Part shown: one piece after another, positions 1 through 64,000 of the stretch
Layout: each line of letters opens with the position of its first letter
Position numbering within the stretch: position 1 is the stretch's first letter
Source of the DNA: an uncultured Bacteroides sp.
Lineage (GTDB): Bacteria; Bacteroidota; Bacteroidia; Bacteroidales; Bacteroidaceae
Reading direction: 5' to 3'
DNA: 64,000 nt
Assembly (NCBI GenBank): GCA_902491215.1
Contig: CABUGV010000002.1
Span: 95,206 to 159,205, forward strand
Program-made: the position numbers and the translations under genes
Notes under the pieces: model-generated
Told to the model about the DNA's origin: nothing
The model's input: the letters and a program-made list of their open reading frames with translations, nothing else
Database searches by the model: none

Positions 1-2216
1 GAGGATTCGATATTTGCCAGATTATTCCAAGGCCCATCTGGAGATAATCTATAATCAATCTCCATATCCCTTAGCTTGTTTAAAAATTTAAATGAAAGCA
101 TAGCGCATTTCATTCCTGAAAAATCAAATTGGGGCAAAATAATCCTCGTTTTTTGATTAGCATAATCTTTATTATCGTATGCACAGAAAATAAGCATTTT
201 GTCATCATTCTCAAACAAACTGTCAACTTTCCAATCTGTATTACCTATGATATGTTCTTGTTTCCAATTGGAGTTCATGATACCTGAACTAAAATCTTCA
301 CGGAAAATTTTTGTATGCATAACTCCAACAACTGTTCTGGCCTCTCGCGTATTAACGCTAATCCATTTGTCTTTGATTTCATCATAACAGAACAACTTGT
401 AATAATACAAATTACGTTCGTCCAAATTATTATGAATATAAGACAATCCGTTACCTAAATATATGACAGAACCTCCTCCATTAATCGTCTCACCAATATT
501 ATATAAACGATTTTCAGGAGTTCCAAAAATCGGTTCTTTACTAACTGCCAACATGACTATAACATTCTTTTTCATTTTCCAAGAAAGAGCAACAGAGGAT
601 TCTGTGGTTTCCGATACAACAAAGCTATACGCATCAGTACAACCTGCATAATTAAAAGTAACATACCTGTTTTCTGCATCTTCCTCTATTTCTGTAATAG
701 ATAAATCCGTGGGAGCACCATTCCAATTAATCATACCAGGTTTAGAATAATCTGTTAACTCCTTAACATTCAAAGTCCCAGGAAAAGGAGTTGACGGACT
801 ATTGACATTTCCATATGACTCCGGAATCTCATTTGGTATTGAAAATTCAGAATTAGCACATAAAGGATAAAACTGTTGCCTATGTTTAGCATTTATACTA
901 TTGGAATAGTAACGACTTAACCCTTCTGATGCACGATAGATCATAAGTCCATTTCCAGGTATGCATGAATCAAAGCCATTTTTGCTTCTATATTCAACAA
1001 GAAAATATTCATCTTCTGTCTGTGTGTTTATTCTAACAAAACCTTCTTCAGACTTTGGATACAACGTGACATAAGTGGCTTCATTGAACATTTTCGGTTC
1101 AGCCCATCCAAAATCATATATTTTGACATATGGATTAAAATGAGCAGGACATGCCCCATCACCATTCCAGTTTCCAGAAGCCATCAAATCCCAATTTCCG
1201 GTTCCTTCATATTGTCCACCAGTTTTATAATTTGTATCATAAAAGTCCATGCATCCAAGTACGTGCCCCAACTCATGGCAAATTACACCAATATGTGTAA
1301 TATTGCTTCCCCTAGAGCCACGGATTTCCGGTGAACAAGAATACTTATTTATCATTTTACCGTCAAGTCTGGCTGATATGCTCCACGAATGAGCCCAAAT
1401 GCAATCACTGCCTCCACCAGCCTCTTCGCCCGGACCAGCATAGATTATATGTACACCGTCTACTGTACCATCGCCATCGTTGTCGTAATCAGCATAATTG
1501 ACATCTGCATCTGCCATCGTAACAGCTTCAAGAGCCATTTCATGAGGTCTCAAATCTTGCCCAAGACCATTATTGCCACCATAATAAGCACGTACATTGG
1601 CAAGATGATAAACACCAGCAACGTCTGTCGTCAAATCCAGTTTTCCGAAAGAGTTCTCACGATAAAAATCGCGCACACTTCCGTAACGACCATCACCTGT
1701 ATAATCGAGCTGGTTCATGAGCATCTCGAAATCCTGCTTGGTCTTCTGAAACTTATAATCTTGAAAATCAACCAGTATGAGCAACATTTTTCTTGTGCCT
1801 ACAATAGGTTTCTTGCTGTCGGACAAACTGGCTATCGTACGCCGACGAGCCTCTGCGGCCTGATTAAGCATATTGACCTGACGTGAAGAAAATGCGAGCT
1901 TCTTATCAATGGTCTGAAGCCTCATCCTCACATTTACATTACGTTCGTTAATATTAACGGCCAACATATCAGTTGGTTTCAAATCGCCATTGGAATCAAT
2001 ATCTGCAAACACAAGGTTACCATGCGAATCATAGAGAAGTGTGTAACCATCTTCACTTTCCGCCCACTTTACAAACTCACTGCCGTGCAGACGTATTTTC
2101 ACAATTGTACCATCGGGTTGTTTGAAATCAATCCAACCAGGATACGCAATGACTGCACTGCATATCTGCGCCACGGCAAAAGCCACAGCAAAAAACAAGA
2201 ACTTGATTTTTTTCAT
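1..2216 (-). CDS. Secreted zinc metalloprotease, M6/InhA-like family (C-terminus lies beyond the window start)
   Basis: Minus-strand ATG at 2214-2216 opens a continuous reading frame to position 1. It begins with a signal peptide (MKKIKFLFFAVAFAVAQICSA) and carries the HEXXH zinc motif (VICHELGHVLGCMDFYD). The C-terminal part has an FN3-like segment (YSFVVSETTESSVALSW). The track omits it because there is no in-window stop. Confidence 0.6.
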   Translation of the reverse strand, partial: MKKIKFLFFAVAFAVAQICSAVIAYPGWIDFKQPDGTIVKIRLHGSEFVKWAESEDGYTLLYDSHGNLVFADIDSNGDLKPTDMLAVNINERNVNVRMRLQTIDKKLAFSSRQVNMLNQAAEARRRTIASLSDSKKPIVGTRKMLLILVDFQDYKFQKTKQDFEMLMNQLDYTGDGRYGSVRDFYRENSFGKLDLTTDVAGVYHLANVRAYYGGNNGLGQDLRPHEMALEAVTMADADVNYADYDNDGDGTVDGVHIIYAGPGEEAGGGSDCIWAHSWSISARLDGKMINKYSCSPEIRGSRGSNITHIGVICHELGHVLGCMDFYDTNYKTGGQYEGTGNWDLMASGNWNGDGACPAHFNPYVKIYDFGWAEPKMFNEATYVTLYPKSEEGFVRINTQTEDEYFLVEYRSKNGFDSCIPGNGLMIYRASEGLSRYYSNSINAKHRQQFYPLCANSEFSIPNEIPESYGNVNSPSTPFPGTLNVKELTDYSKPGMINWNGAPTDLSITEIEEDAENRYVTFNYAGCTDAYSFVVSETTESSVALSWKMKKNVIVMLAVSKEPIFGTPENRLYNIGETINGGGSVIYLGNGLSYIHNNLDERNLYYYKLFCYDEIKDKWISVNTREARTVVGVMHTKIFREDFSSGIMNSNWKQEHIIGNTDWKVDSLFENDDKMLIFCAYDNKDYANQKTRIILPQFDFSGMKCAMLSFKFLNKLRDMEIDYRLSPDGPWNNLANIES

Positions 2217-2440
2217 AAGTGCTTTACCCCACTATTTTATTAACACAAAAATTTATAAACACCCCCAACTTATATATTTGTTCGTAGGTATGGCAAAGAT
2301 AATACAAAAAACATTAAAATAAAATATCCATCCTTAAAACCATAATAAACTACAATGTATCCGAATCATAAAAAACGACAAGCGATATAAAAACAGAAAT
2401 GAAAATCCTTATTTTCTCCTAAAAACTAAAAACAATAAAA

Positions 2441-2545
2441 CTGCGGGCGCTCAGAAAGATCATTCCGAGGGCTCAAAAAATTAATTACGAGCGCTCGCAG
2501 ATATTTAGAATGTTAAGAGCTGGCAGAAAAGCGACGTACGGAATG
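2441..2545 (+). repeat. Dispersed intergenic GC-palindrome repeat element, copy A
   Basis: Units gcgggcgctcagaaagatcatt / ccgagggctcaaaaaattaat / tacgagcgctcgcagatattt / gagctggcagaaaagcg. It aligns position-by-position with copy B at 15283-15372. Confidence 0.6.
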
Positions 2546-2674
2546 GCGGACGAAAGATACACCACAAAAAAATAAAAAGAAAGCGCGATACAGCACAGCA
2601 GATAAATCATCAAAAGTTATTTATCAACTATGCCGTATCGCGCTTATACTATAGTTCAGGAAAAAGGATGTATT

Positions 2675-4969
2675 CTAAATCTTTACATAATTGAGCCTCA
2701 GCGCATTCAACACGACGCTGACAGAAGAGAGTGCCATACATGCCGAAGCATACATCGGATTCATTGTGACACTTATGCCGAAGAGGTTGAGCACTCCTGC
2801 AGCAAGAGGTATGCAGAGTGCGTTGTAGGCAAACGCCCAGAAAAGTCCCATGCGTACGAAACGGCGGTAGAGAGCCGACAGACGCAAGGCACGTGGAAGA
2901 AGACGAAGGTCGTCGTTCATAATGGTAACGGAAGCGACTTCGTTTGCCACGTCTGTGCCTCGTCCCATGGCGATACCTACATCAGCACGTGCAAGAGCTT
3001 GTGAATCATTTATGCCATCGCCCACCATTGCCACAATCTCTCCATGTTCGCGGCATTCAGCAATATAGGCATCTTTTTCGTCCGGCAACATAGATGCGCG
3101 CCATTCGTCTATACCTACCTTTGAGGCTGTCTCTGAAGCAGGTGCTTCAGCATCGCCTGTGAGCATGACCAACTTCTTTCCCATGGCTTTGAGAGCGGCT
3201 ATTGCCTCGGAAGCTTCAGGACGTACACTGTCACTGACAGCGGCGGCGGCCAGAATTGTTTCGGCTGTACCGAAATAGACTATGCTGGCACCGGCAGGAC
3301 GCGATGCTGTCCATCGGACAAGGGATTCATCGGGTGAAAGTCCGCAGTCGGCCATAAATTTTGCATTACCAGCCCAGAAACGACGTCCTCCACAAACAGC
3401 TTTGATGCCACGTCCGGGGATGTTTTCAAAATCGGTCGCTTCAATGCCTGCAGAACTGCCAAGACGCGATGTAATGGCTTTGGACAACGGATGTCCGGAC
3501 AAAGCCTCTATTGCAGAAAAAGCTTTTATATCGGCTTCCGTTGCAGACGGTGAAGTAAATATGTCTTCGGCTACAGGTGTACCAAGAGTCAGTGTACCCG
3601 TCTTATCGAAAACGAATGTAGTGCAACGGCCGAGCTGTTCGAGAGCTTCAGCATTCTTGACAAGCACATGCATTCGTGCTCCGCGCCCTAGGGCTACAAC
3701 AAGCACTGTTGGTGCCGCTAGTCCAAGAGCACATGGGCAAGAAATGACAAGAACAGATACTGCGGAGAGAAGGCCTCGAGCGAAGGCTGCGGTGCCACCT
3801 GTGTAAAGCCATACAGCAAGGGTGAGTACGGCAAGCAGTATTACTACCGGTACGAAGAAGGAGGACACGCGATCGACCGTACGCTGAACCGGCGACTTGG
3901 AAGCCTGTGCGTCGGCCACCATACGTATGATTTTAGACAAGAGGGTATCGGAACCGACACTGTCGGCCGTCATGCGGAAAGCTCCATCGGTATTGACTGC
4001 TCCGGCAAGCACCTTGTCGCCTACAGTCTTGTCAACTGGAAGCGGTTCACCTGTAAACATACTCTCGTCGACTGCAGATGTTCCAGAAATAATGTGTCCG
4101 TCGACAGGTATCTTTTCGCCTGGACGCACCAAAAGTTCCATGCCGGCAACAACTGCAGAAACCGGCGTAGGCACTTCGCGTCCATCGCTGATTACACATG
4201 CTGTACGCGGACTCAATGCAGACAATGCACGGATGGATGATACGGCACGTCGCTTGGCACGTTCCTCAATGAGCTTGCCGGTGAGGACAAAAGCGATGAC
4301 CATTGAAGATGCTTCGAAATAGACGTAAGAGTCGAGTCCGCGATTCCAGAAAAAGAAGGGGTTATAGAGACTGAAAACGCTGAAAAGAAAAGACACTCCG
4401 GTACTTAGGGCTACGAGGGTGTCCATGTTGCAGCGTCCATGAATGGCCTGAAAGAAAGCACTGCGGTAGAAAGGGAATCCTGAATAGAGAATAACAGGAA
4501 GAGAGGCAACAAGTGCCAGACCGCTGAGCCACCAAGTTTCGCCGGTAACGACATGACACTCCATACCTATGAGCATGACCGGAATGGCAAATATCCATGC
4601 AACTATTGTACGGAAAAGAAGGGAACGGAAACGGCGTTTCTCGGCTAATGCAACTGCATCTGTAGATTCATCGACAGAAGGCGATGGAGAAATGCTTTCT
4701 GAAGGCTCTGGGGCTTCTGCATCAACAGGCGTAGGAGATGGTGTATCGGGAGTATCGACCACAAGTTCGAAAGAGAGACGTGCAAGACTTTCGGCCATAG
4801 CAGAAGGCGTAATCAGCGACGGATCGTAAGTTACGGTTACTGTGTTGGAAAAAAGGTCTACTGATACATCCTCAATTCCTTCGAGCCGCTTCAGCGACTT
4901 TTCTATGTTGGCCGCACAGACAGCACAGTGCATTCCCTGCACGGGCCATGTTTTCTTAAGTGTACTCAT
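2675..4969 (-). CDS. copA: Heavy-metal (Cu+) translocating P1B-type ATPase
   Basis: 764 aa. N-terminal HMA domain with GMHCAVCA, the CPC motif ([10 protein letters not shown]), the DKTGTLT phosphorylation site and the [10 protein letters not shown] hinge. An ATG sits at 4967-4969. Confidence 0.9.
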
Positions 4970-5078
4970 ATCAAGGCTTAAATAAAATCGTTCATCAACT
5001 TTCGTTGCAACTGAAACGTGTTATGCCTCAGTGCAGAAAGTATCGGCAACAAAATTACAAAATAAGGATAAAAGATAG

Positions 5079-5108
5079 TTTGCTTTTGGCTTTTTAGTTA
5101 TAATTTTG
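5079..5108 (+). promoter_or_regulatory. Candidate Bacteroidetes sigma-A promoter (TTTG ... TAnnTTTG) for the lipoprotein gene
   Basis: TTTG at about 5079-5082 and TAatTTTG at about 5101-5108, roughly 27 nt upstream of the ATG at 5135. The spacing is 18 nt against a consensus of 19-21. Confidence 0.3.
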
Positions 5109-5134
5109 CAACCGGATTTCAAAAAGTCGAAAGA

Positions 5135-5959
5135 ATGAAGAACAGTATAATCGCAGCACTGGTTTCGGCATTGTCAGTAATATGCATGTCGGGATGCGGA
5201 GAAAGCGCAGGAATGATGTTTGAGAATGTAGGTGATTCAATTTCATACCGTCTTGACAGCACTGCAGGAAGTGCCTCGCCGACACTGAGCATAAAAATAG
5301 ATATGCAGTTTGCAAAAACAGATACAGAAGATGAATTGGCGAAAAAGGCTGCGGAAACCATAAACACGAATATTGAAAACGAAGTGTTCTCCATGAGCGG
5401 TATGCCGGAAGAGGTTGTCGACTCGTTCATAAAGTCGAGTACAGAACTTTATGCGCAGACAATGTTTCCTCTATATGCCGAAGACAAACAAAAGGGCGCA
5501 ACCATGGCATCGGCTTACGACAACTACCACAACATAAGCGGAAAGGCTGTCGAGGGACACAGCGGAATAATAAACTACATGGTGACTGAAGAGATGTACA
5601 ACGGCGGTGCGCATCCGGTAAGTGTAACCACATATCTGAACTTCAACAGAGAAACAGGAGAGCTGATAGAACTGGATGCTCTCTTCAAGGAGGGATACAA
5701 GGAGAAACTGGACGATATTCTGCTTAAAGCACTTATGAAACAGTGCGGTGCAAAAAACGTAAAGGAGCTCAACGATGCCGGATATCTCTGCTTTACAGAC
5801 ATGTATGCAAGCAGCAATTTCCTTCTGAAAGAGGACGAAATTGAATTCTACTACAACGTGTATGAAATAGCACCGTACGTTATGGGACCTACGGTACTTA
5901 ACATAAAATATGAGGAGATTAAGGATTTAATGATTGACAACTCAAAGGATTTCAAATAA
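5135..5959 (+). CDS. Lipoprotein, DUF3298/DUF4163-like (RsiV-like fold)
   Basis: Lipobox signal (MKNSIIAALVSALSVICMSGCG) and an NGGAHP motif of the kind found in DUF3298 proteins. Confidence 0.5.
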   Translation: MKNSIIAALVSALSVICMSGCGESAGMMFENVGDSISYRLDSTAGSASPTLSIKIDMQFAKTDTEDELAKKAAETINTNIENEVFSMSGMPEEVVDSFIKSSTELYAQTMFPLYAEDKQKGATMASAYDNYHNISGKAVEGHSGIINYMVTEEMYNGGAHPVSVTTYLNFNRETGELIELDALFKEGYKEKLDDILLKALMKQCGAKNVKELNDAGYLCFTDMYASSNFLLKEDEIEFYYNVYEIAPYVMGPTVLNIKYEEIKDLMIDNSKDFK

Positions 5960-6600
5960 TGGACACAGGATTGGACAACATATTCGGATACTTTCCAGAA
6001 CTAAGCGACAGACAGAAGGAACAGATGGCACAGCTATATCCGCTGTATGCCGACTGGAACAGCAAAATCAACGTGATAAGCCGTAAAGATATTGACAACC
6101 TGTATGTTCACCATATACTGCACTCGCTGGGCATAGCAAAGGTCGTAAAATTCAGAGAGGGAACACGCATAATGGACGTGGGCACGGGAGGCGGCCTGCC
6201 GGGAATACCGCTAGCGATAATGTTTCCGGAATGCAAATTTCACCTCGTGGACAGCATAGGCAAGAAAATACGCGTAGCCCAAGAAATTGCAAATGCACTG
6301 GGATTGGAAAACGTTACTCTCAGACACTGCCGCGCTGAGGAAGAGAAAGATGAATTCGACTTTGTGGTGACACGTGGCGTCATGCCTTTGGTTGACCTGG
6401 TTAAAGCCATAAGGAAAAATATCGGAAGAGAGCAGAAGAACTCTATTTCCAACGGTATTCTGGCACTTAAGGGAGGAGAACTGGGAAGCGAGATTGCACC
6501 GATGAAAAATATATGTACGACATGGGATCTGAAAGACTTCTTCAAGGAGGAGTTTTTTGAAACGAAAAAGGTTGTACACGTTGCCATCGGCAAGAAATGA
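5959..6600 (+). CDS. rsmG: 16S rRNA (guanine527-N7)-methyltransferase
   Basis: SAM-binding motif (MDVGTGGGLPGIPLAI) and GidB-like length (213 aa). Its start overlaps the stop of the upstream gene (TAATGG). Confidence 0.85.
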   Translation: MDTGLDNIFGYFPELSDRQKEQMAQLYPLYADWNSKINVISRKDIDNLYVHHILHSLGIAKVVKFREGTRIMDVGTGGGLPGIPLAIMFPECKFHLVDSIGKKIRVAQEIANALGLENVTLRHCRAEEEKDEFDFVVTRGVMPLVDLVKAIRKNIGREQKNSISNGILALKGGELGSEIAPMKNICTTWDLKDFFKEEFFETKKVVHVAIGKK

Positions 6601-6657
6601 CAATAAGAATAGAGAGTTTTTTTAAATAACTTACCAAAATAAAGCAAGAGAAACGAA

Positions 6658-7302
6658 ATGCTCAAGGTAAAGAAATTCACAGTCAATCCTGTGCAGGAGA
6701 ACTGCTATGTGGTCAGCGACGAGACAAAAGAGGCTGTCATCATAGACTGCGGATGTTTTGACGAATTTGAATGGGATGACATTGAAAACTATATTAAGAA
6801 CAATGGTCTTAAACCGATGCATCTGCTGAACACTCACCTGCATTTCGATCACAGTCTTGGAAACCATTTTGCATACAAGGCGTTCGGACTGAAGCCGGAA
6901 GCAAGCATAAAGGACAGCAGTACTTATGAGAACATGAGAAACCAGCTGCGCATGTTTTTAGGCACAGACGAGCTGTACCACGAACAACCGGCTATAGGAA
7001 AAGACCTTAAGCAGAACGATAAAGTGGAATTCGGCAAGACTGTATTCGACGTTATCGAGACTCCTGGACATACACCTGGAGGAATATGTTTCTACTGCAA
7101 GGAAGAAGGAATGCTTTGGGCTGGAGATACGCTCTTCAGAGGAAGCATCGGAAGGACTGACCTTCCTGGAGGAAATTACAGAGAACTTGTATACGGTATT
7201 GCAGAGAAACTGCTCACACTGCCTGAAGAAACACAGGTATATTGCGGGCATGGGCCTTCTACCAGCATAGGATTTGAGAAAGACAACAATCCTTATCTAT
7301 AA
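6658..7302 (+). CDS. MBL-fold metallo-hydrolase (glyoxalase II-like)
   Basis: HLHFDHSLG metal-binding motif; 214 aa. Confidence 0.8.
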   Translation: MLKVKKFTVNPVQENCYVVSDETKEAVIIDCGCFDEFEWDDIENYIKNNGLKPMHLLNTHLHFDHSLGNHFAYKAFGLKPEASIKDSSTYENMRNQLRMFLGTDELYHEQPAIGKDLKQNDKVEFGKTVFDVIETPGHTPGGICFYCKEEGMLWAGDTLFRGSIGRTDLPGGNYRELVYGIAEKLLTLPEETQVYCGHGPSTSIGFEKDNNPYL

Positions 7303-7334
7303 TATAAAAAACTCTAAAAGGGGCAAACTTCAAA

Positions 7335-7844
7335 ATGAAAAGTACGGTCGATAAAGTTGCAGAATGTGTGATGGAATATTTCATGAAAGAAGATCCGACA
7401 CAGATTCCGCATACACAATGCGTAGCAAGCTATACACACTACATTGCCGTTTGTGAAAATCTGCCTGAACATGAGACCGGTCTGATTGAGATGGCAGCAT
7501 GGATGCATGATATCGGATGTCCCGAGTCTAAAAAGAAATATGGCAACACACTACCGGTACATCAGGAGGAAGAGGGAAGAATTGTGGCCGGTGAGCTGCT
7601 CAAAAATATTGACGGACTTACTGAAAACGAAAAAGCATGGATAGCCGATGTTGTCGGCAATCATCACAAGCGTGCTGAAGTAGACAGACTGAAATTTGCT
7701 CCACTGTTCGATGCCGATTGCATAGTAAACATGACAGAAGGATATTATCCGAAAGAAAATGCCGGAACATTCCTTGAAAAAGCTATGTCGACAAAGTGCG
7801 GTAAGGAAATCTTCAGAAAACTGTTTCTTGAAGCCAAACAATAA
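7335..7844 (+). CDS. HD-domain phosphohydrolase
   Basis: H...HDIG signature (WMHDIGCPE) and a downstream D. Confidence 0.7.
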   Translation: MKSTVDKVAECVMEYFMKEDPTQIPHTQCVASYTHYIAVCENLPEHETGLIEMAAWMHDIGCPESKKKYGNTLPVHQEEEGRIVAGELLKNIDGLTENEKAWIADVVGNHHKRAEVDRLKFAPLFDADCIVNMTEGYYPKENAGTFLEKAMSTKCGKEIFRKLFLEAKQ

Positions 7845-7892
7845 AAGTCTATACAGAGAATTTGAAAAACATAACAACCAACGTCAGCACCT

Positions 7893-8342
7893 ATGAAAAA
7901 GATTGAGAATTTTTGGGACAAAGTGGACGGTTTCAAGTGTTTTGGATGCAGCAAGCACAACGACCACGGACTGCACATGGAATTTTGGGAAGACGGCGAC
8001 AAGGTAGTGAGCCATTGGAAGCCTGAAACTTTCTACGAAGGATGGATAGGCATCATACACGGCGGAATACAGGCCACATTGTGTGACGAGACTGCCGGAT
8101 GGACGGTCATAAGCAAGCTTAATGCAAAAGCTGTGACAGCCAAAATGGAAATAAAATATATCCGTCCTGTGGAATCATCTGAAAAAGAGCTTGTGCTGGA
8201 ATCAAGAATTGTCAAACATCACAACAAGCTTGTGGTAATCGAAGTGGACTTGCTGAACAGCAAGAACCAAAAGTGCGCTGAAGCAACATGCACTTATTTC
8301 ATAACTCCCGAAGAAGGAAACTCAACTACCAATCCATCATAA
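7893..8342 (+). CDS. PaaI-family hotdog-fold thioesterase
   Basis: HGG motif (GIIHGGIQATLCDETAGW); 149 aa. Confidence 0.7.
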   Translation: MKKIENFWDKVDGFKCFGCSKHNDHGLHMEFWEDGDKVVSHWKPETFYEGWIGIIHGGIQATLCDETAGWTVISKLNAKAVTAKMEIKYIRPVESSEKELVLESRIVKHHNKLVVIEVDLLNSKNQKCAEATCTYFITPEEGNSTTNPS

Positions 8343-9079
8343 GCAAGATGGAAACCTTCGGGCAAACGTGCCTGTTCGCTTTCATGTGGAAGGATCTGGT
8401 GGCCCATGTGAATGATATATGTGTCGACAGCCCCTACCCTGCGCGAGAAATCAATGGCTTCTTCAATTGTCTGATGGCTGTAGTGCATTGTGTGCCTGAG
8501 ACCGTTTACAAAAAGAAGCTTTACTCCATTTAAATACTCATATTCGGTTTCCGGGATGCTCTTCATGTCTGTTATATAGGCAAAATCACCTATTCTGTAT
8601 CCCAATATAGGAAGATTGCCGTGCATTACGCGCAATGGCATTATCTGTACTCCTTTTACCGTTACAGGCACATGCGGTTCGATGTTGTAAAGATTGATGG
8701 ACGGCACGCCCGGATAACGTTTTTCCGGCGGAAGGAAACAATATGGTATGCGCTCGCGAAGATGGTTGGCACAGAATTCTTCCGCATAAACGTCGACATC
8801 GCCGAAATTGCAGTAAGGCCTCAAATCGTCAAGACCACCTACATGGTCATAGTGCTCATGGGTGATGAGAACGGCATCGAGTTTGGCAAAAGGTACAGAA
8901 AGCATCTGCTCGCGGAAATCAGGACCGCAATCAATAAGAATCTTGACGCCATCTACATCCACAAGCGAGGAACAGCGCAGACGCTTGTCGCGCTTGTCTG
9001 TTGAACGACATACTTCACATCTGCATCCTATCTGTGGAACTCCGGTTGATGTACCGCTTCCCAAAACCGTTATCTTCAT
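8294..9079 (-). CDS. MBL-fold metallo-hydrolase (PhnP-like)
   Basis: MKITVLGSGTSTGVPQIGCRCEVC N-terminus and HEHYDHVGG motif. Its 3' end overlaps the convergent thioesterase gene by 49 bp. Confidence 0.75.
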   Translation of the reverse strand: MKITVLGSGTSTGVPQIGCRCEVCRSTDKRDKRLRCSSLVDVDGVKILIDCGPDFREQMLSVPFAKLDAVLITHEHYDHVGGLDDLRPYCNFGDVDVYAEEFCANHLRERIPYCFLPPEKRYPGVPSINLYNIEPHVPVTVKGVQIMPLRVMHGNLPILGYRIGDFAYITDMKSIPETEYEYLNGVKLLFVNGLRHTMHYSHQTIEEAIDFSRRVGAVDTYIIHMGHQILPHESEQARLPEGFHLAYDGLVVEFPSSGVMK

Positions 9080-9170
9080 ATATTATTTGATTGAAGTTCT
9101 GATTATTATAAATATAAAGGTATACAAACCACCTTTTCCGCCATGGAAAATATTTATCCGAATGTTGCTG

Positions 9171-10169
9171 TCAGATTATATTTACTTCGGGACTTATAGA
9201 TATGCCGAACTTTTCGCTTACGCTTTGGCAAACAGCATTGCTGAGGGCTACGATATCGCTTCCTGTTGCACCACCAAGATTTATAAGTACCAAAGCTTGA
9301 TTCGGGCAGACACCGGCACGTCCTAAAGACTTACCTTTCCAACCGCATTTTTCAATAAGCCAACCGGCAGGAATCTTCACACCTCCATCTACTATATAGT
9401 GCGGCATATCAGGATTTTCGGTTTTCAGTGCTTCGTACTTCTCAAGACTCACTACAGGATTCATGAAGAAACTACCTGCATTGCCTGTTACTTCTGGATC
9501 AGGCAATTTGCTTTGTCGTATGTCGATGACTGCATTTCTCACATTCTCAGGTGTAAGTTCTTTTCCCAGAAGCTTTTCACGCACATTTCCGTAATCGATT
9601 TTAGGCTGGAACACTTTCGACAATCTGTATGTTACATAAGTTACTGCGTAACGTCCTTTAAGATCGTTCTTGAAAATGCTCTTGCGATAACCGTAACCGC
9701 ATTCGGCGTTAAGGAATACACGACGTGTACCATCTGTCAAATCAATAGTTTCGACATTTTCAATCAAATCTTTTGCTTCTACGCCATAAGCACCTATGTT
9801 CTGCACTGCAGAAGCTCCTACTTCACCCGGAATGAGCGAAAGATTTTCTGCTCCTGACCATCCCTTTTCTACAGCATAAGAAACAAAATCATCCCACTGT
9901 ACTCCAGCACCAACTTTGACTGATACAGAAGCTTCATTTTCTGCCACAACCGATATTCCAGCTATTGCCGAATGGAGAATGATTCCATCATAATTTCCGC
10001 AGAAAAGAATGTTGCTACCGCCACCAATGTGCAGGAATCTGTGTTCATGCAACAAAGGAAGAATGCTGATAAGTTCTTCTTCACTTACGTATTCTATAAA
10101 ACGTTCGGCACGGACATCCATGCCGAAAGTATTATGTTTCAAAAGAGAATAATCGTTTAAATCTTTCAT
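9171..10169 (-). CDS. murB: UDP-N-acetylenolpyruvoylglucosamine reductase
   Basis: FAD-binding N-terminus ([15 protein letters not shown]...[10 protein letters not shown]) and the MurB C-terminal domain; 332 aa. Confidence 0.9.
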
Positions 10170-10207
10170 CGGTGTGAGAAAATATATGTCGAAAATGCAC
10201 AGTTTTT

Positions 10208-11047
10208 TCAGATTTCAATGCGGAACAACCTCCACTGACCGTTGCTTCGGTCGAATGTGTATTTTACGAAAAGGCTGTTGCTTACTCCCTCAATAAGAAG
10301 AATCTTACGGTTCTGACTGAAATAGGACTGTCCGTAATTGATGTTTATGAGAAACTCATTCGGAAGTGGCATATCTTTCTTGAAATCCTTCCAACCGCTT
10401 TCACTCAAAGTCTCCTCTTCGTACTTTGTGTCGTCATCTTCATTGGAAATCAAGAGTTTCAATGGATGAGCAAGACTCTTTTCATAAGATATAGAATCGC
10501 TCACGAAATCTGCATAAAAACGAAGGAAACTGCCGTTTGGATTGTGATAGAAATCACTCTTCTCAATATCCATGAGAATCCAAACGCCTTTTATACGTTG
10601 AAAATTATATTTCTCAATATAGGCGTCGTGAAGATAAATCCATTCTACACTCACATGAGATAGAGACGTATCTTTCTGAAGATCAATTTCGTTTTCCCTT
10701 TCATATAGAGCAGAATAATAATCCTGACTGGTAAATCTGTTGAAATTCTTCCAGTCTGAACGGGAAATTTTCAGCTTTTCGTCTCCATCCTTGCATACGA
10801 GAGGGAACTTGATGCGGCTCATCTGAAAAGACTCGTCGGAAGTGAAACTATAGAAGAAATCATTGAAAAGCTCATCTGCCGACTTTGGAACCTCCACTTC
10901 ATCGAAGAGATCCAATGTATCTTCTTCCTCAGCAACTACAACCGAATCAGAAACAGCATCCGGCTCTACTTCTTTTTCTGGTCCTCCATTAGAGCAAGAA
11001 GCGACCATGAAACATAAAACCAAGAAATAAAATATCTTTCTTTTCAT
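10208..11047 (-). CDS. Hypothetical lipoprotein
   Basis: Signal peptide plus lipobox ([21 protein letters not shown]). No recognisable catalytic motif. Confidence 0.5.
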
Positions 11048-11135
11048 ACATTTACATGTGCAGAATAGAACCTGCCACTTATAAAACCGTGCAAATTTAG
11101 CTGTTTCTTTTTTACATTAAAGCACAATCTAAAGT

Positions 11136-11151
11136 TATTTGCTTATCTTTG
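11136..11151 (+). promoter_or_regulatory. Candidate -7 TAnnTTTG promoter element upstream of pheS
   Basis: TAtcTTTG at about 11144-11151, about 40 nt upstream of the ATG. There is no well-spaced -33 TTTG, so this is weak. Confidence 0.25.
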
Positions 11152-11190
11152 TGCATAAAATTACAACTAGAACTATAATTTTCACATACC

Positions 11191-12210
11191 ATGCTGGAGA
11201 AAATTAACGAATTGCTGAATGAAATTGAAGGGCTTCATGCCAACAGTGCTGAAGAAATAGAAGCTCTGCGTATCAAATACCTTAGTAAGAAAGGCTCAAT
11301 CACTAGCTTGATGGCCGATTTCAGAAATGTTCCTGCTGAACAGAAAAAAGAAATAGGAATCAAGATCAACGAGCTCAAGAACAAAGCACAGGAAAAAATA
11401 AATCTGCTGAAAAGCGAATTCGAAAATATAGATACTTCTGCCGACAATGTCGACATAACACGTACAGCCTATCCTATAAACCTCGGTACACGCCATCCGC
11501 TGACAATCGTGAAGAACGAAATCGTAGATATCTTCTCACGTTTGGGCTTTTCGCTTGCTGAAGGACCAGAAGTTGAGGACGACTGGCACGTATTCTCATC
11601 TATGAATTTCCCTGAAGACCACCCTGCACGCGACATGCAGGATACGTTCTTCATTGAATCACATCCAGACATTCTGCTCCGTACACACACAAGCTCCGTG
11701 CAGAGCCGTGTAATGGAAAAGCAGCAGCCGCCTATCAGAGTGCTCTGCCCTGGACGCGTATACCGCAACGAGGCCATAAGCGCACGTGCACACTGTTTCT
11801 TCCATCAGGTTGAAGGTCTGTATGTCGACACAGACGTAAGCTTCACAGATCTTAAACAGGTGCTTCTGCTCTTTGCAAAAGAAATGTTCGGAGAAGATAC
11901 AAAGATACGTCTTCGCCCTTCATACTTCCCATTCACAGAACCATCTGCAGAGATGGACATCAGCTGCAACATCTGCGGTGGCAAGGGATGCTCATTCTGC
12001 AAGCACACCGGATGGGTTGAGATTCTTGGATGCGGAATGGTACATCCTCAGGTGCTCGAACTCAACGGCATAGACAGCTCAAAATACAAGGGCTATGCAT
12101 TCGGTATGGGTATCGAACGTATCACAAATCTCAAGTATCAGGTCAAGGACTTGAGAATGTTCTCTGAAAACGACATCAGATTCCTCAAAGAATTTGAGGC
12201 TGCCAACTGA
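11191..12210 (+). CDS. pheS: Phenylalanine--tRNA ligase alpha subunit
   Basis: Class II aaRS motifs (FPFTEPSAEMDI, GMGIERI); 339 aa. Confidence 0.92.
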   Translation: MLEKINELLNEIEGLHANSAEEIEALRIKYLSKKGSITSLMADFRNVPAEQKKEIGIKINELKNKAQEKINLLKSEFENIDTSADNVDITRTAYPINLGTRHPLTIVKNEIVDIFSRLGFSLAEGPEVEDDWHVFSSMNFPEDHPARDMQDTFFIESHPDILLRTHTSSVQSRVMEKQQPPIRVLCPGRVYRNEAISARAHCFFHQVEGLYVDTDVSFTDLKQVLLLFAKEMFGEDTKIRLRPSYFPFTEPSAEMDISCNICGGKGCSFCKHTGWVEILGCGMVHPQVLELNGIDSSKYKGYAFGMGIERITNLKYQVKDLRMFSENDIRFLKEFEAAN

Positions 12211-12228
12211 TAAGGCATATATACAAAT

Positions 12229-12287
12229 GCAGTGGACAACGGTTTTTACAGATGTAAAAGTAAAATATGCATCCCGGTGTCCACTGC
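12229..12287 (+). terminator. Possible stem-loop downstream of pheS (long loop)
   Basis: gcagtggacaacgg ... ccggtgtccactgc gives a 14-bp stem with one mismatch and a loop of about 31 nt. There is no clear U-tract. Confidence 0.25.
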
Positions 12288-12399
12288 ATTAATAGTATAT
12301 ATACAATTATATATACGAAAGTAAAAAATCTCCGCTGCTTCACGGCATATACCGGTTGAAACAGTCTGTACAACAACTGCAGTCGTCACAACAACTCAC

Positions 12400-13596
12400 A
12401 TGGCAAAAGACAAACTGTTCACCAAGAGCTATTGCTGCATACTAGGTGCCAACTTTCTGCTCTACGTCGGATTCTGGCTTCTTCTTCCTGTACTCCCCTT
12501 TTATCTCAAAGAAGAATTCAGCTGTACGGAACTGATTATAGGTACCATCCTGTGCTGCTACACAATTTCCTCGCTGTGCATTCGCCCGTTCTCGGGATAT
12601 CTGCTCGATGCTTTCCAGCGAAAGCCACTATACATATTTGCATATTTCATTTTCTGCAGCATATTTGCAGGCTACATCGTGGCCGGCACGATAACATTGT
12701 TCATTATCTGCCGAGTAGTGCACGGATTGGCCTTCGGCACAGTTACCGTTGGAGGAAACACCATAGTTGTAGACATAATGCCTTCGTCCAGACGAGGCGA
12801 GGGCTTGGGCTACTATGGTCTCACCAACAATACAGCTATGAGCATAGGACCAATGATAGGACTTTTCCTGCACGGACGCATCTCTTACGATCAGATTTTC
12901 CTTGTGGCCTTTTCATGCACACTTATAGGCTTCATTCTTGCCAACATAGTGAAATGTCCTCCAAAGCCACAGATTAAGCGTCCGCCGATATCTCTCGACC
13001 GTTTCATTCTCGTCAAGGGCATACCGGCCAGCATAGCACTGCTCCTGCTCTCCATTCCTTACGGCGCTACAACCAACTATGTGGCTGTATATGCCAAGGA
13101 AATAGGTATACCGGTAGAAACAGGCTTCTTTTTCACCTGCATGGCCATAGGAATGGGCGTGAGCCGTATGTTTTCAGGCAAATGGGTGGATAAGGGATAC
13201 GTATGCAAAGTCATCTCACAAGGCTTCTATCTTATTATAACAGCTTTCGCACTGCTGTCATCATGTGCTTTTCTTGTGAAATGGAACACAGACGTATGCT
13301 CTGCCCTATTCTTCATCATACCTCTCATGCTGGGAGTTGGTTTCGGAATAATGTTTCCGGCATACAACACCCTTTATGTAAACCTGGCTCCAAACAATCA
13401 GAGGGCTACCGCGACATCGACCTACCTCACGGCTTGGGATGTCGGTTCTGGTATCGGCATATTCACCGGAGGTATGATAGCCGAACTCTTGTCGTTCGAC
13501 AAGGTGTATCTGTTCGGAGCTATACTATGCGTCATCTCCATGATTTACTTCAATGCAAAAGTTACTCCTCACTACGAAGCAAACAAAGTGAGATAA
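12400..13596 (+). CDS. MFS transporter
   Basis: 398 aa, about 12 predicted TM helices and an MFS signature region (GLGYYGLTNN). Confidence 0.8.
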   Translation: MAKDKLFTKSYCCILGANFLLYVGFWLLLPVLPFYLKEEFSCTELIIGTILCCYTISSLCIRPFSGYLLDAFQRKPLYIFAYFIFCSIFAGYIVAGTITLFIICRVVHGLAFGTVTVGGNTIVVDIMPSSRRGEGLGYYGLTNNTAMSIGPMIGLFLHGRISYDQIFLVAFSCTLIGFILANIVKCPPKPQIKRPPISLDRFILVKGIPASIALLLLSIPYGATTNYVAVYAKEIGIPVETGFFFTCMAIGMGVSRMFSGKWVDKGYVCKVISQGFYLIITAFALLSSCAFLVKWNTDVCSALFFIIPLMLGVGFGIMFPAYNTLYVNLAPNNQRATATSTYLTAWDVGSGIGIFTGGMIAELLSFDKVYLFGAILCVISMIYFNAKVTPHYEANKVR

Positions 13597-13679
13597 GACG
13601 CTGAAGAACCAAGAAAATTCCGATTTTTATATCACTAAAATATTCGCAACGCGCACAAAACTATAAAACACTTCAAGCT

Positions 13680-15218
13680 ATGCAGAAGACCATATCCATA
13701 AAGGAGGGAGTGGCACGCCATCCGCTTTACCGCTTCAAGAATCCCATAAATCTCGACATAATGGCGGGAGAACATATCGCCATAACCGGCGACAACGGTT
13801 CGGGAAAATCGATGCTCGTAGACATTCTCACAGAGAAGCATCCGCTGCTCATCACACATGTAGAATACGACTTTGCACCGAGCAAGGCCAAGATGGTCAG
13901 CGACAACATAAAATACATCACATTCCGCGACTCATACGGCACAAGCGACGGTCAGTATTACTATCAGCAGCGATGGAACCAGCACGATGTTGACGACACA
14001 CCGCTCGTCGGCGAACTTCTCGACGAGGCATACGCTTCTGCCGAAAACAACATCAACAGCCAGAAAGACATAAGCGACGAAGACAAGAAGCAGATATCGC
14101 TAGAAAGAATCTCTCTACGCCACCACCTGTACAAGATTTTCCATCTCGAACAACTGCTCGACAAGAGAATAATCATGCTCAGCAGCGGTGAGCTCAGAAA
14201 ATTTCAGCTCACAAAAACCCTGCTCAGTAATCCGCGCATACTGATAATGGACAATCCGTTCATCGGACTTGACACTACTGCACGCGAGCAGCTGCGCGAA
14301 CTGCTGGAGGTTCTCACTAGAGAAACCGAACTGCAGATAATACTGGTTCTTTCTAAGACGGACGACATTCCGGACTTCATCACACACGTCATCAATGTGG
14401 AGAACATGGATATGCATCCGAAGACCACTCTCCGCGAATATCTCGACAATCTCAAGGCCATACCGCCACATGTGCTGACAGAAGAAAAAGCTCAGAAAAT
14501 CGTAGACCTGCCGTACAATGATCCTGACGACCTTACAGCCGAACCCGGAACACGCCACGTCATCGACTTCAAGAACGTGTGCATACGCTACGGTGAGCGC
14601 ACCATACTGAAGGACCTCAACCTGACAGTGATGAACGGCGAGCGCTGGGCACTGAGCGGCGAGAACGGTGCCGGAAAATCTACCCTTCTCAGCCTCGTAT
14701 GTGCCGACAACCCGCAGTCGTATGCCAACGACATCGTGCTCTTCGGCAGACAGCGCGGAAGCGGCGAAAGCATCTGGGACATCAAGAAGCACATAGGCTA
14801 CATAAGTCCGGAGATGCACCGCGCATACATGAAGGACATACCGGCAATAGAAATAGTGGCCTCGGGCCTCAGCGACTCCGTCGGTCTCTACCGCAAACCG
14901 AAGCCGGAACAGATGGGCACATGCGAATTCTGGATGGACATGTTCGGCATCCTCAAACACAGAGACACAACATTCCTCAAGCTGTCGAGCGGCGAACAGC
15001 GCCTGGTGCTCCTAGCCAGAGCTTTCGTAAAAGACCCGTCGCTCCTCATACTCGACGAACCTCTACACGGGCTCGACATGATGAACAGACGTCTGGTGAA
15101 GGACATAATAGAAACTTTCTGCAGACGACACAACCGCACACTCATCATGGTCACCCACTATCAGGAGGAACTGCCCGACTGCATAGACCACAAGATATAT
15201 CTGAAAAAGAATGCCTGA
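13680..15218 (+). CDS. ABC transporter ATP-binding protein with tandem NBDs (ModF-like)
   Basis: Two Walker A motifs (GDNGSGKS, GENGAGKST) and two LSSGE signatures; no TM domain. Confidence 0.85.
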   Translation: MQKTISIKEGVARHPLYRFKNPINLDIMAGEHIAITGDNGSGKSMLVDILTEKHPLLITHVEYDFAPSKAKMVSDNIKYITFRDSYGTSDGQYYYQQRWNQHDVDDTPLVGELLDEAYASAENNINSQKDISDEDKKQISLERISLRHHLYKIFHLEQLLDKRIIMLSSGELRKFQLTKTLLSNPRILIMDNPFIGLDTTAREQLRELLEVLTRETELQIILVLSKTDDIPDFITHVINVENMDMHPKTTLREYLDNLKAIPPHVLTEEKAQKIVDLPYNDPDDLTAEPGTRHVIDFKNVCIRYGERTILKDLNLTVMNGERWALSGENGAGKSTLLSLVCADNPQSYANDIVLFGRQRGSGESIWDIKKHIGYISPEMHRAYMKDIPAIEIVASGLSDSVGLYRKPKPEQMGTCEFWMDMFGILKHRDTTFLKLSSGEQRLVLLARAFVKDPSLLILDEPLHGLDMMNRRLVKDIIETFCRRHNRTLIMVTHYQEELPDCIDHKIYLKKNA

Positions 15219-15282
15219 AGCGGTGCATCCGTATCGGCTGTCTCAATCCGCAATCTGCATCATGCACAAGCACGGCAAAAAT

Positions 15283-15372
15283 TGCAAGCGCCCGCAGATG
15301 AAATTCCGAGCGCTCGAAAAATAAATCGCAGGCGCTCGCAGAACGGACGTTGAGCCTGTCCGATAAGCAGAA
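15283..15372 (+). repeat. Dispersed intergenic GC-palindrome repeat element, copy B
   Basis: gcaagcgcccgcagatgaaatt / ccgagcgctcgaaaaataaat / cgcaggcgctcgcagaacgg / gagcctgtccgataagcag. Collinear with copy A. Confidence 0.6.
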
Positions 15373-15425
15373 TTGTGCACACGAACAAGAAATAAAGTTA
15401 CAACAACTGAATAAAATTCACAGCA

Positions 15426-17264
15426 ATGAGAAAAGAAATCATTACATCCATGGCCCTGCTGGCAGCTCTGACGTCGGCTTCGGCCAAAAACAAGGTGATT
15501 GAAGATCCGAGTCTGAAATTCTCATCTACTCCGGTGCTCGGCATAGACGAGATAATATTGGGCGACACGGCTACAACCGTAAAGTTCAGCATTGAAGATA
15601 CACCTGGAAAAACATTCACCATCGCTTCTAGAGCGGCACTCTATGCCGGCGGACAGAAGTACGCCTACACTTCATGTTCGGGCATCACACCTGACATGGC
15701 AACAGCTGTACCAGCTGAAGGCGAACTCCACTTCACAATGAATTTCAAGCCTGTACCATCTGGCACAAAAACGGTTGATTTCAAAGAATCTGAATCGGAC
15801 AAAGGATGGAGCATCTGGGGCATTCATCTCGACGGCAAGAAGGAAAAGGTGGATGTACCTGCCGAACTGCGCAAGCAGAAGCTCGACCGCGAACAGCCGC
15901 TTCCTGCCATCGTCCCTTCATACGGTTATGCAGAAATAAGCGGACGCCTGCTCGGCTACTCTACCGACATGAATTTCAGCGTCAGCCTTACATCAACCGA
16001 CATGCTTACGCTCAACGACGAGACTGTCGACTGCACACTCTCGCCTGATGGAAGCTTCACCGGCAAAGTGATGCTCTGCGCTACAGCACCTATATATTTG
16101 AACGTAGGCGAACACAGAATTGAACTTCTTGCTTCGCCTGGCAAATCAGCTTCAGTAACAGTGAGCCTGCCAGGAATCTCTGAAGACAACGACAGGGATG
16201 ACGCGAAGAGCATTTGGTTTGAAGGCGAACTCAGCGCATTCAACGACGAGTACAACTCGCTCGACGATGATGTCACCGAAAAAGCCCTCTACAAGTGGGA
16301 TTTTCCAGAGTTCAAGTCCTCCGGAATTGTTCCTTTCAAGGAAAAACAGCTGAAGACTCTCAACTTGATAAAGGCCAACATCGACAGCGACAAGAATCTG
16401 AGCAGTGTCATGAAGAACTATCTTAAAGCGAGAACAGAACTTGCAGCAAGCATCAACATCATCACAGCACCGCTCCTCTACCGCAACATGACTCAGGGCA
16501 AGGAAGCAGAAGTGCCGGCCGACTACTACGACGAGGTAATATCGATGAACGCATTCAACAACAAGTTCAATGCATACACAAGCATGGCACCACGCCTTGC
16601 ACAGCTCACAGTTGCTATCGCTAGAAACAACGAAAAACTCTACAACCTCTTCAAGGACAACAGCGAACTCATTCCGCAGCTCACTTACGCACAGACCGTT
16701 GCCAAACAGTTTGCAGACTTTACACCTGTCAGTGACGAAATAAAAGAAGCAATCAAGGGCAATTCTCCGGCATTTGCAGACAAACTCTTCGAAATGAACG
16801 ATGAAGTTGTTGCCCGCATCGAAGCCAACAAGAGCAAGACCGGATATACGGTTCATGATCTTGACGAGAATCTAAAGGGTGCCGACGTATTCAACAATAT
16901 CATATCGCAGTTCAAGGGCAAACCAATCCTCGTTGACTTCTGGGCAACATGGTGCGGACCTTGCCGCATGGGCATGAAGACCATCGAACCGCTCAAACAG
17001 GAAATGGCCGGCAAAGTGACATTCGTTTACGTATCAGGTGTGACATCGCCTAAGAATCTTTGGCAGAACATGATACCGGACATCCACGGCGAACACTTCT
17101 ATGTAACCGCAGAGCAGTGGCAGACACTCCTCTCGCAGTTCGAAAGTCAGGGCATACCGACATACGTGGTTGTCGACAAGGACGGAAATGTTCAGAGCAA
17201 ATTCATTGGTTTCCCTGGAAATGACAAACTCAAGGAAGAATTCGAAAAAGCTCTGGCAAAATAA
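15426..17264 (+). CDS. TlpA-family thiol:disulfide oxidoreductase with a long N-terminal extracytoplasmic domain
   Basis: Signal peptide and a C-terminal thioredoxin fold with WCGPC ([10 protein letters not shown]); 612 aa. Confidence 0.8.
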
Positions 17265-17285
17265 AATTCTTGAATGAATAAACAA

Positions 17286-17330
17286 AAAATCAGGCGCACC
17301 CTTTTATGCAGATGCGCCTGATTTTTTATT
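17286..17330. terminator. Rho-independent terminator (bidirectional)
   Basis: atcaggcgca ... tgcgcctgat stem followed by TTTTTTATT. It is flanked by an A-run on the other side, between convergent genes. Confidence 0.75.
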
Positions 17331-17398
17331 TATAGAAATATCCATTAAAGAAATACAAAGACATTATTTATCATGCATTCACAGAAGGAGAATAAGTA

Positions 17399-18463
17399 TC
17401 AATCTTCAGAGAACTGACGTATACGCTGTTCCTCGCTCAGCTTGCAGATAAGCAGAACTCCGTCTTTCTCCGCAACAATGCATGAGTCAAGTCCCTGCAC
17501 AACAACTTTCTTTGCACCGACAGCATGAACGATGCAGTTGCGTGTGTCATACAGGCGAATATTGTCGCCGATAACATTATTCTTATATTCATCCTGCTTT
17601 GCCAATGTATGCAGAGAGCCCCATGTGCCGAGATCGCTCCATCCGAAATCTGCAGGATAAACGAAAATCTCTTCTGCCTTCTCCATTATGGCGTAGTCTA
17701 CAGAAATGTTCTCGCAAGTAGGGAAAACGCGGTTGATGGTTTCCTGCTCTTCCGCAGTGCCGTAGCACGACTGTATGCCTTCGAAAATAGAAGAAAGTGT
17801 CGGCTGGTACACTCTCAGCGCATTGACCACAGTCTTTACGCTCCAAACGAAAATGCCCGCATTCCAGAAAAACTCACCGCTCTTGATGTATTCCTTTGCA
17901 ACATCAAGCGACGGCTTCTCCTTGAAATTGTCCACACGGTATATGTTCTTGTTGCGTGGAGACGAACATGAAAGGTCTGCCTGAATATATCCGTATCCTG
18001 TTTCAGGACGCGAAGGCTTGATGCCGACAGTGACGATAGCGTCAGTGCTTGCAGTGAAATCGAGTGCAGAAGATATTACATTCCTGAAAGTCTCAGTATC
18101 TGTAACAATATGGTCGCTCGGTGTTACAACAAGGTTTGCATTCGGATTCTTCGTCTTGATTCTCCAGCTCACGTATGCAATGCATGGAGCAGTGTTTCGT
18201 CTGCACGGTTCAAGAAGTATGTTTGATTCCGGTATCTCCGGAAGCTGTTCCTTTACTATAGAAGCATAATTTGCAGAAGTAACCACCCAAAAGTTCTCTG
18301 GAGGACAAATGCCTCGGAAACGCTCGTAAGTCATCTGAATAATGGTTTTACCGCATCCGAGCACGTCAATAAACTGCTTTGGACACTCTGGAGTACTCAT
18401 CGGCCAGAAACGGCTTCCAACTCCTCCGGCCATTATTACAACATTATTGTTCTGATTATTCAT
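17399..18463 (-). CDS. Mannose-1-phosphate guanylyltransferase
   Basis: MNNQNNNVVIMAGGVGSRFWPMS nucleotidyltransferase motif. The 26-aa N-terminal extension in the track comes from an upstream non-ATG start. Confidence 0.85.
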   Translation of the reverse strand: MNNQNNNVVIMAGGVGSRFWPMSTPECPKQFIDVLGCGKTIIQMTYERFRGICPPENFWVVTSANYASIVKEQLPEIPESNILLEPCRRNTAPCIAYVSWRIKTKNPNANLVVTPSDHIVTDTETFRNVISSALDFTASTDAIVTVGIKPSRPETGYGYIQADLSCSSPRNKNIYRVDNFKEKPSLDVAKEYIKSGEFFWNAGIFVWSVKTVVNALRVYQPTLSSIFEGIQSCYGTAEEQETINRVFPTCENISVDYAIMEKAEEIFVYPADFGWSDLGTWGSLHTLAKQDEYKNNVIGDNIRLYDTRNCIVHAVGAKKVVVQGLDSCIVAEKDGVLLICKLSEEQRIRQFSED

Positions 18464-18556
18464 CGAAGTTTTGAATTTAAAAGTGCAACAATAGACAAAT
18501 GTATCAAAAAAAACATATCTTTGCACAAATTTCACAAACATTAAATAAAAGTATAC

Positions 18557-19300
18557 ATGAAAAAGAATCTACTTCTTGCGTTGGCACTTATGTTCTGCGG
18601 CGCTGCAAGTGCTCAGGACATACAGTTGCACTACGATTTCGGAAGCGCAATCTACAACGACATTCCTGAACGTCCGAAAGTAACAACAACTGTAGAAATG
18701 TTTAAGGCCGACAAGTGGGGAAGCACATATTTCTTTACAGATATCGACTATTACAGCACTGGTACAGCAGGTGCATACTGGGAAATTTCCAGGGAATTCA
18801 ATGTAAGCAAAAACAAGCAGTGGGCAGCACACGTGGAGTACAACGGCGGAATGAGCTCAGACAAGCATCTTAACATGCCTCCATCAAGATTCCAGCATTC
18901 AGTACTCGTGGGTCCGGCATGGAACTGGGCAAGCAAGGATTTCAGCAAGACATTCTCTGTACAGCTCATGTACAAATATTACTTCAAGGGTGCACAGCCA
19001 TATCAGAGTGCATTCAACGGATTCCAGCTCACAGAAGTTTGGAGCGTGACTTTTGCAAACAAGCTCTGCACATTCTCAGGATTCGCAGATCTCTGGTATG
19101 ACAAGAATGTCAACGGAAAACTGATATTCATGTCAGAGCCTCAGTTCTGGTTCAATCTGAACACAATAAAGGGTATGGAAGGCGTAAACCTCAGTCTCGG
19201 TACTGAAGTTGAAATCAGCAACAACTTCGTATACAACGACATGGGAAGAAACAACAAGCTGTACGCAATTCCTACAATTGCTGCAAAATGGACATTCTGA
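18557..19300 (+). CDS. Outer-membrane beta-barrel protein of unknown function (DUF5020-like)
   Basis: Signal peptide, alternating hydrophobic beta-strand pattern and a C-terminal aromatic residue (…AAKWTF). Confidence 0.5.
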   Translation: MKKNLLLALALMFCGAASAQDIQLHYDFGSAIYNDIPERPKVTTTVEMFKADKWGSTYFFTDIDYYSTGTAGAYWEISREFNVSKNKQWAAHVEYNGGMSSDKHLNMPPSRFQHSVLVGPAWNWASKDFSKTFSVQLMYKYYFKGAQPYQSAFNGFQLTEVWSVTFANKLCTFSGFADLWYDKNVNGKLIFMSEPQFWFNLNTIKGMEGVNLSLGTEVEISNNFVYNDMGRNNKLYAIPTIAAKWTF

Positions 19301-19353
19301 TTATGCAAGACGCAGCATAAAGAAAAACAACCAAATAAAAAATAGAACAAAAC

Positions 19354-19397
19354 AAAGGCCGTACCGAAACAGAACATAATCTGACGGTACGGCCTTT
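19354..19397. terminator. Bidirectional hairpin terminator between convergent genes
   Basis: aaaggccgtaccg ... cggtacggccttt is a 13-bp perfect stem. The minus-strand transcript would have a T-rich tail. Confidence 0.55.
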
Positions 19398-19442
19398 GCT
19401 GTATAACAAATCCGAAAAAGCTGCAAATACGCATATTATAGA

Positions 19443-20147
19443 CTAAGCATAATATTTGTTCCTCCCGCTTCTGAAAAACACGAAAAGATGCAGAATCAAA
19501 GGCAGGTAATAAACCACATACTCAAACACAGTCATGTAAATATCCGAAACTTCAGAAGAAACGGCACATACGTAACGTATGCATCCCACAAGTTCAGAGG
19601 CAATTACCAACGTAAGAAAATATGGAGCCATTGATCTCAAAAGAGCAACATGAGCATCGATTGTATCCGCGAGCGACACGAAACGGCCTGACGTATAACC
19701 ATAAACATTGCCAGCAATAATCATAAGCAATACCGCCATTCCTGGAAGTCCTTTGAGAAACGAAGAATGTGCTACAGTTCCAACTGCACTAAGAAGAGGT
19801 CCTCCGCGGAAAAGAATCATTCCTAAAACAAGCGAAACATACACTATTACAACAAGCAGTGTCAGCATGAACGCCCTGCGCTGCTTGAGCGACCGATGTC
19901 CGCAAACTACAGCAGGAAGCCCCGACTCGACAAACACACCTAAACCAATGAGTGCAAAAACGACATACTGCAAACGGGCCATGCCGATATTGGACACAAT
20001 GTGGGAAACCGACCATCTAAGACCGTCGGAACTGACAAGACTGCGCACGTTCCATTCGTATACTCCTCCTATAAGCGAAAGGAAAGCAACCAACAGAATG
20101 GATGCAATCATGATAAGCGGCAGGCGCTTAAGCAGGTTATTCATCAT
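19443..20147 (-). pseudogene. AbgT-family (p-aminobenzoyl-glutamate / antimetabolite transporter) N-terminal fragment, 234 aa
   Basis: The N-terminus (LLKRLPLIMIASILLVAF…SLVSSDGLRW…FALIGLGVFVESGL) resembles AbgT/MtrF. Full-length family members are about 500-520 aa, and this ORF stops after about 230 aa. Confidence 0.4.
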
Positions 20148-20859
20148 CTGGTTCCAAATTGTCTATATCTATTATGCGAAGCTCCAATGCTCTGGTCACA
20201 AGACGTGTAGCATTTATGCCACCCCTTTCATTGTCTGGGAAAAGACGCGAAATCAGGTCGTTCTGACGCTTCTCGAGAGATTTTACACCGAACGGCATAC
20301 CCTTGAGCGATGCAATCATTTCTTTCGTATAGCCAAGAGCCAGGTGTCTGAGCATACGCTCGTCATACTCGTCAATATCATAGTCTACTATCGCTTCTTG
20401 TCGCTTGTTTTCATTAAGTACCGATTGACGGAAACGTTCAACAATCTTTTCCAGAATAGGCTGATTGAATACAAGTTTCTTGCCGTCAATAACGCTCTGA
20501 ACATCACCGCTGGTAAGAAGTTCTCCACACTTGAGAATAATGCCGTCTGCCCCTGCATCAAGCACGTCAACCCAGAGTTTCTCATTCAAAATCTCGCCAG
20601 TAAATATAAGTACATGCACATGCGGATAGCGCGAACGAATATTACGACAAATGTCAACACCGACAGTTGTAGAACCGCCCAGACCTAAATCCAGCAGTAC
20701 GAGATCCGGTTCCTGCTTTTCCATCAGTGACCAGAAATCAGACTCGGTCATAGCAGTACCAATAACTTCAGCCTGAGGTATCTCGTTACGAAAAATCTCT
20801 TCAGTTCCCTTGAGTTCAAGCTTGACATCTTCTACTATTATAACTTTAAACTTATCCAC
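20137..20859 (-). CDS. Response regulator, REC domain plus LuxR-type HTH
   Basis: Receiver domain (LVLLDLGLGG) and a C-terminal LuxR-like helix. It overlaps the downstream gene by 11 bp. Confidence 0.75.
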   Translation of the reverse strand: MDKFKVIIVEDVKLELKGTEEIFRNEIPQAEVIGTAMTESDFWSLMEKQEPDLVLLDLGLGGSTTVGVDICRNIRSRYPHVHVLIFTGEILNEKLWVDVLDAGADGIILKCGELLTSGDVQSVIDGKKLVFNQPILEKIVERFRQSVLNENKRQEAIVDYDIDEYDERMLRHLALGYTKEMIASLKGMPFGVKSLEKRQNDLISRLFPDNERGGINATRLVTRALELRIIDIDNLEPDDE

Positions 20860-20950
20860 GTTGAAATATTTCTTTTATGTTAAACAATTATCATTACTAA
20901 ATAAATCCTTTTATAGAACACAATTTCTGACAGCTCAATGCCCGAGACTG

Positions 20951-23900
20951 TCAAGCAGACAACGGTATAGTGAAAACTATTCTGAATCCGCGTTGCGCCC
21001 GTTCAGCATAAATACGGCATCCGCGACGACCAGCACAATTATCGTGCTCACGTATTATCTGCCTGCAAACAAGAAATTGCGTGCCATTAAGCGTGCCATG
21101 CTGAGAATCAATGCTGAGAGAGTCTGGATAAAACAAACTGTTGAGTGTCTGTTCGTCGTATGTCCTACGTTCGTCCGTAAAAGTAAAAGCAACAAAATCG
21201 CCTCTTTCGGAGAAATCCAAACTCAATGTTCCTGGTTCAGCACACTGGAAAGCCTCAGTCAGCAAACTGTCAACCAGATATTCCAGCAAAATTACATCTC
21301 CTACAGCCTTGAGTTTTTTAGATGGACTCGCTATATTGAATACGACATCGAGATGTGCCTTTCGGTTTAGTTTGTCGAAACGGCGACGTGCATATTCTCC
21401 CAAGACGGCAACTTCAAACCTGCGTCTGCGGAACATCACATTGTCAAGCTGACGCGCAGCGCACATGCTCAACAGCGTAAACACTTCCTTATAGTAGCAT
21501 ACAAGTTCGTCCATAGAAACAATGGCAGATTTATCGGGACTGCCATCTGCAGAAATCAAGTCGTCTACAATCTTGCGGATTCTGTTCGGATAATACATTG
21601 TCTCATGTTTTATTGTGGAAAGACAATTATCGAGCACCATGTTCTGCACGTGTATAGCATTTTCTTCCATCTCAGCCCTACGTTTCTCATCCTCCAGCAG
21701 TTCTATGTCAACCAGTTTGGAATCCAATTTTATCTTTGAATAAAAAAGATGTATGGCCGTAAACTGTGCAATAAGCTTTATGATGATTTCCTCATCGTCG
21801 GAAAGCGAAGAGTTGTGCACAACCACAGCAAGCACGCCAACCATGACATTTTCGCCGTCGTTTTCAATGGTAAGCGGATAAGTACGTAATGTTCCTGCAG
21901 AATCATACTGACGACGATTCTGATACGTACTCTTCATCATTTCTTCAAGATATTCACGTTCAGGACACCCGTTTGAAAAAGAGAAACGCAAGGTTCCAGC
22001 CTCACCCGAAGGTACGCACAATGCCACTCCATCTGACAGATGTATGTCGTTGATACCTTCATGGAGAATCTCCACATAACGACCTATTCTTTCATCTTCA
22101 CGGTCCAGGGACTCCCCACCAGCTGTAAAAGAGAACATACGTCTGTTGAAACGAAGCAGTTGCGACATGTTCAGCAGAAACAGCTGATTGTGCCTGTAGT
22201 ACATCATATAATAAGCTGCAAGACCGAGGACTATCATCGTAACAATCAATATAATGATGGTCAGCTTATTGGTATACGATTCCTGCAAGTCGTTGCAGTA
22301 CTGTTCAATGTTCTTGTCCTGCGCCATAAGTTTATATAGACGCGTATAAACCTCATTGTTATAATGATATACGTTCCATCTCTTAAGTGCAAGAGCTGCG
22401 ATGGCAGCTTCATTGCGAATGTCGAGAATGACATGATAATCCGTATTGAAACCACGATTCCACAAATCTATTTCAGGCATGTTGAGTGTACCGCTCATGC
22501 TCATAAGTTCATTTCCTTCTGGGCAAACGCTGAGATAGTAATCATTGAGCATCATGCGGGCAGAATCGATATATGTCAAAGCATATTCATAGTAGCCGTC
22601 GACATTGCAGAAATAAGCCTGATCAGCATAGAATGAAGCTTTCTTCAGACGAGGATCATCAGGTGACCACACAACGGAATCTGCTTCAGAAGTATTATCT
22701 GTCGAACCAATCGTATGGCCACAAGAGATAGGCATGAAAGCTGAAATAACAAAAGCCAGCAAGCACAAAGTCTTTGCCACGCTCTTCGGCAATCGGAAAA
22801 AGAAACGGCTGCCCTGCCCCAATCTGCTTTCCACCCCAAAAGCACATACAGAAAACAAAGAACTGGTCTTCTTATATTTTTCTATGATGCCCCTGCAGTT
22901 CATCAGTCCGAATCCACTGCCCTTATTTCCTGCCGAAGCACTGTCATTGCCTATTGTGCTGGAATCATACACCTTTTCATTGACAATTTTGTCTACATCA
23001 GCTTCTGAGAGTCCGCATCCGGTGTCGGCAACATATATCTCCACATACTTTTCTCCGTCCACAGCACCAAGACAGACTTTACCGCCTTCTGGTGTAAATT
23101 TGCGTGCATTCTCAAGCAGGGTGTTCATCATGAAAAGAGTCAGAGCCTTATCAGCCTTAACACAACTGTCAGAAGCAACCACATCAAGCAATATACCTTT
23201 CATGCTGAAAGCGTTTCTGCTCTTGCGGAGTGTTTCAAAAAGAGGAGCAAGTGAAAATGTCTCTACGTGCAGACTCACTGTACCTTGCCTCATTTTAATC
23301 CAATGCAGAAGAACATCGTTGTAGTCATTTATTTTGTCGACAAGCTCTGAAACATATTTCAATCTTTCGCCGTTCTGTTCAGCATTGACATCAGCAAGCA
23401 TCTTCTTAACCTCACATACGATACGGTCAAGATACGGCGTGATGCCATACACGATGGAAAGACAAGTACATTTGTCAATATTGTCGCGTTTGTTTCCGAC
23501 AATGCGCAACTCATGCATTGCTCGTTCTTCCTCAAGCTTGCGGCGCTCACCTCCCAAGCCAAGATACATCTCACCGTTTCTTACTGTCCACTCATAGAAC
23601 ACCTGTATGACTCTTATCATTTCCTTATCGTAGAAAGCCATTCCACGCTTCTCTCTATACAAGTCATCACCTAGATCCGGAAACAGCGAACGAACATCAC
23701 TGTCGACAGAAGACATCACAGCCGTACGTATGTCGTCTACATTAGAAACATCTGCAGGAACAGAGCCGGTTATCCGTCTGCATATCTCAAGCACTTTAGA
23801 CAGTTTATCGACTATAAAGAATCCGTTTCTTCTCAAACGTCTTCCCCAAACAACCACAAGGGTTATGACAGCAACAGCTACAACAGCCACAAACAGCAGA

Positions 23901-25216
23901 AGTGCATTAATGTTTTTTTCTCTCTGCAGGAGATTGTCGTAACGGCTCTGCATCTCCATGTCCTGACGTGTAGCATCAAGTATGTCGAGATATATGTTTC
24001 TATTGTAATCCGACTCGCGCTTCATGCCCTTTGCACTGTACGTCATGCTCAACATCTCGCGTATGTCGGCAATCCATGCCGGCACAGTCTTTATCCTGTC
24101 GTCGGCAATCCATTTCATCTCGGTAGAAACAGAATCAGCCTCGACCTCAAAAACAGACAAACTGTCTTCTGGATTTTCAAAACCATAATATCTGCTATGA
24201 TGTTCGTTGACAAAATGAAGAGCATTTCCCAAACATTCCAGCGCCTCGTCATAACGTCCGTGATAGAAATAATAATGTGACATTGTGACGTAGGCCTTCG
24301 ACATCGTATATATGTTGCCGTAATCGCGAGCCTTCTCCAACGACCATTCTGCCATCATAAGAGGCAACACACTGACATCACCTCCACGCACAGAAAACAT
24401 ATCTTTCAAAAAGCCCACACGTGAGTATATCAGCGAATCGGCATCTACAAGAATGTCTGCTATAGACAACATTGCGTTAGATTCAAAATAGCTGTTGCCC
24501 GATATATGGCTGATCATGAGACATCGGGAAAGCATACGCATTTCTTCATTGCGCATTTCCTCAAAAGAACCTTTTCCCTTGAATCCGCCCCGTCCCATCA
24601 TGTAGCAATAATATGCCATCTGAGCATCGTCATCCTCTACAAGTTCACGATGGTCTGTCAGATAGGACATTTCATTCATAGCCTGAGATTCCTGACGCAA
24701 ACTATGATAGAAATCACATGAAACCAGATGAAATTCGCTTCTCGCATAGTCAAACAGTCTTTTCTGCCTTTCATTCAGATTATCCGACTCGTTCTCGATA
24801 CGGTCGATACATTCCATTGCGGCAAACCTATGATCATAAAATTCACGGTTGTCCGAAGTGCGCTGACATATCCTCATCTGTCCAACATCTGATATCAGTT
24901 TCAGCAACTGGTTGGATGTACTTTTCCCGACTGTATTATATATAGCTCTTGCGCTGTCATAATCCATGTGCATCATTCTTACGAAAGCCATATAACACAT
25001 GGCTTCATATTTACCGTCAGAATAAGAGCCTGACATGTCGTGGGCCATGCTCGCATACATATACGTGGAGTCCAATGAACGATAACGCATCTTGTAGGCG
25101 CTGTCGTTCAAGGCATCGACACCAACATTGCCTCCTCCGCCGCATGACACAACAGAAAGACAAAGGCTCATGGCAAACAACGCCAACATACATAATACAG
25201 CTATTCGGCTCTTCAT
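20951..25216 (-). CDS. Tandem in-frame fusion of two paralogous sensor histidine kinases (DUF5112/DUF5113-like)
   Basis: Unit 1 has a lipobox (…VVSCGGG), a TM helix (ALLLFVAVVAVAVITLVVVWG), an H-box (MHELR) and a canonical HATPase (VADTGCGL, GSGFGLMNCRG). Unit 2 begins at an internal GTG near 22780 with a second lipoprotein signal (VAKTLCLLAFVISAFMPISCG), then a TM helix, an H-box-like IKHET and a degenerate HATPase. Confidence 0.7.
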   Translation of the reverse strand: MKSRIAVLCMLALFAMSLCLSVVSCGGGGNVGVDALNDSAYKMRYRSLDSTYMYASMAHDMSGSYSDGKYEAMCYMAFVRMMHMDYDSARAIYNTVGKSTSNQLLKLISDVGQMRICQRTSDNREFYDHRFAAMECIDRIENESDNLNERQKRLFDYARSEFHLVSCDFYHSLRQESQAMNEMSYLTDHRELVEDDDAQMAYYCYMMGRGGFKGKGSFEEMRNEEMRMLSRCLMISHISGNSYFESNAMLSIADILVDADSLIYSRVGFLKDMFSVRGGDVSVLPLMMAEWSLEKARDYGNIYTMSKAYVTMSHYYFYHGRYDEALECLGNALHFVNEHHSRYYGFENPEDSLSVFEVEADSVSTEMKWIADDRIKTVPAWIADIREMLSMTYSAKGMKRESDYNRNIYLDILDATRQDMEMQSRYDNLLQREKNINALLLFVAVVAVAVITLVVVWGRRLRRNGFFIVDKLSKVLEICRRITGSVPADVSNVDDIRTAVMSSVDSDVRSLFPDLGDDLYREKRGMAFYDKEMIRVIQVFYEWTVRNGEMYLGLGGERRKLEEERAMHELRIVGNKRDNIDKCTCLSIVYGITPYLDRIVCEVKKMLADVNAEQNGERLKYVSELVDKINDYNDVLLHWIKMRQGTVSLHVETFSLAPLFETLRKSRNAFSMKGILLDVVASDSCVKADKALTLFMMNTLLENARKFTPEGGKVCLGAVDGEKYVEIYVADTGCGLSEADVDKIVNEKVYDSSTIGNDSASAGNKGSGFGLMNCRGIIEKYKKTSSLFSVCAFGVESRLGQGSRFFFRLPKSVAKTLCLLAFVISAFMPISCGHTIGSTDNTSEADSVVWSPDDPRLKKASFYADQAYFCNVDGYYEYALTYIDSARMMLNDYYLSVCPEGNELMSMSGTLNMPEIDLWNRGFNTDYHVILDIRNEAAIAALALKRWNVYHYNNEVYTRLYKLMAQDKNIEQYCNDLQESYTNKLTIIILIVTMIVLGLAAYYMMYYRHNQLFLLNMSQLLRFNRRMFSFTAGGESLDREDERIGRYVEILHEGINDIHLSDGVALCVPSGEAGTLRFSFSNGCPEREYLEEMMKSTYQNRRQYDSAGTLRTYPLTIENDGENVMVGVLAVVVHNSSLSDDEEIIIKLIAQFTAIHLFYSKIKLDSKLVDIELLEDEKRRAEMEENAIHVQNMVLDNCLSTIKHETMYYPNRIRKIVDDLISADGSPDKSAIVSMDELVCYYKEVFTLLSMCAARQLDNVMFRRRRFEVAVLGEYARRRFDKLNRKAHLDVVFNIASPSKKLKAVGDVILLEYLVDSLLTEAFQCAEPGTLSLDFSERGDFVAFTFTDERRTYDEQTLNSLFYPDSLSIDSQHGTLNGTQFLVCRQIIREHDNCAGRRGCRIYAERAQRGFRIVFTIPLSA

Positions 25217-25442
25217 TACAAAGGATACATTTTCTCTGATTAATCCTTAAGCAGGGATTGACAGCAATTAAATCAACATTCATACTGAGATGCGCATGCC
25301 CTTTCCTTACACCGCAACCTCATAAGCTACAAAAATATAACAATATTCCTCAAGTTTTAATGCCCCAAGTAGGTTTTTAGAAAAAATAATCATAATTTAG
25401 CGATACAATAAAACAAATGCCCATCAATTATTTCCTTAAACA

Positions 25443-25793
25443 GTGAAGAATCTATATTACAACCAGATAATTGAGATTTTAACCAATAATCCAGAAGGCG
25501 TAAAGGTAAACAATATTTCGAGACAGCTGTACAATTCACACTGCAGCCTGTTCGAAACTGATGATCTGTACAAGAGCATCTACGAATCTACACGACGCTT
25601 TCTGTGGAAACAAAGCAAAAGCCCCAGTTCGCCGTTCTGCAAGGTCGACGGCAAATGGGGCGTATACGCATTGCGCAAGTCATTTGTAATACAGCTGGAA
25701 CTGTGTTTCGACAACTGGGAATACGATGTTGTACAACACAAGAAACCTAAGGAAGAAGAAAACTCCAGCTATCCAAACCTGTTCGGATGGTGA
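25443..25793 (+). CDS. Hypothetical small protein (possible wHTH)
   Basis: 116-aa ORF, divergent from the kinase gene. No motif I can name. Confidence 0.4.
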   Translation: MKNLYYNQIIEILTNNPEGVKVNNISRQLYNSHCSLFETDDLYKSIYESTRRFLWKQSKSPSSPFCKVDGKWGVYALRKSFVIQLELCFDNWEYDVVQHKKPKEEENSSYPNLFGW

Positions 25794-25813
25794 CCACCGG
25801 ATTCTTCACTGCA

Positions 25814-26929
25814 TCATTCGCTCTTCCCGGCCAGCTGTGCACCTCTCAACTTGTCTTGCTTTGTTATACCTTTCTTGACTTCTATATTTATTCCGTCACT
25901 CATACCTGTTTCTATAAAGCGTCGGCTGAAAGCTGATGTTTTACTGTCATAAACATAGACAAAAGCTGAATCGCCGGAGAATTCCACAACGCTCTCCGGA
26001 ACAGACAATACTCCTGATACACGACCAAGAACAATTTCTGCATTGGCGCTGTAACCAGACCTAATCTTGTTCTTGCCGTCTACATCAACAGCAGCCTTTA
26101 TCTCAAACTGATTGGCACCATTTACCTCAACAGCCTTTGGAGAGATATATTCCAATACAGCATTAAGTTTGAGATTCTGCATGGCACCGATGGTTATAGA
26201 CACATTCATACCTTCATGAATGGCACCAACCTCTGTCTCGTCCACATTTCCCCTGAAAATCAGATTGCTCATATCAGCAACTGTAGCAATAGTTGTACCG
26301 TCGTTAAAAGTATTGCTCAATATGACTGAATTACCAACTTTTACCGGTATATCAAGAATGAGTCCATCTATGGTAGAACGTATAAGCGTGGTACTAAGCG
26401 AGGCGTTATTTGACGAAACACCGTCGCGCACAATTTCAAGCGACTCGCCCGCTGCAGCTTTCTCCTCCTCTGCCTGAAGAAAAGTCTGTTCTGCCTGCTC
26501 ATACTCATTTCGACTTACGAGTCCCCTGTCGTAAAGAACCTTCTGGCGTTCATAATCAGCCTTTGCCTTGCCGTAATTGATAGCGGCGAGACGCACACGG
26601 CTTTCGGCAGAGCTGAGACTGCTCATGTCAGGAATAACCTTGATTTTTGCAATAACCTCATTTTTCTCGACTGTCTGTCCAGCACTCTTGCAAATTTCGG
26701 ATATGATGCCCGAAATCTGCGGTTTGACAGCCACCTCGTCGCGAGGTTCTATCTTACCTGTGGCTATTGTCGAACGCACGATATCGCGCACCTGAGGACT
26801 AACCAGTTCATACTTTACCTCTTCTTTCTTGTTTCTCAAAAAGAGAAAAACAAAAGTTCCGACAAAGATTGCAGCCACCAAAACGATGACCGCCCATTTC
26901 AAATACTTTTTCATATTCTTAATCTGCAT
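25814..26929 (-). CDS. Efflux transporter periplasmic adaptor (HlyD/MacA family)
   Basis: N-terminal TM anchor, a coiled-coil (YERQKVLYDRGLVSRNEYEQAEQTFLQAEEEKAAA) and a beta-barrel domain. It is the last gene of the ABC efflux operon. Confidence 0.85.
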   Translation of the reverse strand: MQIKNMKKYLKWAVIVLVAAIFVGTFVFLFLRNKKEEVKYELVSPQVRDIVRSTIATGKIEPRDEVAVKPQISGIISEICKSAGQTVEKNEVIAKIKVIPDMSSLSSAESRVRLAAINYGKAKADYERQKVLYDRGLVSRNEYEQAEQTFLQAEEEKAAAGESLEIVRDGVSSNNASLSTTLIRSTIDGLILDIPVKVGNSVILSNTFNDGTTIATVADMSNLIFRGNVDETEVGAIHEGMNVSITIGAMQNLKLNAVLEYISPKAVEVNGANQFEIKAAVDVDGKNKIRSGYSANAEIVLGRVSGVLSVPESVVEFSGDSAFVYVYDSKTSAFSRRFIETGMSDGINIEVKKGITKQDKLRGAQLAGKSE

Positions 26930-26967
26930 TTATTTTTCATTCAATCAAAATCAAGCATTTCTATATA

Positions 26968-28215
26968 TCACTCATCATGCATAGCATCTATAGGCTTGAC
27001 AGACATGGCCCTATATGCCGGAGCCATACCGGCCAACGCTCCGAACACCGTGAGCATGAGCAATGCACCCACTGCATCGCCGAATGGTATAAGGAATGAA
27101 TAATCTGTCCCATCGGCCATGTTGACACCATACTCCAGAGCGGCAAGCACCATGACACCAAGCGTTATGCCCGACAATCCGGCAACGATCGTTATAAGAA
27201 CACTTTCCATCAATATCTGCACCATTATGTCCAACGGCTTGGCGCCGATGGCACGGCGTATTCCAATTTCAGATGTACGTTCGCGCACTGTCACCATCAT
27301 AATGTTGCTCACACCGATGGCTCCTGCAAGCAAAGTGCCCAGACCGATCATCCACGTCAATATGCTGATGCCCTTGAACAGACTTTCAACCATGCTGAAC
27401 ATGGCTTCCGAATTGAAGAACACGACTGCCTGACGGTCATCAGGACTTATGAAATGCCTTTTCTTCAAAATTGGAGTTATCTGCTTCTCCAGCTCGCTTA
27501 CGCTGAATCCCGGTTTAGCCTTGAAAGTAAGCATATCTATGCGGTTTCCCCTATTATATATGTCCTGCATCAGTCCAAGAGGAACAATTACCGTCTCCTC
27601 CGTATTCGAACCGACAGCCATGCTTCCGCTTCCTTTGCTGTACACACCGATGATGCGATAATAAACGCCATCAACCTTGACAGCCATGCCGCACGGATCA
27701 GGAACATCAGGAAAAAGACTTTCATGGATACGGGAACCTATAATACATACCTTGCGGCCTTCAATCACATCCATCGCATTCAACGTTCGTCCGCACGACA
27801 AGTTCTGATCCTCAATGGCCCCATAATCGGTAGTAATGCCCTTGACACTGCACGACACAGACTTATCGCCATATATAGCCTTTGCACCGTAGGAAAACAC
27901 GATTGGTGCCACAACATCAACTCCATCAACAAACTGCTTCACAACCTCAGGGTCTGTGCTGTCGAGATTCCACATACGCCCTTTCTGAAAACCCTTATAG
28001 GCAAGTTCAGTAGACGACGTCATGATGAATCCCGAATTCGTGGCGAAACCTTCGAAATTGGCAGTCATCATCTGCATGAATCCCAAACCTCCACCGCTGA
28101 GAACCACAAGCATGAATATGCCCCAGAACACACCGAAGGCTGTAAGCACGCTTCGCATCTTGTTGCGCGAAACCGTGGACAGGATTTCTTCCAACTGATC
28201 AATATCGAATCTCAT
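26968..28215 (-). CDS. ABC transporter permease, FtsX/MacB-type
   Basis: MacB-like topology: N-terminal TM, a large periplasmic domain, then 3 C-terminal TM helices. 415 aa. Confidence 0.85.
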   Translation of the reverse strand: MRFDIDQLEEILSTVSRNKMRSVLTAFGVFWGIFMLVVLSGGGLGFMQMMTANFEGFATNSGFIMTSSTELAYKGFQKGRMWNLDSTDPEVVKQFVDGVDVVAPIVFSYGAKAIYGDKSVSCSVKGITTDYGAIEDQNLSCGRTLNAMDVIEGRKVCIIGSRIHESLFPDVPDPCGMAVKVDGVYYRIIGVYSKGSGSMAVGSNTEETVIVPLGLMQDIYNRGNRIDMLTFKAKPGFSVSELEKQITPILKKRHFISPDDRQAVVFFNSEAMFSMVESLFKGISILTWMIGLGTLLAGAIGVSNIMMVTVRERTSEIGIRRAIGAKPLDIMVQILMESVLITIVAGLSGITLGVMVLAALEYGVNMADGTDYSFLIPFGDAVGALLMLTVFGALAGMAPAYRAMSVKPIDAMHDE

Positions 28216-28267
28216 CAGAAACTTATATATATTCGTTTTATACTTCCATTATTTATGAATCACAGCA

Positions 28268-29524
28268 TCATTCAGTCCTCAATGCCTCTATTGGACTTAT
28301 GCTTACAGCCTTGCGCGCAGGAAGCAGACCAGCCAAAGTTCCGGCTATCACGAGTACCATCATAGCCTGAAACGCAACGTTGATATCGACTGTCGGATCG
28401 ACAAATATCTTGGCCGAAAAAACTCCCACATTCACGCTCTTTCCACCGATGGATACATTCATCCATTCGGTGAACACTATGCCTGCAACCATACCGACAT
28501 AGCCGAAAATGGAGGTTATGACGATACTTTCGAGAATTATCTGCTTTATTATCGAGAATGGTTTGGCACCAAGTGCTCGGCGTATTCCCAGTTCGCGCGT
28601 ACGCTCCTTTATAGTAATGAACATGATGTTGCTGATTCCCGCAATGCCGCTGAGAAGAGTAAGTATTCCGACCACCCACAAGGCCGTCACCAGCATGTTC
28701 TGAGCCTTCTGCATCTGAATGTTGTTGAGAAAGCGGTTGTTTATCCATATAGCAGAAAGATCATCGGAATGAAACGAATGTTTTCGTCCCATAGCTTTTC
28801 TGTACGACGCCTCAAAATCGTTGTTGGCCTTTTCGCTGTCCAGCCCCTTAGTCGAGATTGTAATATTGTCGACACGGTCGCCCTTCTGGTAAATCAGCTG
28901 CAGGGTTGAAAACGGGATATAGGCATTGGGACTTCCAATGCTGTTGTCGTCTGAATAAACTCCAACAACCTCATACACCATACTTCCGCAACGGAGAGTC
29001 TGTCCCACTGCATCCGAGGCCTTTCCGTAAAGTACATCAGCCGTCTTGCTATGCAGGACTATTGATTTTCTCTTCCCTTCCATATCTGGAAGATTGATGA
29101 AACGCCCGTAGACCATTGCCATCGGCTGAAAACGTGTGTAATCGGGATAAACACCATTGATGTTCAGCGAGACGTACCCTTTGGGGCCAGTCAGAATGAC
29201 GGATGAAAGTGTCAGCTGTGCACCGGCAGAGCTCACATTCGAAGCAAAAGAACGTTCTGACATTTGAATGTCGGCAGTGTTCAACCTTGTGCCTCTTCCA
29301 GGATTCAGACCGTTATATTCCATCGACGCAAATCCGGGATATATCCTCACGGAGTTGAGAGGAAGATTGCCCGACATGGCTTTGAAGGCATTGATAAGTC
29401 CGTTTCCCGCTCCGAGAAGAACGATGAGCATGAATATGCCCCAGGCTATTGAAAAGCCTGTAAGCACGGTTCGGAATTTGTTTCGAGAAACAGAATAATA
29501 TATTTCTTGAAAATCCTCAAGCAT
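28268..29524 (-). CDS. ABC transporter permease, FtsX/MacB-type (paralog)
   Basis: Same architecture as 26968-28215; 418 aa. Confidence 0.85.
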   Translation of the reverse strand: MLEDFQEIYYSVSRNKFRTVLTGFSIAWGIFMLIVLLGAGNGLINAFKAMSGNLPLNSVRIYPGFASMEYNGLNPGRGTRLNTADIQMSERSFASNVSSAGAQLTLSSVILTGPKGYVSLNINGVYPDYTRFQPMAMVYGRFINLPDMEGKRKSIVLHSKTADVLYGKASDAVGQTLRCGSMVYEVVGVYSDDNSIGSPNAYIPFSTLQLIYQKGDRVDNITISTKGLDSEKANNDFEASYRKAMGRKHSFHSDDLSAIWINNRFLNNIQMQKAQNMLVTALWVVGILTLLSGIAGISNIMFITIKERTRELGIRRALGAKPFSIIKQIILESIVITSIFGYVGMVAGIVFTEWMNVSIGGKSVNVGVFSAKIFVDPTVDINVAFQAMMVLVIAGTLAGLLPARKAVSISPIEALRTE

Positions 29525-29533
29525 AGCAAGTTA

Positions 29534-30250
29534 TCATTTCATAAGTCCACCGGTACCGAAGTCGAAAGCCTTATGCTGGCTGTTGTCTTCAATACTTCCG
29601 ATGACTCCATCCTTTATGTGAATAATCTTATCAGTCTGGTTGGCCACACCGCTCTCGTGAGTTACGACAACTATTGTCATACCTTCATCGTGGAGCTCCT
29701 TTAGAATCTGCATGACCTCTACCGACGTAGTGCTGTCGAGAGCTCCAGTAGGTTCATCGGCAAGAATGATCTGCGGTTTCGTCACCAGCGCACGTGCAAT
29801 AGCCACCCTTTGCTTCTGTCCGCCTGAGAGTTCGTTCGGCAGATGTGTCGCCCATGCAGAAAGGCCCACCTTCTCCAGATACTCCATGGCCAAGGCATTA
29901 CGCTTCTTGCGCCCCATTCCTTTATAATAGAGAGGCAAGGCAACATTCTCCACAGCATTCTTATAGGATATAAGATTGAACGACTGGAATATGAAACCTA
30001 TCATACGATTGCGGTACTCGGCCGCACGGCTTTCGCTCAGATGCTTTATAGGAACCCCGTTGAGTTCATACACACCGCTGTCGTAATCGTCGAGTATACC
30101 TAGAATGTTGAGAAGAGTAGACTTTCCCGAACCGGAAGCACCCATTATTGAAACAAACTCTCCCTTGGCGATGTCCAGATCGATTCCTTTCAGAACATGC
30201 AGGGGCACAATGCCGGGATATGTTTTGTTCAGATTCTCAAGATGGATCAT
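29534..30250 (-). CDS. ABC transporter ATP-binding protein (MacB/LolD-type)
   Basis: Walker A ([12 protein letters not shown]), signature ([15 protein letters not shown]) and Walker B ([11 protein letters not shown]). Confidence 0.9.
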
Positions 30251-30457
30251 TGTCTGTAATTTATATGGTATTACCTAATATGTGCTTTTGCTGAAATGCA
30301 TTTACTTGGCCACAAAGTTATACTTTACAGCTTTTAGTACACACAAAAAGTAAACAAAAATGAAGATATAATGGAATAAAGCAATAAAAAACATTCTATT
30401 ACAAAGACTTTGCCACACAACACACAGCATCAACGGCAAACAGACAGGACCTTGCAT

Positions 30458-30585
30458 CGAACGGCGCGAGCCCTCGCGGCTGCAACTGCACGCCCTCGGA
30501 AAATTCATTGCAAGCGCCTGGAGTTCTGCAGTTTGTATAGACAGCTGAAAAGCAACTTGCGAATTAGGCGCCGAGACGGTTTTAT
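30458..30585 (-). repeat. Dispersed intergenic GC-palindrome repeat element, copy C (inverted orientation)
   Basis: The reverse complement contains …caggcgcttgcaatgaatttt / ccgagggcgtgcagttgcag / ccgcgagggctcgcgcc. It is a more degenerate copy of the A/B unit order. Confidence 0.45.
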
Positions 30586-30623
30586 TTTTATAGGTAAATT
30601 TTTCTGTTTCAACAATAATTATG

Positions 30624-30631
30624 TAAATTTG
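30624..30631 (+). promoter_or_regulatory. Candidate -7 TAnnTTTG promoter element for the mmd operon
   Basis: TAaaTTTG, about 60 nt upstream of the ATG at 30691. Confidence 0.3.
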
Positions 30632-30690
30632 CTTCGTTTGATAGACTGACCTAGTTAAATTATTAATACTACACATAATTAAAAGAAAAT

Positions 30691-31098
30691 ATGAAAATCT
30701 CACGTATTGACCACCTGGGCATCGCTGTCCAGAGCATAGAAGAGGTATTACCTTATTTTGAAGGAGTATTGGGTTTGAAATGCTATGCAATAGAAGAAGT
30801 AGAAGACCAGAAAGTAAAAACTGCTTTCCTCAAGGTAGGCGAAGTAAAGCTTGAACTTCTCGAGCCGACAAGCCCTGAAAGTGCAGTAGCAAAATTCCTG
30901 GAAAAGGGGGGCAAAGGCATACATCATGTGGCATTCGCTGTTGAAGACGGCGTTGCAAACGCACTCGCAGAATGCGACAGCAAAGGCATCAGACTTATCG
31001 ACAAGGCTCCAAGACCAGGCGCTGAGCAGATGAGCATTGCTTTCCTGCACCCTAAATCAACAGCAAGCATACTCACAGAACTTTGCGAAAAAGCTTAA
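30691..31098 (+). CDS. Methylmalonyl-CoA epimerase (VOC/glyoxalase family)
   Basis: HLGIAV and HHVAF metal-ligand motifs; 135 aa. It is the first gene of the mmd operon. Confidence 0.85.
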   Translation: MKISRIDHLGIAVQSIEEVLPYFEGVLGLKCYAIEEVEDQKVKTAFLKVGEVKLELLEPTSPESAVAKFLEKGGKGIHHVAFAVEDGVANALAECDSKGIRLIDKAPRPGAEQMSIAFLHPKSTASILTELCEKA

Positions 31099-31231
31099 AT
31101 CTGATTCAGAAAAAATTATAAATCCATAAACAGCAGAATGCAGACACGGACCAAAATCATCTCTGTACAGCGAGGATGGTAAAACGGGTCTGCATTTTGC
31201 CTGAACTAAAAAGAAAAACAAATAAATCTTT

Positions 31232-32797
31232 ATGAGCAAACAGGCAGAAAGAATAAAGGAACTTCTCGAACTTCGCGAGAAGGCACGCCTCGGAGGCGGT
31301 GAAAAGGCTATCGACAAACAGCACGCCAAAGGAAAATTTACAGCAAGAGAAAGACTTAGCATGCTTCTCGATGAAGGAAGTTTTGAAGAGTTCGACATGT
31401 TCAAACTCCACAGATGTACAAACTTCGGCATGGAGAAGAAGCAGTATCTCGGCGATGGTGTGGTAGCCGGAAGCGGAACCATCAACGGACGACTCGTATA
31501 CGTGTTCGCACAGGATTTCACTGTGAACGGAGGATCATTGTCTGAAACAATGGCCGAGAAGATATGCAAGGTTATGGATATGGCCATGAAGATGGGTGCA
31601 CCTGTTATCGGCATCAACGACTCTGGTGGCGCACGTATTCAGGAAGGTATCAACGCACTCGGAGGTTTCGCAGAAATATTCCAGCGCAACATACTCGCAT
31701 CTGGAGTCATTCCGCAGATTTCAGGAATCTTCGGTCCTTGTGCCGGAGGAGCTGTATACTCTCCTGCCCTCACCGACTTTACGCTCATGATGGAAAACAC
31801 ATCATACATGTTCCTCACAGGACCTGCCGTTGTAAAGACTGTAACAGGTGAAGACGTAGACCAGGAAAGCCTCGGAGGCGCAAGCGTTCATTCAACAAAA
31901 TCGGGAGTTACACATTTCACTGCAAGCACAGAAGAAGAAGCTATCGCAATGATACAGCAGCTTCTGAGCTATATTCCTCAGAACAATATGGAGGAGACAC
32001 CTCTCGTTGAATGTACAGACCCGGTTGACAGAACAGAGGACATCCTCAACGAAATAATACCAGACAATCCAAATCAGGCATACGATATGTACAAGGTAAT
32101 CGCCGCAATAACAGACAACGGCGAATTCTTCGAAGTACAGCCTAGATTTGCACAGAACATCATCATCGGATTTGCAAGATTCAACGGAAGAAGTGTCGGA
32201 ATCGTAGCCAACCAGCCTTCAAAGTTTGCAGGTGTGCTCGACTGCAATGCCAGCCGCAAGGCAGCGCGTTTCGTAAGATTCTGCGATGCATTCAATATTC
32301 CAATCGTATCTCTCGTTGACGTTCCTGGATTCTTGCCTGGTACAGGACAGGAATACAACGCGGTAATCCTTCACGGAGCAAAACTTCTCTATGCTTACGG
32401 AGAAGCAACAGTGCCAAAGGTAACTATCACACTGAGAAAGTCATACGGAGGTTCTCACATCGTTATGAGCTGCAAACAGCTTAGAGGCGACATCAACTAC
32501 GCATGGCCTTCAGCAGAAATCGCAGTAATGGGTGCTGCAGGTGCCGTAGCTGTGCTTTACACAAAAGAAGCAAAGGAGAAGAAGGCTGCCGGCGAAGACG
32601 CCAAGGCATTCCTCGCAGAAAAAGAGGAAGAATACACAAAGCTCTTTGCAAACCCTTACAATGCCGCAAAATACGGCTATATCGACGATGTGATCGAACC
32701 GCGCAACACACGTTTCCGCATAATCCGCGCACTTGAACAGCTTGCAACAAAATCTGTTACAAACCCAACAAAGAAGCACGGAAATATTCCATTGTAA
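31232..32797 (+). CDS. Methylmalonyl-CoA decarboxylase alpha subunit (acyl-CoA carboxyltransferase)
   Basis: 521 aa with both carboxyltransferase N- and C-domains ([18 protein letters not shown]). Confidence 0.9.
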
Positions 32798-32813
32798 AAT
32801 AATCGATCACAAC

Positions 32814-33788
32814 ATGAAACTTAGGATATTAAGTTTAGCAACACTCCTGTTCGCCACGGCAACCTCATTCGCACAGGGAGCATTCAGCTTCAAGATCAAT
32901 GAAGTGTACATTGCTTCACCGTGCGACTCGACCGGAGGTTACCTTGACGAATACGGAGAGAAGCACAGTTGGATAGAAATATCCAATACATCTTGGGGTA
33001 CGCGCGACATACGCAGCTACTATCTGACAAACAACAGAAATGCTCTTGACGAAAACCTGGAAGTACCGCAAAGAATCGAAATGATGTCGGTAATCCACAA
33101 AGGTGATCCGCGCACTGTCGTTGGAGCAAGACAGCAGATTACGTTCTTTGCAGACGGTATGACCAATCGCGGTACACTGCACACCAACTTCAAGCTCGAA
33201 GCCGGAAAAGAGAACTTCATTGCGCTCTACGATGGAAACGGAAAGACTCTGCTCGACTCTGTTACCGTACCGGCATCGCTCAAGCCCGGATATTCGTACG
33301 CAAGAGTTTACAACGGCGAAAACGACAGCTACGAGTGGGTCATGACCGATCCTCAGCAGATAACCCCGAACGGCCCCAACAAGATTGACGGAAAAACAGA
33401 AGACAAGATTGCAGAATTCAAGCAGAATGACCCGTACGGAATAGCTATGGCAATAATAGCCATGGCAATTGTCTTCGTCTGCCTGGCACTGCTCTACGTG
33501 TTCTTCAGATTCTTCGGATGGGCTATTACACGTACGACAAAGCTTGAACGCGTGAAAGCCATCAGAAAGATACATGAACAAGCTAGCAAAGTTACAGTTA
33601 TGGCAAAACAAGGAACTGAAACCCAAGGTATCGAATATGACAACTATGTGGCTGCCATTTCGCTTGCACTGCACGAATACATGGGCAACACACACGATAT
33701 CGAAAGCGGCGTGATAACAATCAAGCGCCACGACAGTGCATGGAACTCAAAATCTAGAATGATGAGATCCGTACCTGGAACAAAATAA
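32814..33788 (+). CDS. Lamin-tail-domain protein fused to an OadG-like membrane anchor (decarboxylase gamma/delta-type subunit)
   Basis: Signal peptide, LTD-like beta-sandwich pattern (KINEVYI…WIEISNTS…ALYDGNGKTLLDSVTV), then a TM helix (MAIIAMAIVFVCLALLYVFFRFF). The true ATG is at 32814; the track's extension comes from a non-ATG start. Confidence 0.65.
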   Translation: MKLRILSLATLLFATATSFAQGAFSFKINEVYIASPCDSTGGYLDEYGEKHSWIEISNTSWGTRDIRSYYLTNNRNALDENLEVPQRIEMMSVIHKGDPRTVVGARQQITFFADGMTNRGTLHTNFKLEAGKENFIALYDGNGKTLLDSVTVPASLKPGYSYARVYNGENDSYEWVMTDPQQITPNGPNKIDGKTEDKIAEFKQNDPYGIAMAIIAMAIVFVCLALLYVFFRFFGWAITRTTKLERVKAIRKIHEQASKVTVMAKQGTETQGIEYDNYVAAISLALHEYMGNTHDIESGVITIKRHDSAWNSKSRMMRSVPGTK

Positions 33789-33812
33789 CCAAATCAAATC
33801 AGAACATTTAAT

Positions 33813-34244
33813 ATGAAAGAGTATAAGTATAAGATCAAAGGTGTCGACTATGATGTAAAAATCAACGACATTGAAGAGAATATTGCCAAAGTTGAAGTTA
33901 ACGGCATAGAATTTGAAGTAGAACTCGAAAAGCCAATCGCAGCACCGAAACCGGTGATTCGTCCGGTTGTTGCTCCTGTAAAGACAATTGATGCACCAAA
34001 GCCTGCAGAAACAGCTAAAACTCCAGCAGGAACATACGCTGTCAAAGCTCCTCTCCCTGGAACTATAGTTGAAATAAAGGTAGCTGTAGGAGCAACTGTC
34101 AAGAGAGGTGATACTGTCGTAATTCTCGAGGCAATGAAGATGGAAAACAACATTGATGCCGAAAGAGAAGGAAAAGTTGTCGCTATTAATGTAAACAAGG
34201 GAGACACTGTAATGGAAGGTACAGTACTTCTTACAATTGAATAA
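33813..34244 (+). CDS. Biotin carboxyl carrier protein of methylmalonyl-CoA decarboxylase
   Basis: Biotinyl-lysine motif EAMKMEN and an Ala/Pro-rich linker. Confidence 0.9.
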   Translation: MKEYKYKIKGVDYDVKINDIEENIAKVEVNGIEFEVELEKPIAAPKPVIRPVVAPVKTIDAPKPAETAKTPAGTYAVKAPLPGTIVEIKVAVGATVKRGDTVVILEAMKMENNIDAEREGKVVAINVNKGDTVMEGTVLLTIE

Positions 34245-34247
34245 TCT

Positions 34248-35414
34248 ATGTTGGAAAGTACCAGTATTTTAGATTTCATAGCAACGAAGTTCACAGACTT
34301 TCTGTCATATACAAGTTTTGCCAATTTCGAAATAGGCAATTTCTTCATGATTCTTGTCGGACTGTTTTTCATCTGGCTTGCAATAAAGAAAGACTTTGAA
34401 CCTCTATTGCTTATACCGATTGGTTTAGGCATAATGCTGGGCAACATACCGTTCAAGGCTGCAGGACTCGAAATAGGATTGTATGAGGACAACTCTGTGC
34501 TCAATATATTCTATCAGGGTGTAAAGGCCGGATGGTATCCGCCGCTGGTGTTCCTCGGTATCGGCGCAATGACAGACTTCTCTGCCCTTATCGCCAATCC
34601 GAAGCTGATGCTCATCGGAGCAGCCGCACAGTTCGGTATATTCGGTGCCTACATCATTGCTCTTGCACTCGGATTTGAACCGAACCAGGCAGCCGGAATC
34701 GCCATTATCGGCGGTGCAGACGGCCCAACAGCCATCTTCCTGTCATCAAAACTGTCGCCGAACCTCATGGGAGCAATTGCAGTATGTGCATACTCCTACA
34801 TGGCGCTCGTGCCTGTCATCCAGCCTCCTATCATGAGAGCCTTGACTACAAAGAAAGAAAGACTCATAAAGATGAAGCCTAGCAGACAGGTAAGCAAAAC
34901 AGAAAAGATACTCTTCCCTATCGTAGGACTTCTGATTACAACATTCATAGTACCGTCTGGACTCCCGCTTCTCGGTATGTTGTTCTTCGGAAACCTGCTC
35001 AAGGAAAGTACAAAGACAGCAAGACTTGCAAAAACAGCTGGATCGGCATTGAACGACATCGTTGTCATACTGCTCGGTTTGACAGTAGGATGCTCTACAC
35101 AAGCGAGCGAATTCCTGACAACAAACACTATCTACATATTCTTCCTCGGTGCCTTGGCATTCATCATTGCTACAGTATCAGGAGTATGTTTCGTGAAGTT
35201 GTTCAACCTTGTTCTTCCTAAAAACAAGAAGATCAATCCGCTTATCGGAAACGCCGGAGTATCAGCAGTTCCAATGTCTGCACGTATCTCCAACAACCTC
35301 GGTCTCGAATACGACTCACACAACTACCTCCTCATGCACGCCATGGGACCAAATGTAGCAGGTGTTATCGGTTCAGCCGTAGCAGCCGGAGTACTCCTCG
35401 GTTTCTTCAGTTGA
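34248..35414 (+). CDS. Sodium ion-translocating decarboxylase beta subunit
   Basis: 388-aa polytopic membrane protein of the OadB/MmdB family; last gene of the operon. Confidence 0.85.
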   Translation: MLESTSILDFIATKFTDFLSYTSFANFEIGNFFMILVGLFFIWLAIKKDFEPLLLIPIGLGIMLGNIPFKAAGLEIGLYEDNSVLNIFYQGVKAGWYPPLVFLGIGAMTDFSALIANPKLMLIGAAAQFGIFGAYIIALALGFEPNQAAGIAIIGGADGPTAIFLSSKLSPNLMGAIAVCAYSYMALVPVIQPPIMRALTTKKERLIKMKPSRQVSKTEKILFPIVGLLITTFIVPSGLPLLGMLFFGNLLKESTKTARLAKTAGSALNDIVVILLGLTVGCSTQASEFLTTNTIYIFFLGALAFIIATVSGVCFVKLFNLVLPKNKKINPLIGNAGVSAVPMSARISNNLGLEYDSHNYLLMHAMGPNVAGVIGSAVAAGVLLGFFS

Positions 35415-35440
35415 AAATAGAATTGGTCAACGCATTATAT

Positions 35441-35480
35441 AAAGCTGAAATCCGCATCAAATTACGGATTTCAGCTTTTT
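35441..35480 (+). terminator. Rho-independent terminator of the mmd operon
   Basis: aaagctgaaatccg / catcaaatta / cggatttcagcttt followed by a TT-rich tail. Confidence 0.8.
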
Positions 35481-35613
35481 ACATTTAAACAGCTGTGCTT
35501 CTGAAAGGAAATTAAATTGAAAAAGAATCATGCTTCAATAAACAAGAACAGAATAACATAAACTACTTAATAAAAAAAGATGATGCCCCAATCTGGAACA
35601 TCATCTTTTCATG

Positions 35614-35686
35614 AGCCGAATGCGGGACTCGAACCCGCGACCTATTCATTACGAATGAATTGCTCTACCAGCTGAGCCAATTCGGC
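35614..35686 (-). tRNA. tRNA-Thr (anticodon CGU)
   Basis: Cloverleaf read as: GCCGAAT acceptor stem, GCTC-AGCTGGTA-GAGC D-arm, ATTCA-TTCGTAA-TGAAT anticodon arm (CGT), GCGGG-TTCGAGT-CCCGC T-arm. 73 nt, no encoded CCA. Confidence 0.85.
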
Positions 35687-35829
35687 TTAAATATACCTGC
35701 CTTCATTTTCAAAAGGCGGTGCAAATATAGGGAAAAATATATATTAAATGGACCTCATTGGGAAATGTTTTTATATTTTTGCATAAATAATTTTCTCATA
35801 CGTTGACTTCTGTCAATGGTTGAAAATAT

Positions 35830-36783
35830 GTGATGCATTTTAAAACTAAAGGGACTCACACACCTACGGACATGGTTTCAAGAAGAAAAAAGAACAACAG
35901 ATCAAAATTGTATATTTCGGCAATAGTATGCATTATTGCACTTTTAACAGCCGGCAAATCAGGATACATTAATCGTTTGCATGAAATATTAAAAACTGAA
36001 ACGGCTGTAGCCAATACAGAACAAACAGACAGAAAGGCATACCCCGAAGGCTACGAAACCACATCCACAAAAGAGCAATCTCCAATATCAGGAATGGAAA
36101 TGCCGGCGCCTATTTCAAATAAGCCGGAAATAATACTTAAACGCACAGCCTACACTGTTTCATACAATATTGAAACCAAGTGTCCGAACTACGTGGCTTG
36201 GAGTCTATATCCTGAAAGACTTCAGGGAGATGTCAAAAGAACAAACAATTTTACTCCAGACGAAGAGATTGATGAAGCATACAGAATTGAGACTGGAGAC
36301 TACAGACGCAGCGGTTACGACAGAGGTCACATGTGTCCAGCCGGAGATAATACATTCAGTGAAAAAGCAATGGAAGAATCTTTCCTGATGACAAATATAT
36401 GCCCACAAGGACATAATCTGAATGCAGGCGACTGGAACCAACTTGAAGAATTCTGTCGTGAACTAGGTATGCACCAGACAGTATACATTGCCTGCGGTCC
36501 GATATATGACAGCAAGTCACCGAAAAGAATAGGCAACAGAAAGAAACTGAAGATTTCTGTTCCAGACCGTTTCTTCAAAGTATTGCTTATACTCGACGAC
36601 TCACCGAAAGCTATTGGATTCATAATGCCTAATGACGATACAGACAAACCTCTGGCCGACTATGCTGTCAGCGTAGACTCAGTAGAAAAAGCAACAGGCA
36701 TCGATTTCTTTACAGGATTGGATGACAAGACCGAAAGACATGTAGAATCACAGTGCTCGCCCGAGCAATTCGGACTAAACTGA
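35830..36783 (+). CDS. DNA/RNA non-specific endonuclease (Serratia NucA family)
   Basis: DRGH active-site motif (YDRGHMCPAGDN) and an N-terminal membrane anchor. The start could instead be the Met at 35872. Confidence 0.8.
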   Translation: MMHFKTKGTHTPTDMVSRRKKNNRSKLYISAIVCIIALLTAGKSGYINRLHEILKTETAVANTEQTDRKAYPEGYETTSTKEQSPISGMEMPAPISNKPEIILKRTAYTVSYNIETKCPNYVAWSLYPERLQGDVKRTNNFTPDEEIDEAYRIETGDYRRSGYDRGHMCPAGDNTFSEKAMEESFLMTNICPQGHNLNAGDWNQLEEFCRELGMHQTVYIACGPIYDSKSPKRIGNRKKLKISVPDRFFKVLLILDDSPKAIGFIMPNDDTDKPLADYAVSVDSVEKATGIDFFTGLDDKTERHVESQCSPEQFGLN

Positions 36784-36825
36784 ATTAACATTCCAACGAA
36801 AACATCATCAAAAACAATATAGCTC

Positions 36826-37599
36826 ATGAAACAACTCAAAGACATGACAGTTGCAGAAGCTTCACATCCGCACCCACGGTATGTACTTCTCAAACTGACC
36901 GACAGCACTCCCCTGCCCGACATCACACCCGGACAGTTTGTTCAGGTAAAAGTTGAAGGAAGCCCATCAACTTTTCTGCGCCGTCCAATATCAATAAACT
37001 ATGTGGACAAAGAAAAGAATCAGATCTGGCTCCTCATTCAGACTGTTGGCGAAGGAACCAAGAAACTTGCAGAACTGAAGGAAGGAGACAAGCTCAACAT
37101 ACTCTTCCCTCTGGGCAACGGTTTCTCACCGATAAAAGCAAACGGTGAGCGTGTACTTCTCGTCGGAGGAGGCGTCGGAGTAGCTCCACTTCTCGATTAT
37201 GGACGTTATCTTAAGGAAAACGGCGCCGTGCCAGTATTCCTTCTGGGTGCACGTTCGAAGAACGATCTTCTCGAGCTAGATCTGTTCAAGAGCATCGGCG
37301 ATCTCCACATCACAACCGAAGACGGAAGCGAAGGCGAAAAGGGATTTGTTACACAACACTCTATACTGACAAACACCCACTTCGACCGCATATCTACTTG
37401 CGGACCAAAACCTATGATGGTGGCAGTTGCAAAATTTGCAAAAGCCAACAACATTCCATGCGAAGTATCGCTTGAGAACATGATGGCATGCGGACTCGGT
37501 GCATGCCTCTGCTGCGTAGAAAAAACAGTCAAGGGCAACGTTTGCGTCTGCAAGGAAGGCCCAGTATTCAACATAGAAGATTTAACATGGCAGATTTAA
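36826..37599 (+). CDS. pyrK: Dihydroorotate dehydrogenase electron-transfer subunit
   Basis: FAD/NAD-binding fold and a C-terminal 2Fe-2S cysteine cluster ([10 protein letters not shown]). Confidence 0.9.
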
Positions 37600-38498
37600 G
37601 AACAGATATAGCCGGACTCAAGATGAAGAATCCGGTCATGACAGCCTCCGGCACATTCGGCTACGGCTTGGAATTTTCAGATATCATAGACATTGAGCGT
37701 ATCGGTGGAATCATCGTCAAGGGAACTACCCTCAATCCGCGCGAAGGCAACGACTATCCACGCATGGCAGAAACAGCCAGCGGCATGCTCAATTGCGTAG
37801 GTTTGCAGAACAAAGGTGTAGACTATTTCTGCAGCACTATATATCCTAAGATAAAGGACATCGCCACAAACATGATTGTCAATGTGTCAGGATCATGCCC
37901 TGAGGACTACGCAGAATGCGCTGCACGCATAAACGAGCTTGAAAACATACCGGCCATAGAGCTCAACATCAGCTGTCCGAATGTAAAGCAAGGCGGAATG
38001 GCATTCGGTGTTACAACAGAAGGAGCATCCAGTGTCGTAAAAGCAGTTCGCAAGGCCTACAACAAGACACTCATTGTAAAGCTCTCTCCAAACGTAACCA
38101 GCATCGCAGACATTGCACGCAGCGTCGAAGATGCAGGAGCCGACTCAGTATCGCTCATCAACACATTGATGGGTATGGCCATAGATATCGAGAAAAGACG
38201 TCCGGTCCTTTCCATCGCCACAGGAGGTCTCAGCGGCCCAGCAGTCAAGCCAGTAGCAGTAAGATGCGTATGGCAAGTAGCAAAGGCTGTAAAAATCCCT
38301 GTAATCGGTCTTGGTGGAATAATGAATGCTTCCGATGCCATCGAATTCATGCTTGCAGGAGCATCGGCCATACAAATCGGTACTGCCAATTTCATCGACC
38401 CAGCAGTAACAATCAAAACCATTGACGGCATAAACGAATGGCTTGACAAGCACGGATGTGCTTCGGCCAAAGAAATCGTAGGTCAGCTCAACAGCTGA
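37587..38498 (+). CDS. pyrD: Dihydroorotate dehydrogenase catalytic subunit (class 1B)
   Basis: [28 protein letters not shown]-terminus. It overlaps the pyrK stop by 13 nt. The track's extension comes from an upstream non-ATG start. Confidence 0.9.
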
Positions 38499-38540
38499 TA
38501 CAAAAGATACACGTCAACGACATCAGAATATTTACTGATA

Positions 38541-38602
38541 AAAAAGGAAGCCAAAGTCACAGAAGAACAAGTTTTATTTAGTGGCTTTGGCTTCCTTTTT
38601 AA
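38541..38602. terminator. Bidirectional rho-independent terminator
   Basis: aaaaaggaagccaaagtcac … gtggctttggcttccttttt gives a 16-bp stem with one mismatch, flanked by an A-run and a T-run. Confidence 0.75.
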
Positions 38603-38604
38603 AT

Positions 38605-39774
38605 TCATTCACCTACCAAATATTTTTCAGAAATAGAAGCTCCGTCAGAGAATCTTACAACTCTAATATGCAATCCGTTCAAAGGCTTTGTCACTTTTCT
38701 TCCAGACAGATCATAATAATCTACTCTGGATATTTCTTTTCCATTGTAATTATCTGAGATTTCTGAAATTCCAGTTGTGTTTTTGTGGACTTCAACATTC
38801 CTGAATGAATTTACATACCACCATTCATCACTATCATTTTCAAAAGATTTCAAATTAACCATACTGAAACTGTTTGGAAGCATATATGAACCGGAACTTT
38901 CATCATAAAACAGGTTTACACCTCCCAAATTGCCGTTGCTGTCAAGCGTGGTCAAAAAGATATCATCGTATACAATATTGTTATATACAGATATAAAACT
39001 ATCTGAAACGATGCCGTATCCCCATGCTTCAGGATACGCAGGATCAATGCCTTTAATAAGACTGTTGTATCCATCTTCGATAACTTCTATTTCACCGGCA
39101 ACATCATTACCTTCGCCGTCAATGCACTGCATGCTGTATTTTTCAGAAGCAGGAAAAGCATTTTCAGAGAATAAGGAAAATGAATATCCAAATGTATAAA
39201 TACCGCTGACAGAACTTCCTTCAACAAACAAGCCCAAAGTATAATCCGAAGAAATCTTGCCACTTGTTTTATCGTATAAAAATACTATAGGCTCTTCAAT
39301 CACAGTAAGTTTTTCAGGATCTATATTCCGCAAGAAAAACTTACAACCGTTGTATTCGCCAACATAGGCATTGTTATCTACGGTGATTTTGGTTTCATCT
39401 TCATTCAATGATCCCTTAAAATACGTTTCGCCCAACAAACTGCGGGCAAACATATTCTGTATATATACAATATCGGATTCTGCAAAAACGACATTGGTGG
39501 AATAATGTATTCTCCCACCGAGAAATCCCAATCCGCGCAGATACTCTGCATAATCGGCATAGTATACCTTGACATCACCTTTGGGAACATTTACTCTATA
39601 AGAATTCTCAGAACAAGTTGATTTTCGTTCAGGCAAAGATTCTATAAAATCAACTTCATTAAAGACCCGTCTTATAGGTCTCTTTCGATAATCATCTGCT
39701 CCATCCGCATCTATATGCTGTGCAGATACAGTACTTGCAAACAATGCAAATACGAAAAACAATAATTTTTTCAT
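38605..39774 (-). CDS. Secreted protein with a T9SS C-terminal sorting domain
   Basis: Signal peptide MKKLLFFVFALFASTVSAQ, with the true ATG at about 39774. The C-terminus (…YYDLSGRKVTKPLNGLHIRVVRFSDGASISEKYLVGE) resembles a Por/T9SS CTD. Confidence 0.6.
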   Translation of the reverse strand: MKKLLFFVFALFASTVSAQHIDADGADDYRKRPIRRVFNEVDFIESLPERKSTCSENSYRVNVPKGDVKVYYADYAEYLRGLGFLGGRIHYSTNVVFAESDIVYIQNMFARSLLGETYFKGSLNEDETKITVDNNAYVGEYNGCKFFLRNIDPEKLTVIEEPIVFLYDKTSGKISSDYTLGLFVEGSSVSGIYTFGYSFSLFSENAFPASEKYSMQCIDGEGNDVAGEIEVIEDGYNSLIKGIDPAYPEAWGYGIVSDSFISVYNNIVYDDIFLTTLDSNGNLGGVNLFYDESSGSYMLPNSFSMVNLKSFENDSDEWWYVNSFRNVEVHKNTTGISEISDNYNGKEISRVDYYDLSGRKVTKPLNGLHIRVVRFSDGASISEKYLVGE

Positions 39775-40100
39775 AATCAGGTTTAATAGGTATAATATAA
39801 AAACAAATCCAGCAACAGCAAAATAAGTGTTTTCTTCGACATTTTTCAATAGTATTCCAACAAAAACAGCTTTAAAATACTGCATTTTACAACATGAATA
39901 TACATTTTCATACACGCAGAGACAAATATATCTATCCCAAAGACACCTTTCCCAATGTCGCAAACAATAGAAACCTTTGCATTCTTAAGCAAGACGAAAA
40001 TGCCCAATGTCGATTTTTTCGCATATTACACCTTTAAAGTCCTATAAAAAAAAGTTTTGGTGAAATAGCTTTGCATCTGTAATAATAAAAATGAATATAT

Positions 40101-40484
40101 ATGAAAACTGAAGGATACAAGACCAAACAGTACGGCGTTCCTGTAAAAAGATATTGCCAGACACTCAGTCTCAAAGACACTCCAGAACTGATAAAAGAAT
40201 ACAGAAGACTGCATAGCGAAGAATATTCGTGGCCTGTAATAAGAGAAGGCATCAGGTCTGTAGGCATACTCGAAATGGAAATCTACCTGCAGGGCAACAA
40301 ACTTTTCATGATAGTTGAAACTCCTCTGGATTTCGATTGGGACGAAGCTATGGCAAAACTGGCAACACTGCCAAAACAGAAAGAATGGGAAGAGACTGTT
40401 GACAGATTCCAGGAATGCGCTCCAGGATGCACATCAAAGGAAAAATGGACTATGATGGAAAGAATATTCCATCTATACGAATAA
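40101..40484 (+). CDS. RhaM-type (DUF718) sugar mutarotase
   Basis: 127 aa. The L-rhamnose mutarotase family pattern (…EYRRLHSEEYSWPVIRE…IYLQGNKLFMIVE…) is present. Confidence 0.65.
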   Translation: MKTEGYKTKQYGVPVKRYCQTLSLKDTPELIKEYRRLHSEEYSWPVIREGIRSVGILEMEIYLQGNKLFMIVETPLDFDWDEAMAKLATLPKQKEWEETVDRFQECAPGCTSKEKWTMMERIFHLYE

Positions 40485-40554
40485 ATATCCCTGAACCACA
40501 TTATACTACATAGAGAAAAACACTTTTACAAACACCTATAAATAGAAAAACATT

Positions 40555-41487
40555 ATGAAATACAACGAGTGCGGGAAGACCGGTATGAAATTGTCTGCTT
40601 TAGGATTCGGAGCATCATCACTTGGAGGAGTATTCCACTCAGTAAAAGAATCCGAAGCTATAGAAGCCGTTTTCACTGCTGTCGAAAATGGAATAAATTT
40701 CATAGATGTATCGCCATACTACGGTTACTACAAGGCTGAGACTGTTTTGGGCAAAGCTTTGAAGGAGTTGCCTCGCGAATCATATATTCTTTCAACAAAA
40801 GTCGGCCGATACGGCGAAAACGGGAAAAACACATGGGACTATTCTGGAGAAAGGGCGCAAAAGAGCGTATACGAAAGTATGGAGCGCCTCAACGTAGACC
40901 AGATAGATCTGATAAACGTGCATGACATAGAATTTGCCGACCTACATCAGGTTGCAGAAGAAACTCTTCCTGCACTTGTAGAGCTCAAGGAGAAAGGCAT
41001 AGTGAAGCATGTAGGCATCACCGACCTGCAGATTGAGAATCTGAAATGGGTCATCGACCACACACCTGAAGGAACTGTTGAAACCATTCTGAATTTCTGC
41101 CACTACTCGCTCAACGATGACAAGCTGGGCGATTATCTCGACTATTTCGAAAGCAAGGGCGTAGGTGTAATCAATGCTTCACCGCTCTCCATGGGCCTCC
41201 TGTCACAGAGGGGAATTCCAGAATGGCATCCGGCACCAAAGAAACTTGTTGAAGCATGCAAGAGGGCATCCGAAAACAGTCTGCAGCAGGGCTACCCTAT
41301 TGAAAAACTGGCTGTGCAGTTTGCTGTAAGCAACGGCAGAATTGCCAGCACTCTGTTCAGTTCTGCAAATCCGGCAAACGTAGCCAAGAACATCAAATAT
41401 GTAGAAGAACCCATCGACTGGGATTTGGTCAATAAAGTAAAGGAGATTATCGGCGACCAGCTCAGAGTAACATGGGCCAACACATAA
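40555..41487 (+). CDS. Aldo/keto reductase
   Basis: AKR signatures (GFGASSLGG, …STKVGR…) and a (beta/alpha)8 fold; 310 aa. Confidence 0.85.
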   Translation: MKYNECGKTGMKLSALGFGASSLGGVFHSVKESEAIEAVFTAVENGINFIDVSPYYGYYKAETVLGKALKELPRESYILSTKVGRYGENGKNTWDYSGERAQKSVYESMERLNVDQIDLINVHDIEFADLHQVAEETLPALVELKEKGIVKHVGITDLQIENLKWVIDHTPEGTVETILNFCHYSLNDDKLGDYLDYFESKGVGVINASPLSMGLLSQRGIPEWHPAPKKLVEACKRASENSLQQGYPIEKLAVQFAVSNGRIASTLFSSANPANVAKNIKYVEEPIDWDLVNKVKEIIGDQLRVTWANT

Positions 41488-41514
41488 TCCTTGACATAAA
41501 AATCAAAGCACACC

Positions 41515-42438
41515 ATGAAATACAAAATAATTGATGCTCACTCGCATCTCTGGCTCAAACAGGATACCGTTGTGGACAACAAGCCTATACGCACACTCAA
41601 CAACGGGCGTTCACTGTTCATGGGCGAAGTGCGGCAGATGCTTCCTCCTTTCATGATTGACGGGCGCAACAGCGCTGAAGTTTTTCTGTCCAACATGGAC
41701 TATGCACAGGTCGGCGCAGCCGTCGTAACGCAGGAATACATTGACGGCATACAGAATGACTATCTGCTGGAAGTCAAGCAAAAATATCCTGACAGATTTT
41801 TCGTCTGCGGGATGTGCGAATTCCGCAAACCGGGGTTTCTGAAAGAAGCTGAAGAACTGGAGTCGAAAGGATTCAAGGCAATAAAGATTCCTGGCCACAG
41901 ACTTCAGACAGAAAACGGCAGAGTGCTCCTAAACAGCGATGAAATGATGGCCATGTTCCGATTCATGGAAAAGAGGGGTTTGATACTCTCCATAGACATG
42001 GCCGAAGGCACAACGCAGGTAGGCGAAATGAAAGAAGTAATTCAGGAATGCCCGCAACTGAAAATTGCTATAGGCCATTTCGGCATGGTCACCGTCCCAG
42101 GATGGCACGAACAGATAAAGCTTGCCGAAAACAAGAATGTCTACATCGAGTCGGGAGGCATAACGTGGCTGTTCAACTCCGAGTTCTATCCTTTCGCCGG
42201 TGCAGTCAGAGCCATAAAGGAGGCTGCCGACATGGTAGGAATGGAGAAACTCATGTGGGGTTCAGACTACCCGCGGACAATTACAGCCATCACATACAAG
42301 ATGTCCCACGACTTCGTGATAAAATCCGATATGCTGAGCGAAAGCGAGAAACGCATGTTTTTGGGAGAAAATGCAGAAAAATTCTACGGATTCACCAATC
42401 TGCCCGATCTCCCTTACATCAAGAACATGTCTGAATAA
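41515..42438 (+). CDS. Amidohydrolase-2 family metal-dependent hydrolase (sugar-lactonase-like)
   Basis: N-terminal HxH (IDAHSHLW) and C-terminal WGSDYP motifs typical of PF04909. Confidence 0.8.
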   Translation: MKYKIIDAHSHLWLKQDTVVDNKPIRTLNNGRSLFMGEVRQMLPPFMIDGRNSAEVFLSNMDYAQVGAAVVTQEYIDGIQNDYLLEVKQKYPDRFFVCGMCEFRKPGFLKEAEELESKGFKAIKIPGHRLQTENGRVLLNSDEMMAMFRFMEKRGLILSIDMAEGTTQVGEMKEVIQECPQLKIAIGHFGMVTVPGWHEQIKLAENKNVYIESGGITWLFNSEFYPFAGAVRAIKEAADMVGMEKLMWGSDYPRTITAITYKMSHDFVIKSDMLSESEKRMFLGENAEKFYGFTNLPDLPYIKNMSE

Positions 42439-42498
42439 ATCCGGCCTCCATATCAATATTCAAAGTAAAACAACACACACATTCTTAAAAGAAAATAT

Positions 42499-52209: not shown

Positions 52210-53604
52210 TTATCGTCTATTTTCCGTCCCAGCCTTACGCGGGTTGACAAACTGCTGCGATACTCTGGAAAAGCTGGACACAACAGCCAAAAGAGCTATC
52301 AAGGCTCCTGCAAGCAGACAATAACGCGAACCGGTTGTGTGCGGTATGAGCGAAAAAACTATAGCCACACCTGTCGTTCCGACTGTCTGACCTATCAAAC
52401 GCGCCATTCCCAACATGCCGCTCGCTCCACCGCTACGGTTTACTGGTGCTGAAGAAACGATTGTCAAGTTGTTCGGTGTCTGAAAAAGTCCGAACCCGGC
52501 ACCGCAAAGCATGATACGCCAAAACAAATCTTTGACGGTAGCCCCTTCCGGAAGGAAAAACATAAGGAACAGACCGCATGAAAACAGACTCATGCCTACA
52601 GCGCCCAGTATGCCGGGATGGATATGTTCCACCAGACGTCCGGCAAGCGGTGCCACCACCAGCGTAGCCAAAGGCCAAGGAGTTATGAGCAGCCCAGTCT
52701 CGATAGGACTGAAATGCATTGTATCCTGAAGGAAGAACGGCAAAGAAACCATAGCCAGCATCTGCGCCATAAACGAACATATAGAAGTAAGGATTGAAAG
52801 CGTGAAAATAGGTATGCGCAGCAAATCCACCGGAAGCATCGGCGTCATGCGGTGTTTGGCTGCATAAAGCTGACGGCGCAGATAGAACCATCCGATGAAA
52901 ACAAATGCCAAGAAAGACAAAAAGACTACCCAACGACGCTCGTGATGTGCTATGCCTTCGAGAGAATATATCATACATCCAAACGTAAGTGCATTGCCCA
53001 CACAGCTCCACCAATCTATCCTGCGTTCAGAAACATGCGGATTGAGCGGAAGCAGACGACGCCCCAAACAGAAAGCAATTATTCCCAATGGAATATTTAT
53101 GGCAAAGAGCCAATGCCAAGTAAGTTTTGAAAGTATGAATCCGGCAACAGTAGGTCCAGCGGCTGTACTGACAGCCACGGCCATAGCATTCAGGCTCATC
53201 CCGCGTCCCAAAATCCTAGGCGGATAAATCAATCTAATCAAAGCAGTATTCACACCCATCACACAGGCGGCGCCAATGCCTTGCAGTATGCGTGAAGCTA
53301 TCAGCATCGGAAAATTTACAGAACATGCACAAAGTGCAGAAGCTCCGGTAAAGACAGAAATGCCTGTCAGAAAAACCTTCTTATAGCCGATTATATCTCC
53401 CAGTGATGCTGATATAAGAAGAAACATCATTATGACCATCTGATACACATTGACTATCCAAATAGACGTATCAGGCGCCACATTGAACTCCTTTGTCAGT
53501 GACGGAAGCGCCACATTAATTATTGTTCCATCAAGAACCGACATGACTATTGCGATTATCACGCAAGTCGCCATGAGGTATTGTTTGGGTATCCTTTTAA
53601 ACAT
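52210..53604 (-). CDS. MFS transporter, DHA2 (14-TMS EmrB/QacA) drug:H+ antiporter family
   Basis: 464 aa from the ATG at about 53604, with about 14 TM helices. Its stop directly abuts the NTase ORF. Confidence 0.8.
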   Translation of the reverse strand: MFKRIPKQYLMATCVIIAIVMSVLDGTIINVALPSLTKEFNVAPDTSIWIVNVYQMVIMMFLLISASLGDIIGYKKVFLTGISVFTGASALCACSVNFPMLIASRILQGIGAACVMGVNTALIRLIYPPRILGRGMSLNAMAVAVSTAAGPTVAGFILSKLTWHWLFAINIPLGIIAFCLGRRLLPLNPHVSERRIDWWSCVGNALTFGCMIYSLEGIAHHERRWVVFLSFLAFVFIGWFYLRRQLYAAKHRMTPMLPVDLLRIPIFTLSILTSICSFMAQMLAMVSLPFFLQDTMHFSPIETGLLITPWPLATLVVAPLAGRLVEHIHPGILGAVGMSLFSCGLFLMFFLPEGATVKDLFWRIMLCGAGFGLFQTPNNLTIVSSAPVNRSGGASGMLGMARLIGQTVGTTGVAIVFSLIPHTTGSRYCLLAGALIALLAVVSSFSRVSQQFVNPRKAGTENRR

Positions 53605-53691
53605 AACAAACCTTAACTTCAAATTTATCTGCAAATCACGCAATCGGTATCACCTGCGCCACAAACAGACAGATGACGCAGATTGTGCAGT

Positions 53692-53955
53692 TCACGTCGT
53701 ACCTCGGCTTTCCTTGAACCGTTCAAGTATTTCAAGCCCTTTTGCAATGTCGGCCTCGAAAACCATAACCTTGATCAGCGAAGCCGACACAATTATAGGA
53801 GCATAACAGCTGCATGCTGTATTTGTAAGAAAGCAGGCTACGCCCTCATCCTTAAGAATCGTTTCGAGCAATTGGCATTCCCAAAGTTCTCCACGATACA
53901 ATTCTACAATTCGTCCCTTATCCATAAAATCATCATGGTTGAATGATGCATTCAT
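53692..53955 (-). CDS. Small DUF2007-like protein (putative signal-transducing protein)
   Basis: About 70-87 aa; the core (…IVELYRGELWECQLLETILKDEGVACF…) is DUF2007-like. It lies 5 bp downstream of the beta-helix gene. Confidence 0.45.
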   Translation of the reverse strand: MNASFNHDDFMDKGRIVELYRGELWECQLLETILKDEGVACFLTNTACSCYAPIIVSASLIKVMVFEADIAKGLEILERFKESRGTT

Positions 53956-53959
53956 TCCG

Positions 53960-55909
53960 TCACGACCTTCTGCATGGAATATCCCATACTTCCGTCAATC
54001 CGTCTTTTTCCAATCTGATTCTTACACGTGTCTCCACAAGCTCTTCTTCCATTCCTTTCGTGTCCATCTTCAGATGCAGACGCTTCAATTTCCCGTCAAG
54101 GTCGACTGTACATACAGTCTTTCCGTCACCGTTGACGAAAGACATTGTTCCTGCAATGGAATCAGGCAGAGCCTCACGCAGATCCATCACCACACCTGCA
54201 CCGTCATCGGCCCAAACAGCCTCATCAGGAAATACAAGTCTGGCCCAAATCAGTTCTGAAATAACACGTGCCTTGCTTTTCACGTCAGTACCGTCTGCAC
54301 CAGAAGCAAATGTATTTGTTCCGCCCATCTCAAAGGCACCAATGTCAATAGATCCATCATTCACTACATTTCCATAAAAATCCCTTCCACCATTGTCGTG
54401 TATGAATTTTCCGGCATTGATACATGGAGATTCCTTCTGCAATTTATATCCGGACAAAGTTTTAAGTCCACGTCCACCTGTACCTGGAGCAACAAACATA
54501 GGATCTGCACAAATAGCTTCAGGATCGTCAGGAATTCCATTTTTCCACGGTCCGAAATAGCAGTTGCGCTGGAACAGTGTACCTGACGGCAAGTTCGGTT
54601 TTATGTTCTCCTCATATATTCTGCTTTCCGTCAAACCGTGCGAGTAGACTGTACGGAAACGTCCCTGTCCTGTGGCATAAAATATATTATTATAGAAAAC
54701 AGCACCAAGATCCTCAGGACGCTTCTCATTATCATTTCCACAGAAGAAATCTATATCTCCTGTGTTTCTGTCGAGATAGAAAACGTTGTTGTAGAAAACG
54801 TTGCCTTCAGACAATGGCCCCTGAATCTGCACAAGATGCGTCTTGTCGTTCTCGCTTATGTTGTATCGGGTTATGTTTCCTGAAATGTTGTACATCAACA
54901 GCATCAATCCGTGATTGTTACGGCTGTAGTTGTACTGTGCCACACATCTGTTGCAGTTGAAATCAAAATCGTAGGCAAATCCGTCGCCGTTGAATTTCTC
55001 TCGTCCCGTATCATACACCTCGTTGAACTGCATGATGGTTTCTTCGGCATCCTGAATCCACACCGCAGCCGTATGAGGCCACCATCCTTTGCTCCCTGGC
55101 AAATCCGGATGTCCGGAACGCATACACGACTCGTGCACCTCGTTGAACTCAATGAGACCACGGTATGTGCCGTTCACAAAAATACCGTCACCGCCGGTAT
55201 TTTCAATATAGTTTCTGCGGACAACGACATTATCTCTTGCGCCCCAGCTGATTATTCCGCATTTGTCGAAACGCTCAATGCGGTTGTTCTCTATCAGCAC
55301 ATCATTGATGGTACTCTTTCGGCCTCCTTCAGTTTCATTTCCACTGCGGACAAAATGCACCAATATTGCACAACTGAAATATCCGCTGTACTCCGTGTCA
55401 CCACCCATCTGTCCCCAGATGTCATGTATATAACAGTTCCTTACAACGATATGCCTCATGTCCACGCCTTGCGCACTGGCTTTGGCCACAATGCCCTGGC
55501 GCCCCACTCCAAGCTTAGGCGGTGCACCGCTGGTAACCTCCATTCCGTCGATTTCCCACCACGAGACATCGCGCAGCATTATTCCTGCTCCTTCAGCATC
55601 GCCGATATTTATTACAGGCCGTCCATCCGATGTCTTTCCGTAAGAAGAAAGCACAATCGGCCGCCCCTCGCTTCCAGAGCCCTTAAGCTTCAGCTGGCCT
55701 TTCCATACACAGCCTTTTTCAAAAAGAATGCTGTCGCCGGGCATGAAAACATGTCCGTTTACTTTCTCCAGCGTTCGCCAAGCTTCAGTCTGCGAAAGTC
55801 CGCTTGCACTGTCATCGCCCGTTTGCGAGACAAAGTAGGTTTTATTCTGCGCCATACCGCCAATAGAGAAGATGGCAGAAAAGACGAACGTCAAAACTTT
55901 TATTTTCAT
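53960..55909 (-). CDS. Right-handed parallel beta-helix protein (pectate-lyase fold; polysaccharide lyase/hydrolase-like)
   Basis: Signal peptide and repeated NxxIxNN / NNxIxxN beta-helix rungs (VVRRNYIENTG, FYNNVFY, FYNNIFY). 649 aa. Confidence 0.65.
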   Translation of the reverse strand: MKIKVLTFVFSAIFSIGGMAQNKTYFVSQTGDDSASGLSQTEAWRTLEKVNGHVFMPGDSILFEKGCVWKGQLKLKGSGSEGRPIVLSSYGKTSDGRPVINIGDAEGAGIMLRDVSWWEIDGMEVTSGAPPKLGVGRQGIVAKASAQGVDMRHIVVRNCYIHDIWGQMGGDTEYSGYFSCAILVHFVRSGNETEGGRKSTINDVLIENNRIERFDKCGIISWGARDNVVVRRNYIENTGGDGIFVNGTYRGLIEFNEVHESCMRSGHPDLPGSKGWWPHTAAVWIQDAEETIMQFNEVYDTGREKFNGDGFAYDFDFNCNRCVAQYNYSRNNHGLMLLMYNISGNITRYNISENDKTHLVQIQGPLSEGNVFYNNVFYLDRNTGDIDFFCGNDNEKRPEDLGAVFYNNIFYATGQGRFRTVYSHGLTESRIYEENIKPNLPSGTLFQRNCYFGPWKNGIPDDPEAICADPMFVAPGTGGRGLKTLSGYKLQKESPCINAGKFIHDNGGRDFYGNVVNDGSIDIGAFEMGGTNTFASGADGTDVKSKARVISELIWARLVFPDEAVWADDGAGVVMDLREALPDSIAGTMSFVNGDGKTVCTVDLDGKLKRLHLKMDTKGMEEELVETRVRIRLEKDGLTEVWDIPCRRS

Positions 55910-55946
55910 ATCAAGAAGGTTTAGCTGTCTGAAATCAATATTGTAT

Positions 55947-56945
55947 TCAAGGACGATATTCCTTGCCTACTTCAAGCTTGTCTCCCGAAAGGTCAACTTC
56001 AAACAAATGCGGTATACGCAAATAGTGTCCGTTAATATTCTTGTGGCTGTGCACCGACATAAGCCATTTTCCGTCGAGCGTGCGGAACAACATGCCGTGT
56101 CCGAAATTAGGCGGAGTTATAGGATTCTTCTCATGCACCCACGGACCGTCCAGCGTGCCGCTTTCCGAATAGGCCACACCCTGTGTATAAACATCGCCAA
56201 TCCAGCTTGTCCATATCATGCCCAGACGTCCTGTGCCGGTACGGAAAAGGTATGGTCCGTCAGTCACCATGTTCGGCTTCACACTTCCATCTCGCGTACT
56301 CTCCCTGCTCCACGGACAAGAGCTGGCCCTGAACATCAGCTTGCCTTCGCCCACCGAACCGCTCAAATCCGGCTTAAGTTCAATTTTCTCAATCGTACCA
56401 TCGAAATTCTGCAGCCATTCGTAGCAATATACCATGTATGGTTTCCCGTCAGAATCGACCCAGAATGTGCCGTCAAGCGTAGGTTTGTCGGCCGGAAGAT
56501 AAGTTGCATCGCCCTTCATCATGTAAGGTCCGCCTGGGGCATCGCTGACCAGCACATGACTGGCACGTCGCGGTATGTCGTTTCCACGATAGCGGTCTAT
56601 GATGACATCACTGTTTGTAAACGTTGCAAAATAATAGTACTTGCCCTTGTACTCATGAAGCTCTGCGGCCCATATCATGGGATGCGCTCCCGTCCAGGAA
56701 GTAGAATCGACCTTCACAACATCATAAGGCCCCGACCACAAGCGCAGATCCTTGCTTTTCCACATTTTCCCGCCGGTACCGGTCATGTAATACATCGACG
56801 TCGACTTGTCGGCCAATATTGCAGGATCGCTCAATCTTATCGAATCCAAAGGTACATTCTCACGTATTTTTCCTAAAGTCCTCTGTGCATTGGCTGACAT
56901 AACGAACATAAACGCCGTTGCGGCCAAAACGAGATTTCTATTCAT
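55947..56945 (-). CDS. Glycoside hydrolase family 43
   Basis: Signal peptide and a 5-bladed beta-propeller pattern with conserved acidic residues (YMTGTGG…, WGPW…DG); 332 aa. Confidence 0.7.
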   Translation of the reverse strand: MNRNLVLAATAFMFVMSANAQRTLGKIRENVPLDSIRLSDPAILADKSTSMYYMTGTGGKMWKSKDLRLWSGPYDVVKVDSTSWTGAHPMIWAAELHEYKGKYYYFATFTNSDVIIDRYRGNDIPRRASHVLVSDAPGGPYMMKGDATYLPADKPTLDGTFWVDSDGKPYMVYCYEWLQNFDGTIEKIELKPDLSGSVGEGKLMFRASSCPWSRESTRDGSVKPNMVTDGPYLFRTGTGRLGMIWTSWIGDVYTQGVAYSESGTLDGPWVHEKNPITPPNFGHGMLFRTLDGKWLMSVHSHKNINGHYLRIPHLFEVDLSGDKLEVGKEYRP

Positions 56946-57126
56946 GGTATTCTGAATTTTTGGTTAAACAAAAAAATTATTATGCAAGTATAGGAAAAAA
57001 TATCGGACTTCGCAGAATGCACTGCATGCAAAAGCCTGTCAAAGAGCAAATATGCAGCAATCAAACAAAAAAAGTCGGCAGAATGACAACTCCACCGGCT
57101 ATTTCTATAGTTTGAATATTCCTTTT

Positions 57127-58320
57127 TCAAGATTTTCTGAATGCCAGATAATCCATGGTGCGCGTGCGTCCCAATGCAATCAGCATACATGTAAGCGAAC
57201 AGAACGAACATATAACAAATATGACACCCGTAGAAGACATTATATCACCTATTCCTACGAGCGGCGAAACTATTCCGCCGGCCGCAAAGCAGACTGCTCC
57301 GAGAAGCGCCGATGCCGTACCCGAATTGTCGCGCTGAGACTCCATGGCCAGTGCTGTGGTAGAAGTGAATGTCATTCCCATTGAGAAAAGAAGGAAAATC
57401 ATGAGCAGTTCGTACACCACAAACGAACAGCCGGACGACATGGCAAAACACTGAACAATTGAAACCACAGCCATTCCGCAGCATCCGGTCAAGGTGCAGC
57501 TTTCTGAATGACGGAACTTGACGGACAAGGCCGCAGCAACACCTATGACAACCGCATTCAGACCGAAACAAAGGCTGAACGAGAAGGCTGAAAAACCATA
57601 ATGCTCCTGCATGATGAAAGGCGATGAAGCTATGTTTGCAAACAATACACCTTGCGCAAAAGCCATCTGAAGCACGTAGCAAACGTATTGACGGTCATGC
57701 ATCACCACACCGAAACTGCGAAGCGTGTCGGCCCATTTTACAGCCGAACGTGACTCGCGCGGCAATGATTCGCGGAATCTTATGCATCCCAGCAACAAGA
57801 ATATGCCCAGAACAAGCAAGATGCAGAATATGCCCTTCCAGCCAATCACATCAGTAAGAAGTCCTCCGACAATCGGAGCCGCTACCGGAGCCACACCATT
57901 TATTGCACCTATCACGGCCAACATCTTTGCAAGCTCGCGACCTGAATATTTATCAGTTGCAACCGAACGAGATATGACAATGCCTCCTGCACCGGCTATG
58001 CCCTGAATCAGACGGAAGGCAACAAACTGCTGGATGTTCTGAGAAAACAGACACATTACCGTAGATGCCAGAAACATCCACATGGCAACAAGCAACGGCG
58101 TGCGGCGTCCGTAGCGGTCGCTCAAAGGACCGAAAAACACCTGACCAACAGCCAGTCCTATCATACTCGTGGTCAAACCTAGCTGTACCATCGAAGACGA
58201 CGTATTGAAGTACTCGCCCATCGAAGGCAGACTCGGCAGATACATATCAGTTACAAACGGGCCGAAAGCGGTAAGCATGCCCAACAAAATAAGCAGAAAT
58301 ACCCTTGAATTTTCTTTCAT
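57127..58320 (-). CDS. MFS transporter, Bcr/CflA-type drug exporter
   Basis: 12 TM helices and an N-terminal motif (GPFVTDMYLPSLPSM) typical of the Bcr/CflA subfamily. Confidence 0.8.
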   Translation of the reverse strand: MKENSRVFLLILLGMLTAFGPFVTDMYLPSLPSMGEYFNTSSSMVQLGLTTSMIGLAVGQVFFGPLSDRYGRRTPLLVAMWMFLASTVMCLFSQNIQQFVAFRLIQGIAGAGGIVISRSVATDKYSGRELAKMLAVIGAINGVAPVAAPIVGGLLTDVIGWKGIFCILLVLGIFLLLGCIRFRESLPRESRSAVKWADTLRSFGVVMHDRQYVCYVLQMAFAQGVLFANIASSPFIMQEHYGFSAFSFSLCFGLNAVVIGVAAALSVKFRHSESCTLTGCCGMAVVSIVQCFAMSSGCSFVVYELLMIFLLFSMGMTFTSTTALAMESQRDNSGTASALLGAVCFAAGGIVSPLVGIGDIMSSTGVIFVICSFCSLTCMLIALGRTRTMDYLAFRKS

Positions 58321-58612
58321 TCAAAATCCTCCTAAATCTAAAAACCTTTTACCTTTTTTCTTTGTAGTCCATAAAGTTTATCGCCTAATGCGTCTGCATG
58401 CGTTCCGTACCATGATAAACCACGGCGTACGACACAAGACACATACTATCCTGTAATACAGACGTTTACACTTCACGGATCAAATTTTATGCAAATGTAC
58501 TGATGAATTTTTTCAGATGCAAATCAACAGAGCCGTATATGCAGCATTTATTGACAATCTTTCACTGTAATAAATTAAAAATCCACAAAAAATGACTGAA
58601 ACAGCGCATGAA

Positions 58613-58717
58613 CCTTGAGCGCCTGCATACAGAATTACGAGCGCTCGCAATTACAAACGCGGGCGCTCAAAATTTTTGCCACGAGCGCCTGTGCCGTGAA
58701 AAACAAGAGCCGGCAGG
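58613..58717 (+). repeat. Dispersed intergenic GC-palindrome repeat element, copy E
   Basis: gagcgcctgcatacagaat / tacgagcgctcgcaattacaaa / cgcgggcgctcaaaatttttgcc / acgagcgcctgtgccgtgaaaaacaa / gagccggcagg. Confidence 0.6.
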
Positions 58718-58825
58718 AAATACTGTGAATTACTCCGGCATCAATCTATCTCATGCTGTTTTATTGCTAAATTTGCAGTCACAGCATACTGAACAGTTTC
58801 ATCAAAAAAACAAAAATTATAAAAC

Positions 58826-59467
58826 ATGAAAAAAGCGACAGTATTTTTATCATTGGTTTCAGCAATACTGATAAGCTGCGGCCCGACTTCAGAAGCACCT
58901 GAAGCCAACAGCACTACAAGCAAAGATGCAGTAATTGAAAACATCATGTCGAGAAGAAGCATCAGAAAATACAAGAATGAGGCTATCGACTCTACATCGA
59001 TGAGGGAGATACTGACATGCGGAATACAGGCACCAAACGGACAAGGCCGTGAATCTTGGGAAATAAGAGTGGTGAACGACAAAGAACTTATTGACCGCAT
59101 CGACAGCGCATACAGCGACTATGCCGAAAACACCATGAAAACCGGCAAGCCTACAAGAAAGGCTTCATACGGCGCACCGGCACTTGTGTTCATTGCATAC
59201 GACACAACTTACGACCTTTCGCAGGTTGACTGCGGACTGCTGGGCGAAAACATGATTCTTGCAGCCAACTCCATGGGCATAGGTTCATGTTGTCTCGGCG
59301 GACTATGCAGATTTATAAACTCCGAAGAAGGAGCTGAAATACTGCAGAAGCTCAAACTTCCGTCAACCCACAAACTGCTGTACGCTATAGCATTCGGATA
59401 TCCCGACGAAAAACCTGCTCAGAAAACCAGAAACTGGGACCGCATACAATTCATAGAAAACAACTGA
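58826..59467 (+). CDS. Nitroreductase-family protein (lipoprotein)
   Basis: Lipobox (LISCG) and the nitroreductase fold motif (RRSIRKY). Confidence 0.8.
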   Translation: MKKATVFLSLVSAILISCGPTSEAPEANSTTSKDAVIENIMSRRSIRKYKNEAIDSTSMREILTCGIQAPNGQGRESWEIRVVNDKELIDRIDSAYSDYAENTMKTGKPTRKASYGAPALVFIAYDTTYDLSQVDCGLLGENMILAANSMGIGSCCLGGLCRFINSEEGAEILQKLKLPSTHKLLYAIAFGYPDEKPAQKTRNWDRIQFIENN

Positions 59468-59478
59468 CAGAAATATTT

Positions 59479-59528
59479 AAAAAACGATTGCCGGATGCAG
59501 ACATCAGTGCATCCGGCAATCGTTTTTT
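59479..59528. terminator. Bidirectional rho-independent terminator
   Basis: aaaacgattgccggatgca / gacatcag / tgcatccggcaatcgtttt is a perfect 19-bp stem, flanked by A-rich and T-rich tracts. Confidence 0.85.
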
Positions 59529-59551
59529 AAGGATGATACATTTATAATTTT

Positions 59552-61321
59552 TCAAAGTCTTTTCTGTGCACGCAGGAAATCAGCTATTCTGTCCAACCAC
59601 GTGTAGCTTCCTGTGCCTGGGCTGGCAGAGCGCTGGAAACAATGGTTGCGCAAAGCCAAAGTGTGCAGTTCGGACTGTATTCCCATACTGCGCATCTTCT
59701 CCCAAACTTTTACAGAACCCATAGGCGAATAAACATCGGCATCGCCATGTATGAAAAGCATTGGAGCTGTCTTGAAGTCAAAGCTGAAGTCTGGCACAAT
59801 CACGGCATTGTCGTCATTACCCTTTCTGGAATTCTGACCGTTGATGCCGTCTGTCAGCACGTATGCCGGATAAATGCCTATACCCCACTGAACATTGCAA
59901 GGCAGTTTGTCAATCTCATCTATCGGAAGATAAGAGTTGTGCATAGAAGATGTTACTCCCATCAAAGTCAGATGGCCACCGGCAGAACTTCCCATGATAC
60001 CTATCTGATTAGGGTCCAATCGGTAGCTTTCGGCCTGAGAACGGACAATACGTATTGTGCGCTGCAGATCCTCCCATGCAGTGACATGTTTGGCCAGTCC
60101 TTTTGGACGTGGTGTGCGATAACGCAGAGTTACGACCGTCATTCCGAGATTGTTGAGATAGCGTCGTGCTGGAGCAACCTCAAAGTCATCAGGGTTGTTG
60201 GCTTCATAAGAGCCACCGCTGTATATAATCTGAATAGCTTTTGTCTTCAAAACTTTAGGGAAATGCCACTCAATATACGGCACAAGCTGATGCTCCTGAG
60301 CATTAGGCATCTTACCTTCCGGCCAGACGTTCAGTTTCACCACTTCCCTGCGGTCCTCATCGCTGGCAAATCGGCTCTTCAAGTTGACTTCAGCTTCCGG
60401 CTTGCCCATTATGCCGATCTGGCGCAGAAACTCCACACCTCTTTCCAAACCGTATGCTCCGTGGCCTGCATTCGGATAAAGATGAAGTTCTGCAGGAATA
60501 TTCATTGTGCGCAACTTTCTGTAAATAAGTGTACTGCCGTTAGGCGAATATATATCAGCTCCTCCATGATGAAGACTCATAGGGCAGGTCTTTTCGTCAA
60601 AACGGAAACATTCCGACAAACGTACATCCGGTCCGTATCCCTGCATCCAAGCAGGAGTTCCTTTTTCACCATCTGTTGTGACATAAGCCGGCGCATTCAA
60701 TATTGCAAAATTGATGTGGCAAGGCACAGAATCAAGTTTGTCTACAGGCTTGTATGCTCTGCTCTGCGAATTAGCGGCAAGCAGCAAGGCAAGATGTGAA
60801 CCGGCAGACATGGATGTCACTCCAATCTTTTCTGCATCAAAACCACGTTTCTTTGCTTCGTTTCTGACCATACGCACAGCACGCTGTCCGTCCTCCCAAG
60901 CGGTATGATATATAGGCAAGCCTACAGGACGAGGTGTGCGGTAAACAAAATTTACACATTGAAAACCAAGCTTTGTGAATGTTTCTCTCCAAAGTTTGAT
61001 AAGATTCACGTCGCAGCAGTTTTCATACGAACCGCCAGAAATGAGTATCATGCAACAACCGTTTGCAACAGCCGGATCGGGCTTTTCGAACCATTCGAGA
61101 TAGGCAATACGATGTTTTTCGGGTTTGAATTTGCTGTCGGATGTTTCATCCGTCATTGCAGCAATCTGATGCTCCTGGGCATCCGGCATCTTACCCGAAG
61201 GCCAAACCTGTTCACGGTCTCTTGCAACACCCTGCAAAGCACAGAGCAGACCCACAACCGTCACTATCAACCTGATACGTTTGACTTTCTCAAACGCTGA
61301 TAACTTGAAATGTGTTTTCAT
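59552..61321 (-). CDS. Secreted tandem alpha/beta-hydrolase (two esterase/lipase domains)
   Basis: Signal peptide and two GxSxG nucleophile elbows (TSMSAGSHLA, MGSSAGGHL), each followed by HGGADIY-type / HGDADVY segments. 589 aa. Confidence 0.75.
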   Translation of the reverse strand: MKTHFKLSAFEKVKRIRLIVTVVGLLCALQGVARDREQVWPSGKMPDAQEHQIAAMTDETSDSKFKPEKHRIAYLEWFEKPDPAVANGCCMILISGGSYENCCDVNLIKLWRETFTKLGFQCVNFVYRTPRPVGLPIYHTAWEDGQRAVRMVRNEAKKRGFDAEKIGVTSMSAGSHLALLLAANSQSRAYKPVDKLDSVPCHINFAILNAPAYVTTDGEKGTPAWMQGYGPDVRLSECFRFDEKTCPMSLHHGGADIYSPNGSTLIYRKLRTMNIPAELHLYPNAGHGAYGLERGVEFLRQIGIMGKPEAEVNLKSRFASDEDRREVVKLNVWPEGKMPNAQEHQLVPYIEWHFPKVLKTKAIQIIYSGGSYEANNPDDFEVAPARRYLNNLGMTVVTLRYRTPRPKGLAKHVTAWEDLQRTIRIVRSQAESYRLDPNQIGIMGSSAGGHLTLMGVTSSMHNSYLPIDEIDKLPCNVQWGIGIYPAYVLTDGINGQNSRKGNDDNAVIVPDFSFDFKTAPMLFIHGDADVYSPMGSVKVWEKMRSMGIQSELHTLALRNHCFQRSASPGTGSYTWLDRIADFLRAQKRL

Positions 61322-61893
61322 AAATATTAAAGCTTTAATATGTAAATAATAAAATATCGATGTTTAAAAACACATATTATATATAAATGAATCATGTAAC
61401 TATGATATGCTTACTTATAATATTGTTCCTATGACTATCAGTATTTTGTTTTTCATAATATCTGATATTGAACAATAATGATACAAAGATAAACAAATAA
61501 TCAACCGAGAAACCAATATTTTCCGGATAACAAAATTTAAATCATCGCAAATGCTTCAAATTTGCAACAACCACGACAACTGCAAACACAAGTAATAACT
61601 TTATAAATAACTGTAAAACAAATAAGAGCAAAAAATTCGTATCATAAAAAATAATAACTTTGCGGATGTCGGGAAGCTTAAATCCGGAAAAGCATACATT
61701 ACAGTTTTGGACAGATACAACGGATTGTACCAGATATAATTTATGATATTGTCAGGCTCAAAAACAATATCACCGCCAAAATAGAACGGCGGTCAAAATG
61801 TTTATATTCTGAAAACAAAATCTTTCACATAAAATCCATAGAACAAACAATTTATAAAATCAACAAAAGTAATTCTAAATCAAAAACTAAAAA

Positions 61894-63015
61894 ATGAGAA
61901 ATTTCAGTAAACTGGCATTGATTGCCTTAGTCGCAAGTGCATGTACCAGCCAAAACGGCAGCAAGCTTACAGGCGAAATCACAGGTCTCACAAACGATAC
62001 TGTCTTGGTTTTCGCCAACGATCCTGTAGCAGGACAGACTGTAGAAATCGACACAGTACCAGTGGTTGACAACAAATTTGCAGTCACCTTGCCCGACTCT
62101 TCCGTACTTCTGCTTTATATCATAGAGAAGCCTGCCGGCAATGGAGCAATGCGCATGGCAACAAATCCTCCTTTCGTATTCATGCCTGGCGATGAAATGA
62201 AAGTAACAGGAGATATCACCGATCTCAAGGCTTCAGGAACAGAAATATACGACAATCTCGCAAAAGCTGTAAACGTCACAGCTGTTGAAGAAAAAATAAA
62301 GGCTGTAGGCGAGAAACTGACAGAAGCTTACAAGAACAATGAGGAAAAAGTCATAGACTCACTGAGCAATATTGTTCAAGGTCTGTATGAGGATCTGAGC
62401 AAGGAAAAGCTTGAATTCATAAAGAACAATCCAAACTCGTTGGTTTCAGGATATCTTTATCAGGGCATGAAAAGCATTGACGGTCTGGAAGCTGAAAAGA
62501 TTCTGGGTGACAATGTGAAAAATAGTGCACTTGGAGGATTCATATCAAAGATAACTGAAAACTACAATCATCAGGCAGCTATAGACAAGGCCAGCGAGAA
62601 CATCAAAAGCGGAAAAATGGCTCCAGACTTCAAACTCAAGAATCTGAACAACGAAGAAATGTCACTTGCCTCATTCAAAGGTAAATATGTTTTACTCGAC
62701 TTCTGGGGAACATGGTGCGGATGGTGCATAAAGGGTATTCCAGACATGAAGAAATACTACGAAAAATATAAGGACAGAATGGAAATTGTGGGTATCTGCT
62801 GCGGCGACACAGAAGAAAAATGGAGAAATGGAGTGAAAAAGCATGAACTGCCTTGGACCAACCTATTAAATGAAAAAGACAACGACATCACGACGATATA
62901 TGCCATATCAGGATATCCAACCAAAATATTGATTGACCCTGATGGGAAAATCGTTGATGTATTTGTAGGAGAATCAGAAGACCTTTACAATCGTCTTGAC
63001 GAACTGTTCAAATAA
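61894..63015 (+). CDS. TlpA-family thiol:disulfide oxidoreductase lipoprotein
   Basis: Lipobox (VASACTS) and a C-terminal thioredoxin fold with WCGWC. It is a paralog of 15426-17264. Confidence 0.8.
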   Translation: MRNFSKLALIALVASACTSQNGSKLTGEITGLTNDTVLVFANDPVAGQTVEIDTVPVVDNKFAVTLPDSSVLLLYIIEKPAGNGAMRMATNPPFVFMPGDEMKVTGDITDLKASGTEIYDNLAKAVNVTAVEEKIKAVGEKLTEAYKNNEEKVIDSLSNIVQGLYEDLSKEKLEFIKNNPNSLVSGYLYQGMKSIDGLEAEKILGDNVKNSALGGFISKITENYNHQAAIDKASENIKSGKMAPDFKLKNLNNEEMSLASFKGKYVLLDFWGTWCGWCIKGIPDMKKYYEKYKDRMEIVGICCGDTEEKWRNGVKKHELPWTNLLNEKDNDITTIYAISGYPTKILIDPDGKIVDVFVGESEDLYNRLDELFK

Positions 63016-63041
63016 AGTTTCAACGACAAAATAAAGCAAAG

Positions 63042-63088
63042 GAAACCGGCTGACTGTATTACAGAGTTGCCGGTTTCTTTTATATTTT
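63042..63088 (+). terminator. Rho-independent terminator
   Basis: gaaaccggc … gccggtttc 9-bp stem followed by TTTTATATTTT. Confidence 0.6.
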
Positions 63089-63203
63089 GTATTTATGGTT
63101 TTCATAACAGCCAAACGTGCAATCAACTGTCTAAGCTTATTGGACGCCGGACTTTGTTTTTTTACTAATTTTGCAACCGTTTTGTAAATCTCAAAGTAAA
63201 AAA

Positions 63204-64000
63204 ATGAAATCTATAAGTAAAAATGCCATCATCGGCTACCCGGCAGGAATAATAACCGGTATAACATACGGACTGAATCCACTGTTCGCACTCCCTCTCA
63301 TCAAGGAAGGTGCTTCCATAGAATCCATCCTGTTCTTCCGTTACACCATTTCCGTTCTTTTGTTGGGCGCGTTTCTTCTCTTGAGCCGGCAAAGCTTCAG
63401 AATAACAAGTAAACAAGCCGGAATCCTGCTTGTACTCGGATTGCTCTATACATCAAGCAGCATATTCCTATTCGATGCATTCAAGTATATCGCATCAGGA
63501 CTAGCTACGGCCCTCATATTTCTTTATCCTGTTCTTGTGGCCATAATCATGGTCTTTCTGAAAGTTATCCCTTCATGGCCTGTATGGCTGTCCATATTTC
63601 TTACATTTGCCGGTGTGGTCATCATGACGCAAAGCGACTCCACACAAACTGTCAGCCCGCTAGGTATCATCCTTTCTTTGGGAGGAGCATTGGTCTACGC
63701 CATGTTTATCGTAATAATCAACCATAGCAAAACCATAAAGAACATTTCCAACAGCCTACTGACATTCTATGCTTTGAGCGTCGGTGCTGTGGTCTTTTTT
63801 ATAAAGATTCTTATGTCTGATACAGAAATCACCACAGGCCTTGAAAACAACATGGCATGGATGAATCTCATAGGACTTGCCATACTACCTACCATTGTTT
63901 CAACAGCCATGCTGGCCGTAGCGACCAGAAACATCGGTGCTACAAAAGCCTCTGTCCTCGGCGTATTCGAACCAATAACAGCAATCCTTATCGGTTCATT
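63204..64000 (+). CDS. DMT-superfamily (EamA-like) transporter (3' end lies beyond the window)
   Basis: ATG at about 63204 and an open frame to the window end. It starts MKSISKNAIIGYPAGIITGITYGLNPLFALPLIKEG and has multiple TM helices. Confidence 0.65.
   Translation, partial: MKSISKNAIIGYPAGIITGITYGLNPLFALPLIKEGASIESILFFRYTISVLLLGAFLLLSRQSFRITSKQAGILLVLGLLYTSSSIFLFDAFKYIASGLATALIFLYPVLVAIIMVFLKVIPSWPVWLSIFLTFAGVVIMTQSDSTQTVSPLGIILSLGGALVYAMFIVIINHSKTIKNISNSLLTFYALSVGAVVFFIKILMSDTEITTGLENNMAWMNLIGLAILPTIVSTAMLAVATRNIGATKASVLGVFEPITAILIGS

Follow-up and report, generated by a model that had tools for sequence, protein, structure and literature searches.

Phased 22-bp palindrome arrays in the intergenic DNA of an uncultured Bacteroides: a hitherto undescribed repeat family

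Five short arrays of palindromes, repeated with an exact period of 22 bp, were found in the window, a stretch of 64 kb from 'Bacteroides sp. 43_108', which is an uncultured species of the human gut represented by a MAG. Together with related arrays in other genomes they form a repeat family that is hitherto undescribed. We tentatively read this family as REP-like rows of sites that are held in phase and bound by a dimeric protein, probably kept by selection and possibly with an architectural rather than a gene-specific role.

Anatomy and genomic setting of the arrays

The unit of the arrays is a 16-bp palindrome with the consensus TTsCGAGCGCTCGsAA, where the layout observed in a logo of 130 units (34 non-redundant arrays) is TT-s-CGAGCGCTCG-s-AA. 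The palindrome has no loop and, in the window species, no conserved GTAG/CGTC flank. Each period of 22 bp consists of 16 conserved and 6 variable bases, and the centres of the spacers are A- or T-tracts which are never self-complementary. The core-to-core distance is 22 bp in every window array. In all the Bacteroidales sequence examined, 217 of the 224 consecutive core-to-core distances of up to 70 bp were 22 bp and none was 21 or 23 bp, and this phase is constant across genomes whose spacers are unrelated. The number of units is also narrow, with three units in 10 arrays, four in 17, five in 5 and six in 1. A preliminary description of this DNA had located all five copies correctly, with three or four cores in each, but its unit (a 10-bp core), spacing (21-23 bp) and element length (80-110 bp) give way to a wider palindrome, a period of exactly 22 bp and core extents of 54-76 bp. 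Its base-for-base alignment of arrays A and B was found to be gapless, with 47 of 70 positions identical (67%) compared with about 18 of 70 in random pairs, and the two copies are therefore alike but not identical. Array C, the most diverged of the five copies, had been described as inverted; its forward and reverse alignments score about equally and, because the units are palindromic, no such orientation can be called.

The three-unit pattern YRNGSSCYYR-N12 (x3) gave 10 strand-matches, all of them at the five loci, and none in 100 dinucleotide shuffles, while matches to the two-unit pattern in the window were also confined to these loci. With a scoring matrix trained on metagenome loci only, the arrays reached 41-63 bits, compared with 11.5 bits for the best site in the shuffles. 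The next best site in the window scored -1.8 bits, so that the count of arrays in the window is exactly five, with no decayed copies hidden in the background. The bare 8-mer GAGCGCTC, with one mismatch allowed, was not found above its chance frequency in the whole window. Chance, low complexity or an assembly, vector or adapter artefact can be dismissed for practical purposes: the GC-rich palindromic core is all that speaks for it, whereas the phased patterns are absent from shuffles and more than 20 independent assemblies have the same arrays with the same gene neighbourhood, which refutes it. A match to a tRNA, rRNA or vector had been named at the outset as grounds for discarding the repeat, but no tRNA, rRNA, Rfam, plasmid or phage match to the arrays was found, and its standing as a genuine dispersed repeat is upheld. 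A CRISPR array was also rejected, as this would have repeats of 24-48 bp with unique spacers of similar length, and the observed arrays have a total period of 22 bp and 3-6 units.

Table 1. Arrays of the window, with the units in order, matrix scores and neighbouring genes
Feature	Position	Core starts	Units	Score (bits)	Neighbours (strand)
Array A	2444-2497	2444/2466/2488	CGGGCGCTCA, CGAGGGCTCA, CGAGCGCTCG	63.2	Peptidase_M6 gene, 2001 aa, start 2216 (-); copper P-type ATPase gene 2675-4969 (-), its terminator on the array-facing side
Terminator hairpin, separate from array A	about 2570-2650 (-)
Array B	15285-15338	15285/15307/15329	CAAGCGCCCG, CGAGCGCTCG, CAGGCGCTCG	60.7	ABC-F ATPase gene 13680-15218 (+); thioredoxin-like gene 15426-17264 (+)
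Array C	30467-30520	30467/30489/30511	CGAGCCCTCG, CACGCCCTCG, CAAGCGCCTG	41.3	Divergent: ABC ATPase 29534-30250 (-); first gene of mmd operon, methylmalonyl-CoA epimerase-like, 30691-31098 (+)
Array D	43600-43653	43600/43622/43644	CGAGCGCTCG, TGCGCGCTCA, CGAGCGCCTG	55.7	Convergent: alcohol dehydrogenase gene 42499-43521 (+); AraC-family gene 43673-44548 (-)
Array E	58616-58691	58616/58638/58660/58682	TGAGCGCCTG, CGAGCGCTCG, CGGGCGCTCA, CGAGCGCCTG (four units)	50.4	Divergent: MFS transporter 57127-58320 (-); nitroreductase 58826-59467 (+)

All 75 non-redundant arrays are intergenic and none lies inside a credible gene, which bears out the strictly intergenic location first proposed. Their gene contexts are mixed (23 co-directional, 13 divergent and 12 convergent), and hence there is no link between the arrays and the direction of transcription. 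Gene mapping in the window also agreed with the contexts described before, as two arrays (A and B) lie between same-strand genes, two (C and E) between divergent genes and one (D) between convergent genes. Array D starts 4 bp past the T-run of the alcohol dehydrogenase terminator and ends 19 bp short of the stop of the AraC-family gene, and a TAAATTTG box is found about 75 bp downstream of array E. The window arrays are unusually evenly spaced, at 11-15 kb from one another. An intrinsic terminator was rejected because the terminator scanner flags no array, the true terminators that adjoin A (z -8.8) and D (z -6.7) are separate from the arrays, and C and E are located between divergent gene starts; the earlier remark that termination alone is an inadequate explanation was a sound one.

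Distribution and conservation across lineages

The check put forward earlier, a search for copies in the genome and in related genomes, came out positive. More arrays lie on other contigs of 'Bacteroides sp. 43_108', with seven now known for the species, and uncultured Bacteroidales from rumen, horse and human have the same architecture in at least six further MAGs. The REP-like density noted earlier, five copies per 64 kb, holds for the region of the window and cannot be carried over to the whole genome. The distribution of the family is patchy, being limited to a few uncultured lineages, and the arrays of each MAG have a spacer and flank flavour of their own. As an example, RUG733 carries about 20 near-identical copies of about 100 bp with a fixed order of four unit types and a fixed flank, which consists of an alternating purine-pyrimidine tract and AAAGGTC. 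Some of these arrays are just 2.4-4 kb apart, and their units contain CGTC, but this is paired with GACG inside the palindrome. Inverted TGAACCGCTCCTTTGA-like sequences, together with an AACTAGTT motif, flank the copies of RUG849 and UBA4361 on both sides. Such inverted flanks are limited to these two genomes; among the five window copies and about 30 other human-gut copies neither a common flank nor an inverted one was observed.

Arrays B, D and E occupy orthologous positions in sister lineages where the flanking proteins are 84-94% identical. The orthologue of B in lineage L134 has four units compared with three in the window, D is kept in L132, and E is kept in L128 but has decayed in L129, a more distant relative, which indicates that the arrays are dispensable in some lineages. 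Array C was found in 10 of the 10 strains examined and array E in all strains examined. In the orthologues of B, D and E, changes were observed at 14 of 100 core positions and at 34 of 84 spacer positions (Fisher p = 8e-5), and 13 of the 14 core changes are transitions. No phase-breaking indel was found in these arrays, where the sole change in length is one whole unit of 22 bp, and the adjacent intergenic DNA has many indels or is unalignable. The core divergence of array E (12.5%) is no lower than the 12% of substitutions in the surrounding alignable intergenic DNA, and the case for selection would therefore draw on three other features, namely the contrast between cores and spacers, core changes that are nearly all transitions, and a phase that is left intact. 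A part of this pattern could also be produced by gene conversion among the copies.

Protein binding and its alternatives

The two halves of the palindrome were observed to vary independently. Among the 130 units of the 34 non-redundant arrays, each symmetric position has the number of Watson-Crick pairs that independence predicts. For example, at symmetric positions 3/8 there are 80 A-T, 25 A-C and 19 G-T combinations, and the compensated G-C combination occurs twice where about four are expected. Such independent variation fits two protein half-sites and not a selected stem. The arrays thus combine the features of cooperative operator-type sites, which are independent half-sites, a constant helical phase and stronger conservation of the sites than of their linkers.

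We infer from these features that the arrays act in cis, as double-stranded DNA, and that one symmetric dimer of a sequence-specific DNA-binding protein would occupy each 16-bp palindrome. The constant period of 22 bp, about two helical turns, would place 3-6 dimers on one face of the helix, and the A/T-tract linkers that join them would permit cooperative assembly into a short nucleoprotein complex. These complexes would be found at gene and operon boundaries of every orientation, beside terminators and not in place of them, which would point to an architectural role, such as that of domain, insulator or topology sites, and not to the control of one gene set. This function is read from position alone. 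The family would be REP/BIME-like and lineage-specific, with some copy mechanism amplifying it in certain genomes, and the arrays of 'Bacteroides sp. 43_108' would be old, fixed in position and maintained by selection. No candidate for the binding protein was found, and the only gene families that recur beside the arrays are common ABC ATPases and OmpR-type regulators.

The main rival to this protein-binding reading, which we regard as somewhat unlikely, is a selfish non-autonomous mobile element (MITE- or REP-like) that spreads by copy-and-paste and has no host function. The phased palindromes would then be bound by a transposase or recombinase whose gene is located elsewhere in the genome, and each array would represent a miniature or solo transposon end. 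The near-identical copies of RUG733, with their fixed flank and unit order, show recent amplification, and the bracketed copies of RUG849 and UBA4361, the genome-specific spacers and flanks, the patchy occurrence and the intergenic location of every copy are also consistent with mobility. The even spacing in the window would agree with it as well, since target immunity of the Tn7/Mu type could explain why copies stay at least 10 kb apart; however, the short distances in RUG733 indicate that immunity is not a property of the whole family. A mobile element fits RUG733 better than 'Bacteroides sp. 43_108', where the arrays have neither shared flanks nor terminal inverted repeats, all three arrays tested are at orthologous positions in lineages whose proteins are 84-94% identical, and C and E are kept in all strains examined. 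No empty site was found among four loci examined in strains and sister lineages, L129 having a decayed array and not an empty site. Furthermore, no transposase gene recurs near the arrays, the plasmid and phage collections hold no match, and the HUH...YxxNP (RAYT-type) signature was absent from six-frame translations of the 1.06 Mb of sequence examined, in a weak test with a crude regex. The end sites of DDE transposases are oriented, unlike these palindromic sites, which have no polarity. The preliminary description had called the element mobile or templated; mobility is unsupported for this species, and copy-and-paste amplification is seen in some other MAGs, above all RUG733, but is not evident in 'Bacteroides sp. 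43_108'.

Arrays of operators for one specific transcription factor, acting as a cooperative repressor or activator upstream of the genes that it controls, appear improbable, even though six of the seven arrays known for the species have at least one gene that starts 87-300 bp downstream, and the half-sites vary independently. A 16-bp palindromic unit with two-turn phasing is typical of cooperative operators such as ARG boxes and met boxes. Nevertheless, no common theme connects the neighbours, which include a copper ATPase, a metalloprotease, an ABC-F protein, a thioredoxin-like protein, a MacB-type exporter, the mmd operon, an alcohol dehydrogenase, an AraC protein, MFS/GH43 genes and a nitroreductase. 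A quarter of the classifiable arrays, including D, are flanked by convergent genes, a position that lacks a promoter, and the TAnnTTTG -7 boxes, about 75 bp downstream of E and about 105 bp downstream of C, are not overlapped. Arrays of sites for a palindrome-binding protein, an alternative offered earlier, are favoured by the evidence, but the neighbouring genes do not resemble one regulon. The other alternative offered, a structured RNA, is disfavoured by the lack of covariation and by the occurrence of the arrays in all transcriptional contexts. Hairpins stacked in a transcript that, as has been reported for REP and BOX elements, serve the stability, termination or processing of mRNAs, or that act as a small RNA, are in our view highly improbable. 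Arrays A, B, D and E do fold somewhat better than shuffles (z -1.5 to -4.5), with unit 1 pairing with unit 3, units E1 and E3 complement each other better than themselves, and array D is inside the likely 3' UTR of the AraC gene. In contrast, compensated pairs are not in excess within units, across spacers or in units of the same array relative to units of different arrays, and array C has a z of about 0. At array B the strand that folds best runs antisense to the two genes beside it, A and D come just after the canonical terminators described above, and C and E are upstream of promoters. None of the Rfam hits at E <= 5 overlaps an array, and a single tRNA (35614-35686) was all that passed the gathering threshold in the window.

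A bolder possibility, to which we attach little weight, is that the arrays are the anchors of a new chromosome-organising system in a Bacteroidales subclade. If so, each row of 3-6 phased palindromes would be the assembly point of a lineage-specific protein, the regular distances of about 11-15 kb and the positions themselves would be retained through speciation, and the arrays would mark the boundaries of supercoiling or contact domains. Their role would be comparable in kind to that of matS, parS and Noc-binding sites, from which the arrays would differ in being multi-site and evenly spaced.

Comparison with known systems

The mechanistic model adopted for the arrays is that of cooperatively bound tandem sites, such as ARG boxes (18-bp palindromes with a 21-bp period), met boxes, the 22-bp iterons of R6K and sopC of F. 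These systems occur at one or a few loci and have a defined function; they are not dispersed over unrelated intergenic positions. The BOX elements of Streptococcus pneumoniae are dispersed in a similar manner, being modular, intergenic and near genes in any orientation, with a variable number of tandem boxB modules, but the modules are 45-59 bp long, are not palindromic decamers, have no helical phasing and are thought to act as RNA structures. The ends of Tn7 and Mu have three or four transposase sites of 22 bp, and their immunity could give over-dispersed copies. However, those sites are asymmetric and oriented, and two ends bracket kilobases of cargo, whereas the arrays are palindromic and stand alone, with no TnsB- or MuA-like gene seen nearby.

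Within the Bacteroidales, the BrickBuilt MITE of Porphyromonas gingivalis is also always intergenic, with about 19 copies per genome, and consists of units of 22-23 nt that follow one another in tandem with no non-repeat spacer between them (PMC4596501); its leader and tail modules resemble the flanks in RUG733 and RUG849. BrickBuilt has a large and variable number of units (up to 18) and IS5-like terminal inverted repeats (PMC4596501). Its 23-nt unit AGAYCATARTATCCTCTCRTRTG is not palindromic, and neither this unit nor the terminal repeats resemble the array units in sequence. The arrays of the window, in contrast, are limited to 3-4 units, lack terminal repeats and are fixed in position across lineages.

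REPs are defined as imperfect palindromes with a stem of 5-13 bp, a loop of at least 2 nt and an unpaired GTAG/CGTC tag at one end (PMC3733652). The window arrays differ in that their 16-bp palindromes have neither loop nor tag. The usual arrangement of REPs, which are associated with RAYT transposases, is an inverted dimer, head-to-head or tail-to-tail, with a variable distance between the units, whereas the arrays have a head-to-tail register of invariant 22 bp and gave no RAYT signature in the 1.06 Mb searched by crude regex. Inverted doublets of the REPIN type were rejected on account of this tandem register and because complementarity between units is no higher within an array than between arrays. 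Like REPs, the arrays are extragenic and multi-copy, are found on several contigs and have orthologous copies in sister lineages. The likeness to the REP/BIME elements of Enterobacteria and Pseudomonas (GTAG/CGTC superfamilies) extends to short GC-rich palindromic units with a strictly extragenic location, to small composite arrays of lineage-specific sequence in tens to hundreds of copies, and to long vertical persistence, REP/BIME elements being thought to bind host proteins and to affect topology or mRNA (PMC3733652; PMC3116915).

Array design and unit anatomy

All five arrays were found to share one design, in which GC-rich decamers near CGAGCGCTCG are separated by A/T-rich stretches. This design was read at each of the five places named in the preliminary description. 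The spacing, described there as 21-23 bp, is exactly 22 bp when calculated from the decamer starts (Table), and Tandem Repeats Finder reports period 22 for arrays B and D. A degenerate three-unit pattern gave 10 strand-matches, located only at the five arrays, with none in 100 shuffles, and a two-unit pattern has no match in the window besides them. With a position matrix trained solely on loci of other contigs, the five arrays reach 41-63 bits, the next best window site -1.8 and shuffled sequence at most 11.5. The window therefore contains five arrays and no additional decayed copies. Only the phased pattern is informative, as the bare core GAGCGCTC with one mismatch was observed 18 times against 19.5 expected.

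Arrays A and B had been described as aligning base-for-base. We observed a gapless alignment with 47/70 matching positions, compared with about 18/70 for random pairs, so that the likeness holds and the full identity does not. The description of array C as inverted has no basis, because the unit is a palindrome and forward and reverse alignments score about alike for most array pairs. A GAGCY-containing motif (variants AAGAGCTGGCAG, TTGAGCCTGTCC, AGACAGCTG and AAGAGCCGGCAG) lies out of phase, 23-29 bp past the start of the last unit, in arrays A, B, C and E. It also follows the array B orthologue in a sister lineage (L134) and might represent either a degenerate unit or a tail module. A sigma-54 promoter in the array tails (TGGCAG...) was rejected on spacing and on the absence of the -12 GC.

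A logo of the unit, computed over 34 non-redundant human-gut arrays with 130 units in total, shows a 16-bp palindrome, T-T-s-C-G-A-G-C-G-C-T-C-G-s-A-A, and then about six variable A/T-rich bases. Two positions of the central GCGC, G4 and C7, never vary. Four units are present in 17 of these arrays and three in 10, with five units in 5 arrays and six and two units in one array each. Among distances of up to 70 bp between consecutive cores in all Bacteroidales sequence examined, 217 of 224 were 22 bp and two were 44 bp, while distances of 21 or 23 bp did not occur.

At every symmetric position of the 130 units, the Watson-Crick count equals the expectation under independence. For example, positions 3/8 are A-T in 80 units, A-C in 25 and G-T in 19, and the compensated G-C pair occurs twice against about four expected. 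The spacer centres are A-tracts or T-tracts with self-complementarity below chance, and units of the same array showed no extra mutual complementarity relative to units of different arrays. Tests for hairpin or cruciform selection were negative within units, across spacers and between units, which gives no support for a selected RNA or single-stranded DNA fold. Independent halves are the pattern that two separately read half-sites on duplex DNA would be expected to give. In the metagenome-assembled genome (MAG) RUG733, a T-A/C-G association at positions 1/10 (p = 0.003) was observed because position-specific unit types are inherited from a master copy.

A restriction-modification role for the unit was rejected, as AGCGCT is not avoided (8 observed against 11 expected, 4 of them inside arrays). 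Across the whole window, CATATG (2 observed against 14.4 expected) and GGATCC (1 against 5.4) are strongly under-represented, and their scarcity suggests that the source species may carry restriction-modification systems of these specificities. ACTAGT was observed 0 times against 0.9 expected in the 64 kb.

Gene context, placement and spacing

The window proteins are proteins OKZ23837-OKZ23882 of the MAG 'Bacteroides sp. 43_108' (GCA_001915545.1), and on a 178-kb scaffold the window matches positions 94,851-158,850. This species is common in human gut assemblies, yet it is rather isolated, as the best named homologues of two proteins are only 55-57% identical.

Positions of the arrays and associated features (window coordinates unless a locus, L, from another assembly is given)
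Feature	Position (decamer starts for A-E)	Setting	Left gene	Right gene	GAGCY-containing motif
Array A	2444 / 2466 / 2488	same strand (-)	2001-aa Peptidase_M6 gene	copper ATPase	2517-2526
Array B	15285 / 15307 / 15329	same strand (+)	ABC-F ATPase	thioredoxin-like gene	15352-15356
Array C	30467 / 30489 / 30511	divergent	ABC exporter operon	methylmalonyl-CoA decarboxylase operon	30540-30547
Array D	43600 / 43622 / 43644	convergent	alcohol dehydrogenase	AraC-family gene	
Array E	58616 / 58638 / 58660 / 58682	divergent	MFS/GH43 operon	nitroreductase	58707-58716
Next array right of E	L121:17606-17681 (window-equivalent ~69,500)				
Four-unit array	L124:15986-16061	upstream of glycosyltransferase genes			
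tRNA gene cluster, - strand	L121:15480-16640	~3.5-4.7 kb right of window end			
73-aa ORF	L121:6715-6936 (window ~58608-58829)	across array E			
124-aa ORF, - strand	30302-30676	across array C			
Extra GH84 (NAGidase) gene	L122:7139-9902; L125; L128:12874-15090	not in window; between esterase and thioredoxin-like gene (61322-61893)			
Alternating tract	L027-L069, e.g. L040:3550-3568	start of RUG733 elements			
GGTGTACACC x3	L019, L026, L060, L065, e.g. L065:5717-5790	after array, Ca. Colivivens caballi			
AACTAGTT	L022, L051, L058, L066	abuts array, SGB_1791			
AACTAGTT	L021, L024, L030, L052, L057, L062	abuts array, RUG849			
AACTAGTT	L043	abuts array, UBA4361			

Gene mapping bears out the contexts previously assigned to the five copies, and the functions of the neighbouring genes are unrelated. 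Strong canonical terminators directly adjoin arrays A and D (hairpins with z of -8.8 and -6.7, both with a U-run behind them), and the folding of the arrays themselves is only modestly better than that of shuffles. The arrays are therefore not terminators. Short ORFs are placed over arrays E and C in public gene calls and ORF lists; they lack any Pfam match and are probably artefacts of the GC-rich repeat. The extra GH84 gene, found in some strains and in a sister lineage, is a strain-variable insertion.

In a census of 75 non-redundant arrays, none was located inside a credible gene. Co-directional genes flank 23 of them, divergent genes 13 and convergent genes 12; a further 13 are overlapped by nothing more than doubtful short ORFs spanning the array, and 14 are at locus edges. 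The only gene families recurring beside arrays are ABC ATPases, OmpR-type regulators and an outer-membrane barrel family.

The gaps between arrays A-E are 12.8, 15.2, 13.1 and 15.0 kb. With five sites assigned randomly to the window's 23 intergenic gaps, such regularity (a minimum gap so large, or a coefficient of variation so low) was reached in about 7-8 of 10,000 trials. We regard the even spacing as real, though noticed post hoc. The next array to the right was predicted at 13-15 kb and lies 10.9 kb from E, which agrees roughly and not exactly. No array was found in the 7.3 kb left of the window, which are filled by two very long genes. Furthermore, no second array was found within the flanks of the metagenome loci, the longest of which is 12.7 kb, and such lone arrays fit an exclusion zone of about 10 kb without establishing one. 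Wide spacing does not hold throughout the family, as the arrays of RUG733 are 2.4-4 kb apart.

To the right of the window, a dense tRNA gene cluster with an internal duplication was noticed. Two otherwise identical assemblies, L121 and L124, diverge inside this cluster through either a strain rearrangement or a mis-join, and the continuation in L124 carries another four-unit array.

Related arrays and conservation at orthologous sites

A scan of 185,579 species genomes, with one perfect unit and two degenerate units in phase as the query, returned 53 loci. About 44 of them belong to a handful of uncultured Bacteroidales MAGs (RUG733, RUG483, RUG849, UBA4361, RUG14395, Candidatus Colivivens caballi and a Bacteroidaceae MAG labelled SGB_1791, JAZNGW01). 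The remaining loci are either tandem repeats without relation to the family or chance matches in genomes of high GC content. No match came from the source species in this species-representative scan, though three strain-conserved arrays of the window fit the pattern. It is probably missing from the collection or masked in it, and the taxonomic range seen is therefore a lower bound. A metagenome scan gave 41 loci, mainly from human gut, where five overlap arrays D or E. At least seven further loci carry proteins of the same species, so that the genome-wide check for more copies located arrays on other contigs of the 43_108 genome. The 16 matches in viral contigs have two units each and are due to chance; almost all come from contigs of high GC content.

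Every genome has 3-6 units with the core YGAGSSCTCR and a 22-bp period, whereas spacers and flanks are genome-specific. The RUG733 element, of about 100 bp, consists of an alternating purine-pyrimidine tract, AAAGGTC and then four units in fixed order. In RUG849 and UBA4361 the array is bracketed by AACTAGTT and inverted TGAACCGCTCCTTTGA-like sequences, and AACTAGTT directly abuts one array end in SGB_1791 as well. A comparison of UBA4361 with RUG849 for an empty site was uninformative because synteny stops at the element. The Ca. Colivivens caballi arrays, which are followed by three GGTGTACACC palindromes about 23 bp apart, are composite elements of two kinds of phased palindrome. The RUG733 tract is 12-16 bp long (ACGCGCGCGT, ACGTGCGCACGT, ACGCGTGTGCGCGT and others), and the alternation is kept while the sequence varies. 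Such tracts are prone to form Z-DNA, and the tract hints at a module that may be sensitive to supercoiling.

Three arrays could be compared with orthologues in sister lineages. Array E and L128 (nitroreductase 94% identical in amino acids) both have four units over 76 bp without an indel, with changes at 5/40 core and 9/36 spacer positions. Array D and L132 (AraC 92%) have three units each, in phase, with 5/30 core and 15/24 spacer changes. Array B has three units and L134 has four, a difference of one 22-bp unit (thioredoxin-like protein 84% in amino acids, ABC-F gene 87% in nucleotides), with 4/30 core and 10/24 spacer changes. Over the three arrays together, 14/100 core positions had changed, 13 by transition, against 34/84 spacer positions (Fisher p = 8e-5). 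The rest of the intergenic DNA at E has 54 substitutions and 18 indel columns in 442 relative to L128, and the upstream intergenic DNA at B cannot be aligned with L134. Of array E, only a decayed remnant that has lost its phase is left in the more distant L129 (81% in amino acids), and in genomes more distant still synteny is gone and the array was not seen. The lineage of L130 is another in which arrays are lost. Arrays C and E are kept in all assemblies of the species examined with point differences only, and the orthologous loci L080 and L094 differ by two units (44 bp). The orthology, the contrast between cores and spacers and the kept phase indicate that the 43_108 arrays are old and positionally stable. 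Their linkers turn over quickly while core sequence class and phase stay constrained.

Interpretation and comparison with known systems

We tentatively favour a REP-like family in which the phased units are predicted sites for a symmetric dimer, retained by selection at gene boundaries in an architectural and not a gene-specific role. A dimer of a DNA-binding protein would occupy each unit; binding, cooperativity and role are inferences. A selfish miniature mobile element, with the palindromes as transposase sites, is well supported in RUG733 and RUG849. In 43_108, where terminal repeats, a transposase signature and insertion polymorphism were not found at the loci examined, it is poorly supported, and as a reading of the window arrays it seems rather unlikely.

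Operator arrays of a regulon are improbable, since the neighbouring genes are unrelated and some arrays lie between convergent genes. We consider an RNA element more doubtful still, since covariation was not seen, there are no Rfam matches and the position of the arrays relative to terminators and promoters is unfavourable. An artefact is excluded by the presence of arrays in more than 20 independent assemblies.

The family is unusually tractable, in that the unit is short and recognisable, the phase never varies and copies can be traced between orthologous loci. Such traits suggest a specific protein partner, which a 90-bp probe might retrieve. Should this partner be a nucleoid or topology protein, the arrays would offer a first handle on chromosome-domain marking in Bacteroidales. 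Should it be a transposase, they would represent a novel type of miniature element with ends made of palindromic site arrays. Under either reading the arrays are usable as strain and lineage markers, and they probably cause spurious short gene calls such as the one annotated over array E.

The small extragenic repeats of Proteobacteria and pneumococci have received much study. To our knowledge such repeats have barely been studied in Bacteroidales, the dominant gut order. The Bacteroidales examples that we found in the literature are MITE-like elements of P. gingivalis such as BrickBuilt, whose unit sequence is unrelated to the arrays, and homology was ruled out on sequence. No description of the family was found in the searchable literature, where the core sequence returned primers and unrelated matches only and reports of REP/RAYT or MITEs for Bacteroides or Prevotella gave nothing matching. 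None of the CRISPR, terminator or Rfam families fits the arrays.

REP/REPIN elements have a tagged stem-loop and inverted doublets, neither of which occurs here, and their hallmark RAYT was not found in what is a weak test. MITEs have terminal inverted repeats, which the 43_108 arrays lack. By class, the arrays are dispersed extragenic palindromic repeats. By analogy, they appear most like REP/BIME in working and most like cooperative operator arrays in mechanism. The notable features of the family are its loop-less palindromes, invariant two-turn phasing and positional conservation, with regular spacing possibly a further distinctive trait.

Follow-up and report, generated by a model that had tools for sequence, protein, structure and literature searches.

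A 64,000 nt stretch of DNA from an uncultured Bacteroides sp. (the window, to which all coordinates refer) contains a single reading frame that encodes two sensor kinase units, one behind the other. This raises the question whether two neighbouring genes were joined by accident or whether the fused protein is a functional unit, and what each half contributes to it. Our analysis suggests that this one polypeptide probably acts as a 'heterodimeric' sensor histidine kinase with hard-wired asymmetry, in which the two copies have undergone complementary losses.

Two paralogous modules in one conserved reading frame

The original prediction placed both units in one minus-strand frame of 1421 aa, and the ORF call indeed gave a single frame from ATG to TGA. 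The two halves were also rightly regarded as paralogs: BLASTP of half against half gave E values of 7e-5 and 0.005, and comparison of the family profiles of module 1 and module 2 by hhalign resulted in a probability of 98% (E=1.7e-13, 225 columns). The assumption that one architecture is present twice in complete form did not hold, since DUF5112 is confined to module 1 and a cytoplasmic alpha/beta domain to module 2. The following features were assigned, (−) denoting the minus strand:

20951..25216 (−), whole ORF, tandem two-module sensor kinase; full-length homologs have 1319-1555 aa and ~40% identity
25142..25216 (−), N-terminal lipoprotein signal peptide, residues 1-25, hydrophobic segment 5-23, lipobox ...VVS-C25
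24332..25120 (−), DUF5112, residues 33-295, with which the periplasmic TPR solenoid begins (PF17139, 2.4e-69)
23858..24322 (−), DUF5113 copy 1, residues 299-453, running into TM2 (PF17140, 6e-43)
23849-23905 (−), TM2, residues 438-456, hydropathy 3.29, followed by WGRRLRRN, with cytoplasmic helices between it and DHp1
23267..23551 (−), DHp1, residues 556-650, His-less dimerisation hairpin with Gly591 (nt 23444-23446) at the phospho-acceptor position
22781..23266 (−), CA1, residues 651-812, intact ATP-binding domain with N703, D731-x-G733-x-G735 and G766-x-G768-F-G770-L
22721..22780 (−), junction, residues 813-832, signal-peptide-like hydrophobic segment assigned from the sequence, with a basic n-region and the lipobox I-S-C832 at its end
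22652..22720 (−), periplasmic linker, residues 833-855, hypervariable (mean column conservation 0.14; between 0 and >30 aa long)
22193..22648 (−), DUF5113 copy 2, residues 857-1008, running into TM4 (PF17140, 1.9e-40)
22202-22258 (−), TM4, residues 987-1005, hydropathy 2.52, followed by YYRHNQ
21818..22099 (−), small cytoplasmic alpha/beta domain, residues ~1040-1133, predicted order alpha-beta-beta-alpha-beta-beta-beta, pLDDT ~80-89
21422..21721 (−), DHp2, residues 1166-1265, H-box DNCLSTI-K1203-H1204-E1205-T-x-Y-Y-P1210, His1204 at nt 21605-21607
20954..21421 (−), CA2, residues 1266-1421, kinase fold with destroyed ATP site (family profile against PDB CA domains, E=4.6e-6)

We compared 80 species-level loci from Bacteroides, Phocaeicola, Mediterranea and some Prevotellaceae. 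At 79 of them a single frame encodes both modules, and the lone exception (L044) stems from a contig of 1.8x coverage. The 90% cluster of the window protein itself has 180 members from independent assemblies, and most of those listed have 1421 aa. Nearly all of the best 150 representatives at 50% identity are 1100-1640 aa long, with module 2 occupying the C-terminal half; shorter entries start within module 1 and are thus fragments, and no convincing case of a standalone module 2 was seen among these 150. Identity is 0.62 and 0.51 within the two module types (about 51-62%) and 0.18 between them, which indicates that the duplication is old. As judged from these sequence comparisons, the tandem-module gene is an ancient, conserved fusion in gut Bacteroidales. 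The in-frame GTG with the signal-peptide-like sequence behind it would suit a recent loss of the stop codon, a stop near 22780 hidden by a sequencing error, or two proteins made by means of an internal start for unit 2, but the same fused ORF with a conserved junction across loci and independent assemblies, the 18% identity between modules and a start-type codon found at this position in 27 of 78 loci, and thus not conserved, refute stop loss and sequencing error and make an internal start very unlikely.

Membrane topology and the junction between the modules

Unit 1 ends with ...GQGSRFFFRLPKS at residue 812 (22781). As predicted, no stop follows, and past this residue the frame reads through GTG (22778-22780) into VAKTLCLLAFVISAFMPISC(832)G. 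Four hydrophobic segments (residues 5-23, 438-456, 812-830 and 987-1005), all flanked by basic residues on their predicted cytoplasmic sides, point to a fused protein with four membrane segments, in which the junction segment would take the chain from the cytoplasm back to the periplasm. DUF5112 and DUF5113 of module 1 form a TPR solenoid of ~410 aa (AF2 pLDDT 92.5, pTM 0.91), for which Foldseek found the TPR folds of LGN, Rap and MalT-III.

The junction closely resembles the N-terminal lipoprotein signal. The median distance from the last K/R to the Cys is 16 aa at the junction versus 17 aa at the N-terminus, and S, G or A precedes the Cys in 59 of 64 versus 73 of 74 cases. Cys25 is kept in 75 of the 80 orthologs and Cys832 in 66, despite a mean column conservation of 0.40 for the junction segment and the variability of the linker that follows. 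Moreover, the junction has a pLDDT below 50 in the AF2 model, as no other long stretch does. All this would fit a polyprotein, in which Lgt modifies I-S-C832 and signal peptidase II cleaves, after which module 1 would be anchored in the membrane at its C-terminus and module 2 would be a lipoprotein with a topology mirroring that of module 1. The two chains would form the same complementary heterodimer, and the fusion would then serve 1:1 stoichiometry and co-insertion. FbcH of Bradyrhizobium (cytochrome b-c1) is a bacterial membrane polyprotein that is cut at an internal signal sequence, and we count it in favour of processing. However, about 14 of the 80 orthologs have no Cys at the junction lipobox and keep the fusion, so that cleavage is not essential to the family. 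Nor do we know of a precedent in which Lgt and LspA process a lipobox inside a polytopic protein, which we count against processing. The motif could be left over from the gene before the fusion and be decaying slowly, or Cys832 could have another role. We regard cleavage at the junction as possible, albeit doubtful.

A conserved cassette with a response regulator

The LuxR-type response regulator that was expected downstream of the kinase was found 91 nt from the end of its ORF, followed by a third gene:

20137..20859 (−), cognate response regulator, REC + DUF5932 (Pfam), the latter a LuxR/NarL-like HTH, with Asp57, Thr87 and Lys110 in REC
19443..20147 (−), half-size AbgT-family membrane protein, third gene of the cassette (PF03806, 1.6e-9)

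The C-terminus of the regulator aligns with the LuxR/NarL-type HTH of VraR, and the protein matches DevR, VraR and NarL. The regulator lies downstream of the kinase in 78 of the 80 loci (72-85% identity), and its active-site Asp, Thr and Lys are invariant in 72 sequences; a phosphorelay is therefore to be expected. The start of the AbgT-family gene overlaps the regulator stop by 11 nt. This gene is present in 71 loci, in 40 of which its product has 206-267 aa, as against 481-506 aa in the other 31. At the sequence level, these loci show that the kinase-regulator-AbgT cassette is conserved.

Complementary losses in the two modules

Unit 1 had been described as canonical, which applies to its ATP boxes and not to its phospho-acceptor. 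CA1 reached 52.6 bits with Pfam HATPase_c and E values down to 1.6e-10 in profile comparison with PDB kinase CA domains. N703, D731, G733, G735, G766, G768 and G770 are present in 80 of 80 loci, and N703, D731, G733, G768 and G770 are invariant in 140 sequences with identities down to 31%. In DHp1, the alignment places Gly591 opposite His1204 of module 2. Among 208 proteins, position 591 is occupied by G (178), S (13), A (12), D (2), N (2) or T (1) and never by His; position 590 is His in eight of them, and the window has Tyr590-Gly591. An H-box-like string, MHELR, is seen at His568 in the window's module 1.

In module 2, K1203, H1204 and E1205 are present in 80 of 80 loci, H1204 and E1205 are invariant in 140 sequences, and [KR]HE[STA] occurs in the C-terminal half of 246 of 247 proteins (the exception, P0223, reads THET). 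H1204 is the only invariant His of either DHp. As predicted, the ATP boxes of unit 2 are degenerate according to both column counts and profile alignment: FTD1348-E-R1350-R1351 replaces DxGxG, the Asn of the N-box is Glu1321 in the window (Glu in 56/80), and the glycines of the weak G2 box are lost, with G1378-T-Q-F remaining. The HATPase_c score of 24.6 bits is below the Pfam cut-off of 26.4. Nucleotide binding persists in some degenerate CA domains, and CA2 carries an invariant motif of its own, R1398-G-C1400-R.

None of the strict H-box, N-box and G2 motifs occurs twice in any of the 247 proteins, and mean column conservation is 0.70 for DHp1, 0.70 for DHp2 and 0.57 for CA2. By these measures, both degenerate parts (DHp1 and CA2) are under selection, and the motif losses of the two modules are shown to be complementary. 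A genuine two-sensor fusion, in which the weakened second kinase modulates the first, had been considered. The fusion stands, but the roles do not: module 1 lacks the phospho-acceptor His and module 2 holds the only invariant one, which argues for complementary halves of one kinase rather than a kinase and its modulator. Since Pfam HisKA models matched neither DHp1 nor DHp2 at E<=10 and the PDB profile alignments of CA1 and CA2 end before helix 1, the assignment of His1204 as putative phospho-acceptor is based on the invariance of this residue, its setting in H-E...P, where it lies with respect to the CA domain, and the predicted helix. The alpha/beta domain (residues ~1040-1133), which had no Pfam match at E<=10, is PAS/GAF-like in its predicted order of secondary structure elements.

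The AF2 model of the whole protein (pLDDT 82, pTM 0.53) shows a long helix, a DHp hairpin and an alpha/beta CA fold in each module, and the top Foldseek matches were DivL, HK853, WalK, ZraS and RetS. Among non-adjacent region pairs, the excess of co-varying columns was highest for DHp1-DHp2 (4.8 per mille) and linker1-alpha/beta domain (4.6 per mille). The signal is at the level of regions only, as the top pairs are dominated by hubs and 6 of 30 are in register versus ~5 expected, which is no enrichment. The co-variation weakly supports pairing of the modules; DHp1-DHp1' and DHp2-DHp2' bundles might form instead by additional dimerisation of the whole protein.

The repurposed kinase-like proteins DivL and RetS among the top fold matches, together with the lack of a HisKA match for either DHp, would also suit a protein that is no kinase at all. 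It could act on the regulator through DHp2 as a phosphatase or scaffold, with ATP binding by CA1 being purely regulatory and the regulator receiving its phosphate from a different kinase or from acetyl phosphate. However, invariant catalytic residues in CA1 combined with an invariant H-E pair in DHp2 are the pattern expected of catalysis and not of mere nucleotide sensing, and the regulator is tightly syntenic, so that we consider this improbable. It is very unlikely that module 1 is a complete, self-sufficient kinase with module 2 as a weakened paralog that is a modulator only. Module 1 does have the canonical ATP-binding domain that module 2 lacks, and MHELR resembles an H-box, but His568 is unconserved (Y35/H33/F4...) and precedes the H-box-equivalent position, where His never occurs, by ~22 residues.

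Proposed mechanism

For the single-chain kinase with complementary modules we propose the following scheme. An ancestral lipoprotein-anchored TPR-sensor kinase would have been duplicated in tandem and fused long ago, and the copies would then have lost complementary functions. Modules 1 and 2 would lie side by side, in the manner of the protomers in an ordinary dimeric kinase. A signal from the periplasm, which in view of the TPR fold may be a peptide or protein, would shift the arrangement of DHp1 and DHp2, on which an additional cytoplasmic signal perhaps acts as well. CA1 would bind ATP and most likely phosphorylate His1204 on DHp2, and the phosphoryl group would be passed on to Asp57 of the NarL/LuxR-like regulator, which may control at least the co-transcribed AbgT-like transporter.

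Comparison with known systems

We found no study of this tandem-module kinase family in the literature. The closest functional analogue is the FasB/FasC pair of Streptococcus pyogenes. The two proteins form an obligate heterodimer, and the kinase domain of FasB is proposed to phosphorylate His246 of FasC, a proposed pseudokinase with a dispensable CA, from which the phosphate goes to one regulator within the three-component FasB/FasC/FasA system (PMC12675982). In both cases one partner would provide the working ATP-binding domain and the other the phosphorylated His. The likeness is functional and not based on sequence: FasB and FasC are separate proteins of a Gram-positive bacterium, whereas here one polypeptide has a membrane-crossing joint, periplasmic sensor domains on both modules, and complementary losses fixed in invariant motifs across the whole family.

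The top Foldseek and HMM matches are class-I kinases of the HK853, WalK/YycG and EnvZ type, which share the DHp hairpin, the Bergerat-fold CA and the adjacent REC regulator. In such kinases, phosphorylation of one protomer by the other is well documented. Unlike in class-I homodimers, no single module here has both His and ATP site, and the 'dimer' is a tandem repeat in one chain, its asymmetry being permanent and not dynamic; unlike in class-I kinases, both DHp escape the HisKA models. DivL of Caulobacter and RetS of Pseudomonas have likewise kept the kinase fold and lost a catalytic feature. DivL has Tyr instead of the phospho-acceptor His, where module 1 of the window has Tyr590-Gly591, and RetS works by forming DHp heteromers with GacS. 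DivL and RetS are stand-alone modulators of other kinases, while the covalently linked modules described here jointly keep one complete catalytic set.

Among Bacteroidales, FimS of Porphyromonas gingivalis is a kinase of the inner membrane whose large TPR sensor lies in the periplasm and possibly binds a peptide (PMC11053733). The tandem-module kinase resembles it in this sensor, and NCBIfam FimS is among the best matches of CA1. FimS differs as a single-module protein of ~618 aa, a proposed homodimer, with a different regulator. Assignment of the window protein as a FimS equivalog was ruled out (58.8 bits versus a cut-off of 600). Like the HTCS of Bacteroides, the tandem-module kinase is a large single chain fusing two-component parts that are normally separate. 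HTCS, however, combine a kinase with its own REC and an AraC-type DNA-binding domain, whereas the protein described here is without REC or HTH and fuses two kinase modules, its regulator being encoded separately.

One reading frame encodes two paralogous sensor-kinase modules

The minus-strand ORF at 20951..25216 was read as originally predicted: it encodes 1421 aa, with an ATG start and a TGA stop. The string GQGSRFFFRLPKS closes at residue 812, and the same frame continues into a GTG (22778-22780) and VAKTLCLLAFVISAFMPISC832G. Residues 1-812 are referred to as module 1, residues 813-1421 as module 2. A Pfam scan and hydropathy analysis gave the following features.

Features of the 1421-aa protein (minus strand, residue numbering)
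Residues 5-23, Cys25: N-terminal lipoprotein signal (hydropathy)
Residues 33-295: DUF5112, module 1 (Pfam PF17139, 234 bits)
Residues 299-453: DUF5113 copy 1, module 1 (Pfam PF17140)
Residues 438-456, then WGRRLRRN: TM2 (hydropathy)
Residues 696-811: HATPase_c, module 1 (Pfam, 52.6 bits)
Residues 812-830, after RFFFRLPK: junction segment (hydropathy)
Within residues 813-1421: second DUF5113, module 2 (Pfam PF17140)
Within residues 813-1421: HATPase_c, sub-threshold, module 2 (24.6 bits, cut-off 26.4)
Residues 987-1005, then YYRHNQ: TM4 (hydropathy)

The DUF5112 and DUF5113 matches are above the gathering score, with 147 and 139 bits for the two DUF5113 copies. No Pfam match to HisKA, HisKA_2 or HisKA_3 was obtained in either half, even at E<=10, and the Pfam scan of the 1421-aa protein revealed neither a Response_reg nor an HTH domain. 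Orthologs are named 'DUF5113 domain-containing protein' in public sources, and the protein belongs to the uncharacterised DUF5112/DUF5113 family.

By alignment, the two halves of the ORF are paralogous. BLASTP of one half against the other matched the DUF5113/TM region (E=7e-5) and the region comprising the dimerisation hairpin and the ATP-binding domain (DHp-CA; 24% identity over 268 aa, E=0.005). Comparison of the DHp-CA family profiles of the two modules by hhalign resulted in 98% probability and an E value of 1.7e-13 over 225 columns. The view that the same architecture occurs twice holds for the relatedness of the halves but not for their composition, since module 1 has an additional DUF5112 and module 2 an additional alpha/beta domain. 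In the AlphaFold2 (AF2) model this cytoplasmic domain is present only in module 2 (residues ~1040-1133).

The catalytic motifs are divided between the modules

Conservation was counted by column over 80 sequences, i.e., 79 species and the window. The ATP boxes of module 1 (N703, D731/G733/G735, G766/G768/G770) are each present in 80/80 sequences, and N703, D731, G733, G768 and G770 are invariant in an alignment of 140 sequences with identities down to 31%. The column of module 1 that is homologous to the H-box His holds Gly591, with Gly in 74/80. Among 208 family proteins in which position 591 could be located it is G178/S13/A12/D2/N2/T1 and never His (0/208), while the adjacent position 590, a Tyr in the window, varies among N/T/Y in the family and is occupied by His in only 8/208. 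His568 ('MHELR') was ruled out as phospho-acceptor of module 1, the column being Y35/H33.

Module 2 has the opposite pattern. Its H-box DNCLSTI-K1203-H1204-E1205-T-x-Y-Y-P1210 is invariant (H, E and K each 80/80), and [KR]HE[STA] was found in the C-terminal half of 246/247 proteins; P0223, which the expression did not match, still reads THET. The N-box Asn is replaced by Glu1321 (E56/A10...), G1 reads D1348-x-R1350-R1351, and the G2 glycines are reduced to the single Gly1378. These ATP-box assignments come from residue-level alignment of the family profile with solved CA domains. In none of the 247 proteins is any of the strict H-box, N-box and G2 motifs present more than once, and each is always in the same module, a pattern that also holds in shorter (~1140 aa), divergent members. 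As far as sequence can tell, the whole protein has exactly one H-box His and one intact ATP site, and these lie in opposite modules. PDB searches with the DHp-CA profiles of the modules and with the window sequence aligned only CA and DHp helix 2, and did not align His1204 with a solved phospho-His at the residue level; the equivalence of His1204 and Gly591 rests on the module-to-module hhalign alignment and on conservation.

Judged by column conservation, the degenerate parts of both modules are not decaying. Mean values are 0.70 for DHp1, 0.70 for DHp2 and 0.57 for CA2, and CA2 carries an invariant motif of its own, R1398-G-C1400-R.

Eight cytoplasmic cysteines (Cys479, Cys585, Cys774, Cys791, Cys1198, Cys1252, Cys1384 and Cys1400; 21017-23784, minus strand) are conserved in 69-80 of 80 sequences. 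Six of them form three pairs at paralogous positions: C774/C1384 and C791/C1400 lie in CA, and C585/C1198 in DHp helix 1 precede the H-box position by six residues. Conserved cytoplasmic Cys residues in an anaerobe might serve redox or metal sensing.

The fusion is old and widespread

The fused frame had been suspected to be a recent stop-codon loss or the result of a sequencing error. Both readings are refuted by the size of the 90%-identity cluster represented by the exact protein of the window, which has 180 sequences, most of those listed being 1421 aa long and stemming from many independent assemblies, and by the single frame in the relatives and the low identity between the modules. Full-length homologs found among 5.8 billion proteins are 1319-1555 aa long and share ~40% identity, the coverage being 98-100% for nearly all of them; one of these sequences, from B. 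ovatus, is present on 815 contigs. A scan with one genome per species yielded at least 473 relatives. In 79/80 of the best 80 of these loci, which span Bacteroides, Phocaeicola, Mediterranea, Caecibacteroides and some Prevotellaceae MAGs, both modules are in one uninterrupted frame. The modules are in different frames only in L044 (URWP01000022.1), a contig of 1.8x coverage, and this split is probably an assembly error. Orthologs thus share the same fused ORF together with a conserved junction, which speaks against an accidental loss of a stop codon.

When module 2 alone was used as query, an exhaustive HMMER search of 1.84 billion representatives gave 512 hits. Among the best 150 of them nearly all are 1100-1640 aa long, with module 2 in the C-terminal half, and no two-gene form could be established. 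Short hits of 570-850 aa were considered as candidates for a standalone module 2, but most of them start within module 1 and extend across the junction, which identifies them as fragments at contig ends. Three short hits of ~570-604 aa (P0156, P0199, P0216) may be either fragments or standalone proteins. DHp-CA identity within one type is 62% for module 1 and 51% for module 2, but only 18% between the types, which places duplication and fusion long before the radiation of these genera.

None of the species-level genomes listed has more than 47% identity to the kinase of the window; nearer relatives are found in metagenome assemblies (P0002 at 83%, and the 180-member cluster at 90%). The DUF5112/DUF5113 kinase family is abundant in dominant Bacteroidales of the human and animal gut, and long 'double kinase' ORFs should be neither split nor flagged as frameshifts in annotation. 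Two of the loci are titled Coprobacillus sp. (L022) and Clostridium sp. (L077), and the family protein P0003 is named Roseburia sp. in one source. Such Firmicutes names for a Bacteroidales gene have the appearance of binning contamination of MAGs.

Topology, predicted structure and the junction segment

The hydrophobic segments and domains fit the order periplasmic sensor, TM2, cytoplasmic DHp1-CA1, junction leading outward, periplasmic DUF5113, TM4, and cytoplasmic alpha/beta domain with DHp2-CA2. In this predicted order it is the junction segment that makes a head-to-tail fusion of two membrane sensor kinases topologically possible.

AF2 modelling of residues 296-1421 with an alignment of 53 sequences resulted in a mean pLDDT of 82 and a pTM of 0.53. 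In both modules a long signalling helix is followed by a DHp hairpin and an alpha/beta CA fold, with His1204 directly before the kink of helix 1 at Pro1210. The sole long stretch with pLDDT <50 comprises the junction segment and linker (residues 814-851). The best PDB matches in Foldseek were the DHp-CA cores of DivL, HK853, WalK, ZraS and RetS. Residues 26-437 are modelled with very high confidence as an all-helical TPR superhelix (pLDDT 92.5, pTM 0.91), for which LGN/Pins, the quorum-sensing receptors Rap and NprR, and MalT domain III are the nearest solved folds (TM-scores ~0.4-0.56). These folds bind peptides or proteins, which suggests a peptide or protein ligand for the modelled TPR sensor. 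For P. gingivalis FimS, which also has a TPR sensor, a ligand of this kind has been proposed as well (PMC11053733).

By its sequence features the junction qualifies as a lipoprotein signal, with an n-region, an h-region and a lipobox with small residues before the Cys. In the window it consists of K811-S-V-A-K815, 16 hydrophobic residues, and I-S-C832. Across the family the n-region is basic, and the median distance from the last K/R to the Cys is 16 residues versus 17 at the genuine N-terminal signal; S, G or A is found at position -1 in 59/64 junctions versus 73/74 N-terminal signals. Cys832 is retained in 66/80 sequences despite the hypervariable linker that follows. A separate module 2 translated from the internal GTG, as had been proposed, finds no support, a start-type codon being present at this site in only 27/78 loci.

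The junction may be either a slowly decaying relic of a lipoprotein gene that existed before the fusion, or a segment that is lipidated and cut. We regard it as a rather unlikely, but conceivable, event that the protein is a membrane polyprotein which is lipidated by Lgt and cleaved by signal peptidase II at Cys832 wherever the lipobox is kept (~80% of orthologs). Since the Cys is missing in about 14/80 orthologs, such cleavage could not be universal. If it does take place, a single round of translation and insertion would yield, at a strict 1:1 stoichiometry, both halves of an obligate heterodimeric histidine kinase: one subunit that binds ATP but has no acceptor His, and a lipoprotein subunit that has the His but a dead ATP site. 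It would be the first case of a polytopic signalling protein that is processed internally in the manner of a lipoprotein, and a natural gene fusion that enforces the stoichiometry of an asymmetric kinase.

The kinase is part of a conserved three-gene cassette

Genes of the cassette
20951-25216, minus strand: kinase
20137-20859, minus strand: regulator (REC + DUF5932)
19443-20147, minus strand: AbgT-like gene

All three genes are kept across the loci (kinase in 79, regulator in 72, AbgT-family membrane protein in 71), while other neighbours vary. The regulator starts 91 nt past the kinase stop and adjoins the kinase in 78/80 loci. A scan for promoters or terminator-like sites found none in this gap; it used the sigma-70 consensus, which is not appropriate for Bacteroidales, and its terminator-like sites were not above chance. 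The regulator aligns with DevR, VraR and NarL through the LuxR-type HTH, and its Asp57, Thr87 and Lys110 are invariant in 72 orthologs. Across loci the regulator is 72-85% identical, compared to only ~36-47% for the kinase; on these identities the output side is far more tightly constrained than the sensor.

The AbgT-like gene overlaps the regulator stop by 11 nt. It occurs in a half-size form of 206-267 aa (40 loci, including the window), matching only profile positions ~252-354, and in a full-length form of 481-506 aa (31 loci, e.g., L010:10902-12422). The half-size form may be a transporter, a co-sensor or a remnant.

A putative phosphorelay across the modules

Histidine kinases are taught as symmetric homodimers, and current work addresses how transient asymmetry of the protomers drives autophosphorylation, in cis or in trans. 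The family described here seems to freeze this asymmetry into a gene: a single chain contains a pair of paralogous modules that have one ATP site and one acceptor His between them. The canonical, conserved receiver adjoining a kinase-like protein implies a phosphorelay. CA1 would phosphorylate His1204 across the modules, and the phosphorylated His1204 would donate to Asp57 of the regulator. CA1 to His1204 to Asp57 is the simplest reading of the sequence data. DHp1 and DHp2 may form one intramolecular four-helix bundle, or two chains may dimerise so that each DHp pairs with its own counterpart.

Coevolution was explored by MI-APC with 193 non-redundant sequences (Neff 162). Pairs with Z>3.5 reached 4.8 per mille for DHp1-DHp2 and 4.6 per mille for linker1 and the alpha/beta domain, the top values among non-adjacent region pairs, and ~0.5-2 per mille for regions located across the membrane from each other. 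The top pairs were dominated by hubs and showed no register enrichment (6/30 versus ~5 expected). For both pairs of regions the enrichment is no more than suggestive and is not counted as evidence of contact. The excess of 4.6 per mille, on par with DHp1-DHp2, concerns residues 457-555 versus 1006-1165 (23552-23848 and 21722-22201); here MI-APC couples residues 539/540 to 1014/1020/1023 and 1152/1156. This covariation may stem from a second contact between the modules or from a phylogenetic artefact.

The closest described analogue is streptococcal FasB/FasC, two separate kinase-like proteins that heterodimerise, the kinase domain of FasC being dispensable (PMC12675982). FasB was proposed to phosphorylate His246 of FasC, followed by transfer to FasA (PMC12675982). 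A comparable split, with the ATP domain in one partner and the phosphorylated His in the other, is seen at the sequence level in the window protein. The protein would work like a class-I histidine kinase but is no standard member of the class: no module alone has both catalytic features. Neither DHp fits the Pfam HisKA models, but the DHp-CA fold matches HK853 and WalK well, and a cognate REC regulator with a phospho-acceptor Asp is adjacent. HTCS proteins carry REC and an AraC-type HTH in the kinase chain; the window protein has neither and is not an HTCS. It is also no FimS equivalog, since the corresponding NCBIfam model (NF053520) matched only the CA region with 58.8 bits versus a cut-off of 600.

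The literature searched dealt with DUF5112/5113/5932, with kinases in tandem or pseudo-dimeric form and with AbgT-associated two-component systems of Bacteroides. Of incomplete coverage, so that a prior description is possible, it contained no functional study of the family and no single-chain complementary tandem kinase. If confirmed, the family is a natural case of a single chain whose sequence sets the direction of phosphorylation (CA1 to His1204), and whose one output receives input from two different sensor domains in the periplasm and from an additional domain in the cytoplasm. Mutations could be introduced into one 'protomer' only, without mixed-dimer tricks, and the family would be mechanistically informative for kinase asymmetry and trans-phosphorylation.

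Neighbouring genes in the window

Upstream of the kinase and on the same strand lies a MacAB-like efflux set (25814-29524, minus strand).

Genes of the efflux set
25814-26929, minus strand: HlyD-family adaptor
26968-28215 and 28268-29524, minus strand: two MacB_PCD/FtsX permeases

The set is not among the neighbour clusters common to the 80 loci and thus probably has no relation to the cassette. The interval that separates it from the kinase contains, on the opposite strand, an ORF of 116 aa without Pfam match (25443-25793, plus strand). Near the cassette, 18557-19300 (plus strand) encodes a DUF5020 protein (3e-98). Translation of 15426-17264 (plus strand) gave a lipoprotein-like ORF of 612 aa ending in a thioredoxin-like WCGPC motif, and in 11 other loci, too, a DUF4369/AhpC-TSA/thioredoxin-like gene lies downstream of the cassette.
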